Shown here: piece after piece, positions 1-64,000 of the stretch
Layout of the letters: every line of letters begins with the position of its first letter
How positions within the stretch are numbered: the first letter of the stretch is position 1
DNA from: Fidelibacterota bacterium
GTDB taxonomy: Bacteria > Fidelibacterota > UBA8477 > JABMPR01
Reading direction: 5' to 3'
Length of the DNA: 64,000 nt
NCBI GenBank assembly: GCA_024278595.1
Contig: JAJRSW010000099.1
Span: 5,573 to 69,572, forward strand
Notes under the pieces: model-generated
What the model was told of the DNA's origin: nothing
Seen by the model: the letters and a program-made list of their open reading frames with translations, nothing else
The model's database searches: none
Program-made: the position numbers and the translations under genes

Positions 1-3000
1 AAATCCAACATCCATATTAGCTTTGCGGAAGAGTTGTTGTAATTGAATGATCTCCTTGGGGTGCATGGCCCGACGAATACGGTAGGTCCCACCTTTACTG
101 TCATGACGGGAGATCATGATCTCTATTTCAGCCAGAGTTGTGGAGCGGGTTGCGATCAATTCAATATCTTCACTGGGTGGCAATTCAGGGAATGCCAGTC
201 GTTTCAGAAAAAATGCATCATATTCGTCCAGGTCTTGCTGACTGATGTATTGACTGATCTCACTTTGGAGACTTAGACCGTCTAAAGCATGGTTTTGCAT
301 GTTTTTTGCCAGCTTTTTCAGATATTCCTTGATGCTTTTATCTGCTTCCGAGAAAACAGTCTGATAAAATAGCTGAACCCGTGCATCCGGATATTCCGGT
401 TCGCAGTCCTGAATGTGATAGTCCTGGAAAAGTCCTTTGAGGAAATGAGCTTTGGCTTTTAAGGTGGCTTCCTGATTCAGGGATATCCAACGATGATAAC
501 GACGACTGGCAAAATAGACCGATTTGGCCTGAAAGCCCTTTTCCTGCACATTGACCAGAAATGATTCCAGGTCTGTTCTGCGAGCAGGGCTAATAGCTGG
601 ATCATCAAGCAGGGCCTCAAAAAATTCTGGGCTATGTTTTTGCCCCAGGGCTTCGCGGATCGCGTAGTAGATGATGTTCGATCTGGCACATAGCTTAAAA
701 TTTGCGAAATCCCCTTCAGTTTTCCTGACGAAGAGCGAGTCCAGATTCTCTAGAAATTCCAACTGGCTGTTTACCGATCGAATGCCTGAGATCGAGACCA
801 GGCGGCCACCAACATAGTAGTCATGAACAGGTACGACGATCTTCCCCGGGCTGGGATCTGTGATCATCTTTTTAAAGCGAGTTCTTTTCCAGAAACTGGT
901 ATAAGTATAGATACCGGTCCATACAAAGTGGGGCCACAGGTATTCCGGTGCCGGCATTTCATCGGAGGAACCAGCCCAGACCGCCTGCTTCAAATATTGT
1001 CTCACGGTGAGACCCGGGATAAACTCTTCCGACCAGAGGTCACCCTCTGGTTGATATGAGCCAAGGGTTTCCACCAATTGGTCCATTTTATTCTCCCTGA
1101 AACAGGCCAGGAGCCAATACAGCTCGGTAGTGAGCTGTTCTGGTTTCAGATTATCATTCAGATTAATGGCGAATTTGTAACTGCGCTCAGTACTTTGTAC
1201 TGTGGCACGATAAACAGTCTTCCCATGGGCGGTCCCTAAAAGTGTGATCCAAATTCCCTGGGGCGGTATATCCTGAAGGGTCAATTGTTTTCCAGCAAAA
1301 AATAGATACATCGACTCGTTTAAAAATGAGCTATTTTTAAAGGCATGAATGATCCTCTGGCGATGATCCCCGCCAACCGGCTTATCAAACATAAGCACAT
1401 CTTCCCAACTAAGGGCTTGGTCCAAATAGAAATCAGAGCTGGCAGCTTCGATCTCACCCATGGCTTGTGAAAAATTTTGATTTATACTGGCATAAACAGA
1501 CAGGAAGTGTGAGGTCAGCTTATTTTTTGAGGGGCGGTTGACTACCACACTGATCAGGGCCGAGCGAATGGTGGCGTAAAATTGCGGGTATTGCTTTGAC
1601 CAGGACAGTAGGATCCCCAAAATATTTCGGAGTAGTATGCTTGGCTCAGACGCCTCAATTTCCTGATTGGACAACCACTTGAGGAAGTCAGTAGCCAGAG
1701 ACACCTTGTGGATATTAATATTTGACCAAGATGGGATCTGCGGGTCTTCCGAGAAGAGCAGTTTCTGCGCCAGGGCATAATTCACAACTCGCTCCAGCTC
1801 ATTGGCCGGATATAGTGCCACTACCTGTTCCACTGCAAATTGTGATTGGGCCAGGTCATCTGAGCGGATCAATCGCAAGAAAGCGTAGCGGATGATATGC
1901 CGCCTGCTATCCCCAGATTTAGCATAGATCCGAGCCAGCAGTCGAAAAGCCGCCTGAGAGGGATGAAGCGTCTGGGAATAGATCAGATGGATAACCGGTT
2001 TCAGGGCTTCAATGGAGTTGTCGGCGTGCTCCAGGGCTTTTTGGATCTGCTCACCATACTGAGTCTGCTCATCTGCAGAAGATTCCAGATCAACCCAGGT
2101 ACCAGGCAACCAGTCAGGTGTCTGGTTCAAGGCCTTGATCCTTAAATTCGGATAATCAAGAAAGATCTCTAACTCGGTATTACCAATACAATAAGCCGGT
2201 TGCCGAATGAATTCGTCAAACTGAAGCACACGGCCTTCGAATTGATAGAAAAATGCACCAATGCGGATCTCACCGTTTCCGGGTTCGATCCTTAGCGAGA
2301 ATTTTTGATCTCGATGTCTGAGAATGTGGCCGGTGACCTCAAGATCGTTTTGGGTCCAGCCCCTTTGGGAGAATACCCAATTAGGAATTTGAACTTCCAG
2401 GTCATCCATAAAAAACGACTTATAGGGTCTTTCGTATAAGGCTTCAACCGTTTCGGCAAAGTGCTTCAGGATAGTACTACGTTTATAGGTCCCCTTTTCC
2501 GTCAACTCACCCTGGTCTTTATTGAAATCTCGATTTACCAAACGGAAATCAACGATCCGTTCGAAGGGTGCCAGGAATGAATTGACCGAGTGGATCACTG
2601 TGGCCACATAATCACGCAGTTCCTGTTCACTGTTCCTGATTTCCAGCAGATCTTCATGCTTGCGATTGATCCTTACCAGAGCAGTATTGTAGGGCCTGTG
2701 ATCACCCACAATAAATAACTGCTGGATACTATCAAAATCGCGAAACATATTCTCGATCTTTTGCGGGGCAATGGTTTGGCCCTTGGCATTTTTATAAATT
2801 TCTTTCTTGCGGTCGATGATCTCGATCTGACCATTCTTCAGGGTCTGAAAAATGTCTCCAGTAGTAAACCAGCCATCGGGCCGATCATCAGGTTCAATGG
2901 GTTTCCAGTAGCTGCTGGAAACGTAGGCCCCACGAATCCACAATTCTCCATCCTCAACGATCTTGATCTCCATGCCGGGGAGGGGCAGTCCCACGGAATT

Positions 3001-4343
3001 CTCGATATACCCATCAGTGGGGGTCATGGTAATGCCGCCAGTAGCTTCTGTCATCCCATATCCACTATGGAGATGCAGATCATGGGTCTGAAAGAAGCGG
3101 AAGATCTCTGGAGGCAGGTATCCAGCGGCAGACAGACCCCAGCGGAGAGCACCACCGGTTACATCGTTAACCACTTCATGGATCTTTTTTGCGTCCTCAT
3201 TAACAATATCAATCCGACCACCGATGGTCTCGTAGATATCCTGCCAACGTTTGGGAATACTGATCAAAACCGTGGGATTGATATCGCGCAGGTCACTGAG
3301 CAGCGACTGAATGCCCTTCCCACTGGAAAAGGTGTATTCTGCCCCCCAGAATATGGATCCCCACATTTCCAGAAATCTACCGAAGGTGTGGAAGAGGGGC
3401 AGGAAACTGAGAAACCGATCTGCTGGACCTAAATTCAAGGCCAGAGATCGGGCAAATCGTTTGGATATGATATTCTCGTAAGTGAACACGATTCCTTTGG
3501 GATGACCAGTTGTCCCGGAAGTATACATGATGCTGGCAACCCTATCCAATGATACAGACAGCCTGATTCCCGCCAGCCAGTTCAGCGAATCCCCGGTGCC
3601 GCCATCTTCCACCAGCCTTTTAAACGGCTTGACCAACGGATTGGTTGAGACCACATTATTGTAGGTAATAATATGTTTTACGCGAGGCAAACCAGGCAAA
3701 ATGTTTTCGATGGTCCGCAAGTGCTGAGAATCTGAAACAAAAATACCCTCGATCTCAGCATGCTGGAGGATGTATTCAATTTGGGCGGGTGGAGCAGCTG
3801 GCTGAATGGGCACATTTACAAAGCCATAACTAAGACAGGCAATATCGGTGCAGGCAACCTCCAGACGGTTTTCGGACAAAATTGCTATTCTGGGATTATT
3901 GTTGCCCATGAGGTCGATTAGACCGGCTGCCAGATGGTCAACTGTATTGCTGATGGCTGACCAGGAACGGGTTTGCCATTCACGACCCTGCTTAAATTTG
4001 AACAGGGATTTTTTCCCCAGCTGTTCAGTACGACGTTGGAAGAGGACACCAGGCGTATAGTCCAATTTCCGGATAAGTTCCATTTCAAGATTAAACCACT
4101 GGTCCTGGATATCATATTTTTTGATGAGAGCAGTAAAGGTTGGATTCCAGCCCTGTTCCAACAGGTGGCGTTGTCTTTCAGGACTCCCTGAAGCGAGAAT
4201 ATGAGCACCAAATATGAGAATAGCTTCACTCCAGTTAGCTGGGTCAACCAGGTCATGCTGGTTCAGGTCATCGAAATATAACTCGATCTCTGATTCGATT
4301 TCCTGTGAACCAGTTTCCAGACTATTTATGAGGGTGCGAAGCA
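1..4343 (-). CDS. Adenylate-forming enzyme with an N-terminal long-chain acyl-CoA synthetase-like AMP-binding domain fused to a C-terminal region of more than 850 aa of unknown function. The 3' end runs off the window, so the protein exceeds 1447 aa.
   Basis: Manual minus-strand translation from GTG at 4343 (in-frame TAA just upstream) is continuous to position 1. The AMP-binding signature IMYTSGTTGHPKGIVFT lies at about 3480-3530 and the motif GWFTTGDI...IIDRKKEIYK at about 2850. No minus-strand stop occurs in this frame, so the ORF track lists only antisense shadow ORFs here. Confidence 0.7.
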
Positions 4344-4704
4344 ATAAACTCACCTGATTATCCTTTTAATTGAGCCAGTAACATAGAAAGGATAGCTTTG
4401 ACATGCAATTTAATTGCTGTTGCCCATTTGCTGAAGAAGCCAAGAGTTTCAGAAAATAGCGATGCGGGTCAAAATAGCCCTTTTTTAGGCCAATAATTGT
4501 GATGTTTTAGGTCCGGATAAGATTATTATGATCTGAATGTTGATTTTCGTCAAATGGTGTAGAAATGGCACAAGATTTGTCTCACTAGGAAAGCAATGAA
4601 AAATTTTTCACAAACATCGGATAATTCAGCGACTGGCGTCTCGATCGCATTAATGGACATGCGGCAACAGGAGATCAGTATGGAGGCTGAGATCCAACTT
4701 TTAG

Positions 4705-6054
<1,350 letters not shown>

Positions 6055-6080
6055 TACCAAATTCAAATAAAAGATGTCTT

Positions 6081-6112
6081 AAAAAGCACGGGTCATTCCC
6101 GTGCTTTTTTAA
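6081..6112 (+). terminator. Rho-independent terminator downstream of gdhA
   Basis: GC-rich hairpin aaagcacggg...cccgtgctttttt followed by a T-tract, 27 nt after the gdhA stop. Confidence 0.7.
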
Positions 6113-6167
6113 TTATTACAATAGCTGAGTTGCCCGTAGTCTTACCTGCGCTTTTTATTCACCTGCC

Positions 6168-6203
6168 CAAAATAAAAAGCGCAGCTAACTCTGCGCTTTT
6201 TGT
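6168..6203 (-). terminator. Rho-independent terminator for the convergent minus-strand gene 6283-8049
   Basis: Hairpin aaagcgcag-ctaact-ctgcgcttt. It is flanked by A-run and T-run, so it is U-rich on the minus strand. Confidence 0.65.
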
Positions 6204-6282
6204 TTAGATCTAACTTTGTATGTATGGGTCAGGCAGGTATTTCGTCACTAACACGCGCTTTGAAGTTCTGGTAAAATTTATC

Positions 6283-8049
6283 TCAACGCTGACCCTGCTT
6301 TTCAATGGCTTCACTTAAAGAGGGCAGGTTCTCGCCTTGAAAAGCGATACCCCTCGCCAGATCCTTACAATACTCAAAACCCCGTTGCATATTCTCATAG
6401 AAAGTATCCAGGGCTTTTTGGGCCCTTATGTTCCCCAGGGCATCATCCACCATGGATTGAAAATAATCCACATAAAGCTGGATCTCTTTGGCAAACATGT
6501 GGGGTCGATCTTTGGAAAGTAATTCTTTACCCCGGCCATAGATCTGGTCCACCATTTCTTCCAGGGAGTAGTAACGGTTGAACCAGGATAGATTGGGTCC
6601 GGGACAAATAGCCTGGGGGGAACGTTCAGCCCGTGCGATACCTAAACTGATCAAGGCTCCGTTGCCGAGGTGTTCACAGAGACAGGCTTTGGCCAGCACC
6701 TTATTGATGGCGGAGTCCTGCTCTGCACCAGAGTCGCAGGCAGTATTGATCTCTTTAAGCTTGTGTGTCATGTATTCTGTCGAGGCGGTACAGATGGGTA
6801 ATTCAGTGAACTCAGTATTTGAAACCAGGAAACCCTTAGGACAGGGTGAGCCTGGTTTACCCTTGATATAGCGTGAGATACCCCATTTTTCTGATCCGGA
6901 ATCTTTAAGATTATTAAAGGGGACGCCCAGGGGAGAGGCACCACTCAAATAAAGCGAGTCGTCTGTTGAATTCATGAGCTGCATCCGGGTCGGAGTGTCA
7001 ATGGGAGTGGCTTCCGGTACCAGCAGAAAGGGGCTGGCCCAACCTGTGCGGTCAATGCCATAGCCTTTTTCCAGGCGTTGCACCTCGCCGTGATTCCCAA
7101 TGCCACCCTGGACCGTAATTTCAGGATGGTGCTCCAGATCTGCCGGGTAATCCCAACCCATTTTATCATAAAAACGCTTGATTATCGGTTGAAACTGGGT
7201 GCCCAGCTCTGTGCGCTTTTCCTTAAAGTCGTTGAGGAGAATGGGCAAGAGGTGTCCTGGTGAGGCAAAGGCGTGCCCCCCGCAGTTCAAGCCGGATTCG
7301 ATCCTGAATTCGGATATTTCCAGACCTTTCTTTGCCATATACCGTCCCTGGATCATGGCGGAACGAAAATCACTTACCTTCAGGATGATCTTTTTCTGGA
7401 TCACACCTTCATGGTCGCGATAAAAGTCTTTATATTTGGTCATGTAGCCGTAGAGACTTTGATTGATACCTGCTGAAAAGACCATGGCAGAATCAAGTTT
7501 GCTCTTGGCAAATCCCCGTAGAGCAGCCTTGGCATCTGAAAATTCCTCACCCAGGGGTTTGCCATGTTTATCAGTATCTATCCGGTCTACTTTAACCATG
7601 ATATTGACATCAATGCCGCCAGGACTCATTTTTTGACTCAGCTCACTGGCGATCTTTTTACGGTTTCCCCCTGGTTTGCTAGCCATCAAATCGTGATAAG
7701 CCTGCTTTAGACTGCTGGTGTCGGGGAGTAATTCAAAATAGCGTGATTTATCATTCTTTTCAAAAAATGGTAAGGCTCGAACCTGTTCCATTTTCAGCTC
7801 AACAATTTCGTGGACCATATTCAGATAGGCAGTGATGCGTTTGGCCCGACCATCATCCTCACGGGGAGATATTCGTTCGAATGGTAGATCGTATTTGGCC
7901 GTGTAGAATTTTCTCAGTCGTTCAAGCAGAATGTCATCAATAATAGAGATGACAGACGTAATGCCCAAATGAGCCAAACGAATGGGGGTGTCTATATAAT
8001 GACCGGTTCCCATGACAGGTATATGAAAATTATGAATGGGTACTGACAC
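6283..8049 (-). CDS. Hypothetical protein of 588 aa with no secure family assignment. It may be a TIM-barrel-like oxidoreductase, with GGIG and CGG motifs.
   Basis: Long uninterrupted ORF with coding-like composition. Internal motifs GLNCGGHAF and ITVQGGIGNHGE. No signal peptide is seen. Confidence 0.6.
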   Translation of the reverse strand: MSVPIHNFHIPVMGTGHYIDTPIRLAHLGITSVISIIDDILLERLRKFYTAKYDLPFERISPREDDGRAKRITAYLNMVHEIVELKMEQVRALPFFEKNDKSRYFELLPDTSSLKQAYHDLMASKPGGNRKKIASELSQKMSPGGIDVNIMVKVDRIDTDKHGKPLGEEFSDAKAALRGFAKSKLDSAMVFSAGINQSLYGYMTKYKDFYRDHEGVIQKKIILKVSDFRSAMIQGRYMAKKGLEISEFRIESGLNCGGHAFASPGHLLPILLNDFKEKRTELGTQFQPIIKRFYDKMGWDYPADLEHHPEITVQGGIGNHGEVQRLEKGYGIDRTGWASPFLLVPEATPIDTPTRMQLMNSTDDSLYLSGASPLGVPFNNLKDSGSEKWGISRYIKGKPGSPCPKGFLVSNTEFTELPICTASTEYMTHKLKEINTACDSGAEQDSAINKVLAKACLCEHLGNGALISLGIARAERSPQAICPGPNLSWFNRYYSLEEMVDQIYGRGKELLSKDRPHMFAKEIQLYVDYFQSMVDDALGNIRAQKALDTFYENMQRGFEYCKDLARGIAFQGENLPSLSEAIEKQGQR

Positions 8050-8306
8050 GAAATAAACCTCATGAATTATTCTTGGTTAGGACTTTCAAAACTAGGACTT
8101 ATGGCCTTTCAAGCCATTGGGACATAGTTGGGTTAATACTAAACGAGAATGTCTTGATTTCAATAAAAGAATCAAAACAGTTCATTAACAATAACACTTT
8201 TTGGTAACTAGGCTCAATTAGGCTGAACCGGGGGGACGGTGTAACTATTCAGACTTGTTGTTTCAGGCAAGCATCTAATCTGATTATCAGCAACCCAAGA
8301 TTGAAT

Positions 8307-11288
8307 TTACCCACCATCCTCGCCAGGTGATTCAGAGCACCCGGGATGCCAGATATGACCAGTTCCCTGTAGGCCATCAACCTGAATAATAAAGGGTTGT
8401 TCAAAATGAAAATGCTTCAAATACTTCAGCGCGGTGGCCGGTGTTTGATCTTTGAACCAGGTCAGATTCATATCGGTCTCCAGACGGCGCGGTGGGATGG
8501 TGAAATAGCTGATCCCCAGAGAAGTGATGTTCTGGAAAAAATGACTGCCAAAAGACGGTTCCACATAGAGATCGGGTAGACCCACTTCCACGATGGATCG
8601 TGCATTTGAGATGTAATTCCAACTGACGGGGATACCCAGCATGGGATCGGCAGTTCCCCAACGACCAGGGCCAACCAGCAGGTAAGGGTGGTCGGGGCTG
8701 AATTTGCGATTCAGCTCACGGATCTCCATGGCGATCTGCTGGCTTTTAAGAATATCGAATCTATCCAGGTCGATATAGATCAGATCACAAATTTCAATAT
8801 TGTCGCCGTTCCCCAGACAGATCTCACTACAGAACAGTTCAGCCCCTTTTTGAGCCGACTCCATATTCACCATTTGAGGACGCTCGTAGGTGACCATGGG
8901 TCGGATCTGGAGGATAGACAGCTCGGCGGGTTCGTCTGGTTCCGTGGGTAAATTGACGGCAAATTCCATCTCAACTTCGCAACCCATTCCCAGTTTGCCA
9001 AATTCCATCAGGTCGATGAGGATATTTGCCAGAGGTAGACTCTTCCATTTTAAAATATTAGCAAAAGTAATTATGCGTGGTCCAGCTTCAAACAGACTTT
9101 CACGAAAACGGCCATCTTGAAAGGAGTAGACACTGGCGATCTGATCCAAATTGCCATGCTCCTCGGCTGTTTTTAAGTCTAACTGAGTCAGGTTCGAACT
9201 TTCTCCATGCGTTAAAGGGGCGTTACAATCCGACATACCAAGGGCATAGAAATGGCTCTGACTATTTTTCAAAATGGATTGTTGATCATAGAACTGAGGC
9301 AGAACATCTGGTTTTCGGGGGCTGAACTTCAGGGCTTTTTCCCCGTTTACAACCGTCCGTCCCAAACCCAGACACATGGTCACCATGCCCTCATCGCGTT
9401 GCATGGAACCCTGAGGGTAGTAATTAACGGTTTGGATCACACCTGAAAAATTCGGGTAATAGTGATCACCGTACTTCCGGCCACTCAAATGCTGGATCAC
9501 GATGGCCATTTTTTCGTCTTCGGGGCGATTGCCTGTGGAATTGAGGTAGGCAATGGCCTCCCGATGAAATCCAGAAGCATAGACCAGTTTCAAAGCCTCC
9601 AGCAATTGAAAGATCCGCGTATCCAGGGCTGGTGCACAATTGGGTAGCATATATGTGGAATATATTCCGGCAAATGGCTGAAAAAGGGAATCCTCTAACA
9701 GACTGGAGGATCGAACAGCCAGTGGTCCGGCATGATTCCCCAGGTAGGCGTGCAGTTGTTCTGTGAAATTGCCCGGGAATACAGCTTTCCGGAAAAGATC
9801 GTCGATCTCTTCATTGGATTCCGCAGCAAGCGCTTTGAGTCGCAGATTATTAATATCCAGGAAACGGTCATACACATCGGTAGCAATGACTGCGAATTGT
9901 GGCACATCCACCTTGATCTCGGTGGTCTCCCGACTGAAATCAAAGCGCCGCAGATGGGCACTCAAGAAGGCCAATCCACGGGCTTTACCACCAATGGAAC
10001 CGCCGCCGATCCGGACTGCTTTCATGGACGGATCATAAGTATCAATATTGAAATAACTGACCTTATCAAACTGGTTCGCTGAACGATATGATTCTATGGC
10101 GGCCAACAGAATCTCGCGGAATTCTTCTGGATCCTCAAAGTCCTCGATATTGATGGGTTTTAAATAATCAGCCAGGTCGAAATGACCACGGACTGCCAGC
10201 CAGTTCGAAAAATGATCTCGACGAGCATGGTAGCTAATGCTTTGCATGGGAACTGAGGAGAGGGCAGCAGTAAGTGCATTCAAATGTCTTACTTTGGCAA
10301 TGGTCTTACCTGCCTGAGTGCTAAAATCAAGATCCCCGAAACCACAATGACGAACGACAAAATTCTGTAGGCTTTGAACCAAGTGGGGCGAGTTCTTATC
10401 CAGGAAGTAAGCACCGAGTTCCATGGCGGTAACTTCATTCTCACCATCCATGGATTGCATCAGCACCGGCATGCTCGGGTTCTTTTTTTGAACAATCCGG
10501 ATAAATTTTGCCCCGGCTTTTGGATCCAGAACATTATTTCTGGGATACCTCACATCAGTGATGACCGCCAGCATGTGATTTTTGTACTGCCGGTATAATT
10601 CCACAGCTTCCTCAAATGTAGTCGCCAACAGGATCTTGGGTCGCGAGCGCATTCGAAATAACCGTAATTCATCGTTGTACTCATTCTTCATCAGCTTGTG
10701 GGTCGTATTGATGATCACATTGTAAAGCATGGGTAGGAAAATGGAATAGAATTTGGGAGAATCTTCAACAACGATGATTGCTCGGACGCCCCCCTTAAGA
10801 ATATCCCGGGGAGCGTTCATCCCGTCTTCTATATATTTGACAATGGCGGTGAAGATATTGGAATCCCCATGCCAGATGAAGGCTCTGTCGATGCCTTCCA
10901 GATTGTCAACCCTTTGTGTCGCCCATTTATACTCGCGACGATTTGAGGCCAGGAGGATCACAGGTATGGATGCGTGTTTCCGTTTGATCTTACGCCCGAG
11001 TTGAAAGGGATCCATATCTGAGATGCGGGTCATGGTTATGACCAGATCATAGTGACGGGCCCGGAGTTTTCTAAGTGCATGATCTCCCGTAGAAACTCTG
11101 GTGATCCGGGGTGCACTAGTGAGGTTCATGTCCTGGTATTCAGTGAAGATCATTTCACCGAGGCGACCGTCCTCTTCCAATTTGAAGGCATCATACAGGC
11201 TGGAGATCAGGAGGATCTCGTGGATCCGATTCTGCATCATGTCTCTAAAACCTGGGCGTTGCTTGAGCGGCAGTACGTTTTTAAACAT
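8307..11288 (-). CDS. Response-regulator-like protein with two N-terminal receiver (REC)-like domains fused to a PEP/pyruvate-binding ATP-grasp domain (PPDK_N of pyruvate,water/phosphate dikinases). It has no phosphohistidine or PEP-utilising C-terminal domain.
   Basis: 993 aa. REC-like segments run about residues 20-130 and 160-290 (for example AIIVVEDSP...MLAVITDVRYP). The PPDK_N hallmark RIGGGSIGGKARGLAFL lies at about residue 420. Confidence 0.75.
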   Translation of the reverse strand: MFKNVLPLKQRPGFRDMMQNRIHEILLISSLYDAFKLEEDGRLGEMIFTEYQDMNLTSAPRITRVSTGDHALRKLRARHYDLVITMTRISDMDPFQLGRKIKRKHASIPVILLASNRREYKWATQRVDNLEGIDRAFIWHGDSNIFTAIVKYIEDGMNAPRDILKGGVRAIIVVEDSPKFYSIFLPMLYNVIINTTHKLMKNEYNDELRLFRMRSRPKILLATTFEEAVELYRQYKNHMLAVITDVRYPRNNVLDPKAGAKFIRIVQKKNPSMPVLMQSMDGENEVTAMELGAYFLDKNSPHLVQSLQNFVVRHCGFGDLDFSTQAGKTIAKVRHLNALTAALSSVPMQSISYHARRDHFSNWLAVRGHFDLADYLKPINIEDFEDPEEFREILLAAIESYRSANQFDKVSYFNIDTYDPSMKAVRIGGGSIGGKARGLAFLSAHLRRFDFSRETTEIKVDVPQFAVIATDVYDRFLDINNLRLKALAAESNEEIDDLFRKAVFPGNFTEQLHAYLGNHAGPLAVRSSSLLEDSLFQPFAGIYSTYMLPNCAPALDTRIFQLLEALKLVYASGFHREAIAYLNSTGNRPEDEKMAIVIQHLSGRKYGDHYYPNFSGVIQTVNYYPQGSMQRDEGMVTMCLGLGRTVVNGEKALKFSPRKPDVLPQFYDQQSILKNSQSHFYALGMSDCNAPLTHGESSNLTQLDLKTAEEHGNLDQIASVYSFQDGRFRESLFEAGPRIITFANILKWKSLPLANILIDLMEFGKLGMGCEVEMEFAVNLPTEPDEPAELSILQIRPMVTYERPQMVNMESAQKGAELFCSEICLGNGDNIEICDLIYIDLDRFDILKSQQIAMEIRELNRKFSPDHPYLLVGPGRWGTADPMLGIPVSWNYISNARSIVEVGLPDLYVEPSFGSHFFQNITSLGISYFTIPPRRLETDMNLTWFKDQTPATALKYLKHFHFEQPFIIQVDGLQGTGHIWHPGCSESPGEDGG

Positions 11289-11490
11289 GGGAGAACTTAA
11301 TTAATAATCAATAATTAATAATTAATAAATAGGAGTATTAAGGTCTCAGGGATGACCAATCCTGAACATTGGAAATAGTTCATAAGTGAATATATTGAAT
11401 AAGGACTGATCTACTTATACATGTATCTTGGCATGTTGTTTGTTTAAAGTAAATCGTGATTAAGAAAGTCATAAAAGTTGGGAGCCAAGG

Positions 11491-12585
11491 ATGAATTTCG
11501 GGATCCTCCGTGAAAGTCGTTTAAATGAAAAACGGGTCTGTATAACACCCAATGGTGCCAAATCTCTGGTAAAACGTGAGCAAACCGTCTTTGTTGAGTC
11601 TGGCGCAGGCCTGGCCAGTGGATTCTCAGATCAAGCTTATATCGAGAATGGGGCTCGGATCGTTTTTAGCCATGAAGAACTCTATGGACGTTCAGATGTG
11701 CTGTTAAAAGTGCTGCCTGTTACCGAAGACTCGCTGGAGCATATCCGGGAGGGTCAGACGATTTTTTCCTTTCAACATCTCTCAGTGAGTTCTGAACAAG
11801 TATTCCAGGGTTTGATGGATAAGAAGGTCACCCTGGTCGGTATGGAGATCATGGAAGAGGCTGACGGTTCAAGACCCATTCTAACGATCATGAGTGAATT
11901 AGCCGGACAAATGGCTCCGGTCATTGCCGGAAATTATTTGGGAAGAGATCCCATGGGTCGTGGTGTATTACTGGGGAGTGTTCCCGGTGTGGCACCGGCC
12001 TCTGTGGTACTTATTGGGGCAGGACAAGTGGGGGTGAGTGCTGCCAGGGCATTTTTGGGCTTGGGCGCTCAGGTCCATATTCTGGATCGTGACCTTAACC
12101 AACTCCGGAAGGTGCGGGGCTTACTGGGAGACCAGGTGACCACGCTTTATGCGAATCAGGCGGCCATCGAAAAATGCCTGATATTTGCCGATGTAGTTTG
12201 CACCGCCATTTTAGATCGCGGCGCGTTAACACCGCATGTGATCTCCAGGGAAATGATCAAAAAGATGAAGCATCTGGCTGTGTTCATAGATTATTCAGTT
12301 GATGAAGGTGGTGCCAGTGAGACGACCCGGCCAACCCTGCTGGCTGATCCAGTATATATTGATGAGGACGTTATTCACTATTGTGTTCCAAACATTACTG
12401 CCGGAATAAACCGAACCACTTCCATAGCCTTGAGCAATGTGCTTTCAAAATACCTTAACCAGATCGCTGAACAGGGAGTTGAAAAAACCATCAAGGGCTC
12501 ATTCGCCTTAAGAAAGGGACTCTACACCCTTGAAGGACGCAATATGCAGCCCGTGCTGAACCGCAGATTCGGAATAAAGATTTAA
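11491..12585 (+). CDS. Alanine dehydrogenase/PNT-family NAD(P)-dependent dehydrogenase, such as alanine dehydrogenase or a related amino-acid dehydrogenase
   Basis: 364 aa. N-terminus MNFGILRESRLNEKRVCITP resembles Ald MKIGVPKEIKNNENRVALTP. The NAD-binding motif is VLIGAGQVGVSAARAF. A GGAG RBS is present. Confidence 0.8.
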   Translation: MNFGILRESRLNEKRVCITPNGAKSLVKREQTVFVESGAGLASGFSDQAYIENGARIVFSHEELYGRSDVLLKVLPVTEDSLEHIREGQTIFSFQHLSVSSEQVFQGLMDKKVTLVGMEIMEEADGSRPILTIMSELAGQMAPVIAGNYLGRDPMGRGVLLGSVPGVAPASVVLIGAGQVGVSAARAFLGLGAQVHILDRDLNQLRKVRGLLGDQVTTLYANQAAIEKCLIFADVVCTAILDRGALTPHVISREMIKKMKHLAVFIDYSVDEGGASETTRPTLLADPVYIDEDVIHYCVPNITAGINRTTSIALSNVLSKYLNQIAEQGVEKTIKGSFALRKGLYTLEGRNMQPVLNRRFGIKI

Positions 12586-13881
12586 TGACCTGGACCAGCC
12601 AATATCAATCACGGATCGGTACGCCTGAAGAGGCCATGTCCCTGATCAAATCCAGGGACTCGGTTTATCTCCACGCCGGTGCAGCTACTCCACAGATATT
12701 TGTGGATGCCTTTAGTAAAAGGGTGATGCAACTCGAGGGTGTCACGATCAGCCATATCCTGAGTTTGGGAGATGCCAAATACGTGACGCCTGAGATGCAG
12801 GGGCATGTACGGTTAAACTCACTTTTTACCGGTGTCAATGTCCGGGAAGCTGTGAATGCTGGACGGGCAGACTGGACGCCGATCTTTTTATCTGAGATTC
12901 CCGGTCTGTACAAGAAAGGGTATCTACCGGTTGATGTGGCCATCATCCATGTGAGTCCACCGGATTCTCATGGATTTTGCAGCTTTGGGGTGAGTACCGA
13001 TACCACCATTGCCGCCTGTAAAGTAGCAAAAAAGATCATTGCCATGGTGAATCAACAGATGCCCAGTGTGCATGGTGATAACTTTATTCATGCTTCCAAA
13101 CTGGACTTCATTGTGGAAGCCGATGAGCCGCTATTCCAGGCTCCCAAGGTCGCATTATCAAAGCGACACATGCAGATCGGTAGGTACATCGCCAGTCTCA
13201 TCTGAAGATGGATCCACGCTTCAGATGGGCATTGGAGCCATACCTGATGCCACCCTGCACTATCTAAAAGAGAAACGCAATCTGGGTATTCATACAGAAA
13301 TGTTCAGCGATGGGGTGGTGGAGTTGGTGGAATCTGGTGTGATAAATGGTGAGGAAAAGACCCTTCATCCAGGGAAAGTTGTATCCAGCATTGTCATGGG
13401 ATCTCAACATGTATATGATTTTATCCATGAAAACCCCTTTATGGAATTTCACCCCACTGATTACGTAAATGACCCCTATATTATCGCCCAAAACCATAAG
13501 ATGGTTGCCATCAATTCTTCCATAGAGATCGATTTGACCGGTCAGGTTTGTTCAGACTCAATGGGAAGGTTGAACTGGTCAGGAATTGGGGGGCAAGTCG
13601 ATTTTATGCGGGGTGCCTCACGCAGTCCAGGTGGTATTCCCATTATCGCCATGCCCTCAACAGCTAAAAAGGGCACCCAATCCCGCATTGTCCTGGATCT
13701 AAAACCAGGAGCCGCTGTGACCACCAGCCGTGGGGATGTGCATTGTATTGTTACTGAATTCGGAATTGCTCAGTTACACGGTAAAACATTAAGAGAACGC
13801 GCCAAAGCCCTGATCGAGATTGCCCACCCTGATTTTCGTGAGGAACTGGAGCGTCAATCCCATGAAAGTAAATTGATATAA
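12585..13881 (+). pseudogene. Acetyl-CoA hydrolase/transferase family gene (4-hydroxybutyrate/succinyl-CoA:acetate CoA-transferase-like) interrupted by a +1 frameshift at about 13200-13204
   Basis: ORF 12585-13205 encodes the N-terminal domain (...FIVEADEPL...IGRYIASLI*). ORF 13066-13881, in another frame, encodes the C-terminal domain starting EDGSTLQMGIGAIPD. Joining the two reconstitutes the conserved IAxLIEDGSTLQxGIG motif if one nucleotide is removed near 13203. Confidence 0.75.
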
Positions 13882-13924
13882 TAAATGATCGAAGACACGA
13901 TATGAATCTGAGGAGGTTCTGAAT

Positions 13925-14293
13925 ATGGCAAAAGCTCGTGGACTTGTTGCAGTAAACGTCGAGGAATGTAAAGGCTGCAATTTATGCGTCGTTGCCTGCC
14001 CCGTTGATGTTCTGCATCTTGCAGACAGTTTTAATACACACGGATATAGTCCTGCTGAATACGATGGTGAAGGTTGTACTGGTTGTGGCGTTTGCTACTA
14101 TGCCTGCCCGGAACCGGGAGCGATCACAGTTTACAAAAACTGGGCAGAAGCCCAGGAGGCCTACATCTGTCAGGTCAAACAGGTGCCCAGTAAGCTGACA
14201 GTAGTTGACTCGGTCAAAGGTATCGCTAAGTGCGAGGCCTGTGGTAAGGACGTAATCCTAAGCAATTTCAGTAATCTAAGTTTTGCGGAGTAA
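13925..14293 (+). CDS. korD: 2-oxoacid:ferredoxin oxidoreductase delta subunit (2x[4Fe-4S] ferredoxin)
   Basis: Two CxxCxxCxxxCP motifs: [12 protein letters not shown] and [12 protein letters not shown]. It lies immediately upstream of the alpha and beta subunits. Confidence 0.85.
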
Positions 14294-14296
14294 GCA

Positions 14297-15355
14297 ATGG
14301 CTAAACAATTTGTAAAAGGAAATGAAGCGATCGTCAAAGGAGCCATTTTGGCCGGTTGTCGCGCTTATTATGGATATCCCATCACGCCGGCCAGTGAGAT
14401 TGCCCATGCGGCGGCCTTGTATATGCCCATGGTAGGCGGGACCTTCCTTCAGGCTGAAAGTGAGATCGCAGCTATCAATATGGTCTATGGAGCATCTGGA
14501 ACCGGGATCCGGGCCATGACAGCCAGCTCCAGCCCTGGATTCAGTTTAAAACAGGAAGGTTTGTCTTATCTGGCAGGTGCAGAATTACCCTGCGTGGTCG
14601 TTGATATCACCCGTGGCGGTCCGGGACTTGGAAACATTGCACCCGAACAGGCTGATTACCACCAGGTTGTCAAGGGCGGTGGCCACGGCAACTATAAAAA
14701 TATCGTTCTGGCTCCTAACTCGGCCCAGGAGATGTGTGACCTGACCATGCTGGCCTTTGAATTATCTGACAGATACCGTAATCCGGCAGTGGTTCTAGCA
14801 GATGGATTTATCGGCCAGATGATGGAGCCTGTTGATTTTCCAGAACCAGTCACAGAATTTCCTGAAAAGACCTGGGCTGTCCGCGGTGTGGATCGCGATC
14901 GGATGAACCTGGTCAGTTCCATCGAACTGGATCCGGATGATCTGGAACGGCATAACCAGAAATTGCAGCGAAAATACGAGATCATCACCAATAACGACAC
15001 TCGTTATGAGGAATATCAGTTGGATGATGCTGAGTACGTGGTTGTTGGTTATGGGATCGTCTCCCGATTGGTCCATACAGCGATCAATCAATTGCGCGAT
15101 GAGGGTGTCAAGGTTGGTATGCTGCGACCCATAACACTTATGCCATACCCGAGCAAGCGGTTGAGTGAATTGGCAGCTTTGGAGCAAGTCAAAGCTTTTA
15201 GTGTCATCGAATTAAGCAACGGCCAAATGGTTGATGATGTGCGGTTGGCTGTGAATGGCACCAAACCGGTAGAGTTTTATGGTCGCATGGGTGGAAACGT
15301 GCCATCCATTAAAGAATTGGTTCACGAGATCAAACGGATGATGAGGGTACTATGA
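14297..15355 (+). CDS. korA: 2-oxoacid (2-oxoglutarate/2-oxoisovalerate/pyruvate):ferredoxin oxidoreductase alpha subunit
   Basis: 352 aa. N-terminus [35 protein letters not shown] is typical of KorA/PorA/VorA. Confidence 0.9.
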
Positions 15356-16785
15356 GCGTCAAAATATTAGGAAAATCAAAAGGCTTCTACGAAACCTACG
15401 AACGTCGTCCCGGAAACAACCAGGAACAAACCCATTACTGTCCCGGTTGTGGTCATGGTATTCTCCATAAAATGATCGCTGAAGCCCTGGTAGATTTCGA
15501 TGTAGCGGAAAACATGATCTTTATCAGTCCGGTTGGGTGTAGCGTCTTTGCCTACTACTATTTTAACGCAGGGAATATTCAAGCTGCCCATGGACGGGCA
15601 CCTGCAGTAGCCACCGGTGTAAAGCGGGCTTTGCCTGAGTCCATTGTGATCTCTTATCAAGGTGATGGTGATCTGGCAGCCATTGGTGGCAATGAGATCC
15701 TCCACGCTGCCAATCGAGGCGAAGCAATAACGGTCTTCTTCGTGAACAACGCCATTTATGGTATGACTGGCGGACAGATGGCTCCCACGACGCTCATTGG
15801 ACAGAAGACCACTACAACGCCCTATGGCCGGACTCTGCAGAATGAGGGCTACCCCATAAAGATGGCCGAGATCATCGCCAGCCTGGAATCCCCGGTTTAT
15901 GTAGAACGGGTGATGCTGGCAGATGTGCGATCCAAAAATGCTGCCCGAAAAGCGGTTCGGAAGGGCATTAAGAATCAGATGGAGAAGAAGGGTTTTTCCT
16001 TTATTGAAGTTCTCTCAACCTGCCCAACGGGTTGGAAGATGACCGCTCCTCAATCTGAGGAATGGATCAAAACTACTTTAGCGGAGAACTTTCCATTGGG
16101 AGTGTATAAAGATATCGCGGATCAGGTTGAACCCCTGGATCTGAGCCTGAATTTGGCCCCACCGGAACGCGTACCCAAGTTGATCGGGCTGGATCAGGAT
16201 AAAATGGACTTTGATACTGCTTCCATGAAGCTCGCTGCAGATATAGATCAGGAGATCAAAATTGCCGGGTTCGGTGGCCAGGGCGTCCTCTCGCTGGGCG
16301 TCTGGTTGAGTGAGATCGGTATGCGTGAAGACCTGGAGGTCAGTTGGATCCCATCCTATGGACCTGAAATGCGTGGTGGCACAGCGAACTGTCATGTGAA
16401 GTTATCCAGAAATAAAATTGGTTCACCCCTGGTGACCCATCCCACAGTCCTGGTGGCCATGAATCGGCCGTCTCTGGAAAAATTTGAAGCTGATGTCGTG
16501 GAGGGGGGGGCCATAGTTTGGGATAGTGCCCTCATCGATGTTGAACCGCAACGGACAGATGTGAGGAATATCCCGGTTCCTGCAACCCGGATCGCCAAGG
16601 AGATTGGTAATAGCAGGGTTTCCAATGTGGTGTTGCTGGGGGTCCTGGCCGGGTTCTCTGATTTTCTTGATCCTTTAGTGGTCCAACGGGTATTACCGCT
16701 TATCTTTAAGAAGAAACATCTTCTGGAGATCAATCTGAAGGCTTTTGAGGTTGGCCTGGGCCTGGGGAGAGAACTCACAGATTGA
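15352..16785 (+). CDS. korB: 2-oxoacid:ferredoxin oxidoreductase beta subunit (TPP-binding) fused to the gamma subunit
   Basis: 477 aa. The N-terminal half carries the TPP-binding Cys motif CPGCGHG and a GDG motif. The C-terminal 180 aa, [15 protein letters not shown]..., is the gamma subunit. Its start overlaps korA by 4 nt (ATGA). Confidence 0.9.
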
Positions 16786-16925
16786 AGAATTTAAGTTGAA
16801 AAACGGCTATGAATGACCAGGGCAACGCATAGGGCAGGGGATACTCCGAAGTGTTAGCTTGCAGAATCCGCTACGAACTCTGAGTTCTCTGTGCTTAATT
16901 TAAAACCGACAAAAGGAGGTCACAT

Positions 16926-17387
16926 ATGCAATTTACCAGGATCATGGTACCGACAGATTTTTCTGAATCGGCAAAATACGCACTACCCTTTGCAGTGGAT
17001 CTGGCCAGTAAGTATGGCGCCAGCCTGCATGTCCTTCATGTTGTTGAGCCCATTGTAGCACCGGTGGACTTCGCCTGGGGCACCTATAGTTACCCCGATA
17101 TTGAAAAACAATTGAGCGGATATGTGGATGAGTCCCTGGCGAAGATTATGGATGAACAGATTTCTGATGAGATCACGTGTGATTCAACCAGCTTACATGG
17201 CAAACCCTGGCGAGAGATCGTAGCGCATGCCCGGGATCAGCAGATGGATCTGATCGTTATGGCCACTCATGGTCTCAGTGGCTTAAGCCACGCCCTGTAT
17301 GGATCGACTGCTGAGAAGGTCGTTCGCAAGGCTCCCTGTCCCGTACTGATTGTCCGTCATCCTGATGTTAAATTTGAAATGCCCTGA
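16926..17387 (+). CDS. Universal stress protein (UspA family)
   Basis: 153 aa. Opens MQFTRIMVPTDFSE...LHVLHVVEP and ends GSTAEKVVRKAPCPVLIV. A strong GGAGG RBS is present. Confidence 0.85.
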   Translation: MQFTRIMVPTDFSESAKYALPFAVDLASKYGASLHVLHVVEPIVAPVDFAWGTYSYPDIEKQLSGYVDESLAKIMDEQISDEITCDSTSLHGKPWREIVAHARDQQMDLIVMATHGLSGLSHALYGSTAEKVVRKAPCPVLIVRHPDVKFEMP

Positions 17388-17695
17388 TGCGGGGCTCACC
17401 CGAAGGCGAATCAGCTTTATTCGGCCCGTAAAACGGCTAGAATAATAACATATTTCGTCAGGCCAATGCAGCGAAGCACTTAAACTTTAACTTTAAGTGT
17501 GTTGGATGTTATCAACACCCGTTATCTGTTGACGAAATGATATAACAACCTGTACTACAGAGAGATACAGAGATCAGTTCCAGCCAAATGGTACTCAATA
17601 AATTATTTTAGCATTTTGATCCGCGATTTTACTGAGCGTGAATAAAAAGATTTCAGTTTAGCAATTCGAGACCTTTTTTCTATCTTTGAGGCTAA

Positions 17696-18283
17696 ATGGT
17701 CAGCCTGCACACCAATCAGCCCATAGCAGATATTATTTCCAGCCTGGAATATATCTATCGTTTAAAATCGATTTCCCGAAGGGGTTGGGTGCAATCTGGA
17801 ATTCCTCATTCTGAGGTTGAATCTGTGGCTGCCCATAGTTACGGGATGTCCATTCTAATCCTTTTTCTGAGCTCCGAGCTGCAGCAAAGGGGGATTGATA
17901 TCCAACGGTCATTGAACATGGCTTTGATCCATGATATGGCTGAAGCACTCGTGGGTGATATCACGCCTCAGGATGATATCTCTGATGGCGACAAGCTGGC
18001 AGCTGAAGCAGTAGCCATGCAGGAGCTGTTTACTGGTGTGAAGCAGGGTGAGTTCTTTCGCGAATTGTGGAATGAATTTGAGGCCGGGAAAAGCCCGGAA
18101 GCCCAGGTAGTGAAGCGGCTGGATAAATTGGATATGTTGATCCAGGCTTATTTATATGAGAAGCAATTTGAATTACGATTGGATTCTTTTTGGGAGCAGC
18201 TGGATGACCTATTCAAGGATAGTGAATCAGAGTCGATATATAATCATATACGCTCCAATAGATTTGAAATAAAAGGAAGTTAA
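17696..18283 (+). CDS. HD-domain phosphohydrolase (YfbR-like 5'-deoxynucleotidase family)
   Basis: 195 aa. Carries RRGW...ESVAAHSYGM and ALIHDMAEALVGDITP (HD motif). Confidence 0.8.
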   Translation: MVSLHTNQPIADIISSLEYIYRLKSISRRGWVQSGIPHSEVESVAAHSYGMSILILFLSSELQQRGIDIQRSLNMALIHDMAEALVGDITPQDDISDGDKLAAEAVAMQELFTGVKQGEFFRELWNEFEAGKSPEAQVVKRLDKLDMLIQAYLYEKQFELRLDSFWEQLDDLFKDSESESIYNHIRSNRFEIKGS

Positions 18284-18286
18284 GAC

Positions 18287-19777
18287 ATGCGGATTTTGGG
18301 ACTTGTAAAACTTGTATTGATGGCCCTGCTGATAATCAGTCCGGTATTTGCAGAAGAGGATGCCAATGTATCAGCAGACCACGCAACTGAACAGGGGGTC
18401 ACACAGGAAAATGATTCCCATGGTGAGGTCCAGGAGGCAGGCCATAGCACACTCCCACCCATCTGGCTGGTGGCACCTTTTCTCTTATTGTTGATCATGA
18501 TTGCAACAGGACCCTTGTTCTTTCCCCATCTCTGGGAACATCACTACCCCAAGATCGCCATGTCTCTGGGGACCATAGTTGCGGTCTACTATGGTTTTGC
18601 CATGGATCATGGGGTCTACAATCTGCTCCACACTCTGGAGGAGTACATCTCCTTCATTGCACTGCTCACGGCACTGTTCGTGGCTTCAGGGGGTATACTG
18701 ATCAAATTCAATACACGGGGTACACCTTTGGCAAATGCAGCTATTCTGCTGGGCGGTGCCGTACTCTCCAATCTCATCGGGACCACCGGTGCTTCCATGT
18801 TGTTGATCCGCCCCTACATGCGTCTAAATGAAGGTCGTTTAAAACCCTTTCACATCATATTCTTTATTTTTGTGGTGAGTAATATTGGCGGTGGTTTGAC
18901 ACCTATCGGTGATCCGCCCTTATTTCTAGGCTTCCTCAAGGGTGTCCCCTTTTTCTGGGTGATTAGTAATGTCTGGCATATCTGGCTGGTAACGGTACTG
19001 GCCGTAGTGGGCGTTTTTGTGGTGTTTGATATGCGAGTCCCTGGTGGCAGCGCTCCTACTGGAACCGGAAAAGTTGTTGAAATTATTGGTGCTAAAAACT
19101 TTCTGTATCTGGGGGTTGTGATCCTTTCCGTATTCATGGATCCAGCTGTCATCGAAGGTTTTCCAAGTTTACAAAAAATACTTCACCTACCCTTTGGGAT
19201 CCGCGAGATCATTATGTTCACTGTAGCCTATCTGGCATATCGAAATGGTAACAAGGAGGCTCTCAGGGGCAATGAGTTCAACTTTGAGCCCATCAAAGAG
19301 GTGGCGTATCTGTTCATTGGTATCTTTGCCACCATGATCCCTGCCTTGCAGCTGATCGGTGCTTATGCCAAGGATCATGCCGCCGAATTTACGGTGACCC
19401 GCTTTTATTGGTTTACCGGTTCTCTGTCTGGAGTTCTGGACAATGCCCCGACCTATCTGAACTTTCTCGCGGGGGCACTGGGTAAATTTGGATTGGATAT
19501 GGGTTCCCTGAGTGATGTTCAACATTTTGCCGGCGGAACACCCTCACCCATTCCCGGAGACTCTAATTCGGTGGTCTATCTGATGGCGATCTCGGTGGCC
19601 GCTGTGTTTTTTGGAGCCATGACCTATATTGGAAATGCACCAAACTTCATGGTGAAAAATATTGCTGAACAAGCTGGTGTGGATGTTCCCAGTTTTCTGG
19701 GTTACATCTTCAAGTATTCAATCCCGATCCTGTTGCCGATCTTCTTGGTCGTATGGTGGATCTTTTTTAATCTATAA
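18287..19777 (+). CDS. Polytopic membrane transporter of the ion-transporter superfamily (NhaD/ArsB/citrate-transporter-like Na+/H+ antiporter)
   Basis: 496 aa with a signal peptide plus more than 10 predicted TM segments. Motif IGGGLTPIGDPPLFLGFLKGVPFFW. Confidence 0.7.
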   Translation: MRILGLVKLVLMALLIISPVFAEEDANVSADHATEQGVTQENDSHGEVQEAGHSTLPPIWLVAPFLLLLIMIATGPLFFPHLWEHHYPKIAMSLGTIVAVYYGFAMDHGVYNLLHTLEEYISFIALLTALFVASGGILIKFNTRGTPLANAAILLGGAVLSNLIGTTGASMLLIRPYMRLNEGRLKPFHIIFFIFVVSNIGGGLTPIGDPPLFLGFLKGVPFFWVISNVWHIWLVTVLAVVGVFVVFDMRVPGGSAPTGTGKVVEIIGAKNFLYLGVVILSVFMDPAVIEGFPSLQKILHLPFGIREIIMFTVAYLAYRNGNKEALRGNEFNFEPIKEVAYLFIGIFATMIPALQLIGAYAKDHAAEFTVTRFYWFTGSLSGVLDNAPTYLNFLAGALGKFGLDMGSLSDVQHFAGGTPSPIPGDSNSVVYLMAISVAAVFFGAMTYIGNAPNFMVKNIAEQAGVDVPSFLGYIFKYSIPILLPIFLVVWWIFFNL

Positions 19778-19800
19778 TCACTGGGAGAAGGAGAATTTTC

Positions 19801-20193
19801 ATGAGCAAAACTATTCAACAGTCTATTGATGCGCAGGACAAAGGCTTTCTGGTCAAGAATTCGATTTTTCTACCGTTTCATATTGACCTGATCAGTGTGT
19901 GGATCGGGAAGGATATGTCCCTCCTGTCCAAACCAGATGTCCTAACAGATTTTAGTGATCAAAAGGGTGATATCCACCTCCGTGAGGGGGAGAGCTATAC
20001 CAATCTGATCTTTGTTCACCATAAAGAACTGAAAAAGGAGTATGGCCATTACAAGGGTCATATCATCCTGTATGGCACTGAAAAAGGTGCTGATATTTTT
20101 GATCCCGCCAGGCGCCATTATATCAAATTATCCTTCCATGATGACACCAATAATGTTTATATGGAATTGATTGACGATCCATTCGATCTTTGA
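19801..20193 (+). CDS. Hypothetical protein (130 aa)
   Basis: ORF with a GGAGAAGGAG RBS upstream. No family recognised. It overlaps the next ORF by 23 nt. Confidence 0.4.
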   Translation: MSKTIQQSIDAQDKGFLVKNSIFLPFHIDLISVWIGKDMSLLSKPDVLTDFSDQKGDIHLREGESYTNLIFVHHKELKKEYGHYKGHIILYGTEKGADIFDPARRHYIKLSFHDDTNNVYMELIDDPFDL

Positions 20194-21433
20194 TTCAGGA
20201 CCCGGGGTTCCTTTGGAGCAGATCGATCTCGTCATAAGCGGAATTGTTGGTTATTTATTAATAGCTGCCGGATTCGTCCGATGGGTGGGTAGCCGTGTTT
20301 CAAGTGTTCATCAACACCAGTTTGCTTTTGTCACGATCTTTTTATTGATCGTGGGGATAATACCGCAACTCAGTTTACCTCTGGTAGCGCCGGGAATAAT
20401 ATTCAGTCTGGGAATGATGCTCTTCGCTCTACACCTGAGTGCCTATTATTCAGGAACGCCCAAGAATTCCGCCAGTTTATATGCCGTCATATTAAGTCTC
20501 TCTGCGGTGATCCTGGCCCAAATGATCCATCCCTTGCTGCAGGATGTAAGTCTGGCAAGATTCTTTATGATGGGCGGTGTTTGGCTATTGTTATTGAAAC
20601 TGGAGCAGATCATTTCCAACCAGGTCCATCAATATTCTCGGGTGGAATACAGCTTCCTCTGGCTCTGGTTCATCGTGAGTGGGTTAGGTCTTGTGGATAC
20701 CCAGATCCAGGTTTTGCCCGAGCTCTTTTTTCTGGTGTTGCTGTTAACCCATTTTGCCAAACGCTGGCCTCGGCAGAGCATTCCGGCACCGCTGGTTGCT
20801 TTGTATGCCATTTTATTTGTGTGGCATCTGCACTTCCTGGCCCGGGGGCTGCCTGTGGGGATGGAGCTTTCAAATTTACAAATTGCCGTGACCGTAGCCT
20901 TAGTTCTGGGCTTTCTGATTCAGTCCTACCTGGTTAAGAGCCTTACAAGAAAGTTTTTATATTTGTATTTCGCCCAGGAGGTGCTGGTGCTGGGGCTTGG
21001 GATAGAGAACATGTTCCAACCCTCTCAGGAACTTGTGGGTCTTTTGCGACTGCTTCTGTTCATTTCATTGACGGGCCTATTCGTCATGATCGAATCACGA
21101 GAGGGACTGGGGCTGGATACTCAGCTTTTAAACGGCCTGGGTCGTGAGAGGGCAAGATTTACCACAGGCCTGATGACGGTGTCATTATTATTGGTCATTT
21201 ATCCTCTGGTCCATTTCCCAGGTAGCAGTACGATGGTGAAAACACTTCTGGGGTTGCTGACCGTTGTTGGTCTGGCATGGGTCTCAGAGCTGTTTCGATC
21301 AAGCATTCAAAAAACGGATCGGCAATACCGAATTTTACGTCCCTCGCTCTCCATCTGGTCAACAGTGGTCTTTACCTTACTTTGGGCGGCTGTGACCTTG
21401 CTGGAAGTGTTAAGCAGGGATCTAATCGGTTAG
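20171..21433 (+). CDS. Hypothetical polytopic membrane protein (about 400-420 aa, at least 10 TM helices)
   Basis: Long hydrophobic ORF. The start is uncertain because alternative starts lie downstream. Internal ORFs in other frames are shadows. Confidence 0.55.
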   Translation: MTIHSIFDSGPGVPLEQIDLVISGIVGYLLIAAGFVRWVGSRVSSVHQHQFAFVTIFLLIVGIIPQLSLPLVAPGIIFSLGMMLFALHLSAYYSGTPKNSASLYAVILSLSAVILAQMIHPLLQDVSLARFFMMGGVWLLLLKLEQIISNQVHQYSRVEYSFLWLWFIVSGLGLVDTQIQVLPELFFLVLLLTHFAKRWPRQSIPAPLVALYAILFVWHLHFLARGLPVGMELSNLQIAVTVALVLGFLIQSYLVKSLTRKFLYLYFAQEVLVLGLGIENMFQPSQELVGLLRLLLFISLTGLFVMIESREGLGLDTQLLNGLGRERARFTTGLMTVSLLLVIYPLVHFPGSSTMVKTLLGLLTVVGLAWVSELFRSSIQKTDRQYRILRPSLSIWSTVVFTLLWAAVTLLEVLSRDLIG

Positions 21434-21460
21434 GAACTTTAAAATTTAAGGCACACTTCG

Positions 21461-22015
21461 ATGCGACTTACCAAGATCTATACCCGGAACGGTGATTATG
21501 GGACTACCAGATTAGCAAACGGGGAAACCGTTTCAAAAGATTCCCTACGAGTGATCGCTTATGGTGAGATCGATGAACTCAATAGTGTTCTGGGGGTAGT
21601 TCTCACTAAGGATCTGGATCTGAAGGTGGCGGAGATACTGGCCCATATTCAGCATCATCTTTTTGATGTGGGCGGGGAGTTGGCTTCGGCGGGGATGATC
21701 ACCGGCCTGGTCTCAGAGCAGCTGATCCTGGAACTGGAGCACAATATTGATCAATTGAATGCTGATCTACCAGCATTGGAAGAATTCATACTCCCCGGTG
21801 GAACCATTGTGGCTGCTGAGTTGCATCTGGGGCGAACCGTTTGTCGTCGAGCAGAACGTAGTATTGTTAGTTTAAGTCAGACAGAGACTGTTGCGGCAGA
21901 GATCATCAAGTATATCAATCGTCTTTCGGATCTGCTTTTTGTCATGGCCCGCTATGAGAACCACCGGAGTGATAGCCAGGAGATCTACTGGAAAAATCCC
22001 CGTACCTCACAATAG
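21461..22015 (+). CDS. pduO: ATP:cob(I)alamin adenosyltransferase, PduO/MMAB type
   Basis: 184 aa. N-terminus MRLTKIYTRNGDYGTTRLANGETVSKDSLRVIAYGEIDELNSVLG matches the PduO-type ATR consensus. Confidence 0.85.
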   Translation: MRLTKIYTRNGDYGTTRLANGETVSKDSLRVIAYGEIDELNSVLGVVLTKDLDLKVAEILAHIQHHLFDVGGELASAGMITGLVSEQLILELEHNIDQLNADLPALEEFILPGGTIVAAELHLGRTVCRRAERSIVSLSQTETVAAEIIKYINRLSDLLFVMARYENHRSDSQEIYWKNPRTSQ

Positions 22016-22124
22016 GCTCAGTCATGGTCCGCTTGCTAAGGAGTGGAACCCACTTGAGCCAAAGTAGGTTCACCACGCATCACTTGATATTTTTGCGAGC
22101 TTTTTGCTATTCAAGCGGGTAGAC

Positions 22125-22412
22125 CTAAAAAAACTCCAACTGTCTGGCTGTAATAAAAGCACTCCCCAAGAGCTCCTGATCAACAAAAGCTGAAATCTTC
22201 TCAAAACTCGCCTCCAAATACCTGCGATCAGTGGAAACCATGGCAATGGCCAGGGAGGACCGCTGCCACTTATCCAAATAACCGACCTCAGCGACTGAAA
22301 CATTAAAACGGGTTTGTAGTCGATCTTTTAGACTCTTCACCACCCTGCGTTTCTGTTTCAGGCTTTGCGCTACGGGTAGATGCAACTCAAGCTGTAAAAG
22401 ACCGAGCTCCAC
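22125..22412 (-). CDS. DUF503 (YlxP-like) family protein
   Basis: 95 aa. LELHLPVAQSLKQKRRVVKSLKDRLQTRFNVSVAEVGYLDKWQRSSLAI matches the DUF503 pattern. It lies 6 nt downstream of the M1 peptidase gene on the same strand. Confidence 0.7.
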   Translation of the reverse strand: MELGLLQLELHLPVAQSLKQKRRVVKSLKDRLQTRFNVSVAEVGYLDKWQRSSLAIAMVSTDRRYLEASFEKISAFVDQELLGSAFITARQLEFF

Positions 22413-22417
22413 TTAGC

Positions 22418-25417
22418 CTAAACTCCAATCATAATACTGCCGCCCATGGTCATAACCAGAGCAATTTGAAAACGGGACCAGTCCAACTCCAAGTGATCCG
22501 AGTCCAGTTTGACAGGTGTGTAAATTATTTGGAGGGGGCCTGATTTCCAAACTGGGGAGATACTGCCGATCATCTCCCAATTCTCATCGTTTGGATTGAG
22601 GACCATCCCAATACCGGTTAAGAGATTAAAACTTTCCATTTTGGGTATGTCAACCCTGATCTTAGCCCCCAGTAGACCGGATCCGCTGGGTGTGGTCTGC
22701 AAATCCTCATCGTACAAATAACCAGGGAGTGTATAATAGTTTGGATAGATTATAAGGTGGCCCGGTGTATACCAATCATCATTGCGGGAGAAAATAGTTT
22801 TCTGGCTAAGATCCGGATCAATATCAGTTGAAATATAAAACCGTTCTTGAGCAGGTAGATCTCCATACGAGAAGCCGCCGAACAGGGTGGTCCGAATGGA
22901 ACCTTTCCGGGAATAGCGTTTACGATAGTTAAAATAAGATTGGACCTTAGCGTAGGGCTGGCCTTTGGATTGAACACCCACGAGCCCTCGGGCTTCGAAT
23001 TTCCGAGACCACAAAGTCCTCCGTTTCGATGTTTTGTAGCTGAGGGTTGCTTTGAGGAATTGGTCTGCATCCCATACTTGAGGGTCCAGGTAGCGGAAGG
23101 TTTCATCATTCACCACTACTACCGGATCAGCTAGATCCTGGGCCAGGATCGAAAATTTGATATTTCGATCATCATTAACATAATTATGGTCACGCTTTCG
23201 GAAGTTTGTACTCAGTTCGGCCAATTGATAGTACCAGTCACTGGCCAACCGTGAATGGTAATAGGTCTCCCGACCTGATTGGGGGAAGATCTTCTTGCCA
23301 ACGGAGGCTGTAAATCCAGGAACTTTAGTGATGGGACCGGCGAATACGCGTAGATACCAATCGATCTTCCCCCAGGAGATGAGATTTTTATGATGCAGGA
23401 TCAATCCAGGGGAGATCAGGTCTATTGAATCATACCAGATGTAGGGGATCAGATTGACAACATAGTCAGCCTGGGGATTGATCGCCAGTTGAGCCAGATC
23501 GAAATCGAGCCCCAGTTTTTTATCATTATTGCTGCGGTCGATATCCAGGAGCAACAGATCTGGATCCAATTTCACATTTTGGACCGGGAAATCGGTCTGG
23601 ACTTGGAAGACATCATGATCACCAGTGGGCTGGACCCAGGTCATCTTGCTTTGCTTCGCAGTCTTACCACTTAAACCAATGGGTAGGGGTGGGGCGAAAT
23701 CACCTGAGTTGCTGATTCTGATGGTGGTTTCGTAAGAGCTTCCCCGGGATACTGTATTGTACTCATCCAGCACATAGTCGATCTTGCCGGTTGAGCCCAG
23801 CATATCCTCAAAATACCAGGAGAGGTCCTCACCACTCACTGCTTCAAAAACCCGACGGATATCCTCGGGTTGGGGGTGTTTGTAGGCCCAGTGTCTGAAG
23901 TATTCATGCCAGACTGAATCCATGGTTGCAGCACCCAGATACGCATGCAGAGATTCAGTTGATAGGGCAACTTTTTTGTAAACCATGAGACCATAATTAA
24001 AATCAGAGTAAGCTTCACTATGTAAATTAGGTGCCTGGTCAAGTTGTGGATGGGCACTCATATAATAAGCGAAATCTTCGATGGCGTTTTTGGTCGCATC
24101 TTTGAAAAAATATCTCACTATGGGATACCAGGCAGGTTCTTCATCATGGAGGGCTAACATACTGTCATCCGTATATTTATTTGCCCAGTATTTATTTTCT
24201 GCATAGGAATTGAGGCCCTCATCCATCCAGGGGTAAGCCCGTTCATTGCTGCCGGAAAGTCCGTAGAACCAGTTGTGACCGACCTCATGCATGATGACTG
24301 TCTCCAACATTGGTGGCATATTAGTACTATTGATGAGTGTGATCATGGGATATTCCATGCCACCCCCTGCGGAAAAATCACCATCAACAACTGTGGCGTG
24401 CGCATATGGATATTCCATAAATGAATTTGAATAGAAGGTCAGGGCGTCACTAATGTAGGCGTTTGACAGCCGGTAACTCTTGAGGTTTTTGGGGAGGGCA
24501 AAAGTCCAGGTCTGAGTGGGTTTACCGCTGGAGAGAGTAACCGTATCGAGGAGTACGATAAAGCGTTTGTCAGCAAACCAGGCGAAATCGTGTACGTTTT
24601 CCTGTTTGAATGAGATGGTTTTTAAGGTTGATGAACTGGCAGGTTTCTCATCAATGATGGCTTTCAAACCGGGGAGCTTTGGCTCGGGGTCCATCTGGAA
24701 CGAATCCAGGTAGGTGTTCCCAAACCGGGCCAGGGAATCCCGCCAGACAATCTCAGATGAATCCTGTAAAATACCTGTTGCGGCCACCCGATAATTTTCA
24801 GGTAAGGTGATGGAGACCTCAAAATCACCCCACTCACTATAGAACTCACCCATATCCAGATAGGACATGGGGTGCCAGCCTTTGGCATCATAAACAGCTG
24901 GTTTTGGATACCATTGGGTCAGCTCGTAATGGTGATCAAAATGACCCAGGCGTGACAGGACATTTGGAATCCGAACGGTGAAATCCAGGTCAAAGATCAG
25001 TGTATCACCTGAAGCGAGCGGGTTGTTTAACCGGAATTTGGCCACATCCAGTGTATCCTTGGAACGGTATTCCCATTTCAAGGCTTGATCATTTGCAGAC
25101 ACATTACTGATCTCGATCCAGCCGAATGAGGAATCTGGTAGGAAGTACATTTTGGTTGAGAATTGATTGAATTTTTGTTTGGCCAGGGCAGTTTCATTGT
25201 TCTTGTAGGCATTAGGCCAAAGGTGCATCCAGATAAAATCCAGATCATCCGGGGAGTTATTGATATAGGTGATAGTCTCGGTTCCGGTGACCTGATGCAG
25301 CGAATCGATGAGGGTCACATCCAGATCGTAAATGACCTTTTGCTGCCAATAGTCAGCCATTAATACTCCCGGAAAAAGCAGCAGCGTAAGTGTTAATAGC
25401 TTGATCTTAATTTTCAT
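22418..25417 (-). CDS. Secreted M1-family zinc metallopeptidase (aminopeptidase N-like) with a long C-terminal extension
   Basis: 999 aa. It has an N-terminal signal peptide, the GAMEN-like GGMEYPMIT motif and HEVGHNWFYG (HExxH) followed by a downstream E. Confidence 0.9.
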   Translation of the reverse strand: MKIKIKLLTLTLLLFPGVLMADYWQQKVIYDLDVTLIDSLHQVTGTETITYINNSPDDLDFIWMHLWPNAYKNNETALAKQKFNQFSTKMYFLPDSSFGWIEISNVSANDQALKWEYRSKDTLDVAKFRLNNPLASGDTLIFDLDFTVRIPNVLSRLGHFDHHYELTQWYPKPAVYDAKGWHPMSYLDMGEFYSEWGDFEVSITLPENYRVAATGILQDSSEIVWRDSLARFGNTYLDSFQMDPEPKLPGLKAIIDEKPASSSTLKTISFKQENVHDFAWFADKRFIVLLDTVTLSSGKPTQTWTFALPKNLKSYRLSNAYISDALTFYSNSFMEYPYAHATVVDGDFSAGGGMEYPMITLINSTNMPPMLETVIMHEVGHNWFYGLSGSNERAYPWMDEGLNSYAENKYWANKYTDDSMLALHDEEPAWYPIVRYFFKDATKNAIEDFAYYMSAHPQLDQAPNLHSEAYSDFNYGLMVYKKVALSTESLHAYLGAATMDSVWHEYFRHWAYKHPQPEDIRRVFEAVSGEDLSWYFEDMLGSTGKIDYVLDEYNTVSRGSSYETTIRISNSGDFAPPLPIGLSGKTAKQSKMTWVQPTGDHDVFQVQTDFPVQNVKLDPDLLLLDIDRSNNDKKLGLDFDLAQLAINPQADYVVNLIPYIWYDSIDLISPGLILHHKNLISWGKIDWYLRVFAGPITKVPGFTASVGKKIFPQSGRETYYHSRLASDWYYQLAELSTNFRKRDHNYVNDDRNIKFSILAQDLADPVVVVNDETFRYLDPQVWDADQFLKATLSYKTSKRRTLWSRKFEARGLVGVQSKGQPYAKVQSYFNYRKRYSRKGSIRTTLFGGFSYGDLPAQERFYISTDIDPDLSQKTIFSRNDDWYTPGHLIIYPNYYTLPGYLYDEDLQTTPSGSGLLGAKIRVDIPKMESFNLLTGIGMVLNPNDENWEMIGSISPVWKSGPLQIIYTPVKLDSDHLELDWSRFQIALVMTMGGSIMIGV

Positions 25418-25480
25418 TGGGTCTCCATTATTATTCAGGCATAATTACCCATAAGACCTATGCCAGAATACTGAATACAA

Positions 25481-25663
25481 GACGATCTACCCTGCATTAT
25501 TCATGAATTATTGCCACGAAGACACCAAGCCACGAAGATTATTAAAGTTATGAACAGGGTCATTTTAAACAGAATTATTTGCATCTGTGAGTGATAGTTT
25601 TTACTAAGCATATATTTTTTAGAACTTTGTGCCTTCGTGACTTAGTGGCTATGAATTATTCAG
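25481..25663 (-). repeat. Copy A of a ~175-bp interspersed repeat (family 1). The 'CCTGAATAATTCAT' end faces the cysE start.
   Basis: About 90% identical, in reverse complement, to 36041-36211 and 55706-55883. Shares the core caaataattctgtttaaaatgacc.tgttcataactttaataatc. Confidence 0.85.
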
Positions 25664-25849
25664 GTTAATTTAATCTAACTTTTCATTAAAACATCTTTGA
25701 ACTTGTCATTTGTAAGGCTATATAATTATCATGAGACAATTTACGTCACATAATCGCTATAATGCCTCCATGAGTGCATGTTGTATGGCCTAGGCCAATC
25801 AGCAGCGCATACATAGTTTAAATAACTCCTAAATAAAAGAATTTAATAA

Positions 25850-26683
25850 ATGAATGCCTCATTTGTAAAAATGTTAAAACATATCAATTCCAGCAACTGT
25901 TTAGATGTCCCACCCATCAGGGATACTATCGCCTTCACTGATGATCTAGTCCATCTGCTATTTCCCATCATGGAAAATCATCAGATGGAATTGTCAGAGG
26001 TTCAGCAACAGTTTGAAAGTATGCAGGTGCGACTAAACGTGCTCATGCAACCCCTGAAAATAGACAACGAGTCTCCTGTAGAAAAAATTGTTCAAGATAT
26101 TTTTGAGGAAATTCCACATATGTACCAGATATTGGTAGAGGATGCCAACATCTTTCTAGCATCTGACCCTGCTGCCTGTTGTCTGGAAGAAGTTGTCATT
26201 TGTTACCCGGGTTTCTATGCTCTCACTATTCACCGCCTGGCACATTCACTTTACACTCGGGGTATCCCCTTATTACCTCGCGTGATGAGTGAATATGCCC
26301 ATGGAAAAACAGGCATTGATATTCATCCAGGTGCTCAAATTGGTCGCCGCTGCTATATCGATCATGGTACAGGAATCGTAATTGGTGAAACAGCCGTAGT
26401 CGGAGATAATGTAAAAATCTATCAGGGTGTAACATTGGGAGCCACCTTTGTTGAAAAGCGTTTAAAACATACCAAGCGTCATCCAACCATTGAGGATAAT
26501 GTTATTCTCTATGCTGGAAGCACAATTCTCGGAAAAAGCACGGTTATCGGTCACGATACAATCATTGGCGGAAATGTCTGGCTGACAGAAAGTGTTGCAC
26601 CAAATTCTGTTGTCTATCGCCAGCAGGAATCGGTTATCCGCGATAAAGGGAATGAATCTACCCCAATCAATTGGGTCATATAA
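25850..26683 (+). CDS. cysE: Serine O-acetyltransferase
   Basis: 277 aa. Hexapeptide-repeat region GIDIHPGAQIGRRCYIDHGTGIVIGETAVVGDNVKIYQGVTLG. It lies immediately upstream of cysK. Confidence 0.9.
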   Translation: MNASFVKMLKHINSSNCLDVPPIRDTIAFTDDLVHLLFPIMENHQMELSEVQQQFESMQVRLNVLMQPLKIDNESPVEKIVQDIFEEIPHMYQILVEDANIFLASDPAACCLEEVVICYPGFYALTIHRLAHSLYTRGIPLLPRVMSEYAHGKTGIDIHPGAQIGRRCYIDHGTGIVIGETAVVGDNVKIYQGVTLGATFVEKRLKHTKRHPTIEDNVILYAGSTILGKSTVIGHDTIIGGNVWLTESVAPNSVVYRQQESVIRDKGNESTPINWVI

Positions 26684-26694
26684 GGAGCTGTTAA

Positions 26695-27606
26695 ATGAAA
26701 ATAGATAATATATTGGGAAGCATTGGTAACACCCCCCATCTAAAATTAAATCGACTTTATCCTCAAACGCATGAAGTATGGATCAAATTAGAGCGGGCTA
26801 ATCCCGGAGGAAGCATTAAGGATAGAATTGCCTTAAGCATGGTGGAAGCAGCAGAGAAGGCAGGTGACCTGAAGCCAGGGTCGGTAATTATTGAGCCCAC
26901 CAGCGGCAACACCGGAATTGGACTTGCTATGGTAGCTGCTGTAAAAAACTACCGCGTTATTTTAGTTATGCCTGAATCTATGTCAGTGGAGCGTCGCAAA
27001 CTCATGTCTGCTTATGGTGCTGAATTTGAACTCAGTCCAAAAGAGCAGGGAATGAAAGGAGCGATTGCCAGAGCAGAGGAACTTCAGGCCAATATTCCCA
27101 ATGCCTGGATTCCTGGTCAATTCGAAAACCCCGCCAACCCCCGTATTCACTATGAAACGACTGCCAAAGAAATCCTGGCCGATTTTTCCTCAGGACTGGA
27201 CTATCTCATTACCGGTGTGGGTACTGGAGGACATATTTCAGGTGTTGCCAAGGCGCTAAAGGAAAAACTTCCGTACCTTAAGGTCTTCGCAGTTGAGCCG
27301 GAATTGTCATCTGTAATTGGTGGTGGCAAACCTGGACCACATCCCCTGCAGGGTATCGGTGCTGGATTTATCCCTGACAACCTGGCAGTTGAGTTATTGG
27401 ATGGCAGTATTCAAGTCAGCAAAGAGGAAGCCTTTAATTTCGCTGTCCAGGCAGGTAAGCAGGAAGGTTTATTTTGTGGCATCTCCACTGGAGCGAGCCT
27501 AGCTGCGGTGCATCAGAAACTGGAAAATATTGAACCTGGTGCCACTATTCTTACTTTCTGCTACGACTCAGGAGACCGTTACCTGTCAGTAGAGGATCTG
27601 TACTAA
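26695..27606 (+). CDS. cysK: Cysteine synthase A (O-acetylserine sulfhydrylase)
   Basis: 303 aa. Carries the PLP-lysine motif [14 protein letters not shown] and the glycine loop GTGGHISG. Confidence 0.95.
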
Positions 27607-27635
27607 TTTACAAGCGAGTGTCCAGTCACCCCTGC

Positions 27636-27678
27636 AGTGTGTGAAAAGTCGCAGGTGTTTTTGATTGAGAACAAGTCG
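27636..27678 (+). terminator. Probable intrinsic terminator after cysK
   Basis: Imperfect hairpin cacccctgcag...cgcaggtg followed by tgtttttg. Confidence 0.5.
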
Positions 27679-27823
27679 GATACCGTCAGCAACAAAAAGA
27701 GCATGACCTGTACTCTGCGACGGGTGGCGAGGCTTGGTTGTGTCTATTAAACTGGCACGAGTTAACCGTATTATACCTATCGGTTCAATTGTAAGCTAGA
27801 TTCGCTCTGGTTGGCCAGTCTGC

Positions 27824-28624
27824 CTACAAGCGGTGCTTAAAATGACTGATCTCTCTGATCAGTTGAGGATGCACCTGGGGATTAGCAGCAATAATATGAC
27901 CCAGCTCCAAATCCAATTCTGCACCCAGCGGACCAGATATCGTTCCGCCGGCTTCAGTGACTAATAGTGCTCCAGCAGCGATGTCCCAGGGTTTGAGACT
28001 AAATTCCCAAAGGCCATCCAGGCGTCCACAGGCCAGCCAGGCGATATCTATGGCTGCTGCGCCGGCCCGTCTCAAACCTTGAGTCTTACCATAGATGGAT
28101 GTCCATAATTCCATATTCAGTTTAAAATAATCATCATTAAAATAGGAAAAACCAGTGGCCAGGAGGGAATGGGACAGATCCTCGGTCTTGCTCACATGGA
28201 TCGTTTGACCATTTAGCAAGGCTCCCCGGTTCCGTCCAGCTACAAACAGCTCATCCCGATTGGGGTCATAGATCGCTGCCGCTGTGAGTTGGCCCGCAAA
28301 CTGGATACCCACTGAAACAGCATAGACTGGAAACTTGTGGACAAAATTTGTGGTTCCATCCAGCGGATCGATGATCCAGCAATATTCTGAATCGCTTACG
28401 GCTGACTGGCCCCCTTCTTCTGCCAGGATATTATGGTCAGGATATCTTTTTCGAATTTCTGAAATGATATATTTTTCTGAAGCCTGATCAACCTCGGTGA
28501 CCATGTCGCGGGCACTTTTGTAGGATATGGTCCTTTGGTTGGCACTTAGTTTCTTGATGAGCAACCCAGCCGCTTTGGCAATCTCACCAGCATCGATTAT
28601 CAGTTGGTCGCGGAGTTTGTCCAT
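27824..28624 (-). CDS. Inositol monophosphatase family protein (SuhB/CysQ-like)
   Basis: 266 aa. Carries the IMPase motifs WIIDPLDGTTNF and ...AAGALLVTEAGG. Confidence 0.85.
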   Translation of the reverse strand: MDKLRDQLIIDAGEIAKAAGLLIKKLSANQRTISYKSARDMVTEVDQASEKYIISEIRKRYPDHNILAEEGGQSAVSDSEYCWIIDPLDGTTNFVHKFPVYAVSVGIQFAGQLTAAAIYDPNRDELFVAGRNRGALLNGQTIHVSKTEDLSHSLLATGFSYFNDDYFKLNMELWTSIYGKTQGLRRAGAAAIDIAWLACGRLDGLWEFSLKPWDIAAGALLVTEAGGTISGPLGAELDLELGHIIAANPQVHPQLIREISHFKHRL

Positions 28625-28689
28625 ATAACCTCAAATAAGTTTTTGTTCGCGTCGGCCAGACAGTGATTTAGGTCCATTGCACCCAGCCC

Positions 28690-28765
28690 CAGCGGCTGAG
28701 TTCAGCCAAGCCAGGCACTATGGTGGCAGGGGAGCTGACATTATGGTAAAGCTCAATGTCCTAAC
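28690..28765 (-). promoter_or_regulatory. Conserved ~75-nt leader motif in the 5' UTR of the IMPase-family gene (copy 1 of 2)
   Basis: About 70% identical to 30465-30545. Shared blocks: GCGGCTGAGTTCA, AAGCCA, GGCAC, TGGCAGGGGAGC.GACATT. Contains a perfect hairpin ggctga-gt-tcagcc. Confidence 0.5.
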
Positions 28766-28770
28766 AATTA

Positions 28771-30345
28771 TCATTTATAGGGCACATGCTTCTCAGCGAA
28801 GTATTCATTGGTCATGGTCTTGAGTTTACGCGACAAAAGGATAATAGCCAGCAAGTTTGGCAAGGTCATAAATCCCAGCGCAGCATCTCCAAATTTCCAG
28901 ACGGCATCCAAGCCAGCAATTCCTCCCAGGAAAACGAAGAAAACATAGACATAGCGATAGGGCATGATAGCCTTGGCTCCAAACAGATATTCTGTGGAGC
29001 GGTCACCATAAAAAGACCAACTGATGGCTGTTGATAAGGCAAATAGGAGAATAGAGACGGTGATGATCTTATCACCCCAACTAATCAGCCAACTCAACCC
29101 TTCCTTAAAGGCGTAGGAGGTTAGCAGGCTGCTATTCATCAGCTCTTGTCCCTCAAAAACGCCAGCGGCAATGATGGAATCAGCCAGAGTTACATCCTGG
29201 ACCGTGATCCGGACAAAGAATTCTGTGTGTTCCCAGGCACCTGTGGAGATGATGGCCAGCCCCGTAAGCGTACAGATCAAAATGGTGTCAATAAATGGCC
29301 CCAACATAGCTACTGCACCTTCACGTACCGGATAATTGGTCTTGGCGGTCGAATGGGCGATAGCTGCACTTCCCTGACCGGCTTCATTAGAGTATAGTCC
29401 CCGTTTGATACCATGGAGCATGACCAGCAGGACGCCGCTACCTACACCACCAGCCATGGCCGGCGGGTTGATCGCCATGGTGAAGATCAGGCCAAAAGAT
29501 TCTCCCAGCTTGTCAAAATTGGCGAGGAGGATAAGGAGGGCTGCAAAAACGTAGACCCCAGCCATGATAGGTGCCAGATAACCAGTTACCTTGCCAATTC
29601 GCTTGATGCCGCCAATAATGACCATCCCTACCAGGAAGGCCATGATCAGACCATTCATGATCTGTTGAATGGACACTTCAAAGCCCTCAAAGATCAGGTG
29701 TTTTAGGGTAAGCCAATGGGTGGTGCCGACGACCTGGGTTACTTCCGAATAGATCTGATCCGACACCGTAAATGATTGGATGGCATTTCCGGTCGCCATG
29801 GAACAGATCACTGTAAAAGCGGCGAAAGCAACGGCCAGCCAACGCCAATTCTGCCCGAGACCATTTTCAATGGTATACATGGGACCACCGGCGGTGTTAC
29901 CATTTACATCCATTTCGCGGTATTTCACGGCCAGGGTGCTTTCAGCAAATTTGAGAGTTGTCCCAAAGAAGGCTGTGATCCACATCCAGAGCAGGGCACC
30001 GGGACCCCCATAATAAAGTGCGATGGCCACACCAGCGATATTACCAATTCCTACTGTGGCAGACAGAGCTGTTGTCAGCGCCCTGAAATGGTTCAGATCC
30101 CCCTCATCATCTGGATTATCATAGATGCCCATGGTGACCTGGACGCCGTGCCAGAAGCGTTTGATCTGGGGAAATCCCAGATAAATAGAGATGTAGATCC
30201 CAGTTCCCACCAGAGCCAGGACCATAAATGGAACTGCTCTTGCGGAGGGAAAAGACCAGATCGCATCAAAGAAATCAATCCCGAATGAATACAGGAAAAA
30301 GGCAATAAGTGCAAATGCAAGTATACCGGCAGTAGATCGTTTCAT
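28771..30345 (-). CDS. Amino-acid carrier protein (AGCS family Na+/alanine-glycine symporter)
   Basis: 524 aa with about 11 TM segments. AGCS signature ...YYGGPGALLWMWITAFFG... Confidence 0.9.
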   Translation of the reverse strand: MKRSTAGILAFALIAFFLYSFGIDFFDAIWSFPSARAVPFMVLALVGTGIYISIYLGFPQIKRFWHGVQVTMGIYDNPDDEGDLNHFRALTTALSATVGIGNIAGVAIALYYGGPGALLWMWITAFFGTTLKFAESTLAVKYREMDVNGNTAGGPMYTIENGLGQNWRWLAVAFAAFTVICSMATGNAIQSFTVSDQIYSEVTQVVGTTHWLTLKHLIFEGFEVSIQQIMNGLIMAFLVGMVIIGGIKRIGKVTGYLAPIMAGVYVFAALLILLANFDKLGESFGLIFTMAINPPAMAGGVGSGVLLVMLHGIKRGLYSNEAGQGSAAIAHSTAKTNYPVREGAVAMLGPFIDTILICTLTGLAIISTGAWEHTEFFVRITVQDVTLADSIIAAGVFEGQELMNSSLLTSYAFKEGLSWLISWGDKIITVSILLFALSTAISWSFYGDRSTEYLFGAKAIMPYRYVYVFFVFLGGIAGLDAVWKFGDAALGFMTLPNLLAIILLSRKLKTMTNEYFAEKHVPYK

Positions 30346-30431
30346 GAAAAACCCTTCTGTGAATCAAATGTAGTAGAATTACGTGGGCTTATTTTAAAGC
30401 TGATGTGAGCTGGAAAAAGGAAAAATTTATA

Positions 30432-30560
30432 TCAATTGTAGTTCTGGCGAGTCAGGCTCAATGCATTTTTACCCCGGCGGCTGAGTTCACCGAAGCCAAT
30501 GGGTGCACTGGCAGGGGAGCGGACATTGCGGTGAGGCTTCGCCTTTCATGCGACGCCCTG
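30432..30560 (-). promoter_or_regulatory. Conserved leader motif (copy 2) in the 5' UTR of the AGCS transporter gene, enclosed by a long-range stem
   Basis: Core 30465-30545 is homologous to 28690-28765. The flanking inverted repeats ctggcgagtcaggc (30432-30445) and gcctgactggccag (30546-30560) can pair. There is also an internal stem ccgaagcc/ggcttcg. Confidence 0.5.
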
Positions 30561-30582
30561 ACTGGCCAGGCTCAGTGTCCTT

Positions 30583-31911
30583 TTATCTGATCAAATTAAG
30601 TTTAATGACTGATTCCCCTGAGGCAGTGCTCAAAACGGCAAGGTAGATGCCGCTGGGTGCTAATTGACCAGAGCTATGGGTGCCGTTCCATTGAAGTTTG
30701 TATTTTCCCTGGTCCAACTTCGAATTCAGGAGGGCCTTCACCAACTGACCCTGAACATTATAAATCCTCAATGCTGTCTGACCGGCTACATTCAACTTAA
30801 AAGGAATGCTGGTACTGGGATTAAAAGGGTTGGGGTAGGCGTTACCCAGAATCATTGACACAGGTAACTCAGGCTCATCGGACAGTGCAACCACGTCGGG
30901 GTTATAGTAGACAAAGTCTCCCGGAAGGGCACCCACATTGAAACTACCCAATTCCTGTCCATTTATTGAAAATACCTGAACCAGATCCGGTGCAACAAAG
31001 TCACTGGATCCAATAATAAGGTGATCATTGAGCGCAACAAAAGCGTACATATTGGAGAAATCTCCCATACTGGCAGATGTATTGATATCAAGATCGTCAT
31101 TGAGCAATACCAGTGTATTGCCATAGGGGCGGTAGGGAGTACCGTTAACAATTTGGATATCCGCTGTGTAGTTCGTGTAGTAGCCATGATCCACTGCCAG
31201 GATGTCACCAGTGAGGAGATCGATCCGTGAAGTTCCAGAAAAAGTCTCCCAGGCATCGTTATAGTAAAGGGATGTAACGAACAGGTCATTCTCGGTTAGA
31301 GCCATGGAACCGGGACCATCAATGACTTGGTAACTCTCCACGACTGAGGGTTCCGGAGCACTTATATCCAACTGCAGAACTTGATTATTGGCTGTCCAAT
31401 CCAGGTGCATGGTCATGGAGACGAAAAGTTTATCATCATCGATCAACAGTTGCTCAGGGAGTCCGCCTAACAGGCAGGTATCAACCACTGTATCAGTGCT
31501 GAGATCAATGATCAGCAATCCTGCTAAATTCCAACTACTGACAAAAGCACGCGCCATTGAAGGCTGAACTGCCATGTAACGCGGGCTGGTGTTAGGAACA
31601 TCAATATCGCCCACATGGGTCGGTCCGTTTTCAAGGTTCAGAACCCGGATCTCATGGGAGTTGTTCATGATAATATATAATTTGTGTCCGTAGAGTGTGA
31701 GCGACTGCCCCACATCACCCAAAGGATTGGTACTGGTGTTCCAGACCAAAGGACCTTCTGTGCCGGATAAGTCATCATTGATGGACCACAACGCTGAGTT
31801 TGCCTGACCGTAATTTCCTTCGCAGAGCGTATAGTATTCTCCGGCCACGACTGGAGTTGTAATTAGCATGAGGATTAGTGTTGCCATTAGCATGGGGCTT
31901 GTTGATTTCAA
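30583..31911 (-). CDS. Secreted beta-propeller-like protein with a C-terminal T9SS type-A sorting domain (Por secretion tail)
   Basis: 442 aa. It has a signal peptide. The C-terminus YPNPFNPSTSIPF...IYNVQGQLV...WNG...SGIYLAVL...IKLNLIR matches the T9SS C-terminal domain consensus. Confidence 0.85.
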   Translation of the reverse strand: MKSTSPMLMATLILMLITTPVVAGEYYTLCEGNYGQANSALWSINDDLSGTEGPLVWNTSTNPLGDVGQSLTLYGHKLYIIMNNSHEIRVLNLENGPTHVGDIDVPNTSPRYMAVQPSMARAFVSSWNLAGLLIIDLSTDTVVDTCLLGGLPEQLLIDDDKLFVSMTMHLDWTANNQVLQLDISAPEPSVVESYQVIDGPGSMALTENDLFVTSLYYNDAWETFSGTSRIDLLTGDILAVDHGYYTNYTADIQIVNGTPYRPYGNTLVLLNDDLDINTSASMGDFSNMYAFVALNDHLIIGSSDFVAPDLVQVFSINGQELGSFNVGALPGDFVYYNPDVVALSDEPELPVSMILGNAYPNPFNPSTSIPFKLNVAGQTALRIYNVQGQLVKALLNSKLDQGKYKLQWNGTHSSGQLAPSGIYLAVLSTASGESVIKLNLIR

Positions 31912-32004
31912 TTTGGGGTTCCTTTGGTAAGTTTATGAGTTCTGTGGTTGTGGGGTCGGTTTGGTGATGCTGACTTATAACCCGTTGGTTCCTGATATTC
32001 AAAA

Positions 32005-32245
32005 TTGACGCCCCCGCAGAAAGTCCCTCTCGCAGAGGCCGCAGAGCGTTGCATTGAGTCCTTCGCTGAGCTCAGGAACCGCCCTTCGACAGAGCTCAGG
32101 GACCGCCCTTCGACAGAGCTCAGGGACCGCCTGTCGAAATGACGCAGAGTGTTGTTATTTATAGGTTTAGGCGTATTTGACATAAGTAATTGTATTTATT
32201 ATACATAGAGCATATTCCGTGCTTTTCCAAATACTTTTTGCGAGG
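32005..32245 (+). repeat. Family-2 MITE-like element (copy 1) carrying three 24-bp tandem units
   Basis: Left TIR ttgacgcccccgcagaaagtccctct. Internal tandem array gctgagctcaggaaccgcccttcg / acagagctcagggaccgcccttcg / acagagctcagggaccgcctgtcg. An AT-rich arm follows, then a degenerate right TIR ctttttgcgagg. Homologous copies lie at 40179, 43514 and 45078. Confidence 0.85.
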
Positions 32246-32266
32246 TCATCACAATTACCCCCAACA

Positions 32267-34387
32267 TTAAAAACCATAGGTGGCACTTAACCGCAGGGAA
32301 CGACCCGGTTCTGGATATCCACGGATACTTTCATACTGGAGATTTCCAATATTATCACCGGCTAACACCAGGGTGAATGCTCCAAGCTCACTGAACCAGG
32401 TCCGGGCCACACTGAGGGACCAGATCTCAGAAGCCCCAAGGATAGTATCCTCGGGATAATCGTACATACTGATCCGGTGAGAGACATAATTATACTGAAG
32501 ATTGAATTCCAGCTCATCTGGCGACCAGGTAAGGCCAAAGGCAGATGTCCGGTGAGGGGCATATCTTAGAGTTTTGTTCAGCGTATGATCCCTGGTATGG
32601 ATCAGGCTTAGATGGGCAAAGGCGGACAAGTGATACCCGGGATGGTGGATCTGCCACATGGCCTTGCTGCTTTCCCTGGTGGCTGATTGAACATTACCCG
32701 GTTGCCAATATGAGTGTACGGGCATCCATTGAATTAGATTGGTGCTCTCCTTTTTCTGCCACTGAAAAATAAGCTGACCCATGACCTGCAGGTCCAGATG
32801 AAGTTGAGCAGTGGTCACCTGCGTTTCTTCCGCTTTTAGGTCAGGATTACCCCCCGGTTCCCAAAACTGGTCATTAAAGCTGGGATATCTATACAACTCA
32901 CCTCTACTCACAGCAAGCCGGTTCAATGGTCCTAACTTAAAGGGAATCTGGAGCTGCAGGTTCGTGAGCATCTGTCCGTACAGCTCAGGGCTAAAATGAT
33001 AATTTAAAGCCGGGATCAGTTTCAGTCCCCTGGAAAACTGAAATATTGGGGCAATGGAGAGCACCAGGCTCACTCGGGAATGGTTGTTAGTGGCACTGCT
33101 GGCGATCAGATCCTGATTGAGGTTGAGATCGGTCAGAAGGACCAGTTTCTGGCCCACGGTTTGTTCGTTTCTTAATCCGAGATGGAAACTTTGCAGGCGG
33201 TGATCACTCTTCAGGTTCAAATACGGATTGACATAGGTCTCTCGGGAGCGTCGTAAGTTTAATTGCAAATGAGTATTACCGCTGGGTCGGATCCATCCAA
33301 AAGTTGAGCCCAGGAGCTGGAGTTGATCCTCCCGGTGGGAGATGGTATCCGGGGACCACACCAGCCCGGCAACACCGCGAGCCTGATGGGAGCTCATGGT
33401 TGTAAACTGCCAATACAGATCAGGACGCAGCATCCCCATGAACCTGAGTGCAACAAACTTCTGGGTCAGGTCATTGTTCTTTCTAAAACTTTCCGTATCA
33501 CTCCAAACCACCGGGTAATTGCCTGCTTCACGACGTTGTCCAAACTGAAGCGAGCTTCGGAATCCAGCGATCTGTTTTCTAAGGTTTACATCGTAGGCCA
33601 GATGACCGAAACTTCCGGTACTGAACGATAGATGGTTCGGCTGATCGCCTGTTTCCAGTTTTACGATCCCATCACTGCTGCCACTGCCAGTTTGAGCAAT
33701 GTCATAGGGGCTGTAATTCATGGCTTCCAGAAAGGGCAGGGGCAATTGAGAGATATCGGCTTCACCGTTCTGAGCCGAGGTGATATCGATGCCGTTTACC
33801 AGGACCCTGGTGTGGGAGCTGGGGCCACCATCCATGCTCAAGGTGCTGATACCCGCTGGTCCACCATAGGTCTTGATGGTAATACCAGGTATTCTATTTA
33901 ACGTTTTACTATGGTCCACTGTCCCAGCACCCCTGGTTTTGGTATATTCACTAAGTGGTGACGCGGCTGCGGAGGTTCCGGATAGGCTTTTTCCAATCAC
34001 TTCAACGGATTCCAGTGACATGACCAGGGGACTGAGTCTGACCTCTCCCAGTTGGAGCAGTTCGTCCGATGATAGAATTCTTTGCACATAACCAATCCGC
34101 TGAACCATGACCGAGTCATGTGGACTTATGGGGGCCGTGTAGCTGTATTGTCCATGCTCATCTGAGAGCAGGAATATTGCTGAATGCTTGAACACCAGGG
34201 ATACATAGGGGACAGATCGACCTTCCAGGTCAAGGGTGTATCCCTGAATGATGAAATTTCTATGCGGTTTATTAGGTGTAGCATGACCAGTGGAAAATGA
34301 GAATAGCAGAATGAGCAGGGCATAAAAAAAGCCCCGTCTCAAGGTGGGGCTGGCGTCTGAATGTTTCCTGGTTCTCAGGCTGATCAT
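32267..34387 (-). CDS. TonB-dependent outer-membrane receptor with an N-terminal carboxypeptidase-regulatory-like domain
   Basis: 706 aa. It has a signal peptide and the CarbopepD_reg-like segment FIIQGYTLDLEGRSVPYVSLVF, followed by a plug and barrel. The C-terminus ...SLRLSATYGF has a terminal aromatic. Confidence 0.85.
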   Translation of the reverse strand: MISLRTRKHSDASPTLRRGFFYALLILLFSFSTGHATPNKPHRNFIIQGYTLDLEGRSVPYVSLVFKHSAIFLLSDEHGQYSYTAPISPHDSVMVQRIGYVQRILSSDELLQLGEVRLSPLVMSLESVEVIGKSLSGTSAAASPLSEYTKTRGAGTVDHSKTLNRIPGITIKTYGGPAGISTLSMDGGPSSHTRVLVNGIDITSAQNGEADISQLPLPFLEAMNYSPYDIAQTGSGSSDGIVKLETGDQPNHLSFSTGSFGHLAYDVNLRKQIAGFRSSLQFGQRREAGNYPVVWSDTESFRKNNDLTQKFVALRFMGMLRPDLYWQFTTMSSHQARGVAGLVWSPDTISHREDQLQLLGSTFGWIRPSGNTHLQLNLRRSRETYVNPYLNLKSDHRLQSFHLGLRNEQTVGQKLVLLTDLNLNQDLIASSATNNHSRVSLVLSIAPIFQFSRGLKLIPALNYHFSPELYGQMLTNLQLQIPFKLGPLNRLAVSRGELYRYPSFNDQFWEPGGNPDLKAEETQVTTAQLHLDLQVMGQLIFQWQKKESTNLIQWMPVHSYWQPGNVQSATRESSKAMWQIHHPGYHLSAFAHLSLIHTRDHTLNKTLRYAPHRTSAFGLTWSPDELEFNLQYNYVSHRISMYDYPEDTILGASEIWSLSVARTWFSELGAFTLVLAGDNIGNLQYESIRGYPEPGRSLRLSATYGF

Positions 34388-34711
34388 TCCGGTCCCTTTG
34401 CTCGCGAAGGTTCATGAAGAGTGAGTGCTTAGCATAAGTATCCTGACTTCCAGATCATCCTCCGTAGATGCCTTCCCTCATTATTGAAGTGGCAATTATC
34501 TACATCGTCCCTGGTTACAGTAGCGCGACTGTGCCCGATTTTCACGAGCTTCCTTGTGCTAAGATCTATTTACAAAAATCGCTGTTAGGTTATTCTGAAA
34601 TGAAGCGGTTGTCAATTCATTTGTTTGGGGTTTTATTGATTGCCAGTAAAAATGCAACCACGGATTACACAGATTTGTTTTTTGGTTTGGATGTTTGGGG
34701 TGTTTGGTAGA

Positions 34712-34740
34712 GACGCAATGCCTTGCGTCTCTACAGAATT
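34712..34740 (-). terminator. Perfect 12-bp stem hairpin between the RlmL-like gene stop and the TonB-receptor gene start
   Basis: gtagagacgcaa-tgcc-ttgcgtctctac, 28 nt downstream of the 34768 stop on the minus strand. It lacks a clear U-tract. Confidence 0.5.
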
Positions 34741-34767
34741 GCCCCCAATTTGGAAAATCAGATAGAT

Positions 34768-35946
34768 TTAATACATCACAAATTTAGCAAACCGGCCATC
34801 CAGACCACCATTCATCAGTGGCTTTTTCCATTCCGGTCGTAGGCCAATGTTTTTTAAATATTTGCGTTCCCCAAAATAGATATAGGCTTCACTACCCGCA
34901 CATTTATGTTTGAGCCAGTCACCTAAATTCTGATAGAATTCTGAAAGATCCTGACCCCGTTTTAGTCTGATCCCATAGGGTGGGTTCATGATCAGGGTGA
35001 CACCCTCCGTATTGCCAATGTCCTGGTAATCTTTCCGATGGGTATAGATCCCAGCACCACCAGGCAGGTGTCCCAGATTGCGTTTAGCGACCCGCATGGC
35101 ACTGGGATCGATATCAGAAGCCTGGATCGGTACCTGCTCCAGCGACTGAAAATTATTATCCATACCTTTCCGGATTCGTTTCCACAGCGCTGGGTCATAA
35201 TCGGGTAAGCGTTCGAAACCGAATGATTTCCTGAAATATCCAGAAGAGAGCTTGGTAAGCTGCATATAGGCTTCGGCCGCCAGGGTACCCGACCCGCACA
35301 TGGGATCGATGAGGTTCTTTTCACCGGTCCAACCGGTAAACTGGATCAGGGCTGCTGCCAAAGTCTCCTGCATGGGTGCTTCAACCGTATCCAAACGGTA
35401 GCCCCGGCGGTGCAGGGAACTCCCGCTGGTGTCAATACTGATAACAGCGCGATTATTCTCGATGTGCAGGTTGAACCAGATATGGGGGAATTTAGGATCC
35501 ACATTGGGTCGCCGCCTGAGTTTGTCCTTAAAGCGATCAACAATGGCGTCTTTCAGTTTCAACGAGGCGTACTGCGAATGGGTGATCTGACTATTACTTA
35601 CCTGGGCAAAAATAGCAAAGGTTTGATCCGGGGAGAAGATCTCTTCCCAGGGGATATCCATGGCGGTCTTGTATAAATACTTTGCGCTGTGGCAATCGAA
35701 AGAAAGGAGAGGGGCCAGAACTCTGGTGAGCAGTCGTGATCCGTAGTTGATCCTGTATAAGGCTGCTTTATCAGCAGAAAAATAGAGCCCCCGATAGCGC
35801 TGTTTGATGCTGGTAGCACCCAGATCTTTTATTTCTGTAGCTGCGAGTTCTTCAAGACCATTAGCCACCTGGGCAAAAAAGTGTCCTGTTTTAAGATATT
35901 GAAATTCCATTTTTGCCTCAAAAATTTGCCAGCCGCGGATTTTCAT
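34768..35946 (-). CDS. THUMP-domain class I SAM-dependent RNA methyltransferase (RlmL/RlmKL-like, rRNA guanine-N2 methyltransferase family)
   Basis: 392 aa. It has an N-terminal THUMP-like region, GSGTLAAEA (SAM motif I) and IMNPPYG (N6/N2 MTase motif IV). Confidence 0.8.
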   Translation of the reverse strand: MKIRGWQIFEAKMEFQYLKTGHFFAQVANGLEELAATEIKDLGATSIKQRYRGLYFSADKAALYRINYGSRLLTRVLAPLLSFDCHSAKYLYKTAMDIPWEEIFSPDQTFAIFAQVSNSQITHSQYASLKLKDAIVDRFKDKLRRRPNVDPKFPHIWFNLHIENNRAVISIDTSGSSLHRRGYRLDTVEAPMQETLAAALIQFTGWTGEKNLIDPMCGSGTLAAEAYMQLTKLSSGYFRKSFGFERLPDYDPALWKRIRKGMDNNFQSLEQVPIQASDIDPSAMRVAKRNLGHLPGGAGIYTHRKDYQDIGNTEGVTLIMNPPYGIRLKRGQDLSEFYQNLGDWLKHKCAGSEAYIYFGERKYLKNIGLRPEWKKPLMNGGLDGRFAKFVMY

Positions 35947-36040
35947 AGATAAACGCGGGATTTGTTAAATTTATAAAATTACCTATGATGATTGCATTTA
36001 AGTAACGGTGATTTGATGAAAAATACCAGAACACTTTTAG

Positions 36041-36211
36041 CCTGAATAATTCATAGCCACTCAGTCACGAAGACAAAGTTTAAAAAATATATGCTTAGCA
36101 ATAATTATCACTCACAGATGCAAATAATTCTGTTTAAAATGACCTTGTTCATAACTTTAATAATCTTCCTAGCTTAGTGTCGTGGCAATAATTCATGAAT
36201 GATGCGGTTAG
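36041..36211 (+). repeat. Copy B of the ~175-bp family-1 repeat. The CCTGAATAATTCAT end faces the RlmL-like gene start 95 bp away.
   Basis: About 90% identical to 55706-55883 and to the reverse complement of 25481-25663. Confidence 0.85.
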
Positions 36212-36348
36212 AAAGGATCATTTTATCTTGCTTTTTAATACCACTTTCGCCCATCTCGACAGGTGGTTCCTGAGTTCAGTCGAGGGTCGCAAAGCAGTGC
36301 TCCGCAAATTTAGTGCGAGCACAATATTCTCGATGATAAGTGTTTGGT

Positions 36349-38181
36349 CTAGTCATTCAATCGTTTTTCTTTGCGCATTTGAGAGAGTCGCTTATTGGGA
36401 TCCAGTTCCATCTTGCGAATTCTGATATTCTCTGGGGTGATCTCCACCAATTCATTCTCAGAAATGAATTCAATGGCTTGATCAAGCGTAAGGACCTTTG
36501 GTTTGCGCAGGGTCACCGTGGCGTCAGCGTTGGCGCTGCGCATATTGGTGAGCTTCTTTTCGCGGGTAATGTTCACATCAAGATCACCCGGTCGATTACG
36601 TTCCCCAATGACCATGCCACCATAGACTGAGGTTCCCACTTCAATCTGCAGCTCTCCGCGATCTTCCATACTCAGGCTGGCATAAGCAGTCACTTTACCA
36701 GGACGATCAGACACCAGGGCACCTGTTTTACGTTGGGGGATGGCACCGAACCATGGTTCATAGCCTTCCATGATGGTATTCATCACACCGGCTCCTTTGG
36801 TGTCAGTCATAAAAGTTGAGCGAAAGCCGATGAGGCCGCGAGAAGGAATCCGAAATTCCAGATTGACCCGACCACTGCCATGGTTGATGATATTGACCAT
36901 CCGACCTTTTCGCGCTGACAGTTTCTCAGACATAACCCCCACAAATTCCTCAGGAATGTCCAGGTAGAGCATCTCAACCGGTTCGTTTACGGTTCCGTCG
37001 ATTTCCTTGGTGATGACGCGTGGCTTGGAGACCATGAATTCGTAGCCTTCGCGTCGCATGGTCTCGATGAGGATGGCCATCTGTAACTCACCGCGCCCCT
37101 TCACCTCAAAGGCATCAGCACGGCCGATTAGCTGCTGAATATGCAAAGCGACATTCAGACGCATTTCTTTTTCAAGACGAGCCAGGATATGGCGGGAGGT
37201 GAGATATTTTCCGTCCTGACCGGCGAAAGGGCTGGTGTTGACGTAAAAGATCATGGATACGGTGGGTTCATCGACTTCGATCCTGGGCAGAATCGCCGGA
37301 TTCTCGATCGAGGTTACCGTGTCGCCGATGGAAATAGAATCGATCCCGGCAAAGGCGATGATGTCACCGGCCTCTACTTCTTCAACCTGTTGGCGACGAA
37401 GACCATCAAAGGTATAGAGGGCCGAAAATTTCACATTAGGCGTGTGTTTATGCTCACCGGCCAGCAGATAATTCTTATTCATTTCCAAGGTACCATTGTT
37501 CAACCTGCCAATAGCGATCCGACCGACATAGGCGTCATAATCAAGGTTAGCGATGAGGAACTGGGGAACATGATCATCTTCTGCTTCCGGTCCGGGGATA
37601 TAGTCTAGTATGGCATCAAATAAGGGTCGCAGGTCGGTCGAATCATCATCTAATTCAAGGTGCGCCACACCCTCTTTTGCGATGGTATATAGAATGGGAA
37701 AATCGATTTGTTCTTCTTCCGCGTCCAGGTCAATAAAGAGATCATAAACTTCATTGATGACTTCGTCGATGCGTGAGTCGAGGCGGTCTATCTTGTTGAT
37801 AACCAGCATAATTTTGATATTCTTCTCAAGTGCTTTCTTAACTACGAAACGAGTCTGTGGCAGGGGACCCTCACTGGCATCGACCAGCAGAATTGCACCA
37901 TCGACCAGGCTAAGGCCACGTTCAACTTCACCGCCGAAATCGGCATGTCCCGGGGTATCGATGATATTGATCTTTACATTGTTGTAGGTGATGGCAGTAT
38001 TTTTGGCGCTAATGGTAATCCCACGTTCACGTTCCAGATCCATGCTGTCCATGACCCGGTCAGTCAATTCCTGATTTTCCCGGAAAATGCCACTTTGACG
38101 GAGCATCCAATCTACCAGGGTGGTCTTGCCATGATCAACGTGGGCGATGATGGCGATATTTCTAAAATTCTCTTTACGCAT
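36349..38181 (-). CDS. typA: Translational GTPase TypA/BipA
   Basis: 610 aa. N-terminus [24 protein letters not shown] carries the G1-G4 motifs of an EF-G-like domain. Confidence 0.95.
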
Positions 38182-38419
38182 TCAATTCCTTTCGGGAGGA
38201 TCCACCTGAGCGAAGCGCCACAAAAATAAGCAGTTAAAAAAGCGCGTGCAGGATGCGTTTGAAAGTGGCTGATTCCAATAAGAAAATAGGAGATCGAGGT
38301 GAAAGGGGAAAATGGCTGTCTTGTTGTTAACCGCGAGCAGTGTTAGTTATAAGTTGAGTTTTGGTTATTACCACTAAACCCCCTTAATAGTCCTATTGTG
38401 AAAGTAGGCTTTCAACTTA

Positions 38420-38545
38420 ACCTGAATTATTCACCAGAAAAGGTACAATGAATTACAAGTATGTGATAATATTAAAGATGGATAATTTATTCTTGTTTGG
38501 ATGTTAGAATACTTATTTCCAGCACTAATCTTTCTATCTTTAATA
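38420..38545 (+). repeat. Degenerate partial copy (D) of the family-1 repeat. The CCTGAATTATTCAC end faces the typA start.
   Basis: cctgaattattcacc ... tctttctatctttaataatatc parallels cctgaataattcatagcc ... gttcataactttaataatcttc of copies B and C. Similarity is weak. Confidence 0.3.
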
Positions 38546-38701
38546 ATATCAGCGTATATCAGCGGCTAATTTAAGTGGTATGAATTAATGAGGTTAAATA
38601 GGTTCTTGCTCAGCAAGCCATTGGATTAGCAGAGAACCGTGCTAAATTCCTGCTTGTCTGAATGATAACGAAGTGTACTAATATCTGATGGGAGGTTCCA
38701 G

Positions 38702-39292
38702 ATGTCCGCAATGTACCTTGAGATGGTTAAGCTCTTATTTGTAGTTGGTGGCTTTATTGCCCTTTGCATGGGTGTCCTCCTGTTTGTTAGGCCAGAGATG
38801 GTCCAGGGGCTCAATCAGGCTGGTAATAAATGGTACTCCGCCAGGAAGAGTACCAAGCCGCTGGACATTGTTCGTGATACCAATTCATTTTACTTTAACA
38901 ACAATCAGCTCATCGGTACGATCATGCTGGTGGCTTCAATATTAGCATTTTATCTGATATATACTCGCATCCCCACGACTGATCAATACCTGGCAGTTGT
39001 GGGAAATGCCAGTTCAGCTATGGGGGTTGGAATCCTCCTGGAATCCCTACGATTGGTACTATTGGTCATTACTATCCTGGGCTTCCCGGTGTGGGGCTTA
39101 TTGATATTTAAACCAGAGACCTTGAAGTTGGTCAACACGTATCTTGATAAGTGGATCTCCACCAGATTACTACTACTCCCGCTGGAGCAGATGAATAGCA
39201 GTTTTGATGGGTATGTTGTGCGCAACAATCGCATCTTTGGAGGTTTCTTTATCCTTGGAGCAATCTTTATTCTGTTCAATTTTCTCAGGTGA
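38702..39292 (+). CDS. Hypothetical membrane protein (196 aa, 4-5 TM)
   Basis: Hydrophobic ORF with a GGGAGG RBS upstream. No family recognised. Confidence 0.5.
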   Translation: MSAMYLEMVKLLFVVGGFIALCMGVLLFVRPEMVQGLNQAGNKWYSARKSTKPLDIVRDTNSFYFNNNQLIGTIMLVASILAFYLIYTRIPTTDQYLAVVGNASSAMGVGILLESLRLVLLVITILGFPVWGLLIFKPETLKLVNTYLDKWISTRLLLLPLEQMNSSFDGYVVRNNRIFGGFFILGAIFILFNFLR

Positions 39293-39333
39293 TTTTAGTT
39301 CAAACTTTACCCGTTCATATCCGTCAGTAATTC

Positions 39334-40056
39334 ATGACTGCAAAAGCAAACAAGATCTATGCAGTATTTATTGGTCATCGTCCTGGCTTATATGTGAGTT
39401 GGAATGATGCCTCTGCTCAAGTACAGGGATTTAAGGGGGCTAAATATAAAAGTTTTACCCAGCGCGAAGCGGCTGTTCAGTGGTTAAGAGAATGCGTGTT
39501 GGCGGCCAGTGGTCCAGTAGATGAAAAGCTGATCACTCTGCTCAAATCAGCCAGTTCATCCATAACAACTGATCCAGCTGCAGCGGAATGGGGGAAGATC
39601 ATCATTCACACTGATGGGGGAGCCTCGCCGAACCCTGGAAAAGGGGGCTATGGGGTGGTGCTACAGCAGGGGCGACTACGAAAAGAATTGTCTGCCGGCT
39701 TTAATTTGACCACCAATAACCGCATGGAAATGTTGGCTGTGATCGTGGCTCTGGAAGCCTTGAAAGATCCATCGACAGTGGTGCTGCACACAGATTCAAA
39801 ATATGTGGTTGATTCGATCTCGAAGCGTTGGGTCTATGGGTGGCAAAAGCGGGGATGGAAAAAATCAGACGGAAAGCCCGCTGTTAACATTGATCTTTGG
39901 CAAAGGTTATTACCGCTGTTAAAAGAACATAAAGTCGAGTTCAAGTGGGTCAAAGGTCACGCTGGCAATGTGGAAAATGAGCGTTGTGATACTTTGGTCA
40001 GTGAAGCTAGGCAAGCATCAGACCTGCTACAGGATACTGGATATTCTGCGGGCTGA
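39334..40056 (+). CDS. rnhA: Ribonuclease HI with an N-terminal hybrid-binding (caulimovirus VI-like) domain
   Basis: 240 aa. The N-terminal KIYAVFIGHRPGLYVSWNDASAQVQGFKGAKYKSFTQREAAVQWL is the HBD. The RNase H core is IIIHTDGGASPNPGKGGYGVV...NNRMEMLAV...HTDSKYVV...WVKGHAGNVENERCDTL. Confidence 0.85.
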   Translation: MTAKANKIYAVFIGHRPGLYVSWNDASAQVQGFKGAKYKSFTQREAAVQWLRECVLAASGPVDEKLITLLKSASSSITTDPAAAEWGKIIIHTDGGASPNPGKGGYGVVLQQGRLRKELSAGFNLTTNNRMEMLAVIVALEALKDPSTVVLHTDSKYVVDSISKRWVYGWQKRGWKKSDGKPAVNIDLWQRLLPLLKEHKVEFKWVKGHAGNVENERCDTLVSEARQASDLLQDTGYSAG

Positions 40057-40178
40057 ATATTCCTGGTTAACATGATGTTCTTGTTGTTAATAGCTCCAGC
40101 CTCGAATTCTTCGGACAAATACTAATTGCAGTTCTAAAGTGGTTATTAAGTCCCAAATAATTATTATTATTCACAAAC

Positions 40179-40336
40179 TGGACGCCCCGCAGAAAGTCCC
40201 TCTCGCAGAGATCGCAGAGACGCAGAGTGTTGTTATTTATGAGTTTAGATGTGTATGCTGTATGTGATTGTATTTATACGACTTAGGGTATATTTAATGC
40301 TTTCGCAGCTACTTTTTGCGGGTTCGTCAAACTTTG
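40179..40336 (+). repeat. Family-2 MITE-like element (copy 2, short form without the 24-bp array)
   Basis: ctggacgccccgcagaaagtccctctcgcagag ... ctactttttgcgggttcgtcaa. Both TIRs are present and the AT-rich arm is homologous to the copy at 32005. Confidence 0.8.
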
Positions 40337-40570
40337 AATACGAAGCATGTTGTCGACGGGCAGGAAAACTGGAAAAGATGACGAAGTTACCGCCAGTCTG
40401 GAGCTGAAACTGGCATAAACCTAACCCGCATATTTCATGAGGAATAGATCGTGAACCCTCATGAAATATGAGAGCCAGACGCCTAGTTCAGGAAAATCCC
40501 TATACTCAAGGCAATCGACAACAGTATATTGATCGCGATGCATGGATATTATCACTCACAATAATTTTCT

Positions 40571-43471
40571 GTGATCGGAAAGACGTTAACCACAAATGAT
40601 CTGGAGTTATTTATGAATATTGACCTGCTTATTCTAAGCTCTGAGGTCTTGTTCTTTTATACCATAGTGCTGGGTTTGCATGCTTTGCGACGCCGAGTCA
40701 CCCTGGTTCCACTCTTGGCCCTAATGGGTGGTATTAGCGCCATAATGTACTGGGTTTCTGCCACAGGTCTTAGTGTTGAACTCCTCGGCCTCTCATTTTT
40801 TGTAAGCTCGACCGTCTTTTATACCTCATTATTGCTGGGAGTTTTTGTTATCTATCTTTTTGATGGGCCAGTAGCTACCAGAAATTCGATCGTGGTAATC
40901 ATTGCTGTGTCGGCGATGGTTCCGTTGATCAACCTGGGCTTGAACCTTCAAGCGGAATTGTCTGGTACTCCCATATTAGCTAATCTGCCAATGGCAAACC
41001 TGAGGATAAATTCGGTCTCGGTAATAGCGACTCTGATTGACCTTATATTTCTGGCGATCCTCTGGGAATATTTGAGTAAGTTAACATTCAATATTCCGCT
41101 CTATTTGCGTATCTATCTAACCCTACTAAGCATCATGTGGCTGGATGTACTTTTATTTGGAACCGGTGCTTTTGCCGGGTCGGGTTTTTACTGGGATTAC
41201 CTTAAAAACACTCTGTTAAGCCGGTTCATTATTTCAATCTTCACCTTTCCCATTCTCTGGGCATACATCGTCTGGCAGAATTCCAGACACAAGATCAGTG
41301 TCCAGGCAAGACCAGCCTGGAGGGTGCTTGGTGACATGGCGGAGATGAAACAGGAACTGCTGACCGCCAAACAGGAGTTGGCAGAGCAGAAAAAAAACGA
41401 AGATGTGATCCGCGAAAGTGAATTGCGATTTCGAAATTTATTTGAATATGCTCCCGTGGCACTATGGGAGGAGGATTTCTCTGTTGCCAAGGAAATTCTA
41501 AAACAACTTCAGACAGACGGGATTGTCGATATTGGGCAGTATCTGGACGATAACCCGGATGTCCTGGCCGATCTTGTACAAAAAGTCCGTATTGTTAATT
41601 GCAATCAAGCAGCCCTTGACCTGCACCAGGCAAAGGATAAAGCAGATCTTTATGAAAATCTGGATAATATTTTCACTCCGGAGTCATTTGTTACATTCAA
41701 GGCAGAGATGGTCGCCATTGCTGAAGATCAAAACGAGTTTGAATCTGAAGCAATTCTAAAAACAATTCAGGGTGAAGAACGCCATGTCCAATTAAAGTTG
41801 ATCACGTTGCGTACTGATGTACGCGACTACTCACGTACCTTGGTGGTAACTGCTGATATTACAGGGAACAAACTAGCCGAAGTAGCACTCAGGGATAGTG
41901 AAAAGAAGTTTCGGGATCTATTTGAAAAATCAGGTGATGCCAATTTGATCATTAGGAATGACCAGTTTGTGGACTGTAATCAGGCGACAGTGACCATGCT
42001 TGGTTATCTGAATAAAGCAGAAATGTTAAACACACACCCCGCCGAATTAAGTCCTGATGAGCAGCCTGATGGTCAAAAATCATTTGCAAAAGCTGAAGAA
42101 ATGATGCGTATTGCCGTCGCGAAAGGCAGTCATCGCTTTGAGTGGGTGCATCGGCGACAAAATGGAGCTACCTTTCCGGTGGAAGTCTTGCTGACTTTGA
42201 TCTCGGGTGATGGAGAGAACAAAATTATTCACACTGTTTGGCGAGATATCACCAGGCGTAAGCAGGCTGAGCAAGAAAAACTGGATTTCGAAAAAAAGAT
42301 CCTCCAAACTCAAAAGTTGGAAAGTTTGGGTGTGTTAGCTGGGGGGATCGCCCATGATTTTAATAACATTCTCATGGGGATATTGGGGTATGCAGATTTA
42401 GCTCTGTCATCTCTCAGTCCTTCATCACCAGCCAAAGAATATGTGGAGGGGATCAATAGCGCTTCCCGCAAGGCGGCCGATCTGATCAAACAAATGCTGG
42501 CGTATTCTGGTAAAGGGAAATTCACTCTGGAATCCATCAACCTCAATCATCTCATCCAGGAAACGGTTCAGATGTTGAGCATATCCATCTCCAAGAATGC
42601 AGTATTGAAATTTAATTATGCCCAGGACCCCGTCGTGTTGGAAGGTGATCCTTCCCAGATTCGCCAGATCATCATGAACCTGGTGATAAATGCTTCCGAA
42701 GCGATTGAGAAACACAGTGGGGTGATATCCCTGTCCACGGGTCAGATGTACTGTGACCAGGACTATATCGACAGTACCGGCTTTGCGGAGAAAGTCTCCC
42801 GGAAAGAGCCGCTGATTGAAGGCCTGTATGCATTTGTAGAGGTCTCAGATACTGGGATCGGTATGTCAAAGGATACAATTCATAGAATATTTGACCCTTT
42901 CTTTACCACTAAATTCACAGGCAGGGGGCTGGGATTATCAGCGGTACTTGGTATAGCCAATGGGCATCATGGTATGGTCAAGATCTATTCAGAAGAACAT
43001 AAGGGAACCTCGTTTAAAGTTCTGTTTCCATTGTATGAGGGCTCGATTGACGTCAATAAAATCAATGCATCCGAAGAGTTGGCAGAAAAATGGCAGGGTC
43101 GGGGTACCATCTTGATCGCGGACGATGAAGAAGCTGTCCGCAGCATTGGGAAGCACATGATCAGGAAACTGGGGTTTGAAGTATTGACTGCTGCGGATGG
43201 CCAGGAAGCTATTGAATTATTCAAGCAACACAGGAATGAAATTGTTGGCGTATTATTGGACTTAACCATGCCGCATAAGGATGGGGCAGAGGTCTTTCAA
43301 GAAATTCGTGGGATCAACCCTGATGTAAAAGTGATCCTGTCAAGTGGCTATAATGAGCAGGATGCCACCCAGCAATTTATTGGGAAGGGGCTGGCTGGTT
43401 TTATCCAGAAACCTTATGTCTCTGCGGATCTGGTAAAAAAAATAAAAGAGGTTATGGGTCAGGATTCATAG
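40571..43471 (+). CDS. Hybrid sensor histidine kinase: N-terminal polytopic membrane domain, PAS/PAC repeats, HisKA, HATPase_c and a C-terminal receiver domain
   Basis: 966 aa. About 8 TM segments in residues 1-220. A coiled coil is followed by PAS regions. H-box GIAHDFNNIL. G-boxes DTGIGM and GRGLGLS. Receiver ILIADDEEAV...VLLDLTMPHKDG. Confidence 0.9.
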   Translation: MIGKTLTTNDLELFMNIDLLILSSEVLFFYTIVLGLHALRRRVTLVPLLALMGGISAIMYWVSATGLSVELLGLSFFVSSTVFYTSLLLGVFVIYLFDGPVATRNSIVVIIAVSAMVPLINLGLNLQAELSGTPILANLPMANLRINSVSVIATLIDLIFLAILWEYLSKLTFNIPLYLRIYLTLLSIMWLDVLLFGTGAFAGSGFYWDYLKNTLLSRFIISIFTFPILWAYIVWQNSRHKISVQARPAWRVLGDMAEMKQELLTAKQELAEQKKNEDVIRESELRFRNLFEYAPVALWEEDFSVAKEILKQLQTDGIVDIGQYLDDNPDVLADLVQKVRIVNCNQAALDLHQAKDKADLYENLDNIFTPESFVTFKAEMVAIAEDQNEFESEAILKTIQGEERHVQLKLITLRTDVRDYSRTLVVTADITGNKLAEVALRDSEKKFRDLFEKSGDANLIIRNDQFVDCNQATVTMLGYLNKAEMLNTHPAELSPDEQPDGQKSFAKAEEMMRIAVAKGSHRFEWVHRRQNGATFPVEVLLTLISGDGENKIIHTVWRDITRRKQAEQEKLDFEKKILQTQKLESLGVLAGGIAHDFNNILMGILGYADLALSSLSPSSPAKEYVEGINSASRKAADLIKQMLAYSGKGKFTLESINLNHLIQETVQMLSISISKNAVLKFNYAQDPVVLEGDPSQIRQIIMNLVINASEAIEKHSGVISLSTGQMYCDQDYIDSTGFAEKVSRKEPLIEGLYAFVEVSDTGIGMSKDTIHRIFDPFFTTKFTGRGLGLSAVLGIANGHHGMVKIYSEEHKGTSFKVLFPLYEGSIDVNKINASEELAEKWQGRGTILIADDEEAVRSIGKHMIRKLGFEVLTAADGQEAIELFKQHRNEIVGVLLDLTMPHKDGAEVFQEIRGINPDVKVILSSGYNEQDATQQFIGKGLAGFIQKPYVSADLVKKIKEVMGQDS

Positions 43472-43513
43472 ACGCCATTCTTCTAATCAAGAGTGGTCAG
43501 GTGAATTTTGAAT

Positions 43514-43786
43514 ATTGACGCCCCCGCAAAAAGGATTTGCAAAAACACGGAATATACCCTATGCGCAATAAATACAACAACTTATGACAAATATATCTAA
43601 ACCTATAAATAATAACACTCCGCGTCATTTCGACCAGCGGTCCCTGAGCTCTGTCGAAGGGCGGTCCCTGAGCTCTGTCGAAGGGCGGTCCCTGAGCTCT
43701 GTCGAAGGGCGGTCCCTGAGCTCTGTCGAAGGACTCAACGCCACGCCTCGCGGCCTGTGGTAGAGGGACTTTCTGCGGAGGCGTTA
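43514..43786 (-). repeat. Family-2 MITE-like element (copy 3, inverted orientation) with five 24-bp tandem units (four perfect, one variant)
   Basis: Ends ttgacgcccccgcaaaaag (43515-) and gagggactttctgcggaggcgt (-43783). Four perfect units of ggtccctgagctctgtcgaagggc and one flanking variant lie at 43625-43731. These create the artefactual ORF 43497-43907 (FDRAQGPP repeats). Confidence 0.85.
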
Positions 43787-44068
43787 AAATCGACCTTAAA
43801 ATATGCACATTGGCTGTGCTGAAAAGAATCGAATGAAGAAGTGAACATCTCGACCTGCGCAGGTTCAAAATTCGATACTCTACATTCAAAAAATGCTCCG
43901 AAGTCATAAAAAAGCACCAAAAGCTGCTTCACGCTATCGAAACCCAGGTTATATTTCGGGCGATGTCAGCTATTATCCTTCTGGAGTAAAAAAATATATC
44001 ATAGCAAGAATCGATGGGTCAAATATTAATCGATCTGTTAACAACCAATAAACAATGGTGGAACGAAA

Positions 44069-44893
44069 ATGGATTTGAATACAATTATTAACACGCCGCC
44101 CTGGGAGTGGGAAGACGGGACTGGCGAGTATCTCCTAACCATCATCAGGGATAAGCAAGCTGAAGGCGCTGCCAGACGGCGAGCCATAGAACTGTCAGGC
44201 AACCTGATCCTCATCAATGATGAGATTGCCATGACACTCATAAATATTCTCCTGGATACTGATGAGCCGGCTAATATTCGTGCAATGTCAGCAATTGGTC
44301 TGGGACCGGTGTTAGAGGAGATGGATATGTACGATTCGGATCTGCTTGACCTGCCCTATGAGGAGGAGGTTCCCATCTCAACCATGATTTATCACGAAAT
44401 AATGGGTACAATGAAAACCGTTTATGATGATGCGACAGCGCCCAAACAGGTCCGTCGACGTATCCTGGAAGCCTCAATCCTCTCACGACAGGAATGGCAC
44501 CAAAATGCCATTGAAACAGCCTATGCCAGCGATGATCTGGATTGGGTAATTACGGCCGTATTCTGTATGCAATCAATTTCAGGTTTTGATGAGCAGATCC
44601 TGGAAGCCCTGGAACATGAGAATCCCATCGTTCACCGTAACGCTGTCCTGGGAGCTGGATTGTGGGAACTGAAAGCGGCACAGAAACATGTCGTTAGAAT
44701 TCTAGAAAATGAGAAAGAAGATCTGGATCTGCTTCTGACAGCAATTGAGGCCATCGTTGAACTGGCCCCTGCCGAGGCCGGGATCTATCTACTTGATTTA
44801 GCTGATTGGAAAGATGAACAAATAGCTGAAGCGGCCAATGACGCCATGATGGAAGCCGCCATGCTGTCAGAAATGGAGGAAATGGATTTATAG
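44069..44893 (+). CDS. Hypothetical acidic protein of 274 aa, possibly with HEAT/armadillo-like repeats
   Basis: ORF with a GGAACGAAA RBS-like upstream. Repeated helical LxxLL segments. No secure family. Confidence 0.5.
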   Translation: MDLNTIINTPPWEWEDGTGEYLLTIIRDKQAEGAARRRAIELSGNLILINDEIAMTLINILLDTDEPANIRAMSAIGLGPVLEEMDMYDSDLLDLPYEEEVPISTMIYHEIMGTMKTVYDDATAPKQVRRRILEASILSRQEWHQNAIETAYASDDLDWVITAVFCMQSISGFDEQILEALEHENPIVHRNAVLGAGLWELKAAQKHVVRILENEKEDLDLLLTAIEAIVELAPAEAGIYLLDLADWKDEQIAEAANDAMMEAAMLSEMEEMDL

Positions 44894-45077
44894 CTCCAGA
44901 ATATTAAGGGGTCCCTGCACTGCGTCTTCACCCTGCCGGTTTGGGCTTGCGCCTTCAGATTGTTTGTGATGGCAATAGGCCGACTCGATATAAGATAATC
45001 ACATTATCTTACTGCTGTTTTAGCACCCGCTCTTGAATCGTCTGGATAAGTTGAAAATATTTCCTCATTTTTCAAGC

Positions 45078-45400
45078 TTGATGCCCCCGCAGAAAGTCCC
45101 TCTCGCAGAGGCCGCAGAGCGTTGCATTGAGTCCTTCGACTGAGCTCAGGAACCGCCTGTCGAAATGGCGCAAAGTGTTGTTATTTATTGCTTTACGTGT
45201 ATTTGTCGTAAGCGGTTGTATTTAAAGGTTATAGGGCATATTCTGTGGTTTTCTAAATACTTTTTGCGAGCTCATCAAACTTGATGTCCCCGCAGAAAGT
45301 CCCTCGCCGACACGATTGTCGGGATGAGGATTTTAAGTGTGCCACACTGAGTTCATCGAAGTGTGCCACACTGAGTTCATCGAAGTGCAGAAAAATGAGG
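45078..45400 (+). repeat. Family-2 MITE-like element (copy 4, one 24-bp unit) followed by a second partial TIR and a 2x 24-bp array of a different unit
   Basis: 45078-45270: ttgatgcccccgcagaaagtccctctcgcagaggccgcagagcgttgcattgagtccttcg + one unit + AT arm + ctttttgcgag. 45281-45310: a second TIR-like ttgatgtccccgcagaaagtccctc. 45337-45384: the unit gtgtgccacactgagttcatcgaa repeated twice. Confidence 0.8.
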
Positions 45401-45452
45401 AAAGATGCAGAAGTTGAATGCAGTTTTGCTGTTTAATTGGTATTAGATATTG

Positions 45453-45582
45453 ACAATTACAATTACCCCAGGCTTCAGCCTGGGGATAATAAGTCACTAA
45501 TAATATAGAGCATTAGCCCAACTACATTGCCAGTAATCGGGGGCTAAAGCCCGATAATTATCCTGGAAACAACCCCCCCACG
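45453..45582 (+). repeat. Three similar GC-rich stem-loops (REP-like hairpin triplet) in an AT-rich context
   Basis: Hairpins ccccaggcttcagcctgggg (45453-72), atcgggggctaaagcccgat (45523-42) and ccccacgctgaagcgtgggg (45563-82). Each is followed by ataat/taatt. Confidence 0.6.
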
Positions 45583-45677
45583 CTGAAGCGTGGGGTAATT
45601 GATCCTATGCTATCAGGCAAGTCGGTATAAATTGATCAAGCGAAGCATATTGTGAGACACTCAAGTAATTATTAGGG

Positions 45678-46856
45678 ATGACGATGACAGAATTACCCTT
45701 TGGCCTAAGTAAGCAAACCTTTGATGAATTACAGAAGTTATCAACTCCATTTATGCTGTTCGACTTAAATAGAATCGCAAAAAATATTTCCTTGTTAAAA
45801 AAGCATTTACCCCAGGCCCAGATATTCTACTCCATGAAAGCCAATAGCCTGCGACCTGTTTTGGATACCATGTTTCAAAATGGAACCGGATTTGAGATCA
45901 ATACGATGGAAGAATTATCCAGATTGGGTAAACTAGGAGATCTTCGACCGAATATCATCAATAGTTCAACCGTATTGTCTGCTACGGATATTCGTGGCTT
46001 TTATCATAGGGGTGTGCGCCAATTTTGTGCAGATCGGCGATCCCAATTAACGAATTTAGGGATCAATGCTCCAGGGGCTGAGGTTTTAATTCGGTTGAAG
46101 GTGCCTGAGGCAGGCAGCCGCTTTGCTGTAAATTCACGGTTTGGGGCAAAACCAGATCAAGTCTCCGAGCTGATTAGTTATGCAGAAGAAGTTGGCCTGA
46201 GGGTGAACGGTCTTCACTTTCATGTGGGATCCCAATGTTTAAATTCTGAAAATTGGAAAAGTGGAATACAGATGGCGGCTGATTGGTTCACTCAACACCC
46301 ACACCTGAAAATATTAAATGTCGGTGGGGGATTACCCTCCACTGAAAATGGGGATAGCACTTTAATCACTGAGATTTTGGGAGCAATCCAACAGACAGTG
46401 GAAACGGTGTTTGACAGGCCTCCGGAATTGTACATTGAATCAGGGCGCTTTTTGGTTGCAAATTCAGCAGTACTGGGATCGTCTGTGATCCAATTGGAAG
46501 CAGGGGCAGAACTCAGTATCGCGACTCTGGATATATCGGTATTTTCGGGATTGTTGGAGATCTTTGAAAGTAAACTTGCCATGGAGTATCCGGTCTGGTC
46601 AGATGGTGATGGTCCTCTTAGTACTTACCGATTAGAAGGGCCAACCTGTGCTGGAAATGATGTGTTGAGCCGACCCGTAAATTTATCAGAGCTGGTGGTT
46701 GACTATCGGTCAGGAGTTCCGTGTACGAAGGTCTACTTTGGAAATACGGGTGCTTATAGTATTGACTATGTCAGAGGCATTCAAAGCGGTTTCAATGGCT
46801 CACGAATTCCCAGCATCCTCACCTTAAAAGATTCGAAGGTGACAAAGTTTGGGTGA
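45678..46856 (+). CDS. PLP-dependent decarboxylase, fold-type III (Orn/Lys/Arg/DAP decarboxylase family 2)
   Basis: 392 aa. FYSMKANS (PLP-Lys motif, cf. YAVKAN), GLHFHVGSQ and EGPTCAGND (cf. GPTCDSxD substrate/dimer motif). Confidence 0.8.
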   Translation: MTMTELPFGLSKQTFDELQKLSTPFMLFDLNRIAKNISLLKKHLPQAQIFYSMKANSLRPVLDTMFQNGTGFEINTMEELSRLGKLGDLRPNIINSSTVLSATDIRGFYHRGVRQFCADRRSQLTNLGINAPGAEVLIRLKVPEAGSRFAVNSRFGAKPDQVSELISYAEEVGLRVNGLHFHVGSQCLNSENWKSGIQMAADWFTQHPHLKILNVGGGLPSTENGDSTLITEILGAIQQTVETVFDRPPELYIESGRFLVANSAVLGSSVIQLEAGAELSIATLDISVFSGLLEIFESKLAMEYPVWSDGDGPLSTYRLEGPTCAGNDVLSRPVNLSELVVDYRSGVPCTKVYFGNTGAYSIDYVRGIQSGFNGSRIPSILTLKDSKVTKFG

Positions 46857-47442
46857 GATCCAGGTAGAGATCCGTCCCGTCACCGATATAGCAGCTCAGC
46901 AACTGGAGTACCAGGTGTTCTTGGAGGCTGGCTATATAGATCCCAATCAGGAACAGCTGGTACTGGAATATGCAAAATACTCAAGATCAGAATTTATCAT
47001 TACCCGGGATGGCCCCCAGCTGACCGGTGTGGTTCGACTCATATATGCAAATGATGAGCGTCCCACACGGGGTCTGCCAACTCTGGAAAATTTTAATCTA
47101 TATGATGAGTGGCAAGCTAAAATAACACGATTAGCGACCCGCAGGCTGGGTGAATTTGGGACCCTGGCTGTTCTCAAAGCATATCGAGGAGGGCGCTCGA
47201 CTTATCTGCTAAAACAGAAGCTCATCCTCCACCCTGTTTTAAAAGGGTATCGATATGGGGTTAGTCTCATAGATGAGGGACTCCTGAAGCACCTGGTGAA
47301 AGGGGGCTACCCCCTTAAACAGATCGGCGATAAGCGTTATTATATGGGCTCTGTGACCGTACCTGTGCTGGGGAGTGTTTATCACCTACCCAGAACCTTG
47401 CGAACCTGGGTGTGGAACTTTATGTTACGCTCCGGGCGTTAA
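46849..47442 (+). CDS. Hypothetical protein of 197 aa, possibly a GNAT-fold N-acyl amino-acid/autoinducer-synthase-like acyltransferase
   Basis: Overlaps the decarboxylase by 8 nt, indicating translational coupling. Its 3' end overlaps the convergent radical-SAM gene by 4 nt. Similarity is weak. Confidence 0.45.
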   Translation: MGEIQVEIRPVTDIAAQQLEYQVFLEAGYIDPNQEQLVLEYAKYSRSEFIITRDGPQLTGVVRLIYANDERPTRGLPTLENFNLYDEWQAKITRLATRRLGEFGTLAVLKAYRGGRSTYLLKQKLILHPVLKGYRYGVSLIDEGLLKHLVKGGYPLKQIGDKRYYMGSVTVPVLGSVYHLPRTLRTWVWNFMLRSGR

Positions 47443-48845
47443 TGCTTCAATCTTTTAGCCGGGTAAAAATGTTCCCCCCAAATGATCATCTTTAACATGA
47501 AGAAAGCTAGTTTAGTGGATCCCATGACAATTCTGAACATGGTGCCAAGACTAAATTTATTCACCAAATAGCCCAAATTATTATTCACATAATTGATATA
47601 CAGACTGGAAAGTAACATCTGGAATAAATAGCTGCGGACGCTCATTTTTCCGGGGCGAATGATCATTTGTCCAAATGTCCAAAAATGGTAATCCTCTTTA
47701 TCGACCAGCAATCGATCTTTATATTCATGATAGATTGGGAGGTTAGGGAAGGGGGTTAAAGGGCTAAAAGTACATATTTCAGGTTTTAGCGTTCGCATAT
47801 ATTGCCTGAACAAACGAAAATCTGCCTGATCCCAGTCCGGGTGAAAAATAAAGGAAGCCCAACAATCCACTTTTATATCCTTAAGTAATTTACTGGCTTC
47901 CAAATTATCATCCACCGATGATTTTTTATGATAGTCAGCCAACTCACTATCTTTGAATGATTCGTAACCTACCAGCACAGCGCGAAGACCATTATGGGCA
48001 AATTGGGTTACTGCCTTTGTGTTGGTTAAAAGACCATGAACACTACCGTAACAAATGAAATTTTTTGAAATGTTTTCCGCTTCCAGGAGCGTACAGAACT
48101 TTTCAAGTCGCGGACCATTATTTAGAAAATCATTATCATAAATCATAATGGTCGGTTCCTGGATATCTTTGATCTGCTGGATCACCTCATTTAGGTCTAT
48201 ATCCACTTCATGGCCGCCTTCAATGCGCCAACGTAGACAGAAATGACAGCCCTTGCTGCACCCCAGTGAGGTTTGCATAATGGCAGCCGGCTGATAGCCA
48301 AAATAATTGTAATGTTGGCGGTAGACTTGAGTGGATTGGCGGTCTGGGACAATATATTCATTATAGCCCTTATTCCCTGAAAAAGCAAATTCAAGCTGTT
48401 TGCTGCGAATACCATCAATGATCGGTACGGCAGTACCAGATGCCAGGAGGGTGAAGAGTTGGCCAATGTTTGCCCGGGTGGTATACTGGAAAATGTGATC
48501 AATTTCAGGTTTAAAAAATGCCTCTGGAGCCAGATAAGTTTGGGTTCCTCCCACAATGGTAACGATGGCAGGTCGGATTTCTTTCACTTGCCTGGCCAGT
48601 TTGAGAGCTGCTGGTACATCCACACACAGGGTTGTGAAACCAACGACTTCCGGGTGCCATTTTTTGATAATATGGGGGAGTGATCCAGGATCATCGATCA
48701 TGAGATCAAGGATTCTGATGTCATGCTCATTTTTTAAAACAGCAGCAAGTATTTCAAGCCCGATCGGTTCGCTGAACATGAATTCGCCCAGGGTGACAGC
48801 CTGTTTCATTCTGGGAGGTCGAATAAGTAATACTTTCAATGTCAA
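47439..48845 (-). CDS. B12-binding radical SAM protein (class B cobalamin-dependent rSAM, putative methyltransferase), paralog 4
   Basis: 468 aa. N-terminal B12-binding Rossmann region LKVLLIRPP...ILDL. Radical-SAM cluster motif SLGCSKGCHFC (CxxxCxxC). Confidence 0.85.
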   Translation of the reverse strand: MTLKVLLIRPPRMKQAVTLGEFMFSEPIGLEILAAVLKNEHDIRILDLMIDDPGSLPHIIKKWHPEVVGFTTLCVDVPAALKLARQVKEIRPAIVTIVGGTQTYLAPEAFFKPEIDHIFQYTTRANIGQLFTLLASGTAVPIIDGIRSKQLEFAFSGNKGYNEYIVPDRQSTQVYRQHYNYFGYQPAAIMQTSLGCSKGCHFCLRWRIEGGHEVDIDLNEVIQQIKDIQEPTIMIYDNDFLNNGPRLEKFCTLLEAENISKNFICYGSVHGLLTNTKAVTQFAHNGLRAVLVGYESFKDSELADYHKKSSVDDNLEASKLLKDIKVDCWASFIFHPDWDQADFRLFRQYMRTLKPEICTFSPLTPFPNLPIYHEYKDRLLVDKEDYHFWTFGQMIIRPGKMSVRSYLFQMLLSSLYINYVNNNLGYLVNKFSLGTMFRIVMGSTKLAFFMLKMIIWGEHFYPAKRLKH

Positions 48846-48854
48846 TTGCTCCTG

Positions 48855-50180
48855 CTAAATGATATTGGGAGTGATCCTGCGCTTGATCTGTTGTTTATAA
48901 TACAAATTGACCATCAGATAAAAGAGGTGTCGTAAGGGGTGCCTCAGAAACCCGTAATGATAAAATACCCGACTTAAAATATTGGGAATGGAGAATACGT
49001 CCTCATATAGATCCCAATAAGCTTTTGTAAGCTCGTCAGCACTCATATTCTTGGGGTCGTGAACCGCAGTTGTACTATCATAGCTAAAGTAGTCGTGATT
49101 GATAATCCGGTCATCACGTAACATCTCAGCGTGAAACTCAGTGCCGGGAATGGGGGTTAGAATATAGAACCGTGGTACCACCACCCGATTTTCCCGTACA
49201 AATGCCGCAGTTGCCTGTATGGAAGCCAAAGTATCACCGTCAGCACCAACAACCATCTCGGTTGATATATCAATCCCCGCTTGACGAATCTTTTTGAGCT
49301 GTGAATGATACCTGGAAACTTTGCCCCAGCTTTTTCCCATGGCATTCATACTATCCTGGGAAATACTTTCTAAGCCAAAACTCAGCCCGATGCAGCCGCT
49401 GTCAGCCACTGCCTGTAGCAATTTATCGTTATCAGCCAAGGTGATTGAACATTGCGAGAACCATTCCATTTTCAGTTTAGAGATCTCCTGGCATAGTTCT
49501 ATAGCATAGGTCGGGTCAGAGACCAGGTTATCATCCAGGAGCAAAAACTTCTTAAATCCCAGAGACTTTATCTGACTGATGTCCCTGATCACGCTGGCTA
49601 TACTGCGTTTATAATAGCGTCTTTGATAGAGGCAATACACGGAACAAAAGGAGCAGGCGTGGGGACATCCACGGGCGGCCTGAACCGGGAGAAAATCACC
49701 GATAGATTTATCAAGCAGGAGTTCATAACGAGGCAGGGGGGGGTCAAATATGGCTAGCTGGCGATCATAGACCTTTTTTAGACAGCCATTTTCAAAATCC
49801 TGCAAGACTTCGGGCCATAGCTCATCTGCATCACCTACGATTACAGCATCACTATAATCCTGAGCCTCTTCCTGCATGAGACTGGCCATATACCCGCCGG
49901 TGATCACAGTTTTACCCAGGCGGTGAAATTCCTTAGCTATGTCAATGGATCGATGTACGGCATGTCCCATGGTACCGATACCGATCAAATTAGCATCCGT
50001 GTCGAAAGGGAGCTCGTCAATGGTCTCCAGACAGATCTCAACCTCCCAATGGTCAGGTGTAACGGCTGCCAGCAGGGGAAAGGTAAGCCCCACAAAATAC
50101 AAGCGCTTCTTTTTAATGACCTGCCCTTCCCGGTCGTATGGAGAGGGTTGGATGAACAGGACCTTGTATCGTTTTGGCAT
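48855..50180 (-). CDS. B12-binding radical SAM protein, paralog 3
   Basis: B12-binding domain plus ARGCPHACSFC (CxxxCxxC). The ORF track starts at 50228 (457 aa), overlapping the upstream gene by 47 nt. The likely true start is MPKRYKVLFIQP at 50180 (441 aa). Confidence 0.85.
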   Translation of the reverse strand: MPKRYKVLFIQPSPYDREGQVIKKKRLYFVGLTFPLLAAVTPDHWEVEICLETIDELPFDTDANLIGIGTMGHAVHRSIDIAKEFHRLGKTVITGGYMASLMQEEAQDYSDAVIVGDADELWPEVLQDFENGCLKKVYDRQLAIFDPPLPRYELLLDKSIGDFLPVQAARGCPHACSFCSVYCLYQRRYYKRSIASVIRDISQIKSLGFKKFLLLDDNLVSDPTYAIELCQEISKLKMEWFSQCSITLADNDKLLQAVADSGCIGLSFGLESISQDSMNAMGKSWGKVSRYHSQLKKIRQAGIDISTEMVVGADGDTLASIQATAAFVRENRVVVPRFYILTPIPGTEFHAEMLRDDRIINHDYFSYDSTTAVHDPKNMSADELTKAYWDLYEDVFSIPNILSRVFYHYGFLRHPLRHLFYLMVNLYYKQQIKRRITPNII

Positions 50181-50181
50181 A

Positions 50182-51579
50182 TTAGCTGGTCTTCGAAGGC
50201 TTGGCTGAGCATACAAACCATGCAGCAAATATCTTCAGCAAGTACTGGATCGTAACTATGGTAGCTCCCCGTGACAGTTTAAGGGTCTCCCAAACACCAT
50301 ATCTGGTCAGCATGCGATAAATACTGGATCCCCGCATGGTGATCTTATAATACAGTTTGACGATATTCCAATAATAGTTATGGGGTGTAAGTTTAGAGGG
50401 CTTTAGCACCAAATGAGCCAGGTCCCATTCTTCATAATTATCACGTTCCACAATCAAACTATCAACATAAGTTTCGAATATCTCAGTTCCCGGTAGTGGG
50501 GTGAGCGGCTGTAAATTAACAAAGATCAGGTCCAATTTCCGGATCCAGGCATAGAGCTTTTGGAAATCTTCGCCAGACCAATCAGGAGAGAGGATGAATG
50601 TACCATAACAATCAATCCCGTTCTCAGCCAAAATACGCACGGCCCTTTCACTGGTTTCCAAACTGGTCTTCTTGACGTAACTATCTAATTCATCCTGATC
50701 CCAGGACTCCAGTCCAACGATTACAGCCCGCAAACCAAGTGCTTTAAAACGGGTCATTACATCGGGATTGGTGGCAATAAAATCGGCCCGACCATAGATT
50801 AAAAATTGTTTTTGAATGTTGCCCAGCTCTAGTTTGTCACAAAACTCCAGGACACGCTCTCGACTTACCAGAAAGTTGTCATCCACAATATAGATCTCTG
50901 GTTCTGAAATTCCGGCAATTTCCTGGATCACATCATCGATGGGTCTGGCAAAATACTGTTCATCGGTGATCTGAATGCAAAAGCAAAAGTTACATGAGTA
51001 GGGACAGCCATATGATGTTTTGATCAGGGCACAGGGGTTATGAAACATGTAGTAATAGCTGGAGCGGTAGCGTCTCGTCAATTCACGAGCTGGGAAATAG
51101 TCTGGAAAAGAGATCGATTTCGCTGGGACCACTTTCAGCTGCGGATTCCAGAGCCCCGGAATTTCTGTGGTACTTTGATCAGTGGAAAGGCGATCAACCA
51201 ACTGGGGGAATGATAGGTGGGCATCGGCGGCAATGATATAGTCGATATGTGGGTCTTCATAGTCAGCCGGTTGAACTTCTGCATGAACCCCTCCGACCAC
51301 GATAGCACAGTCCGGCCTTATTGACTTGATTCGCCGGGCGTATTCCTTGATCAAATTGACATGGGTGATGTATCCTGTCAAGCCCACCAGGTCAGGGGTA
51401 TGTTTTTGAATAAAGTGTGCCAGAGTCTTCCGCTCCAGGATCAGGTCGATAATAATAACCTGGTGCTGTTTCGCGACGGAGGCGGCCATATATTCCAATT
51501 CAAGTGGTTCACAAACCATGACGTATTTTAGTCCGACTGTATTGGTCGGAGGTTTCGGGCGTACCAGCAGAATTTTCAT
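50182..51579 (-). CDS. B12-binding radical SAM protein, paralog 2
   Basis: 465 aa. N-terminus MKILLVRPKPP. Cluster motif SYGCPYSCNFC. Confidence 0.85.
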   Translation of the reverse strand: MKILLVRPKPPTNTVGLKYVMVCEPLELEYMAASVAKQHQVIIIDLILERKTLAHFIQKHTPDLVGLTGYITHVNLIKEYARRIKSIRPDCAIVVGGVHAEVQPADYEDPHIDYIIAADAHLSFPQLVDRLSTDQSTTEIPGLWNPQLKVVPAKSISFPDYFPARELTRRYRSSYYYMFHNPCALIKTSYGCPYSCNFCFCIQITDEQYFARPIDDVIQEIAGISEPEIYIVDDNFLVSRERVLEFCDKLELGNIQKQFLIYGRADFIATNPDVMTRFKALGLRAVIVGLESWDQDELDSYVKKTSLETSERAVRILAENGIDCYGTFILSPDWSGEDFQKLYAWIRKLDLIFVNLQPLTPLPGTEIFETYVDSLIVERDNYEEWDLAHLVLKPSKLTPHNYYWNIVKLYYKITMRGSSIYRMLTRYGVWETLKLSRGATIVTIQYLLKIFAAWFVCSAKPSKTS

Positions 51580-52211
51580 TGGTCAGATCCTGGCACCGTG
51601 GCGATCAAAAAGAAAATGGTAGGGACGAACCAAGCGGTTTTGACTGTAGAGATGCTCACATCCGGCATGAACTGATCTACCATAGCTCTCATTTCCTGGA
51701 TTGAAGGGTAGTGCGCTGAACCAGTCGTTATTTTGATCATCAATAAGCATAGTTGGTCATATAGATTATTTGCAGATGCATTTGCGACCAGCAGTGTGCC
51801 ACCAGGTTTCAGCTGATCTACCATCCTGCGGAGCGCTGTTGCCTGATCTTCATAATAGGGCAGAGTGTGACTGGCGATGATGAGATCATAGCGTTCTGTC
51901 ACCGAAAAATCCAGCACATCACTATGAATAAAATTTATATCAGGGTTTTCCTGGCGCGCTATCTTTAACATACCCCTGGAGTAATCCACGCCAGTCAGAT
52001 GCATGGATTGATTGTGAAAAATAACTCCTAGTTCCTGGAGTAATTGACCTGTACCACAGCCCATATCCAGGATGTTCAGCTCAGCTTTGGTTTTGGGCAT
52101 GGTCTGAATATAATTAATGATCATTTCCCGGGTGGGACCAAGGGACCACTTTTGGACCCAGAGTCGATTGTAGAATTTCGCCCAATAATCCCATAATATC
52201 CTGCTACTCAA
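51576..52211 (-). CDS. Class I SAM-dependent methyltransferase
   Basis: 211 aa. Motif I ILDMGCGTGQL and motif post-I LTGVDYS. Overlaps the downstream gene by 4 nt. Confidence 0.85.
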   Translation of the reverse strand: MSSRILWDYWAKFYNRLWVQKWSLGPTREMIINYIQTMPKTKAELNILDMGCGTGQLLQELGVIFHNQSMHLTGVDYSRGMLKIARQENPDINFIHSDVLDFSVTERYDLIIASHTLPYYEDQATALRRMVDQLKPGGTLLVANASANNLYDQLCLLMIKITTGSAHYPSIQEMRAMVDQFMPDVSISTVKTAWFVPTIFFLIATVPGSDQ

Positions 52212-52215
52212 AAGG

Positions 52216-53514
52216 CTAATTCCTGCCCAGTATTGATTGTAACAAAAAATGTCTCAGCCTGCTGTTATTAAATATTAATTGGAGGTAGAGCCGATAGAAT
52301 TGTAAATAAAAATTGAGGGTCCCCAGATTGGTTGGTTTGAGTACCAGATGCAGCATATCCCAATGCTTGCGGTTTTTGGTTAACAGGGATCGGGAATAGT
52401 CATCATATATTTTTGTACCTGGGAAGGGGGTGAAGATGGAGCTGGTAAAGAGCTCCAATTCATTCTTTCGGATCCAATTGCCTAAGGTCTTGAAGGTATT
52501 ACTTGTGGACTCAAGCGGCGCAATGAACAAAGCCGTACATTGGATACCAGCTTCCCGTAAAACTGTGGCACAGCGTTCATTTTGTTGGCTCGAAACGTTC
52601 TTTTCATAAGCCTGAAGGTCAGCATCAGCAAGGGTTTCAAATCCGATGATGATATCTATGACACCAACTGATCTCAATTCAGCAATGAGTTGGGGCTGTT
52701 GCGCAACAAAATCAGCGCGCCCATAAATTATATACCGCTTTTTGAGTGCTTCACTACGGTTCAGTTTGACAAAATCTTCAACCCGCTTTTCATCGATCAA
52801 AAAATCATCATCAACTATCCAGATCAGATCATGTTGGATGGATTTTATCTCATGGATAACTGCTTCCATGGGGCGGGCTGTGTATTTCCCATCATTTAAA
52901 AGACGGCAATAACAGAAATTACAGGAAAAGGGACAGCCCGCTGCAGATTTAACCAGAGCTGCTGAGCCATAATAGTGATAATGAAATTTTCGGCGATGTT
53001 TATAAAAATGAGATCGGTCAGGGAGGACGGTATCCTGAATAGCTGGTTGGAACCTTGGATTCATCTTCCAGTTGTCCCTTTCACGGTAGGTGATGCCGGG
53101 CAGCTTAGCCAGGTTTTTAAATTGATGTTGAATGAGTCCACGAAAGGTTGAATGGCCTCCTGAAAGTACAATGATATCAATATGAGCCGTTTGAAATTCC
53201 CTGAAATTGATCTCTGCATGGACACCACCCACCAGGACAGTGATATTGGAATTGAACTTTTTTATTATTTCTGCATAGCTGAGGATCCGGTCCTGGATGG
53301 AAATGTAGCCCGTGAGGGCAACCACACTCGGTTGATAGCTCCTGAGCGTTTTAATAAGCGAGCTTCTGTCAATGACCTCGTCATGGATTTTTGTCTCGAT
53401 CTTTTCAGCTCCGGCAATCGCTGCCAGATATTCAAGATCCAGGGGCTCGGTCCGGATCGGATTAGCCAGAGAAAAAAGACTGCTATACCTGGGGCGGACC
53501 AACAGGATTCTCAT
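52216..53514 (-). CDS. B12-binding radical SAM protein, paralog 1
   Basis: 432 aa. N-terminus MRILLVRPRYS. Cluster motif AAGCPFSCNFC. Confidence 0.85.
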   Translation of the reverse strand: MRILLVRPRYSSLFSLANPIRTEPLDLEYLAAIAGAEKIETKIHDEVIDRSSLIKTLRSYQPSVVALTGYISIQDRILSYAEIIKKFNSNITVLVGGVHAEINFREFQTAHIDIIVLSGGHSTFRGLIQHQFKNLAKLPGITYRERDNWKMNPRFQPAIQDTVLPDRSHFYKHRRKFHYHYYGSAALVKSAAGCPFSCNFCYCRLLNDGKYTARPMEAVIHEIKSIQHDLIWIVDDDFLIDEKRVEDFVKLNRSEALKKRYIIYGRADFVAQQPQLIAELRSVGVIDIIIGFETLADADLQAYEKNVSSQQNERCATVLREAGIQCTALFIAPLESTSNTFKTLGNWIRKNELELFTSSIFTPFPGTKIYDDYSRSLLTKNRKHWDMLHLVLKPTNLGTLNFYLQFYRLYLQLIFNNSRLRHFLLQSILGRN

Positions 53515-54476
53515 GTATTCCCATTCCTAAAGACATTAAACGAGGTGGTGGGCATTTTGTATGATACCAGGGGCATTGCGATCTGAATCAGTTTATTTAG
53601 CATTTTGTTGGCGTGGTGAACGTGAATAAATTTCTCTTCCATCTGGCAGCCCAGTTTTAACTTTATTGCTTCACCTGTCTGCCCCAGGTCAACAATATCA
53701 CAGCCGCCTGAGATGCCCTTCCTGATGATCCAAAGTAGTATGTTAAGATAAATATCATATTGCTTGAGTCTGGTATATTTAATACCAGTGAACATAAAGA
53801 TCAAGCGCTTTGAATCCTGATATAATTGGATGAACCCCAGCAGGTCACCTGCGATCTGAAAGCGATAAATATCAGCTGGAAATTGGCGAAAAAACTCGAT
53901 TGATAATTTTTCAAGCTTATAATCCGATCTTCCATGAACATCTAAATAGAGTTGATACATGTCACCTGAGAAATCTTGATTGTCAGTCAGGTGGGTAATT
54001 TCCACACGTTGCCATTTCTCCAGGGCTTTGGTCATACGGTAGCGATAGTGACTCCTTAATCGGGTGAGATATGCATCGAATGTGTCCCAATGGATCTGCA
54101 GGATACAACTTGGGAGCGTATGGCCACTGGAAAATCCGGTGATTTGTTGCTCTGAACTATTCAGGATGATCTTGAGCCCTCTATGAGCCAAAAGATTTTC
54201 TTTTATACTTTGGGTCAGTGTGGGATGGTATCCGCAAAAAGCCAGTGAGCAGGGGATACCTACTATCCTGGTGGGGTATTTCAGGCTTAGACCAAGATAG
54301 GTGAACAAGTTCAGGTGTATTTTATATGAGACCGCTACACATGGTTCTTGGGGATCATTGGAGAAAAAGTAACGTTGGTTACAAAAATTGGTTTCCTCAA
54401 GTATCTCCAGAGAGTCCTTTTTTAAAAAGGGGTTAGCTGAATTCACTGGAAAAGAAAAATCTGGAATTCCCCTCAC
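53511..54476 (-). CDS. Hypothetical protein of 321 aa, possibly a FemAB/GNAT-fold acyltransferase
   Basis: Overlaps the downstream rSAM gene by 4 nt, placing it in the same operon. No secure motif. Confidence 0.45.
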   Translation of the reverse strand: MRGIPDFSFPVNSANPFLKKDSLEILEETNFCNQRYFFSNDPQEPCVAVSYKIHLNLFTYLGLSLKYPTRIVGIPCSLAFCGYHPTLTQSIKENLLAHRGLKIILNSSEQQITGFSSGHTLPSCILQIHWDTFDAYLTRLRSHYRYRMTKALEKWQRVEITHLTDNQDFSGDMYQLYLDVHGRSDYKLEKLSIEFFRQFPADIYRFQIAGDLLGFIQLYQDSKRLIFMFTGIKYTRLKQYDIYLNILLWIIRKGISGGCDIVDLGQTGEAIKLKLGCQMEEKFIHVHHANKMLNKLIQIAMPLVSYKMPTTSFNVFRNGNT

Positions 54477-54507
54477 ATTTAATACTGATCGTAGTGTGAT
54501 GGCTAGC

Positions 54508-55701
54508 TCAGATATTAACTGAATAAACTTTATAAGATTTTAACGGCTTGATCTTATCCTGTGACCACTTGTTGATCATTCCCTTTGAACTGATGTTCGT
54601 ATCCACAACCCACCCGGTTTCGCAGGTTTCAAACTTGTTTTTAGTCTCTTTGTAGCAGGCTGCCATCAGATTGATCCCGATACCTGATCGTTGGTATTCA
54701 GGTAATACTGCAACCTGTGCCCCCCGGAAAGATCGTACTGAAGCGCTGGAGAACTTGTTCTTTAAATAGGCTATAAGTCCAATTCTCCCTCCGGCTGGGA
54801 TCAATTCATTGAAATCTGGATACCAGAGTAAATAACCGACTGGTTTTCCAGCTATCTCAGCTATTAATAGATTTTCCGGTCTTAAAATGGGTTTAAACAT
54901 CTCTAACATTTCATAGTCTTCGGCGACTTGGCGGTGAAAATAAAAGGGATGTTTGGCAAAAGCTGCATTGCTCAGTGAATTATAGATTACAGACTCTGAG
55001 GCCAAATTGGAGAGGTCAATATAGCGAATATTAAGTCCTGCAGATTTTTCCGGAAGTTTTAGGGAGCTAAACTCTTTTGCAAATTGCCCCATTCCTTTTT
55101 GATAGGTGTCCAGCTCGGAGAAATTGGTGGCATGAGCAGAAAGGAGGGTGTCATAATAGCCTGGATTCCAGGCATTTCCGAAGCTCATGGGTAGGTCAAA
55201 GCCGCGAGAAAGAATGCCAAGGCCGTAATTGGGGTGGCCGTTAATGCCAAAGACAATTTGCTTAGCTCCCCGTTCTTTTCCGGCTCGTGAAGCTTCTTCA
55301 ATGATTATAGGGACGGTACCAGGGTTGTTCAGGGATTCAAAAAATGCCACCATGATCATATCAGGGGCTTGATCTGACCAGATAAGGGTTGCCACAGCCT
55401 GGGGAATCTCATCAATAATAAGAAGGGGTTGAATGTATTTATCTTTCGAAAAGGCAGATTTACCAGTTAGGATACCTCTCATGGTGGGGACCATGGAAGC
55501 CCGATAATATGGATTACCCTGATAGAGGTCTTTTATAAATTTGAAATACTGATTCAGATTACTGGTGGAACATTGAACTATTTGCACAGTATCGTTTCCC
55601 TTTAAATATTTTAGACCGGTTGAAGAAACAATCCAAGGGAAAAAACTAACTCTGCAGTAATATTTTAGAATTTTCCACAGCGTGGCAATTAATCGAGACA
55701 A
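54508..55701 (-). CDS. GNAT-fold acyltransferase-like protein (397 aa, two-domain)
   Basis: C-terminal VLPEYQRSGIGINLMAAC resembles the GNAT acyl-CoA-binding motif Q/RxxGxG/A. The ORF-track start at 55701 is TTG, 5 nt from the repeat. The true start may lie downstream. Confidence 0.5.
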   Translation of the reverse strand: MSRLIATLWKILKYYCRVSFFPWIVSSTGLKYLKGNDTVQIVQCSTSNLNQYFKFIKDLYQGNPYYRASMVPTMRGILTGKSAFSKDKYIQPLLIIDEIPQAVATLIWSDQAPDMIMVAFFESLNNPGTVPIIIEEASRAGKERGAKQIVFGINGHPNYGLGILSRGFDLPMSFGNAWNPGYYDTLLSAHATNFSELDTYQKGMGQFAKEFSSLKLPEKSAGLNIRYIDLSNLASESVIYNSLSNAAFAKHPFYFHRQVAEDYEMLEMFKPILRPENLLIAEIAGKPVGYLLWYPDFNELIPAGGRIGLIAYLKNKFSSASVRSFRGAQVAVLPEYQRSGIGINLMAACYKETKNKFETCETGWVVDTNISSKGMINKWSQDKIKPLKSYKVYSVNI

Positions 55702-55705
55702 CTAA

Positions 55706-55883
55706 CCTGAATAATTCATAGCCACTAAGTCACGAAGCCACCAAGTTTTAAAAAATATATGCTTATCAAAAATTATCACTCACAGATGCAAATAATTCTG
55801 TTTAAAATGACCTTGTTCATAACTTTAATAATCTTCGTGGCTTAGTGTCCTCGTGGTAATAATTCATGAATAATGCAGGTTAG
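55706..55883 (+). repeat. Copy C of the ~175-bp family-1 repeat. The CCTGAATAATTCAT end abuts the start of the rSAM/GNAT operon.
   Basis: cctgaataattcatagccactaagtcacgaag...caaataattctgtttaaaatgaccttgttcataactttaataatcttcgtggcttagtg...gtaataattcatgaataatgcagg. Internal inverted repeats cacgaag/cttcgtg and ATTCATGAAT. Confidence 0.85.
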
Positions 55884-56214
55884 ATACCATGACAGGCTCG
55901 CCTTGTCAGAATTTTAAATTCCGGTGCCGAATGTTAGGAAGGATAAAGTGTATTTAACCGATTATCCCATAACTAACAATCACATTATATTACAATCGTG
56001 GTTGCCCTCCCTCATGAAGTATGCGGCTTACGTGCAAGAACCCTCTGGACCGGCACGAATCGTAAAAGTCCCGCCAGTGTTTCTTTTGCGAACCAGTGTT
56101 AGTGAACTACTTTTAACGCGCACTTTAAACTGACAGACTTATGCTACTACAAACGGCCATTTTTAAAAAACCGGCGCTTGATCAGCATCAATTGGAAACC
56201 CAAGAGGATCTTAG

Positions 56215-56988
56215 ATGGAGTCGATACTCGCAAGCTACATGGCCAGGTTGGAGGCCTGGAGACTAGACCACTTCAAAGCTGAATTTCTGGTGGAAGACCA
56301 CCCTGATCTGAGCCAGAAATTTCATCCTTCAGGAGCAGCCAAACCGTTTCATGGCCTGACAGTGGTGACCTTTATTGATCCCGAATCGATGCTATACCAG
56401 GCACTCTGTGATTATCAAAACCGGATCAGAACCGCACTGAAACAAGCTGGATTAGAAGCTATATTTAGCTTTCTTGACCCAAAATCATTTCATATGACCC
56501 TATGTGATATCGTGGCCGGACCTGACCCAGTTCCAACTCAGCAGACAGCTAGGATTCTCCAAGCCGCCGGTAGGTGTTTTCCCAGTATAGGAAAAATTCC
56601 TGATCTATCCGGCACCCTGTCTGGTTTGGGCGTGGATGCTAGTCTGCTGCTCCTGGTTCAGTTTGAGGAGACCGCCCTGAAGGCTTGTCTGGATATTGAA
56701 CACCTGCTCAAGGAAGGTCTGGGGGTGGATGAAAGATCATTCTTAGGGCATGTCAGTCTGGCTTATTTTGTCCAGGTACCCGGATCGGTTCTCCAGCAGA
56801 TAAAGTGTGTATTGGACCCATTTAAGGGAGAATCATTAGGTCAATTTCCAATCACAAAAATTGATCTTTGCTATTTTCGGGACATGCATAGCTATCAACC
56901 TCGCATGACATTTGATCTCCGCGATGGTAGTTTTGCCATCTCTCGCGACTATTTGAGCAGTCGATCTCAAAATAAGAAAGCACACTGA
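56215..56988 (+). CDS. 2H phosphoesterase superfamily protein (LigT/cyclic phosphodiesterase-like)
   Basis: 257 aa with two H-x-T/S-x motifs, FHMTLCD and GHVSLAY, at appropriate spacing. Confidence 0.6.
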   Translation: MESILASYMARLEAWRLDHFKAEFLVEDHPDLSQKFHPSGAAKPFHGLTVVTFIDPESMLYQALCDYQNRIRTALKQAGLEAIFSFLDPKSFHMTLCDIVAGPDPVPTQQTARILQAAGRCFPSIGKIPDLSGTLSGLGVDASLLLLVQFEETALKACLDIEHLLKEGLGVDERSFLGHVSLAYFVQVPGSVLQQIKCVLDPFKGESLGQFPITKIDLCYFRDMHSYQPRMTFDLRDGSFAISRDYLSSRSQNKKAH

Positions 56989-56994
56989 AAAGCC

Positions 56995-58554
56995 ATGAAT
57001 TCCTATTTAAAAATTGACCAGCCAACCCACTCTCTGGTTGTTGTGGATCTGAAAAACGACCGGATGGATGGCCAGATCGCCGCCTGTGGTCTCCAGGGCA
57101 TTATTAACCGTGATTCCACTGAAAAACTTTATATCACGAATACCTATTGTTTCGACAATTTAGGGGGTGGAAAAACTCAAATTCAAATTGCAGGGCGCTT
57201 GCTCGAGACCCTTTTCTCAGATATCCCCACTGAGCGACTCTCACCAGAGGCCAACAAGTGCTGGCCTGGTTTTCTCGCTGCGCTGAATCGTTTTCGAGGT
57301 GTTGTAAAGGGCTTGATCATCTGGGACCCGACCTTGGAAGGGGCTACAATTGAAGCTGCTACCACCCTGGCAGGACAGACCGATGGTTTGATCTGTTCAC
57401 CTGAACTTTCAGAAGCATTACAGGACTTTAAATTCCCACTCATCAAGGATTTTCGCGAAGAGGGTTTTGAAAATAATATTGAATGTCTGGACTGGCTGTT
57501 GGCTAATTGTTTTGAAAAATGTGCAACAGCCCTGGCCTTTACCTGGTCACATATGACAACCGACTCCACCAGTTGGGGGGCGGCGAATAAGGATTATGTA
57601 ATTGCCTCAGGCTTGTTTAGTTTTTATCTGGATATTACTGATGAGGTGGAGCGGGAAGCCTACAAATGTGTTTTGGAACGCTATCCTCCAGGTACACCCA
57701 TTCTGGGGTGGACGGATGAAAGGTGGGCCGATGCCCTTTTTGCCAAACTTGGTTATTTTATGGTTCCCTGTATTTCGGTGGAGAACCTGTCGGTTCATGC
57801 ATCTTTTCCCTCAGTCCACGGAACTCAAGCGGATCCCAAACCCGCTGAACTGGTTCCTAATGGAGTATATATTGCCATGCATGTGGCTGATGGTGATAAT
57901 CTCCTGCATAGTATGGTCTACGAACCTGACTGTATCATGCGCAGCAGGGCTTACGGAGAGATTCCCCTAACCTGGATCCTTAATCCTGGTTTGACGGATC
58001 TGGCTCCACGACTCTTCGATTGGTACTATGAGGGGCTGGGGAATCAGGAAATGGCAGCCATGCTCAGCGATGGTCATCCCTTTAGTGATCGCTATGCTGC
58101 CTTCCGGCAGTATTGCGATTTTTGCAGCTATTATCTCAAAAAAGCGGGCATGCTCACGCTAAAACAGATGGAAGAATCAGAGGCGGTTGCCTGGAATGTG
58201 CAGCCCTATGTCATGAACAGCGGGTATGCCGGCACCTGCCCAAAAGGGATCCGGGTTGATGATTACCACATGGATAATGAATGTTTTCACATTGGCAGCA
58301 TCAAGCATACTGATGCTGGAAGTATTCGCGAGCGGGTGAAAAATAATCCTGGAGAGGGTCCACTCTTTTATAATATTTTCTGTGGAACCGCCATTATTGA
58401 TCTCCCTCAATTGGTCAAGGATATTGCTGAAGACCTGTGGGCTGGACAGGCACAGGATGGTGTGCAGTATTTTTTTCTACGCAGTATGGATCTGGCGGCA
58501 ACCTATCGGGTTTATAAAGGGCTGCCAGTGAAACCCCGACCTGCCAAAGCATGA
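56995..58554 (+). CDS. Hypothetical protein of 519 aa, family unknown
   Basis: Starts 7 nt after the 2H gene, so it is probably co-transcribed. No signal peptide and no recognisable motifs. Confidence 0.5.
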   Translation: MNSYLKIDQPTHSLVVVDLKNDRMDGQIAACGLQGIINRDSTEKLYITNTYCFDNLGGGKTQIQIAGRLLETLFSDIPTERLSPEANKCWPGFLAALNRFRGVVKGLIIWDPTLEGATIEAATTLAGQTDGLICSPELSEALQDFKFPLIKDFREEGFENNIECLDWLLANCFEKCATALAFTWSHMTTDSTSWGAANKDYVIASGLFSFYLDITDEVEREAYKCVLERYPPGTPILGWTDERWADALFAKLGYFMVPCISVENLSVHASFPSVHGTQADPKPAELVPNGVYIAMHVADGDNLLHSMVYEPDCIMRSRAYGEIPLTWILNPGLTDLAPRLFDWYYEGLGNQEMAAMLSDGHPFSDRYAAFRQYCDFCSYYLKKAGMLTLKQMEESEAVAWNVQPYVMNSGYAGTCPKGIRVDDYHMDNECFHIGSIKHTDAGSIRERVKNNPGEGPLFYNIFCGTAIIDLPQLVKDIAEDLWAGQAQDGVQYFFLRSMDLAATYRVYKGLPVKPRPAKA

Positions 58555-58693
58555 CCGGAGTTGTAGGGCCCGAGGCTGGGTTGACAGTTTGATCTCACAC
58601 AAATTGCCGTTGGATGGGTTTGAATTCGGGATCGATCTGCTGGTGCGAGCTGCCGATCAGGTTAATAAAGTAATGATTTATCCAGAGGACTAG

Positions 58694-59623
58694 ATGCTTG
58701 AGCTGAAAGATAAATGGGTCTGGGATTTCTGGTTTTGCCGGGAAGCTGATTCATATCACATTTTTTACCTGCAAGCTCCCAGATCTTTAGGTGATGAACG
58801 GCTCCGACACTTCAACGCCAGTATTGGTCATGCAAGCTCAACTGATTTGATCAACTGGAGCATCCTGCCAGATGCCATTGGTCCGGGAATAAAGGGTGAA
58901 TGGGATGATCTAGCTACGTGGACAGGTTGTACAATCCATAAGGATGGGGAGTGGTATCTTTTCTATACCGGAGTCAATCAGGCTGACAGTGGTCTCGTGC
59001 AAAGAATCGGTGTTGCAATTTCAAAAGATCTGATAAGCTGGAAGAAGTATGCCGGGAATCCTGTGATTGAAGCAGACCCCAGGTGGTACGAACTCCTGAA
59101 TTTGAATGCCTGGCATGATCAGGCCTGGCGGGATCCCTGGGTGTTTGAATACGATGGTCAGTTCCATGCTTTCATAACCGCTCGAGTTAAAGCTGGACCG
59201 ACTGATGGTCGAGGGGTCATAGCCCATGCGATTTCAAAGGACATCCTAGATTGGAATGTGCAGGCACCAGTAACTGAACCCGGAGATTTTGGACAGTTGG
59301 AGGTTCCCCAGTTGGTTGAGGTGGAGCGGAAACCCTGTCTGATCTTTAGCACTGATAAATTTTCACATTCAAGAGCTCTGCTTGAGCGGACCGGAAAACC
59401 ACCGATTACCGGGACAGCCTGTTACATGGGTGAAACACCGCTGGGTCCCTTTACCAGGCATGATGATCCCTGGCTGTTCGAAAATAGCGGTGGAACACTA
59501 TATAGCGGGAAGTTCATTGAAGCTACTGAGCTTGACTGGACCTTTATGGCCTTCGAAAATTACGCGGACAATGGTGAATTCATTGGCCGGATCACCAACC
59601 CTTTCACCATCAAATCTCCATAG
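58694..59623 (+). CDS. Five-bladed beta-propeller glycoside hydrolase, GH32-like (clan GH-J; beta-fructosidase-like)
   Basis: 309 aa. KWVWDFWF (cf. WMNDPNG nucleophile block), YHIFYLQAP (cf. YHLFYQYNP), IGHASSTDLINW (cf. WGHATSKDLVHW), WRDPWVF (RDP motif) and LEVPQL (EC-like acid/base). Confidence 0.55.
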   Translation: MLELKDKWVWDFWFCREADSYHIFYLQAPRSLGDERLRHFNASIGHASSTDLINWSILPDAIGPGIKGEWDDLATWTGCTIHKDGEWYLFYTGVNQADSGLVQRIGVAISKDLISWKKYAGNPVIEADPRWYELLNLNAWHDQAWRDPWVFEYDGQFHAFITARVKAGPTDGRGVIAHAISKDILDWNVQAPVTEPGDFGQLEVPQLVEVERKPCLIFSTDKFSHSRALLERTGKPPITGTACYMGETPLGPFTRHDDPWLFENSGGTLYSGKFIEATELDWTFMAFENYADNGEFIGRITNPFTIKSP

Positions 59624-59624
59624 T

Positions 59625-60953
59625 TCATTCATATCCCGATGTGATCAAGTCAATCACCAATGCTGCCGTCCAGGAAAAGGAGTCGCTACCTAATCCCTGT
59701 CCTGTTTCCGGGTTGAAATACTCATAGAATCCGTTCTGCTCCACGAGTTGCAGTGTTTCATGAGCGAGGCGCCGAGCCAGATCAGCACGACCATACAATT
59801 CTAATCCTTTGATAATCATCCAGTTCATATTGATCCAGACCGGTCCCCGCCAGTAGCGCTGTGCATCGAACTTAGCACTGCCCCTGGACTGACTGCAAAT
59901 ACCCCAGCCCGACTCTGGCCAGAAATCTGGGGAGGCTAGTTTTGTGATCAAAAGTTCAGCTTGTTCCTGTTTGGGGATACCGGCGAACAGGGGCAGGAAC
60001 TGGCTGAGATTTTCAGAAATGATCGGTGCTTCGGTAGTTAGGTCAAGATCGTGGTAACGACCCAGGTCAGCATTCCAGAGGGTTGTCTTAATAGCTTCTT
60101 TGGTAGCTGCGATCTGGTCTTTAATTTTGTGGCAATCTTGCCCAATGATCCTGCCAATCTCTGCAAGCGCCTGCATGGACTTCAAGTGTAATACATTGAA
60201 CAGAATAGATTGAATATTAAAAAGCCCCAACGAGTAGATCTTTGCCTGATCCCACTGTTCCATGGCATAGCGCTGTACCAGATATGAATAACGACGATAC
60301 TCATCATCCGATGGTCTTTGACTGCCAGCGATCTTCTGATTATCCCGTCTCATGAACCTGGGTTGAAAGTTCAGATTGAAGTTATTCAACGGTTTATCCC
60401 AGTTGGTTGCATTATCCATACCGCTCTCCCAGGGATGACAGATGAAGGCTAATCCTTGCTGTAATGGATCACGCGCACTGAGTAAGAACTCAGTCTGAAG
60501 TAATAGATCAGCGTAGATGTCCGCCAAGAATAATCTGGCTGCCTGCTTGTGATCGGAGTTACGATAGACTTCCAGAGCGGCATGGGCCAGGATGGGGGGT
60601 TGGGTGATCCCGCTGGTACGGATGGTACTGGGAGCACCTGGAATAGCCGTTTTCCAGTACTCGGGGCCGGGATGATAATCGCTGGCTTCAGGGTTGAAAA
60701 CGATATGGGGGATCATTCCGTTGAACCACTGTGCTTTCAATAAGGTCCGAATTTCTGTCTGGGCCCGCAGTTCGTTCACATGCGCTAGACCGATGGCAAT
60801 AAAGGCTGAATCCCAATTCCATTGATGAGGATATAGCTGAGGTGCCGGTTTTGTTGAGCAGCCCAGATCATTGTTTGATAAGACGATCCGAGCCTGGTCT
60901 ACCAGTACATGTCGACTTGAATATAGCTGCATGCCGGTTCCTTTTTCTACCAT
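59625..60953 (-). CDS. (alpha/alpha)6-barrel glycoside hydrolase, GH63/GH100-like (mannosyl-/glucosyl-glycerate hydrolase- or neutral invertase-like)
   Basis: 442 aa. Size and motifs such as YPHQWNWDSAF and WRGPVWIN resemble small GH63-like hydrolases. The assignment is tentative. Confidence 0.45.
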   Translation of the reverse strand: MVEKGTGMQLYSSRHVLVDQARIVLSNNDLGCSTKPAPQLYPHQWNWDSAFIAIGLAHVNELRAQTEIRTLLKAQWFNGMIPHIVFNPEASDYHPGPEYWKTAIPGAPSTIRTSGITQPPILAHAALEVYRNSDHKQAARLFLADIYADLLLQTEFLLSARDPLQQGLAFICHPWESGMDNATNWDKPLNNFNLNFQPRFMRRDNQKIAGSQRPSDDEYRRYSYLVQRYAMEQWDQAKIYSLGLFNIQSILFNVLHLKSMQALAEIGRIIGQDCHKIKDQIAATKEAIKTTLWNADLGRYHDLDLTTEAPIISENLSQFLPLFAGIPKQEQAELLITKLASPDFWPESGWGICSQSRGSAKFDAQRYWRGPVWINMNWMIIKGLELYGRADLARRLAHETLQLVEQNGFYEYFNPETGQGLGSDSFSWTAALVIDLITSGYE

Positions 60954-61026
60954 AACAAACTGATTGACTTCTAAACAAATATAAATATATTTAAACCGAT
61001 TTAAATAACTTTAAATACATTTAAAA

Positions 61027-62043
61027 ATGAAGCCTACCATTAAAATGATAGCTGATGAGACTGGAGTTTCGACTGCCACGGTCTCACTTGTTCTGAATAA
61101 TCGGCCGGGTGTCTCAGCTGAAACCCGGGAACTGGTCCAGAAAACAATCACCGCGCTAAACTATTTCCCCAAGCGCTCAGCCAGTCAGTTAGCCCGTCAA
61201 CAAACCGGGAATATTGGCTTTATCATCTGGGAAGATCACTTTTCTGAGATAGAGATGTTTTACTCCCAATGTTTTCTTGGTATGGAACTGGCGACCCGGG
61301 ATAGCGATTATTATATCCTCTTGACAACGGTCAAGCTGGACTTCTCTATTCCTGCCAATCTGCCTCGATTTCTTAAATATGATGATGTTGATGGCGTCGT
61401 TCTCGCCGGACGGGTTCCCCACAATCTGGTCGCCCTGCTGGAAAAGCGTAAGATTCCCTTTGTTCTGCTCGATTATGAGATTCCAGGTAAGAATCATCAT
61501 AAAGTACTGGTAGATAACTACCAGGGAGCCTATACCGCCGTTCAGAAGTTGGCCAGTAAGGGGCGAAAAAACGTCGGTTATATTGGGGGGTCTGCAGATC
61601 ATCCATCCATCAAAGAACGATATCGGGCCTATCTGGCTGCTATTCACGATCTTGGTTTACATCCCAATGGGAACCCCCTGGACCTGGTGTATGCCCGTAC
61701 CAAGGAGATCACCCCTGAGATCGGTATTGAAGGGATAAAAGAGCTGTTGGCAAAAGACCTGCCTCTGGATGCTATATTCTGTGCCAACGACACTCTGGCT
61801 CTGGGTGTGCTGGAAGAATTGAAACGCCAGGAAATTGCTATTCCAGGTGAGATCGCTGTGGTTGGTTTCGATGATATTTATGCAGCCCGGTTTCATTCAC
61901 CACCCATGTCGTCCGTGCATGTACCGAAAATGGAATTAGGTAAGGAAGCCTTCAAATTGCTGGTAGAAGTCATTAATAATCCAAAGCAGATATCACAGAC
62001 TCGCACGATCAGTGTGAATTGTGTATGTCGGGAGACCTCCTGA
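61027..62043 (+). CDS. LacI-family transcriptional regulator
   Basis: 338 aa. N-terminal HTH IKMIADETGVSTATVSLVLNN. Periplasmic-binding-like sugar-binding core. Confidence 0.9.
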   Translation: MKPTIKMIADETGVSTATVSLVLNNRPGVSAETRELVQKTITALNYFPKRSASQLARQQTGNIGFIIWEDHFSEIEMFYSQCFLGMELATRDSDYYILLTTVKLDFSIPANLPRFLKYDDVDGVVLAGRVPHNLVALLEKRKIPFVLLDYEIPGKNHHKVLVDNYQGAYTAVQKLASKGRKNVGYIGGSADHPSIKERYRAYLAAIHDLGLHPNGNPLDLVYARTKEITPEIGIEGIKELLAKDLPLDAIFCANDTLALGVLEELKRQEIAIPGEIAVVGFDDIYAARFHSPPMSSVHVPKMELGKEAFKLLVEVINNPKQISQTRTISVNCVCRETS

Positions 62044-62056
62044 TCAAATGGATCTA

Positions 62057-64000
62057 TTAGCGAAGAATCCGTTCAAGATCGGGGTCAACTACTGGCCGGC
62101 ATCGACTGCTATCCAAATGTGGTCGAACTGGAATTCTGAAGAAATAGCAGCTGATTTCAGACAGATGAGCGGAGCAGGTTTTGATCTGGTTCGCTTTTTT
62201 CTTTTTACCCCCGACTTTGTCAAGAATGGCCAGGTCGACCCGCTTCAATTAGAACACTATGGAATCGTGCTGGAACACCTGGCAGCGGCTGGCCTATATG
62301 GCTTACCCACCCTGTTTGTTGGTCACATGTCCGGCCAGAACTATGGTGTCGATGGTTGGGAGGATGATGCTTTCTTTAATGACCCGGAAGTACTGGAACA
62401 ACAACAGGAATTTATCCGAGCGATTCTGAAAGCCTCGGCTAATTCGAAGTATATCGCTGGCTGGTCCCTGACAAATGAGATCCCCAATGAATTCCCAGGT
62501 AACAATACGGCTGAGGTAAGCGCCTGGTTCAGGACGATCAGCGCATTATTTCGTGATCTGGATCCACGACCTCTGGTAATTGGTGATGGTGTCTGGTCAC
62601 CTGAAATTACCGGAGCAAGCAGTCCAAATGCTCTGGAGCCATCGGCTAATTACCTGCTCAGTGAACTGGCTCCCCTTCAAGACACCCTGGGGGTCCATTT
62701 CTATCCCCGCTATGATGACTATTGGCCCCAAGCCTACACAGCCAGCTTTCGGATACTGATGGCCAGGTCCTGGAAAGATGATGTATTCCTGGAGGAATTT
62801 GGTCATTCCATTGCAATGGGCTCAGAAGAAAATCAAGCCCTTTACTATCGGGAAGTCCTGTTTAGTGCCCTTCAAGCGGGCGCCTCGGCAGCTCTGAATT
62901 GGTGCTGGACAGATTTCGAGAAACCAGATTTGCGACCCTATCTCCATAATACCTTTGAAATGCGATTTGGTCTGCGGCGCTCTGATGGCAGCTATCGACC
63001 TGCCCTGAAAGAGATGCAGTCCATCAGTCAGTTGTCAAGCGATCTGTTTGCAGCAGGATGGGAGCCGGCTGCTCGAGACAGTTGGTTCATTATACCGGCA
63101 TTCTACTATCATTCATACCCCTTTGACTGGGACCGGGACACGGATGAGAAATATAACTTATACCTACATACTTATGGCGCGCTGGCCAGTGCTGGTGCTA
63201 CACCCTTGTGTATTCATGAACCTGGTGTCGCGTATCGTACACAGGATCATGATAATTGTTTTACACATACTACCTCCTTTGGGCAAGTGCCGGCCACAAT
63301 GTGGCTCCCCGCTTTGAAACGGCTCAGTGCGCCATTTTGGCAAGAAATTCTGGACAATGTAAGCAAGGGAGCAACGCTTTACGCCAGCTTCGCTACCGAC
63401 CACTGGATGGTCGATCTGGATGAGATCCTGGGTATCAAATCAAATTTACGCTTTGGCTTACCTGAGTTTTATCCGGATAGCATGCTGACCATCTCCAGTC
63501 CCTGCTCATGGGGTCCTCTGGGAGATAAAACACTATCCATTCCACTGGGAGAACAACGCAACACACGCGCTTTGGGGTATCTTCCCTGTCAGTCGCTAAC
63601 AGCCGTAACCTTATTAGAGGATTCAGCAGGTCGGCCGCTGCTAATTCGCAAGAGTCTGGGCCAAGGCCATATCTATTATTCACTATTCCCGTTTGAAATG
63701 CTTATGACACTGAGTTGTGATGAAGCAGTACGATCATTTGTTACCACAATGTATGCCGGTATCAGGGAATCAGAAATGGAACAAGGCTCCAGTTGCCACA
63801 CAACAGCCGCTGAGTTCCTGCGCTATCAGCGCAATGCTGAGATCAAAGAATTTATATTTAACCATGCCTGGGAGCAGCGAGTTTTTCAGGTAGGGGTAAA
63901 GGATAGAAACAAACCCATTAAGAATATTCGGGTTGAATTGCCCCCGAAGTCTTTTTGTGAAGTCGATACAAGTCAATCCACAACAGCTGGAGTAAAGGTT
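62057..64000 (+). CDS. Glycoside hydrolase with a TIM-barrel clan GH-A domain (GH5/GH42-like). Partial; it continues beyond the window end.
   Basis: Open frame from ATG 62057 to the window end with no stop. FKIGVNYWP; catalytic acid/base block SLTNEIPNEF (NE); nucleophile block VFLEEFGHS (EF). Confidence 0.6.

Follow-up and report, generated by a model that had tools for sequence, protein, structure and literature searches.

The four short repeats described here, copies A to D of a 64,000-nucleotide stretch of DNA (the window), are probably copies of a MITE, a protein-less cut-and-paste DNA transposon moved in trans, with an IS1380-family DDE transposase as its most likely mobilizer. The elements are small and without coding capacity, carry terminal inverted repeats, generate target duplications of a fixed 4 bp, occur as dispersed copies that relatives lack at the orthologous positions, and form part of a multicopy family whose subfamilies have unrelated interiors. 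These features support the MITE reading that a first-pass annotation of the window had favored.

Copies, termini, and target duplications

Copies A, B, and C are 91 to 94% identical (90.8% for A/B, 94.3% for A/C, and 91.4% for B/C; nhmmer E values of 1e-58 to 1e-63), which bears out the identity of about 90% first reported for them, and their interiors are well conserved among the three. All window copies are 167 to 174 bp in length with no open reading frame inside (Table 1). Copy B is bounded by a perfect 4-bp TTAG duplication (36037-36040 and 36208-36211) and copy D by a perfect TTAA duplication (38417-38420 and 38594-38597). The tetranucleotides flanking copy A (TTAA at 25665-25668 and GTAG at 25487-25490, in element orientation) are not identical to each other, nor are those flanking copy C.

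Copy A lies between divergent genes for a peptidase M1 (start at 25417, 73 nt away) and a cysE-like product (start at 25850, 185 nt away). Copy C is similarly placed between the GNAT-like first gene of a radical SAM operon (start at 55587, 118 nt) and a 2H-phosphodiesterase-like gene (start at 56215, 335 nt). Copy B separates the typA stop (36349) from the rlmL start (35910), and copy D separates the typA start (38181) from a gene encoding 196 amino acids (38702).

Table 1. Positions of the element copies and of adjacent upstream segments in the window
Feature	Positions	Strand	Description
Copy A	25491-25664	minus	174 bp; AGCCAC-type (L) end at 25664, GCAGG (R) end at 25491
Copy B	36041-36207	plus	167 bp; 3-nt deletion in each subterminal region
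Copy C	55706-55879	plus	174 bp; flanks CTAA (55702-55705) and TTAG (55880-55883)
Copy D	38421-38593		173 bp; ends CCTGAATTATTCAC and (reverse complement) CCTCATTAATTCATACCACTTAA
typA-proximal upstream region	38182-38330	minus	Conserved in all relatives; outside copy D
rlmL-proximal segment	35911-36040	minus	130 nt between copy B and the rlmL start

Copy D, introduced in the first-pass annotation as a degenerate copy at 38420-38545, stands as a fourth copy with recognizable ends, and its limits are corrected in Table 1. Each of its ends has 2 mismatches, a level at which 1.1 chance matches are expected in the whole window. It has in common with copies A, B, and C only its ends, its size, and the flanking duplication; the similarity of its interior to theirs is not significant (z = 1.6 and 0.5), so that its orientation is not assignable. 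The left end bears the R-type signature CCTGnATTATTCA and the right end resembles the AGCCAC type, and judged from these ends, copy D looks, if anything, reversed relative to its first description. It is an old member of the family or one of a different subfamily.

A dispersed family and its orthologous sites

A metagenome scan recovered 36 further loci, spread across lineages, that share a 20-nt end with the window copies. Members of this family have in common a CCTGAATAATTCAT-AGCCAC end and one to four subterminal 8-bp repeats (CACNAAG) together with an inverted counterpart. The terminal repeat spans 14 to 16 nt, reading CCTGAATAATTCATAG on one side and CCTGnATTATTCATAAATTTT, in reverse complement, on the other, and the subterminal units are arranged in tandem as GCCAC-N-AAG or N-CAC-N-AAG. 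These terminal inverted repeats (CCTGAATAATTCAT... and ...ATGAATAATGCAGG) are kept in all subfamilies and are extended by the inverted 8-bp units, such that the imperfect terminal repeats and the cacgaag/cttcgtg motifs noticed at the outset are real and form part of an extended terminal repeat of about 40 bp. The ends are strictly conserved, whereas the interiors are unrelated between subfamilies and total lengths lie between 60 and 405 bp, below the limit of about 600 bp for MITEs. In one case (L041), a family member is nested within another. An interior motif, TCAGTTT(G), that seemed conserved was rejected, being missing from several subfamilies.

Many of the metagenome matches stop at contig edges. 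Scanning a genome collection with an interior 20-mer returned only three chance-like single matches in unrelated MAGs; a scan of viral contigs with the 18-nt end gave no match, and a PLSDB plasmid search with copy C returned nothing relevant.

Perfect 4-bp target duplications flank 17 of 25 full-length copies, copies B and D included, and are mostly of the form YTAR (TTAA, TTAG, CTAA, or CTAG). Because perfect duplications also occur at TCAA, TAAG, TTAT, and TGTA, target preference by itself cannot explain them. A TA duplication of the IS630/mariner type was considered and rejected, since the copies at these four non-YTAR sites show 4 bp.

Comparison with related genomes reveals sites that lack the element. 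Copies B and D are both missing from the closest relative (L048, with a TypA identity of 94%) and from two others (L004 and L006); copy B is also missing from L007 and L008, and upstream of typA, where copy D would stand, L007 has no more than the decayed remains of an element related to it. In relatives without copy B, the typA-rlmL spacers measure 19 to 30 bp and, in the closest relative, 137 bp. The 130 nt proximal to rlmL are partly conserved with this 137-bp spacer, indicating that the segment is older than the insertion of copy B. At the site of copy A, the intergenic sequence of L004 has diverged too far to be aligned; at that of copy C, the nearest relative that could be retrieved shows 58% identity, and its genes are ordered differently.

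Could the repeats instead be functional cis-regulatory or small-RNA elements, such as operators, attenuators, or mRNA-stabilizing hairpins, rather than selfish DNA? The plus strand of copy C has a more stable fold than shuffled sequences do (z = -3.8), and the interiors of copies A, B, and C are well conserved. However, the fold amounts to pairing of the terminal repeats, the RNA or DNA hairpin expected for a MITE, and the strand of copy B that could be cotranscribed with typA and rlmL has a z of +0.2. A regulatory role is further opposed by the lack of any Rfam match at gathering or E-value thresholds, by the functionally unrelated neighboring genes, by subfamilies that differ wholly in their interiors yet keep their ends and target duplications, and by the absence of copies at orthologous sites in close relatives. 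Such a role is thus highly improbable.

Under the MITE reading, a transposase encoded elsewhere would move the element in trans, with the terminal repeat and the 8-bp subterminal units being the parts needed for movement; the latter would probably serve as additional transposase-binding sites. Insertion takes place at a 4-bp site, usually YTAR, which is thereby duplicated. Copies A, B, and C (6 to 9% divergence) probably derive from one fairly recent burst, with copy D as an older or separate member, and most copies are probably neutral for the neighboring genes. The first-pass annotation had also raised an insertion preference for promoter regions. The placement of the copies is better explained by the density of the YTAR motif, 2.7 times higher between genes than within them, along with selection: copies would persist between genes because the target is commoner there and because insertions within genes would presumably be lost.

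Orientation toward genes and outward promoters

The first-pass annotation held that the same end of the element always faces the start of a gene transcribed away from it, at a distance of 5 to 240 bp, and took this as a sign of a promoter-carrying element of fixed orientation. Copies A, C, and D each sit between divergently transcribed genes, with a gene start off either end, so only copy B can test the claim (n = 1). In the wider family, no bias is seen: among 10 informative same-direction contexts, based on crude ORF calls in the metagenome loci, the AGCCAC end faces the gene start in 4 and the other end in 6, and two further copies lie between convergent genes. The distances to gene starts actually range from 118 to 239 nt. 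The 5-bp value, assigned at copy C, was rejected as an artifact of an over-extended TTG ORF; a database protein 100% identical to the product of the adjacent gene has 359 amino acids, placing the gene at 54508-55587 and the gap to copy C at 118 nt. Similarly, an rlmL start at 35910 (380 amino acids, as in relatives) sets the gap to copy B at 130 nt.

A MITE with an outward promoter at the CCTGAATAATTCAT end could drive the adjacent gene, as ISEcp1, other IS1380-family elements, or the Correia elements of Neisseria can. Strong outward promoters are documented in the IS1380-family elements ISEcp1 and ISPme1 (PMC9330008), whose family the ends described here resemble, and each of the four window copies has at least one end no more than 240 nt from a gene start. 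Moreover, copy B parts rlmL from typA, so rlmL requires either read-through or a new promoter.

Against this promoter reading, copy B is the only informative copy in the window, the orientation of copy D is uncertain, the wider family is divided 4 to 6 between ends with two copies between convergent genes, and the interiors are not conserved between subfamilies. Copies A, B, and C have a single sigma-70-like match in common, which is weak (9/12) and is directed away from the CCTGAATAATTCAT end, toward the other end. What appears to be the -7 box in use upstream of genes in the window, TAnnTTTG, lies 15 to 47 nt upstream of five window genes and occurs in no copy of the element. The sequences that could serve as promoters for the neighboring genes all lie outside the elements: the conserved region upstream of typA, which has a TAnnTTTG box at about 38228 and is likely typA's own promoter and leader; the promoter-like sites of cysE (10/12); and the ancestral 130-nt segment of rlmL. 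With three of the four copies uninformative, a 4:6 split, and no convincing outward promoter motif, the view that adjacent genes invariably receive a promoter from one end of the element is not supported, and a MITE acting through an outward promoter seems quite improbable. Nothing therefore changes in how this organism is understood to regulate its genes.

The IS1380 link and comparison with known systems

The first 16 nt of the family are identical (16/16) to the IRL of an IS1380-family element on an Enterococcus faecium plasmid, whose ends read CCTGAATAATTCATAGTTTTT and CCTGAATAATTCATACTTTTT and whose gene scores 372 bits against the NCBIfam IS1380 transposase model NF033539 (cutoff, 180) and 480 bits against PF13701. 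Likewise, CCTGAATAATTCATAG is identical over 14 to 15 nt to the IRL/IRR of ISEfa26, which are reported as CCTGAATAATTCATA... (PMC13417996). This sharing of terminal sequence with IS1380-family insertion sequences makes an IS1380-family DDE transposase the most likely mobilizer, an identity that we infer from the ends. The search for a cognate full-length transposase that the first-pass annotation had called for turned up none in the window or in 48 loci (tblastn with the E. faecium transposase; Pfam). Loci with one-ended matches (L010, L018, L021, L028, L030, and L043) contain only ordinary neighbors, such as a sulfatase, and no transposase.

The target site might point instead to an IS5-family transposase as the mobilizer. 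Targeting of YTAR, with duplication of 4 bp, is the hallmark of IS5, and duplications in the present family are strictly 4 bp, as opposed to 5 bp in the IS1380-family elements examined (IS1247 and the E. faecium element, the latter with TATAA). The range for the IS1380 family is 4 to 5 bp (ISfinder). The terminal 16 nt identical to an IS1380-family inverted repeat argue against IS5, as does the CC with which the elements start, since IS1380-family ends begin with CC and IS5 ends with GG or GA. In addition, IS1380 is a prokaryotic relative of piggyBac, serving as an outgroup for piggyBac transposases, and piggyBac itself targets TTAA with a 4-bp duplication (PMC10813416). That the mobilizer belongs to the IS5 family and not to the IS1380 family is accordingly quite improbable.

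The elements are an ordinary new MITE family of the FCB group (Fibrobacterota-Chlorobiota-Bacteroidota and relatives), inserted at intergenic sites of a marine Marinimicrobia genome. For Marinimicrobia (SAR406) and their uncultured FCB relatives, mobile elements are almost undescribed, and the family points to a transposase of the IS1380 type that would prefer piggyBac-like targets. Its defined end sequence and target rule can be used to annotate assembly-breaking repeats in metagenomes, and strains can be told apart by the copies that they have or lack. A more far-reaching interpretation, which we regard as rather unlikely, is that of an undescribed IS1380/piggyBac-like branch active across FCB phyla (Marinimicrobia and Calditrichota/KSB1-like), distinguished by strict 4-bp YTAR duplications and a multisite end of tandem 8-bp units, with some copies, such as copy B between typA and rlmL, perhaps co-opted to provide or adjust transcription of the gene downstream.

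Among known systems, the IS1380 family (IS1678/ISEfa26-like elements, ISEcp1, and ISPme1) shares with these MITEs CC termini, short target duplications, and the same terminal sequence. The present elements differ in having no transposase gene, in size (60 to 405 bp versus about 1.7 kb), in their 4-bp duplications (versus 5 bp in the IS1380 elements examined), and in their FCB-group hosts (versus Bacillota or Proteobacteria); moreover, their tandem 8-bp GCCACNAAG subterminal units were not observed in the element from E. faecium. The YTAR target and the 4-bp duplication recur in IS5 (IS5 group of the IS5 family), but its terminal sequences are unrelated.

Like other bacterial MITEs (MITEPye1, related to IS1182; the Correia elements of Neisseria; and RUP of Streptococcus pneumoniae), the elements combine small size and many copies with terminal inverted repeats and target duplications; they are mostly intergenic and hairpin capable, and their ends resemble those of an insertion sequence family (PMC11578231). 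They are set apart by their end sequence, their 4-bp YTAR target, and a presumed IS1380-type partner. For Correia elements, promoters and IHF sites are documented, with no equivalent seen in the present family. The eukaryotic piggyBac elements and their MITEs also have ends starting with CC and 4-bp duplications at TTAA-like sites, and their transposases are related to those of IS1380, used as their outgroup (PMC10813416). Unlike piggyBac, the family described here is prokaryotic and less strict in its target, using YTAR and also other tetranucleotides; any kinship between the two would run solely through the IS1380 link.

Repeat copies and family architecture

The three clear copies of the repeat (A, B and C) are 90.8% (A/B), 94.3% (A/C) and 91.4% (B/C) identical in global alignments, and repeat finding pairs the arms of A and C as complementary at 94% over 186 nt. 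A profile built from these copies recovers all three (E = 1e-58 to 1e-63) and finds no further match in the whole window, missing copy D. The limits of D follow from two inverted end-like sites at the right spacing, CCTGAATTATTCAC at 38421 and CCTCATTAATTCAT (reverse complement) at 38593, each with 2 mismatches; 1.1 such chance matches are expected in the whole window. Its left end bears the GCAGG-type signature and its right end looks like the AGCCAC type, its interior resembles neither A nor C significantly, whichever way it is aligned (z = 1.6 and 0.5), and its orientation cannot be assigned.

In a metagenome scan, the terminal 20-mer CCTGAATAATTCATAGCCAC occurs at 36 loci. Across extracted copies, one end has the sequence CCTGAATAATTCAT-AGCCAC-N-AAG and then 1 to 4 tandem 8-bp units (N-CAC-N-AAG), the opposite end comprises inverted units and ...GGC(A/G)AAAATTTATGAATAA(G/T)GCAGG, and this difference is consistent throughout the family. 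Interiors are unrelated between subfamilies, and sizes range from 60 bp (L013 282-341, little beyond two ends, flanked by CTAA/CTAA) to 405 bp (L037); within a nested pair (L041 10641-11006), one member (10761-10934) has inserted into the other. In 17 full-length copies of 25, the same tetranucleotide stands as a direct repeat on either side of CCTG...CAGG, mostly of the YTAR type (CTAG, TTAG, CTAA, TTAA), and the identical flanks outside this pattern (TCAA, TAAG, TTAT, TGTA) can only be explained as duplications. Within the window, B is flanked by TTAG/TTAG and D by TTAA/TTAA, and the flanks of A and C are imperfect.

Because they have terminal inverted repeats, a target duplication of fixed length, no coding capacity and many copies, the elements are MITEs (small transposons without a transposase gene); they form a genuine, previously unannotated family with IS1380-type ends, ordinary in kind. 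The first-pass annotation was right to call the element a MITE, and its dispersed repeat with three copies of about 90% identity is borne out by interval reading, repeat finding and alignment; its degenerate fourth copy stands, with the limits moved from 38420-38545.

Features of the window, with the gap from element end to gene start
Feature	Position	Strand	Gap
Peptidase M1 gene	22418-25417	-	
Copy A	25491-25664	-	185 nt (cysE-like)
cysE-like	25850-26683	+	
cysK-like	26695-27606	+	
TonB-dependent receptor-like gene	32267-34387		
Cobalamin riboswitch	34416-34602	-	
RlmL-like methyltransferase gene (rlmL)	34768-35910	-	
typA-rlmL spacer	35911-36348		
Copy B	36041-36207	+	130 nt (rlmL)
typA	36349-38181	-	
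Copy D	38421-38593		239 nt (typA)
Hairpin segment	38598-38700		
196-aa protein gene	38702-39292	+	
Radical SAM operon	47439-55587	-	
Methyltransferase-like gene of operon	51576-52211		
GNAT-like first gene of operon	54508-55587	-	
Copy C	55706-55879	+	118 nt (GNAT-like)
2H-phosphodiesterase-like gene	56215-56988	+	
Second repeat family	31998-32256, 40171-40334, 43511-43787, 45071-45282	+, +, -, +	
Second repeat family, fragment	about 36241-36320		
TAnnTTTG boxes	8094, 17681, 30372, 38228, 60983	-, +, -, -, -	

Orientation, promoter motifs and neighboring genes

The first-pass annotation favored a promoter-carrying element or an insertion preference for promoter regions, with the same end always facing a gene start 5-240 bp away. 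Copies A, C and D each separate a divergent gene pair, so that both ends face a gene start in either orientation, and only B can test the claim in the window. Among 10 informative same-direction contexts in the wider family, where ORF calls are crude, the gene start is faced by the AGCCAC end in 4 and by the other end in 6, and two more copies lie between convergent genes; a fixed orientation is therefore not supported. The corrected gaps are 118-239 nt, the "5 bp" at C being an artefact of an over-extended TTG ORF (a database protein with 100% identity is 359 aa long). The intergenic location of the copies is explained more simply by the density of YTAR targets, 20.2 per kb in intergenic versus 7.6 per kb in coding DNA, and selection against insertions into genes would also contribute. 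Divergent regions make up 30% of intergenic length, and their share of 3 of the 4 copies falls short of significance (p about 0.08).

Nor is the promoter interpretation supported. The sole sigma-70-like match common to A, B and C, CTCACA-18-TAAAAT, is weak (9/12) and points to the end opposite CCTGAATAATTCAT. Five window genes, typA among them, have the Bacteroidetes-type -7 box TAnnTTTG at 15-47 nt upstream, against about 0.8 expected by chance, so the organism probably uses it, which suggests FCB-type promoters in a Marinimicrobia genome; the box is absent from all element copies. The 10/12 sigma-70-like sites of cysE lie outside A, and typA and rlmL keep upstream DNA conserved in relatives outside D and B. 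Copy C, taken as RNA, has a better fold than shuffled sequence (z = -3.8) because its terminal repeats pair; the strand of B that would be transcribed together with typA and rlmL folds no better than shuffled (z = +0.2), and Rfam has no match for the elements. A regulon operator, already disfavored in the first-pass annotation on the grounds that the genes are functionally unrelated, is excluded by the unrelated neighboring genes, the unrelated interiors and the presence/absence pattern.

The cysE-like/cysK-like pair (25850-27606) is flanked by the peptidase M1 and inositol-phosphatase genes, which are both on the other strand, with copy A at one edge of the rearrangement; in the related locus L004 these two genes are adjacent (418-bp spacer). 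The operon next to copy C, conserved in L046 and L047, contains four radical SAM genes, three of which encode a B12-binding domain in the window, as well as a gene for a methyltransferase-like protein of 211 aa (family assigned only through its homologue in L046/L047) and a GNAT-like gene, for which the nearest named homologues occur in cable bacteria (Candidatus Electrothrix). The gene at 53511-54476 has no family match in its window copy, and its counterpart in relatives matches Acetyltransf_6. The TonB-dependent receptor-like gene is preceded by the cobalamin riboswitch (70.6 bits). The 196-aa gene has immediately upstream a ~95-nt segment that contains a long hairpin (GGTTCTCTGCT...AGCAAGAACC); this segment recurs in L007 (about 7517-7620) and is absent from L048 and L004.

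Insertion history and hosts

The best matches to the TypA of the window, 88-94% identical, are named Candidatus Marinimicrobia, which places the host in Marinimicrobia (SAR406). The distance from the typA stop to the rlmL start is 19-30 bp in L004 (11834-11852), L007 and L008 (TypA identity 91-92%), 137 bp in L048, the closest retrievable relative (3688-3824; TypA 94%), and 438 bp in the window, where copy B and a fragment of the second repeat family account for the extra DNA. L048 shares the 130 nt adjoining rlmL, which are therefore older than B; the spacer has grown stepwise, and typA and rlmL, ancestrally a co-transcription unit, were probably separated in this way. The DNA ahead of typA is conserved across all relatives only in its proximal ~150 nt. 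Copy D lies beyond that stretch and is missing from L048, L004 and L006, and in L007 this intergenic region holds the decayed remains of a related element. At the level of sequence comparison, these relatives show that the elements are mobile.

The second repeat family (~190-280 bp), unrelated to the first, carries a conserved ...CCCGCAGAAAGTCCCTCTCGCAGAGGCCGCAGAG... head together with 1-5 tandem units of 24 bp (TCGACAGAGCTCAGGGACCGCCCT); its fragment in the typA-rlmL spacer is directly beside B.

Contigs with MITE family members have 34-52% G+C. The sample with most matches, Ga0247727, carries a near-identical 174-bp subfamily, and its host resembles Calditrichota/KSB1 (GlgA is 67-68% identical to named matches, none of them Marinimicrobia). 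With Marinimicrobia and Calditrichota/KSB1-like hosts, the family spans lineages of the FCB group (Fibrobacterota-Chlorobiota-Bacteroidota and relatives). The interior of the window's own subfamily (A/B/C) has no match elsewhere in the collections scanned.

Probable relation to IS1380

The CC terminus and 4-bp duplication pointed to the IS1380 family. The MITE's terminal 14-mer, sought in full texts, occurs in ISEfa26, an IS1380-family element with IRL CCTGAATAATTCATAATTTTTCAAAA and IRR CCTGAATAATTCATACCTTTTATAAA (PMC13417996), and a PLSDB search with its repeat turned up an element on an E. faecium plasmid with ends CCTGAATAATTCATAGTTTTT... and ...AAAAAGTATGAATTATTCAGG, whose ORF scores 372 bits on the NCBIfam IS1380 transposase (cut-off 180) and 480 bits on PF13701. 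The first 16 nt of the MITE are identical to the left repeat of this element, and the other MITE end resembles its repeat further in (TTCATAAATTTT). We infer, rather than observe, an IS1380-type partner transposase, since neither the window nor any locus examined contains one. A literature search of incomplete coverage found no description of an IS1380-related MITE, and we claim no priority.

The duplications present a real discrepancy, being 4 bp in the MITE family versus 5 bp (TATAA) in the E. faecium element. IS1380 transposases are prokaryotic relatives of piggyBac, which targets TTAA and makes a 4-bp duplication (PMC10813416), and this kinship fits the YTAR/TTAA preference of the MITE family.

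Follow-up and report, generated by a model that had tools for sequence, protein, structure and literature searches.

A repeat family, probably old and MITE-like, with a variable internal tandem array in a Marinimicrobia chromosome

The 64-kb stretch of DNA analyzed here as a whole (the window), part of a Marinimicrobia (SAR406) chromosome, harbors a family of short intergenic repeats with inverted ends and an internal array of 24-nt units. We consider it probable (about 70%) that these repeats form an old, non-autonomous, MITE-like mobile family of one Marinimicrobia lineage, array dynamics included. An enzyme encoded elsewhere, a transposase or recombinase, would have placed the copies in spacers between genes in both possible orientations, with divergence setting in afterwards. 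The transposition mechanism is inferred, as is the absence of a role for the host.

The 19-mer TTGACGCCCCCGCAGAAAG, searched at up to three mismatches, yields six matches compared with 0.01 expected from shuffles (32005, 40312 on the minus strand, 43515, 43769 on the minus strand, 45078, and 45281), bearing out the family with 19-bp inverted ends, four copies, and a solo end at 45281 that the first-pass annotation had described. The tally comprises four full copies, one extra left end, and one decayed fragment. The five loci all lie inside 13 kb (P ~0.007 under uniform placement). Copies are 152–273 nt long, non-coding, and present in both orientations, and each one, as previously claimed, is intergenic, located between ORFs with co-directional flanking genes. 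They are built from modules in the order left end (TCAARN-TTGAYGCCCCCGCAGAAAGTCCCTCT), two to three direct repeats of CGCAGAG, a GC-rich arm that may be missing, zero to four tandem 24-nt units, an AT-rich arm, and right end (CTTTTTGCG..CGTCAA). As had been noted, both arms are shared and can be aligned across copies. CGCAGAG occurs 13 times in the window versus 4.4 expected, with 8 of the 13 occurrences within elements. Although the inverted ends measure 19 nt, complementarity inside one copy is only 14–16 of 19 positions, and conservation probably reaches 6 nt beyond them on the outer side.

The four loci stand as first described, with their ends now placed at 32005–32252, 40179–40330, 43515–43787, and 45078–45278. 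The 32-kb copy (32005–32252, plus strand) is a long form with left end, CGCAGAG repeats, GC-rich arm, three units, AT-rich arm, and right end, positioned between a riboswitch-controlled TonB receptor gene and a T9SS-tail gene. The 40-kb copy (40179–40330, plus strand), upstream of the gene for a 966-aa sensor kinase, is a short form whose two ends enclose three CGCAGAG 9-mers and the AT-rich arm, with neither GC-rich arm nor array. Downstream of the same kinase gene lies an inverted long form (43515–43787, minus strand), followed by a long form with a single unit (45078–45278, plus strand). The isolated left end (45281–45313, plus strand) abuts the right end of this last copy with 2 nt in between (CATCAA-AC-TTGATG), and no family-related sequence follows it; the idea that this end opens a further full copy, diverged and equipped with a 24-nt array of its own, was rejected, as alignment scores past ~30 nt fall within the shuffle range. 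Newly added is a decayed internal fragment in the TypA-RlmL spacer (36236–36308, minus strand), consisting of the GC-rich arm and one unit and adjoining a copy of a second, unrelated repeat family. This second family is likewise MITE-like, and its presence in the same window suggests that the genome tolerates elements of this kind. Element GC content is 43–52%, versus 46% in the window as a whole and 44% between genes.

Copies differ from each other by 15–30% overall (70–85% identity). All four full copies have the subterminal 17-mer CCGCAGAAAGTCCCTCT unchanged, and the isolated end keeps 16 of its 17 nt, whereas the extreme termini vary. Decay alone would not usually give such a mixture, which could reflect a host-level constraint.

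The 24-mer unit has seven matches compared with zero expected, and unit number is 0 in the 40-kb, 1 in the 45-kb, 3 in the 32-kb, and 4 in the 43-kb copy. Tandem Repeats Finder (TRF) reports 3.0 units at 32060–32131 and 4.0 perfect units at 43637–43732. The array of the 32-kb copy (32065–32136, plus strand) has boundary variants as its first and last units; that of the 43-kb copy (43631–43732, minus strand) has four perfect units in the TRF register plus a boundary variant. Of the earlier counts of 0, 1, 3, and 5, the first three hold and the last, which included this variant, is counted here as 4. In the single-unit state of the 45-kb copy, presumably the unexpanded one, two short direct repeats that are nearly the same, CCTTCGA and CCTGTCGA, bracket the 24-nt segment at a spacing of 24 nt. 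The array is probably a secondary feature that arose between these repeats, where slipped-strand mispairing or unequal exchange would add or remove whole units and make unit number differ between copies and between strains. A same-species contig (assembly GCA_021648165.1), 99.8% identical over 2888 nt, carries the 43-kb copy at the same site with one unit instead of four and is exactly 72 nt, or three units, shorter. At the one-unit junction lies a 26-mer that the four-unit allele lacks and that collapse in a k-mer assembler at k >= 26 cannot create. The difference between the two assemblies most plausibly represents a true strain polymorphism, that is, the array would be a VNTR, in line with the initial proposal that unit number changes by slippage. 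The demonstrably dynamic part is the array alone, not the element: with 15–30% divergence, one decayed copy, no detectable target-site duplication, and no transposase in the 64 kb, the label of an active, recently expanding element could not be upheld.

The family is specific to its lineage. The element is missing from orthologous intergenic spacers in four related Marinimicrobia assemblies. The receptor and T9SS-tail genes, 355 nt apart in the window, overlap by 14 nt in L037 and are separated by 54 nt in L049 and by 128 nt in L047/L048, where sequence on both sides is conserved; the site of the 32-kb copy is empty in all of these. Similarly, the TypA-RlmL spacer measures 19–30 nt in L035–L039 and 137 nt in L034, versus 402 nt in the window. 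Since these genomes share the gene order and have no element at comparable sites, we regard the copies as lineage-specific insertions. The relatives with empty sites are only 56–70% identical in the amino-acid sequences of flanking genes, too diverged for reconstruction of the pre-insertion sequence, and the presence/absence contrast holds between species only, as the near-identical strain pair shares the one comparable copy. Profile searches of the relatives' loci detected a single copy, a short form in a second species (L046, GCA_029935835.1), upstream of the orthologous kinase gene and inverted relative to the 40-kb copy. Exact 18-mer scans with the conserved end through genome, metagenome, and viral collections returned chance singletons only, matches from unrelated taxa in which local BLAST and nhmmer recovered nothing but the seeded word. 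The copy of the second species illustrates the reason, two positions of its end being different from the 18-mer. A genomic island was discarded as an interpretation, GC anomaly and tRNA both being absent. A full-text literature search retrieved no paper on MITEs or other small mobile repeats in Marinimicrobia.

The description as a MITE-like dispersed repeat therefore stands on inverted ends, small size without coding capacity, both orientations, empty orthologous spacers between species, and the copy in a second species. Two MITE traits were not found. One is an AT-rich, highly base-paired secondary structure, which is listed among them (PMC3049150). The other is a target-site duplication, which the first-pass annotation had proposed to look for: no direct repeat of at least 3 bp emerged around the copies when all registers were scanned with the boundaries shifted by ±4 nt, or on visual inspection to ±6 nt. 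The flanks read AA/AA, AC/AC, GC/AC, and TT/TA, such that 2-nt direct repeats border two of the four copies (AC..AC at 40 kb, AA..AA at 32 kb); as the copies are old, a very short duplication could have decayed. No transposase or integrase domain was identified in any ORF of at least 150 aa across the window, and the family's ends occur there in small elements only, no longer element sharing them. A composite transposon formed by the 40-kb copy, the kinase gene, and the inverted 43-kb copy was also considered and is not supported: its outer ends have no flanking duplication and the orthologous kinase locus of the second species has a copy on one side only, although synteny with relatives does break right after RNase H.

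An exact TCAA or a three-of-four match lies at positions -6 to -3 outside every left end (the 32-, 40-, 43-, and 45-kb copies, the isolated end, and the copy of the second species) and two right ends. The exact 11-mer ATATTCAAAAT that abuts two termini is probably part of this TCAA-containing flank pattern rather than a target-site duplication. The TCAA-NN-TTGA palindrome formed at the element junctions stands out as an oddity. Mobility might proceed via site-specific recombination instead of cut-and-paste, with a circular form bearing abutted ends (CGTCAA-NN-TTGACG) recombining with genomic TCAA-NN-TTGA palindromes and exchange of a 2-nt core leaving no real target duplication. The TCAA pattern (post-hoc P ~7e-7 for exact TCAA at three or more of five independent left ends), the 2-nt repeats at 32 and 40 kb, the right and left ends abutted at 45273–45286, and the lack of duplications of 3 bp or more are all consistent with this scheme. 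However, inverted ends of ~25 rather than 19 nt would by themselves explain the pattern, the right ends of the 32- and 43-kb copies misfit, the motif was picked post hoc from only five to six copies, and the window contains no recombinase gene. In the IS30 family, best known for end junctions of this type, (IS)2 intermediates hold right and left ends abutted with a 2-nt spacer, flanked by 2-nt repeats, and their flanks resemble their own ends. The abutted ends, the possible 2-nt repeats, and the end-like flanks seen here recall this arrangement by architecture only, as there is no IS30-type transposase in the window; homology to IS30 was dropped, the inverted repeats of IS30 from E. coli K-12 showing no similarity above shuffles. 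Taken together, we judge site-specific recombination unlikely. Less likely still is an extended version, where a putative Marinimicrobia recombinase would act on the circular junction and TCAA-NN-TTGA, CGCAGAG-type motifs, which recur in the 24-nt units, would be candidate protein-binding sites, and array length would tune mobility or local regulation.

Copies might also be host-selected cis-acting modules, such as protein-binding platforms, promoters, attenuators, or RNA-processing sites, which were duplicated and kept for regulation of neighboring genes rather than being selfish DNA. Blocks CCGCAGAAAGTCCCTCT, GTGTTGTTATTTAT, TTGTATTTA, and CTTTTTGCG are conserved despite the overall divergence, CGCAGAG-type motifs are multiplied, regulated neighbors (a B12-riboswitch operon, a sensor kinase) are at hand, and BOX and Correia elements affect expression (PMC3049150, PMC10969869). 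Against this, the copies show no uniform orientation with respect to the transcription that flanks them (3 versus 2), gene 3' ends and a mid-operon site are among their positions, and relatives with the same genes have no copies. Moreover, the sigma70-like TTGACA-N17-TATACA, at first thought to be shared, is confined to the 32-kb copy, with TTGTCA...TGCGCA, TTGTCG...AGGTTA, and ATGCTG...ACGACT in the others, and promoter-like sites in the region are not commoner than in shuffles, so that an internal promoter was abandoned. Elements contain no terminator-like site, and folding z-scores of -0.8 to -2.8 derive from the terminal stem alone, the sole robust fold. With these results, regulatory modules kept by the host appear a rather improbable explanation. 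That the copies are genes for small structured non-coding RNAs, to which the long terminal stem predicted in every copy would be suited, is very improbable: the internal fold is no better than shuffles, Rfam covariance models gave no match on any copy at gathering threshold or at E<=1, the array and GC-rich arm are wholly absent from the 40-kb copy and that of the second species, and neither a conserved promoter or terminator nor an orientation bias exists. Nor do the elements appear to encode protein. The ORF at 43497–43907 (minus strand) reads FDRAQGPP three times and then a truncated FDRAQGP, and the sole ORF of the 32-kb copy runs on the opposite element strand, indicating that the FDRAQGPP frame is spurious, as initially suspected.

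Among known systems, the BOX repeats of Streptococcus pneumoniae come closest in layout (end, tandem units, end), which we take as a likeness of architecture, not as homology. BOX elements of S. pneumoniae and S. suis (boxA - boxB(n) - boxC) are, like the family described here, intergenic composites with two different inverted-repeat-like end modules around an array of short modules, boxB measuring ~45 nt and the present unit 24 nt. BOX module number varies by locus and strain, A1C1 forms have no internal module, and variation between strains is greater for larger arrays (PMC3049150); likewise, the end modules here, distinct from each other, enclose 0, 1, 3, or 4 units, and one locus has 1 versus 4 in two strains. 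BOX elements can also create spurious ORFs (PMC10969869), as does the array here. Unlike BOX, the array resides inside a GC-rich arm beside an AT-rich arm, five to six copies are seen compared with more than 100 per genome, and the host belongs to Marinimicrobia rather than Firmicutes; membership in BOX is not claimed. Correia elements of Neisseria (CREE/NEMIS), the classical bacterial MITEs, are similarly non-coding, intergenic, 100–270 nt long with inverted ends of ~20–26 bp, found in both orientations, and divided into long and short forms by internal deletion. They duplicate a TA target and have no equivalent of the tandem array, whereas the present family shows no TA duplication and no conserved promoter. 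Correia elements carry an IHF site and outward promoters, and their inversion has been reported (PMC10969869), comparable to the inverted copy of the second species. This probably old, MITE-like family is an ordinary kind of repeat, which extends a known phenomenon to a further lineage and opens no new one.

Marinimicrobia, abundant in the ocean and uncultured, are represented almost exclusively by metagenome-assembled genomes. Contig breaks in short-read assemblies may plausibly stem from MITE-like families, and one same-species contig ends 17 nt past a copy. The VNTR within the element would be usable as a strain marker, given assemblies of 99.8% identity that differ by one versus four units. 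Finally, the 32-kb copy separates two genes that in relatives overlap or lie 54–128 nt apart, both belonging to an uptake operon under cobalamin-riboswitch control; here an effect of a repeat on operon structure could be tested.

Family 1, the non-coding repeat with inverted ends and a variable array of 24-nt units, is real and far above chance level in the window: its 19-mer end has 6 matches at ≤3 mismatches versus 0.01 expected, and its 24-mer unit 7 matches versus 0 expected. Repeat finding, MAFFT alignment and an nhmmer profile delimited four full copies at 32005-32252 (+; 32-kb copy), 40179-40330 (+; 40-kb copy), 43515-43787 (-; 43.5-kb copy) and 45078-45278 (+; 45-kb copy), as well as an isolated left end (45281-45313). 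The first-pass annotation, whose description of the family is otherwise confirmed apart from its promoter claim and small coordinate errors, had overlooked a decayed piece of the element's interior at 36236-36308 (-). Pairwise identity among the four copies is 70-85% and every copy lies between ORFs, as had been stated. The ORF with FDRAQGPP repeats exists and is, as proposed, spurious, because the sole ORF across the 32-kb copy lies on the opposite element strand. All five family 1 loci are clustered within 13.1 kb of the window's 64 kb (P about 0.007 if placement were uniform), as could result from local hopping or from a permissive region. They are densest immediately after RNase H, the point at which synteny with relatives breaks off.

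In element orientation, the left end (L) reads TTGAYGCCCCCGCAGAAAG, then GTCCCTCT; the 17-mer CCGCAGAAAGTCCCTCT is invariant in all four full copies, and 16 of its 17 nt are kept in the isolated end. Two CGCAGAG direct repeats follow, then a GC-rich arm (CGTTGCATTGAGTCCTTCG), one to four units of 24 nt, GAAATGACGCAGAG, an AT-rich arm with the conserved blocks GTGTTGTTATTTAT and TTGTATTTA, and the right end (R), CTTTTTGCG..CGTCAA. L and R ends are complementary at 14-16 of 19 positions, with a consistent difference at position 15 (G in L versus A in R). CGCAGAG occurs 13 times in the window versus 4.4 expected, eight of these within family 1 elements. The 40-kb copy is a short form, carrying three consecutive CGCAGAG 9-mers without GC arm or array. 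The sigma70-like TTGACA-N17-TATACA that had been described as shared is confined to the 32-kb copy, and the region has no excess of promoter-like sites.

TRF identified 3.0 units at 32060-32131 in the 32-kb copy and 4.0 perfect units at 43637-43732 in the 43.5-kb copy; there is a single unit in the 45-kb copy and none in the 40-kb copy. In the single-unit state, found in the 45-kb copy and in the allele of L045 (a related Marinimicrobia contig), the 24-nt segment is flanked by CCTTCGA on one side and by CCTGTCGA on the other (CTGGTCGA in the 43.5-kb copy), the TCGA cores of these flanks being spaced by exactly 24 nt. Internal junctions of expanded arrays are all CCTTCGA and boundary variants are kept in the first and last units. 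This pattern is the signature of an array that arose when short direct repeats mispaired by strand slippage or underwent unequal exchange, and that grew by further slippage once at least two perfect units were present. The four units of the 43.5-kb copy are perfectly identical, against 18-30% divergence between this copy and its relatives, which shows array expansion to be much younger than the family 1 insertions.

Exact-word scans for family 1 in genome, metagenome and viral collections yielded chance singletons only; L045 and a second related contig, L046, were reached via homologues of the flanking sensor kinase. L045 (GCA_021648165.1) is 99.8% identical to the window across 2888 nt and has the 43.5-kb copy in the same position, between identical flanks, but with one unit in place of four and a length reduced by exactly 72 nt. 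Its one-unit junction has a 26-mer that is absent from the four-unit allele, and array collapse by a k-mer assembler (k of at least 26) could therefore not yield it. From these assemblies we infer a true VNTR polymorphism. The earlier reading of a MITE-like element with a slippage-prone array is supported; an "active, recently expanding" element is not. L046 (GCA_029935835.1) belongs to another species (kinase at 74% aa identity); directly upstream of its orthologous kinase gene lies a short-form member that is truncated where the contig ends. Hence, family 1 is present in at least two species, with a short and a long subfamily.

TypA (best match 94% aa) places the host in the Marinimicrobia. 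The window is an ordinary stretch of chromosome carrying housekeeping and metabolic genes; its 64 kb show neither a transposase nor an integrase, no tRNA and no anomaly in GC content. In related contigs the order receptor / T9SS-tail gene / ... / RlmL / TypA / RNase H is conserved, and family 1 is missing. Between the receptor and T9SS-tail genes there is a 14-nt overlap in L037, a gap of 54 nt in L049, one of 128 nt in L047 and L048, where the sequence on either side is conserved, and one of 355 nt in the window, 248 of which are the 32-kb copy. Likewise, the TypA-RlmL spacer measures 19-30 nt in L035-L039, 137 nt in L034 and 402 nt in the window, where it contains the decayed family 1 fragment and a copy of a second repeat family. 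Judged at the level of gene order, as relatives at 56-70% aa in flanking genes are too diverged for base-level target reconstruction, family 1 copies are lineage-specific insertions. This disposes of the counter-reading named in the first-pass annotation, a syntenic intergenic block conserved in relatives.

The 32-kb copy stands between the downstream T9SS-tail gene and a TonB-dependent receptor gene (32267-34387, -) led by a cobalamin riboswitch (Rfam RF00174, 70.6 bits) at 34416-34602 (-). Gene order relative to relatives breaks exactly at the 966-aa VUPS-PAS hybrid sensor kinase, which has family 1 copies on both sides in inverted orientation (40-kb +, 43.5-kb -; 40179-43787). In L046 (1-3164), the orthologous kinase has a copy only upstream, inverted with respect to the 40-kb copy. 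A composite-transposon origin of the kinase and its bracketing copies was not supported, no flanking duplication being found; repeat-mediated rearrangement around the kinase is possible.

The search for target-site duplications proposed in the first-pass annotation revealed none of ≥3 bp in any register at family 1 copies; 2-nt flanking repeats occur at two copies (AC, AA). A relationship to IS30 was not supported on comparison with real IS30 ends. Unexpectedly, the six bases outside L ends are conserved (TCAAAA, TCAAGC, TCAAAC, ACAAAC, TCAAAC in L046, and TCGATT) and the same pattern is found at two R ends, so that each junction forms the palindrome TCAA-NN-TTGA. An R end abuts an L end at 45273-45286, with two bases between. 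The five to six copies fit two readings: the true length of the inverted ends may be about 25 nt, or the element may target TCAA-NN-TTGA palindromes, perhaps in the form of a circle junction.

None of the family 1 copies has an Rfam match, even at E≤1. Single-strand folding, also proposed earlier, reproduced the terminal stem and no other part (z-scores -0.8 to -2.8), terminator-like sites are absent from all copies, and orientation to flanking transcription is mixed. Based on these results, no evidence of a host function was seen; the invariant subterminal blocks would be compatible with one.

A second MITE-like family, unrelated to family 1, is AT-rich, about 170-186 nt long and bounded by inverted ends of about CTAACCTGAATAATTCAT. 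Its copies lie at 25485-25670 (-), 36037-36205 (+, beside the decayed family 1 fragment in the TypA-RlmL spacer) and 55700-55885 (+), were not found at relatives' loci, and are 91-94% identical, hence younger than family 1. Just past the isolated family 1 end, 45335-45387 holds an independent, perfect 24-nt tandem duplication (AAGTGTGCCACACTGAGTTCATCG x2.2) of unrelated unit, and the common 24-nt period may be coincidence. Two 26-nt inverted arms at 45460-45601 (CAATTACCCCAGGCTTCAGCCTGGGG / CCCCACGCTGAAGCGTGGGGTAATTG), 90 nt apart and each with its own GC hairpin, lie upstream of a decarboxylase gene at 45678; they have no Rfam match and could be a REP-like element or a leader structure. The 11-mer ACAATTACCCC of this region recurs at 32251-32261, where it abuts the right end of the 32-kb copy. 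Elsewhere, the N- and C-terminal domains of an acetyl-CoA hydrolase/transferase occupy separate overlapping ORFs (12585-13205 and 13066-13881, +), which could reflect a frameshift, a pseudogene or a sequencing error. Four B12-binding radical-SAM genes in a run and a methyltransferase gene at 47439-53514 (-), adjoining FeeM-like and GNAT genes, possibly form a small biosynthetic cluster; the window also has B12 uptake and adenosyltransferase genes.

In layout, the closest known kind is the pneumococcal BOX element, which comprises boxA, a variable tandem boxB array and boxC, has short forms without boxB, and varies more among strains where boxB arrays are larger (PMC3049150). Correia elements (PMC10969869) belong to the same general class, the bacterial MITEs. 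Like MITEs, family 1 is small and non-coding, has inverted ends and shows presence/absence differences between species; unlike them, it is not AT-rich and shows no target-site duplication of ≥3 bp. We therefore file it as MITE-like with BOX-like modularity, a member of neither named family. Its palindromic junction is an unexplained feature. Family 1 is a known kind of element, now found in an under-studied phylum, and provides a usable strain-level VNTR.

Follow-up and report, generated by a model that had tools for sequence, protein, structure and literature searches.

A conserved cassette of radical SAM enzymes and GNAT-fold transferases as a candidate route to tailored amine conjugates in anaerobic bacteria

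The operon on the minus strand between positions 47439 and 55701 of the window (the whole 64,000-nucleotide stretch of DNA analysed) is possibly, by a reading that we hold at somewhat less than even confidence, one copy of a self-contained and horizontally spread cassette for the tRNA-dependent aminoacylation of an amine, followed by N-acylation and by methylation and radical tailoring. The cassette is common to anaerobic bacteria of many phyla, and no description of it was found in the literature.

Layout and conservation of the cassette

The DNA belongs to a Marinimicrobia genome. Read along the minus strand, the operon encodes a tandem GNAT, a Fem-like protein, the radical SAM enzyme rSAM_D, a methyltransferase (MT) and the radical SAM enzymes rSAM_C, rSAM_B and rSAM_A. 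Together with the two genes that face it, the features are the following:

54508..55587, minus strand: tandem (double-domain) GNAT N-acyltransferase, 359 aa (PF00583, AF2 model)
53511..54476, minus strand: Fem-fold double-GNAT transferase, 321 aa (PF13480, marginal; AF2 model)
52216..53514, minus strand: rSAM_D, HpnR/BchE-like B12-domain radical SAM enzyme, 432 aa (PF04055 and PF02310)
51576..52211, minus strand: class I SAM-dependent methyltransferase (MT), 211 aa (Methyltransf_25, 2.4e-18)
50182..51579, minus strand: rSAM_C, HpnR/BchE-like B12-domain radical SAM enzyme, 465 aa (PF02310 and PF04055)
48855..50180, minus strand: rSAM_B, radical SAM enzyme of a separate lineage, its N-domain of the Rossmann type, 441 aa (PF04055)
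47439..48845, minus strand: rSAM_A, HpnR/BchE-like B12-domain radical SAM enzyme, 468 aa (PF04055 and PF02310)
46849..47442, plus strand: FeeM-like GNAT of the N-acyl amino acid synthase type, 197 aa (PF21926)
45678..46856, plus strand: fold-III PLP decarboxylase of 392 aa that converges on the cassette (PF02784, 2.1e-36)

An earlier note on this DNA had described seven minus-strand open reading frames, tightly coupled with 4-nt overlaps and converging at the 3′ end on a fold-III decarboxylase and a small gene resembling acyl-amino-acid synthases. The seven frames lie where they had been placed and the operon is confirmed, as is its convergence, with rSAM_A and the FeeM-like gene overlapping by 4 nt; the FeeM-like gene and the decarboxylase in turn overlap by 8 nt. 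Within the operon, overlaps of 4 nt are found at the Fem/rSAM_D and MT/rSAM_C junctions, and there are gaps of 4 nt (rSAM_D/MT), 9 nt (rSAM_B/rSAM_A) and 31 nt (GNAT/Fem). The GNAT probably starts at the GTG at 55587 rather than at the TTG at 55701 of the mechanical open reading frame, and the resulting 359-aa protein is 100% identical to a database protein of the same length (P0001). Likewise, rSAM_B probably starts at the ATG at 50180, which gives the length of its homologs (441 aa); the mechanical frame reaches 50228. The family-1 repeat that had been noticed at the operon start is indeed there (55703-55860, about 91% identical to 36038-36192) and is a dispersed intergenic element.

The comparison of gene neighbourhoods among relatives, which had been proposed together with these observations, revealed a fixed cassette. 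The gene set recurs in 162 loci drawn from two independent collections, so that its arrangement is far beyond chance: all seven families are present in 58 of the 162, and in 46 the order is identical. The hosts are mostly Clostridia, joined by cable bacteria, Kiritimatiellia, Lentisphaerales, Calditrichales, KSB1 and Sumerlaeota, and the GNAT is encoded in 188 GTDB species representatives among those matching the search pattern. The genes flanking the cassette vary between loci and are otherwise unrelated. Gene content and order are conserved, and the radical SAM genes form four distinct ortholog groups; the notion of four equivalent paralogs born of a local expansion has to be abandoned, as these groups are old and keep a fixed order across phyla.

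Natural variants exist. Cable bacteria (Electrothrix; L001, L013, L033) retain only GNAT, Fem, rSAM_D and MT, with rSAM_D as the sole radical SAM enzyme, while rSAM_A is missing from six-gene variants (nine complete loci); the number of HpnR-like enzymes is one, two or three in cable bacteria, in the variants lacking rSAM_A and in full cassettes, respectively. Moreover, gene fusions connect neighbouring steps: GNAT with Fem (P0331), MT with rSAM_C (L023, L031, L058) and rSAM_D with MT (L065, L080). In P0334 (locus L086), the fusion joins a Fem-like domain, a PigE-like class III aminotransferase and an acyl-ACP-reductase-like domain, the last matching the long-chain acyl-ACP reductase 6jzq (1e-7). 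No riboswitch was found, and PADLOC defence models gave only generic weak matches (PDC-M51A, 32-40 bits, and the mad2 methyltransferase domain).

The radical SAM enzymes

All four enzymes match PF04055 with E-values between 1e-11 and 1e-13 (rSAM_A 1.5e-13, rSAM_B 1.2e-13, rSAM_C 1e-13, rSAM_D 2.7e-11) and carry a CxxxCxxC motif. Among 66-106 orthologs per enzyme, conservation of the three motif cysteines is 95% or higher. The four motif strings quoted earlier are all present in the translations, including CSKGCHFC in rSAM_A, CPYSCNFC in rSAM_C and CPFSCNFC in rSAM_D. With regard to the B12-binding domain PF02310, whose gathering score is 32.1 bits, rSAM_C (72.1 bits, 4.6e-20), rSAM_A (49.7 bits, 3.9e-13) and rSAM_D (40.9 bits, 2.1e-10) lie above the cut-off and rSAM_B, with 21.5 bits, below it. 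In the profile check that had been proposed, the suggestion of four paralogs with a B12 domain holds for rSAM_A, rSAM_C and rSAM_D, putative class B enzymes that are 27-34% identical to one another, but not for the sub-threshold rSAM_B, only about 21% identical to the other three. The former are HpnR/BchE-like paralogs and the latter a separate lineage, for which cobalamin binding is doubtful.

The best curated matches of rSAM_B are ApyD and PhpK (about 88 bits, far under their cut-offs), and its nearest PDB entry is AprD4 (6fd2). It is the most conserved protein of the cassette (53-80% identity across loci, 42-67% for rSAM_C orthologs), with C199, C260, C279 and H89 as further conserved residues. 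The best curated full-length match of the other three is the hopanoid C-3 methylase HpnR (TIGR04367), aligned over model positions 1-415 with 141.6 (rSAM_A), 200.6 (rSAM_C) and 158.1 bits (rSAM_D; rSAM_B reaches 58.7) against a cut-off of 650; BchE (TIGR02026) scores 78-122 bits, the highest in rSAM_D, against 481. All NCBIfam scores of the cassette stay far under the cut-offs, the roughly 200 bits for HpnR being the highest, in agreement with the earlier view that the operon matches no characterised pathway. A known hopanoid or bacteriochlorophyll route built on HpnR, HpnJ or BchE orthologs, suggested by the top rank of the HpnR and BchE models, was rejected as practically negligible on account of these scores and of the genomic context: no such genes occur among the window open reading frames scanned or the enriched neighbours of the loci, and the hosts are mostly Clostridia. 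The cassette hosts are not known as hopanoid producers.

Several class B enzymes, or one acting iteratively, also serve the pathways of thienamycin (ThnK/L/P, and TokK), cystobactamid (CysS), gentamicin (GenK/GenD1) and bacteriochlorophyll (BchQ/BchR). These enzymes methylate unactivated carbons, as is proposed for rSAM_D, rSAM_C and rSAM_A, and have in common with those three an N-terminal B12 domain and the CxxxCxxC motif; TokK and CysS are weak PDB matches to the cassette enzymes, being among the few sequence matches of rSAM_C. However, they measure about 650-680 aa, against 430-470 aa for those of the cassette, which are closest to HpnR/BchE-type sequences, and belong to lineage-restricted antibiotic clusters, whereas the compact cassette extends over about 190 species from many phyla. 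Both CysS and TokK work stepwise, attaching one methyl group after another. By analogy, the MT could place a methyl on an oxygen or nitrogen and rSAM_D, rSAM_C and rSAM_A each add one carbon, from methyl to ethyl, isopropyl and tert-butyl, in which case the alkyl group would be as large as the number of radical SAM genes dictates. The mutual paralogy of the three enzymes, the variants with one, two or three of them and the two lineages in which the MT is fused with rSAM_C or with rSAM_D are consistent with such a series. Nevertheless, we regard it as unlikely: it is drawn purely from gene counts and fusions, it leaves rSAM_B without a role, and paralogs so old and divergent could equally act at different sites.

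Radical SAM enzymes with B12 also C-methylate ribosomal peptides, as in the polytheonamide and bottromycin pathways, and the weak NCBIfam matches of the cassette include ApyD and rSAM_ocin_1. A cluster for the maturation of such a peptide is, however, very improbable, given that all these scores are far under the cut-offs and that a survey of 80 loci, up to 1.2 kb away from the cassette, revealed no conserved open reading frame of 20-90 aa, the apparent small 'families' being only ends of cassette genes or antisense shadows; protease, RiPP recognition element and dedicated exporter are missing as well.

The two transferases and the methyltransferase

The two acyltransferase-like proteins of the earlier note do belong to the GNAT superfamily, but they are of different kinds. 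In the 359-aa protein, PF00583 (26.6 bits, cut-off 20.7) matches the C-terminal half (residues 263-373 of the open reading frame), and the AF2 model (pLDDT 89.7) has tandem GNATs as its best PDB folds, namely the GlcN N-acetyltransferase 5kf2, the clavulanate tandem GNAT 2wpw and MshD 1ozp (TM about 0.55-0.62). The model thus points to two GNAT folds, with the acyl-CoA site predicted in the C-terminal one.

The 321-aa Fem-like protein is only marginally recognised by PF13480 (Acetyltransf_6, 22.6 bits, cut-off 22), and finds no match in NCBIfam or, by profile search, among PDB sequences. The best PDB folds of its AF2 model (pLDDT 92.2) are all aminoacyl-tRNA-dependent enzymes, namely Sbb17 and Sba18 (9wqx, 9wqy; TM 0.60-0.62), FemX and MprF, each with a Foldseek probability of 1.00 and TM values over the whole set of 0.5-0.62. 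As modelled, the protein would have a substrate cleft flanked by two GNAT domains, and its fold similarity (TM about 0.6) makes it a candidate aminoacyl-tRNA-dependent aminoacyl transferase. Lys272, within a K-x-K-L-G motif, reaches 95% conservation or more across 130 homologs; a basic helix with R141, Y144 and R145 is conserved too. Fem-type enzymes have a catalytic lysine in the C-terminal GNAT domain (Lys305 in FemX, Lys329 in DhpH; PMC12945691), of which K272 is a candidate counterpart. Aminoacyl-tRNA chemistry, to which this protein points, is absent from the earlier note.

A family of natural-product transferases uses a double GNAT fold to move an aminoacyl group from tRNA to the amine of a small molecule (PMC12945691), with Orf11, Sbb17 and Sba18 for BD-12-type streptothricins, DhpH-C and DhpK for dehydrophos, and VlmA and PacB as members; the dehydrophos pathway also includes a methyl-ester step, by the O-methyltransferase DhpI. 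In contrast to the cassette, these pathways belong to actinomycete antibiotic clusters, their enzymes are 12-13% identical to the 321-aa protein, and no link with B12 radical SAM enzymes is made, the term 'radical SAM' being absent from the review (PMC12945691). A second parallel is offered by mycothiol: MshC couples an amino acid to an amine, and the tandem GNAT MshD then acetylates the alpha-amine of that amino acid. MshD (1ozp, 2c27) ranks among the top structural matches of the 359-aa protein, at an identity of only about 13%. MshC, however, is not a Fem-fold transferase but a relative of Cys-tRNA synthetase that ligates with the help of ATP, and neither radical SAM chemistry nor methylation takes part in making mycothiol.

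The presence of a class I SAM methyltransferase was correctly recognised. Its nearest curated families are BioC (76 bits, cut-off 185), Tam and CpaM, with no cut-off reached, and its nearest PDB entries are juvenile hormone acid O-methyltransferase and trans-aconitate methyltransferase.

The fold similarity to MprF, a Fem-type double GNAT that uses aminoacyl-tRNA on a lipid of the cell envelope, together with the lipid C-methylase HpnR as best full-length match, raises the possibility that the cassette tailors a membrane aminolipid. The acceptor would be a lipid-anchored amine or hydroxyl, such as a fatty amine, an N-acyl diamine (from the FeeM-like enzyme and a decarboxylase) or, as with MprF, a phospholipid head group, with alkyl chains methylated by the HpnR-like enzymes. 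The aminotransferase and the acyl-ACP-reductase-like domain fused to the Fem-like domain in P0334, the FeeM-like gene of the window, the MMPL transporter that precedes the FeeM-like/decarboxylase pair in L084, the BacA gene adjoining the cassette downstream in five Tissierella-type loci and the basic, hydrophobic C-terminal tails of rSAM_A, rSAM_C and rSAM_D (9-11 K/R versus 1-3 D/E) would agree with it, as would a Nostoc plasmid on which a distant Fem-like gene is surrounded by genes for a desaturase, a class III aminotransferase and a DevBCA exporter. All the same, we consider this somewhat unlikely. MprF has a large membrane flippase domain, whereas the 321-aa protein is predicted soluble and a clear transmembrane helix is missing from every protein of the cassette; the HpnR scores remain far under the 650-bit cut-off; lipid genes are absent near most loci, and in 11 of them the cassette is followed by an EamA small-metabolite transporter. 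Moreover, P0334 and the Nostoc gene are distant relatives (23-31% identity), and nothing similar appears among the lipid-modifying radical SAM enzymes reviewed in 2026.

FemX, on the other hand, would direct attention to a macromolecule or its precursor, that is a peptidoglycan stem peptide, a protein or a tRNA-bound amino acid. BacA could be read in this sense too, the basic tails could bind RNA, and the tandem GNAT weakly matches N-alpha-acetyltransferases by sequence. Such a target is quite unlikely, since the hosts belong to Gram-positive and Gram-negative phyla with unlike cell walls, no cell-wall or ribosomal genes are conserved neighbours among the loci, and the linkage to decarboxylases and an aminotransferase better suits a small amine.

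Amine supply and the proposed route

The window decarboxylase is closest in the PDB to the Lys/Orn decarboxylase 5gjm (7.3e-38), with LysA at 104 bits (cut-off 298), while the FeeM-like protein exceeds the cut-off of PF21926 FeeM (31.2 against 27 bits). The pair recalls the exosortase-A-associated genes TIGR03099 and TIGR03694, likewise a fold-III PLP decarboxylase beside a FeeM-like acyltransferase; both models match, but at 74.5 against 478 and 36.8 against 112 bits. Apart from the window, only the nearest relatives (L084 and L085) have the pair beside the cassette; about 160 further loci lack it there. The decarboxylase is possibly a lineage-specific amine supplier and the FeeM-like gene possibly a lineage-specific accessory; given that the decarboxylase is on the opposite strand and that synteny with L084 is kept on both sides of the cassette, the adjacency of the decarboxylase could be inherited rather than functional. 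The link to a PLP decarboxylase drawn in the earlier note gains support elsewhere: in L167 and L168 a LysA-like fold-III decarboxylase, different from that of the window, is part of the operon and is translationally coupled to a GNAT-Fem fusion through a 4-nt overlap. In addition, a gene of the pyruvoyl AdoMetDC family immediately precedes the cassette, in the same orientation, in nine loci (L021, L027, L029, L035, L074, L081, L098, L101, L112); it could be a mere housekeeping neighbour, although its product scores 56 against an equivalog cut-off of 75.6 and no speE motif was found near it. A decarboxylase is thus joined to the cassette in three arrangements, one of them in the window, and a decarboxylase or aminotransferase has been recruited repeatedly, although most Clostridia loci have no amine-forming gene.

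The PduO-type corrinoid adenosyltransferase at 21461-22015 is genuine (PF01923, 2.1e-57), but its link to the operon gains no support: the gene is 25 kb away, and the product of such enzymes is adenosylcobalamin, which no class B methylase is known to use.

The preferred reading, aminoacyl-tRNA-dependent conjugation of an amine, would proceed as follows, in an assumed order of steps. The starting substrate would be a primary amine, provided in several lineages by a dedicated decarboxylase (in the window, perhaps the Lys/Orn-decarboxylase-like enzyme) and elsewhere by the polyamine or amino-acid pool of the cell. The Fem-like enzyme would aminoacylate it from aminoacyl-tRNA, and the tandem GNAT would acylate the new alpha-amine from acyl-CoA, in parallel with MshC and MshD. 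The MT would then add an O- or N-methyl, the HpnR-like rSAM_D, rSAM_C and rSAM_A would methylate unactivated carbons via methylcobalamin, and rSAM_B would carry out a different radical step, for up to four radical tailoring steps in total. The amine- or amino-acid-derived, C-methylated product that had been suggested before fits the Fem and GNAT folds, the class of the radical SAM enzymes and the decarboxylase linkage; it may be a soluble conjugate or an amphiphile. Finally, as GNAT, Fem, rSAM_D and MT stand alone in cable bacteria, these four would form the functional core of the cassette, with rSAM_C, rSAM_B and rSAM_A as an extension module.

The cassette as a conserved, autonomous unit

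Gene positions were derived from the ORF listing and the translation of the window, with domains assigned by Pfam and family matches by NCBIfam. In this way, the operon described in the earlier note was borne out with minor corrections by ORFs, translation and Pfam, and the four CxxxCxxC strings quoted there were found in the translations of the radical SAM (rSAM) proteins.

Genes of the cassette in order of transcription, followed by the pair converging on its 3′ end
54508-55587, minus: tandem GNAT, 359 aa
53511-54476, minus: Fem-like protein, 321 aa, with a marginal Acetyltransf_6 match
52216-53514, minus: rSAM_D, Radical_SAM and B12-binding domains (Pfam)
51576-52211, minus: class I methyltransferase, 211 aa
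50182-51579, minus: rSAM_C, Radical_SAM and B12-binding domains (Pfam)
48855-50180, minus: rSAM_B, Radical_SAM domain (Pfam)
47439-48845, minus: rSAM_A, Radical_SAM and B12-binding domains (Pfam)
45678-46856, plus: fold-III PLP decarboxylase
46849-47442, plus: FeeM-like GNAT

The mechanical ORF of the tandem GNAT reaches a TTG at 55701, and P0001, a database protein, has the same sequence from the GTG onwards. Two of the cassette junctions are 4-nt overlaps and the others are gaps of 1, 4, 9 and 31 nt, while the two convergent genes overlap each other by 8 nt. A scan for sigma-70 promoters and terminators gave the same counts as shuffled sequence, and no riboswitch or leader was found upstream of the operon, either in the window or in seven Clostridia loci.

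A protein search with the tandem GNAT retrieved 75 relatives, whose annotations go no further than 'hypothetical' or 'GNAT family'. They come from Electrothrix, Desulfobulbus, Clostridia, Oxobacter and Myxococcota, among others, and the database proteins retrieved carry generic names at most. A scan of GTDB with one genome per species found 188 loci encoding this protein, and a metagenome scan with its alignment added 162 more. When the ORFs of 162 fetched loci were labelled by the window proteins, all seven families were found in 58 of the loci and six families in 35, the exact gene order of the window occurring in 46; loci with fewer families lie mostly at contig ends. The comparison of gene neighbourhoods revealed that the seven-gene cassette recurs with the same order across phyla. 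It is found in some 190 species representatives, cable bacteria and Marinimicrobia among them, which belong to at least eight phyla. Hosts include Alkaliphilus, Anaerovirgula, Sedimentibacter, Tissierella, Acidaminobacter, Desulfosporosinus, Clostridium tunisiense and C. punense, and among further hosts are Calditrichales, Kiritimatiellia, Lentisphaerales, Sumerlaeota, KSB1 and PVC-group MAGs. Against the window proteins, rSAM_B has a median identity of 57%, rSAM_C and rSAM_A of 47-48%, and rSAM_D, the methyltransferase, the Fem-like protein and the tandem GNAT of 33-38%. The cable bacteria cassette consists of GNAT, Fem-like, rSAM_D and methyltransferase genes only, and rSAM_A is missing from nine complete loci.

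Each cassette locus contains a single member per rSAM group, so that the four are old ortholog groups rather than the outcome of a local expansion. The genes beyond the cassette differ from locus to locus; the exceptions are decarboxylases, an EamA transporter that directly follows the cassette in 11 loci, and BacA, which lies downstream of it in 5. ABC ATPases were discarded as conserved neighbours, being generic homologs only, and a role as a defence system was likewise rejected, since the matches to defence models were irrelevant. No conserved small ORF or precursor peptide was found beside the cassette. At the Electrothrix locus (L001:7360-9788), two paralogs of about 250 aa, 73% identical and without Pfam match, lie upstream of the four-gene core, separated by a YoeB/Phd toxin-antitoxin pair, and the core itself is interrupted by an opposite-strand gene of metallo-beta-lactamase fold.

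Radical SAM proteins and transferases

The methylations performed by class B radical SAM enzymes rank among the hardest in biology, and the substrates of few of these enzymes are known. The earlier assignment of all four rSAM proteins to the B12-binding type held in part: a Radical_SAM domain is recognized in each of them, and a B12-binding domain in A, C and D, whereas in rSAM_B the latter remains below threshold (21.5 bits against a 32.1-bit Pfam cut-off). rSAM_A, rSAM_C and rSAM_D are mutual paralogs, with 27-34% identity across their full length, and rSAM_B shares about 21% with them; judged from their sequences, the four proteins are non-equivalent. In NCBIfam, A, C and D score best with HpnR (141-200 bits against a cut-off of 650) and BchE (78-122 bits against 481), and the models nearest to rSAM_B are ApyD and PhpK-type, at about 88 bits. 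None of the four reaches a curated-family cut-off of NCBIfam, and the distance of the HpnR scores from their cut-off argues against a known hopanoid pathway, one of the outcomes that the earlier note had named as contrary to its reading. Among solved structures, AprD4, TokK and CysS come closest, with weak E-values.

Residue conservation, drawn from alignments of 66-106 orthologs per group, differs among the four. Little more than the radical SAM cysteines and one neighbouring cysteine is conserved in rSAM_D; rSAM_A has one extra conserved cysteine (C74), and rSAM_C several extra conserved Cys and His residues. In rSAM_B, C199, C260 and C279, together with His89 in the GTMGH segment of the N-domain, are at least 95% conserved in 90 orthologs: the three cysteines may hold an auxiliary Fe-S cluster and the histidine may be a cobalamin ligand.

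AlphaFold models of both transferases, built on homolog alignments (pLDDT 89.7 for the GNAT and 92.2 for the Fem-like protein), were compared with solved structures. The 359-aa protein is a tandem GNAT fold; the solved structures closest to it are those of the C. acetobutylicum glucosamine N-acetyltransferase, the clavulanate-pathway tandem GNAT and the mycothiol synthase MshD. The 321-aa protein has the Fem double-GNAT fold, and its top fold matches are all aminoacyl-tRNA-dependent, namely the streptothrisamine-bound peptide synthases Sbb17 and Sba18, FemX and the MprF/aminoacyl-PG synthases. According to a recent review, aminoacyl-tRNA-dependent transferases work through a catalytic lysine on the C-terminal side and a helix of positive charge that binds tRNA (PMC12945691); K272 and the basic helix R141/Y144/R145 of the Fem-like protein, at least 95% conserved among 130 homologs, are candidate counterparts of these elements.

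As a whole, the cassette resembles a blend of MshC/MshD logic, Fem-type tRNA-dependent natural-product enzymes and pathways with multiple class B rSAM enzymes, such as those of thienamycin and cystobactamid. It belongs to none of the curated families tested, and no description of it was found in the literature searched. A review of aminoacyl-tRNA-dependent enzymes in natural-product biosynthesis does not describe it (PMC12945691), and a known lipid radical SAM pathway was rejected as a match, as nothing similar appears in a review of lipid-modifying radical SAM enzymes (PMC13459092). We rate the cassette as a previously undescribed combination of known enzyme families with a wide distribution.

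Host, cobalamin and repeats in the window

Marinimicrobia are an abundant ocean group, and the taxon was inferred from TypA of the window (36349-38181), which is 87-94% identical to that of Candidatus Marinimicrobia MAGs. A type IX secretion sorting domain is present, genes of the pyruvate:ferredoxin-oxidoreductase type point to an anaerobe, and a cyanobacterial origin was rejected, as the HIP1 test gave 0 sites. Two features concern cobalamin uptake.

Cobalamin-related features
34416-34602, minus: cobalamin riboswitch (Rfam RF00174, 70.6 bits)
32267-34387, minus: TonB-dependent receptor with Plug domain, downstream of the riboswitch

This arrangement suggests that corrinoids are taken up by the organism, in keeping with a B12-dependent cassette. 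The PduO-type cobalamin adenosyltransferase noticed earlier is real (21461-22015, plus strand; PF01923, 2.1e-57); it was rejected as a part of the system on account of its distance of 25 kb and of the cofactor type.

The repeat abutting the operon is a dispersed intergenic element of about 160 nt, with copies at 55703-55860, about 115 nt upstream of the likely GNAT start, and at 36038-36192 (91-92% identical). In view of this second copy it was dismissed as a regulatory part of the operon, and its short inverted ends (cACTAAGyCACGAAG) make it look like a MITE. A second repeat family, at 31998-32256, 40171-40334, 43509-43749 and 45071-45305, contains tandem 24-nt units (TCGAAGGGCGGTCCCTGAGCTCTG); one copy lies just upstream of the PLP decarboxylase gene, and a 136-aa ORF overlapping the tandem array (43497-43907) is probably spurious. 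The plus-strand gene at 40571-43471 encodes a hybrid histidine kinase, which carries a VUPS (vitamin uptake-like sensor) domain at its N-terminus and also has PAS domains and a receiver domain. The divergent carbohydrate set at 56215-62043 (2H/DUF1868, GxGYxYP putative glycosidase, GH32, MGH1-like hydrolase and LacI regulator) is mostly syntenic with the related locus L084, which indicates general synteny around the cassette in Marinimicrobia relatives.

Linked amine-forming genes and a possible pathway

Amine-forming genes have been linked to the cassette repeatedly and independently, in three decarboxylase arrangements and one reductase-aminotransferase fusion. A profile search with the Fem-like alignment against 1.84 billion representative proteins gave 349 matches at 1e-30 or below, three of which are fusions. 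P0331 joins tandem GNAT and Fem in a single chain; at its locus (L167/L168, 70% GC), a LysA-like fold-III PLP decarboxylase precedes it with a 4-nt overlap and a single HpnR-like B12 rSAM follows. This high-GC minimal operon (L167:8868-13539, also L168) is without the methyltransferase. An AdoMet_dc-family pyruvoyl decarboxylase (PF02675, 5.4e-21; 56 bits against the 75.6-bit cut-off of the AdoMetDC equivalog) is encoded immediately upstream of the GNAT and in the same orientation in nine loci, which come from cable bacteria, Kiritimatiellia, Lentisphaerales, KSB1 and metagenomes; no spermidine-synthase (speE) motif was found beside it. In the nearest relatives, L084 and L085 (GNAT 58% identical), the FeeM-like and decarboxylase genes hold the same convergent place, preceded by an MMPL transporter; however, flanking synteny is kept there on both sides of the cassette. 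Among solved structures, the window decarboxylase is closest to a lysine/ornithine decarboxylase (7.3e-38). Two divergent genes (315 and 175 aa, without Pfam match; L084:8247-9718) stand upstream of the GNAT in the Marinimicrobia relatives L083 and L084 and are absent from the window.

The acceptor may be either a soluble polyamine-type amine, favoured by the EamA transporter and by the AdoMetDC-like and lysine/ornithine-decarboxylase-like genes, or a lipid-anchored amine. The latter is favoured by the FeeM-like gene with MMPL, by the likeness of the rSAM proteins to HpnR, by their basic hydrophobic tails and by the second fusion, P0334, in which Fem is joined to a PigE-like class III aminotransferase and to a reductase-like domain resembling the PigE N-domain and the cyanobacterial long-chain acyl-ACP reductase. 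This fusion, of 1282 aa, lies in a low-GC (36%) variant cluster (L086:232-10833) that also encodes rSAM_B-like and rSAM_C-like proteins, a tandem GNAT, a cytochrome P450 and an ABC transporter. A distant Nostoc cluster favours a lipid anchor as well: on plasmid pC052_E of Nostoc sp. C052 (L170:5176-19423), a Fem-like 'GNAT family' gene (26% identity over part) neighbours SDRs, a NOS oxygenase, a fatty acid desaturase, a class III aminotransferase, an acyl-CoA/ACP dehydrogenase, a glycosyltransferase, a formyltransferase and a DevBCA-type exporter, in what looks like a separate lipid-type cluster.

From these elements we infer a chemistry, the simplest that gives each part a role, in which the acceptor would be a primary amine. 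The Fem-like enzyme would aminoacylate it from an aminoacyl-tRNA donor and the tandem GNAT would cap the new amine, following an MshC-then-MshD logic; the GNAT-Fem fusion supports aminoacylation and capping as consecutive steps. The methyltransferase and rSAM_D would then finish the core product, to be elaborated by rSAM_C, rSAM_B and rSAM_A. The third fusion, P0298, joins a B12-binding domain to Fem. The methyltransferase is fused in frame to either neighbouring B12 rSAM across two Clostridia lineages, to rSAM_C in Acidaminobacter-type loci (L023, L031, L058) and to rSAM_D in Gudongella-type loci (L065, L080). The methyltransferase-rSAM fusions, and natural variants with one, two or three HpnR-like rSAM proteins, suggest the more speculative reading that the methyltransferase and the three paralogous rSAM proteins lengthen one alkyl group stepwise. 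The earlier interpretation, that of an iteratively C-methylated or otherwise radical-tailored metabolite derived from an amine, amino acid or lipid, is supported in part.

It is possible, if rather unlikely in our estimate, that the products form a widespread, hitherto unrecognised metabolite class of anaerobes, namely tRNA-aminoacylated, N-acylated amines that a methyltransferase, up to three paralogous B12 rSAM enzymes and a fourth radical enzyme extend one carbon at a time. If true, the four-, six- and seven-gene versions would yield a graded product series, and this would be the first pathway joining Fem-type tRNA-dependent chemistry to cobalamin radical methylation, in a metabolite class found in cable bacteria, Marinimicrobia, PVC-group bacteria and many Clostridia. 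The cassette offers four conserved rSAM ortholog groups with a clear genetic handle, and the Fem-fold tRNA-dependent transferase with its decarboxylase links provides a concrete, testable chemical hypothesis; as several hosts are cultured and sequenced, the product can be sought directly. Should it belong to the membrane or envelope of sediment anaerobes, it could also be of value as an environmental biomarker.
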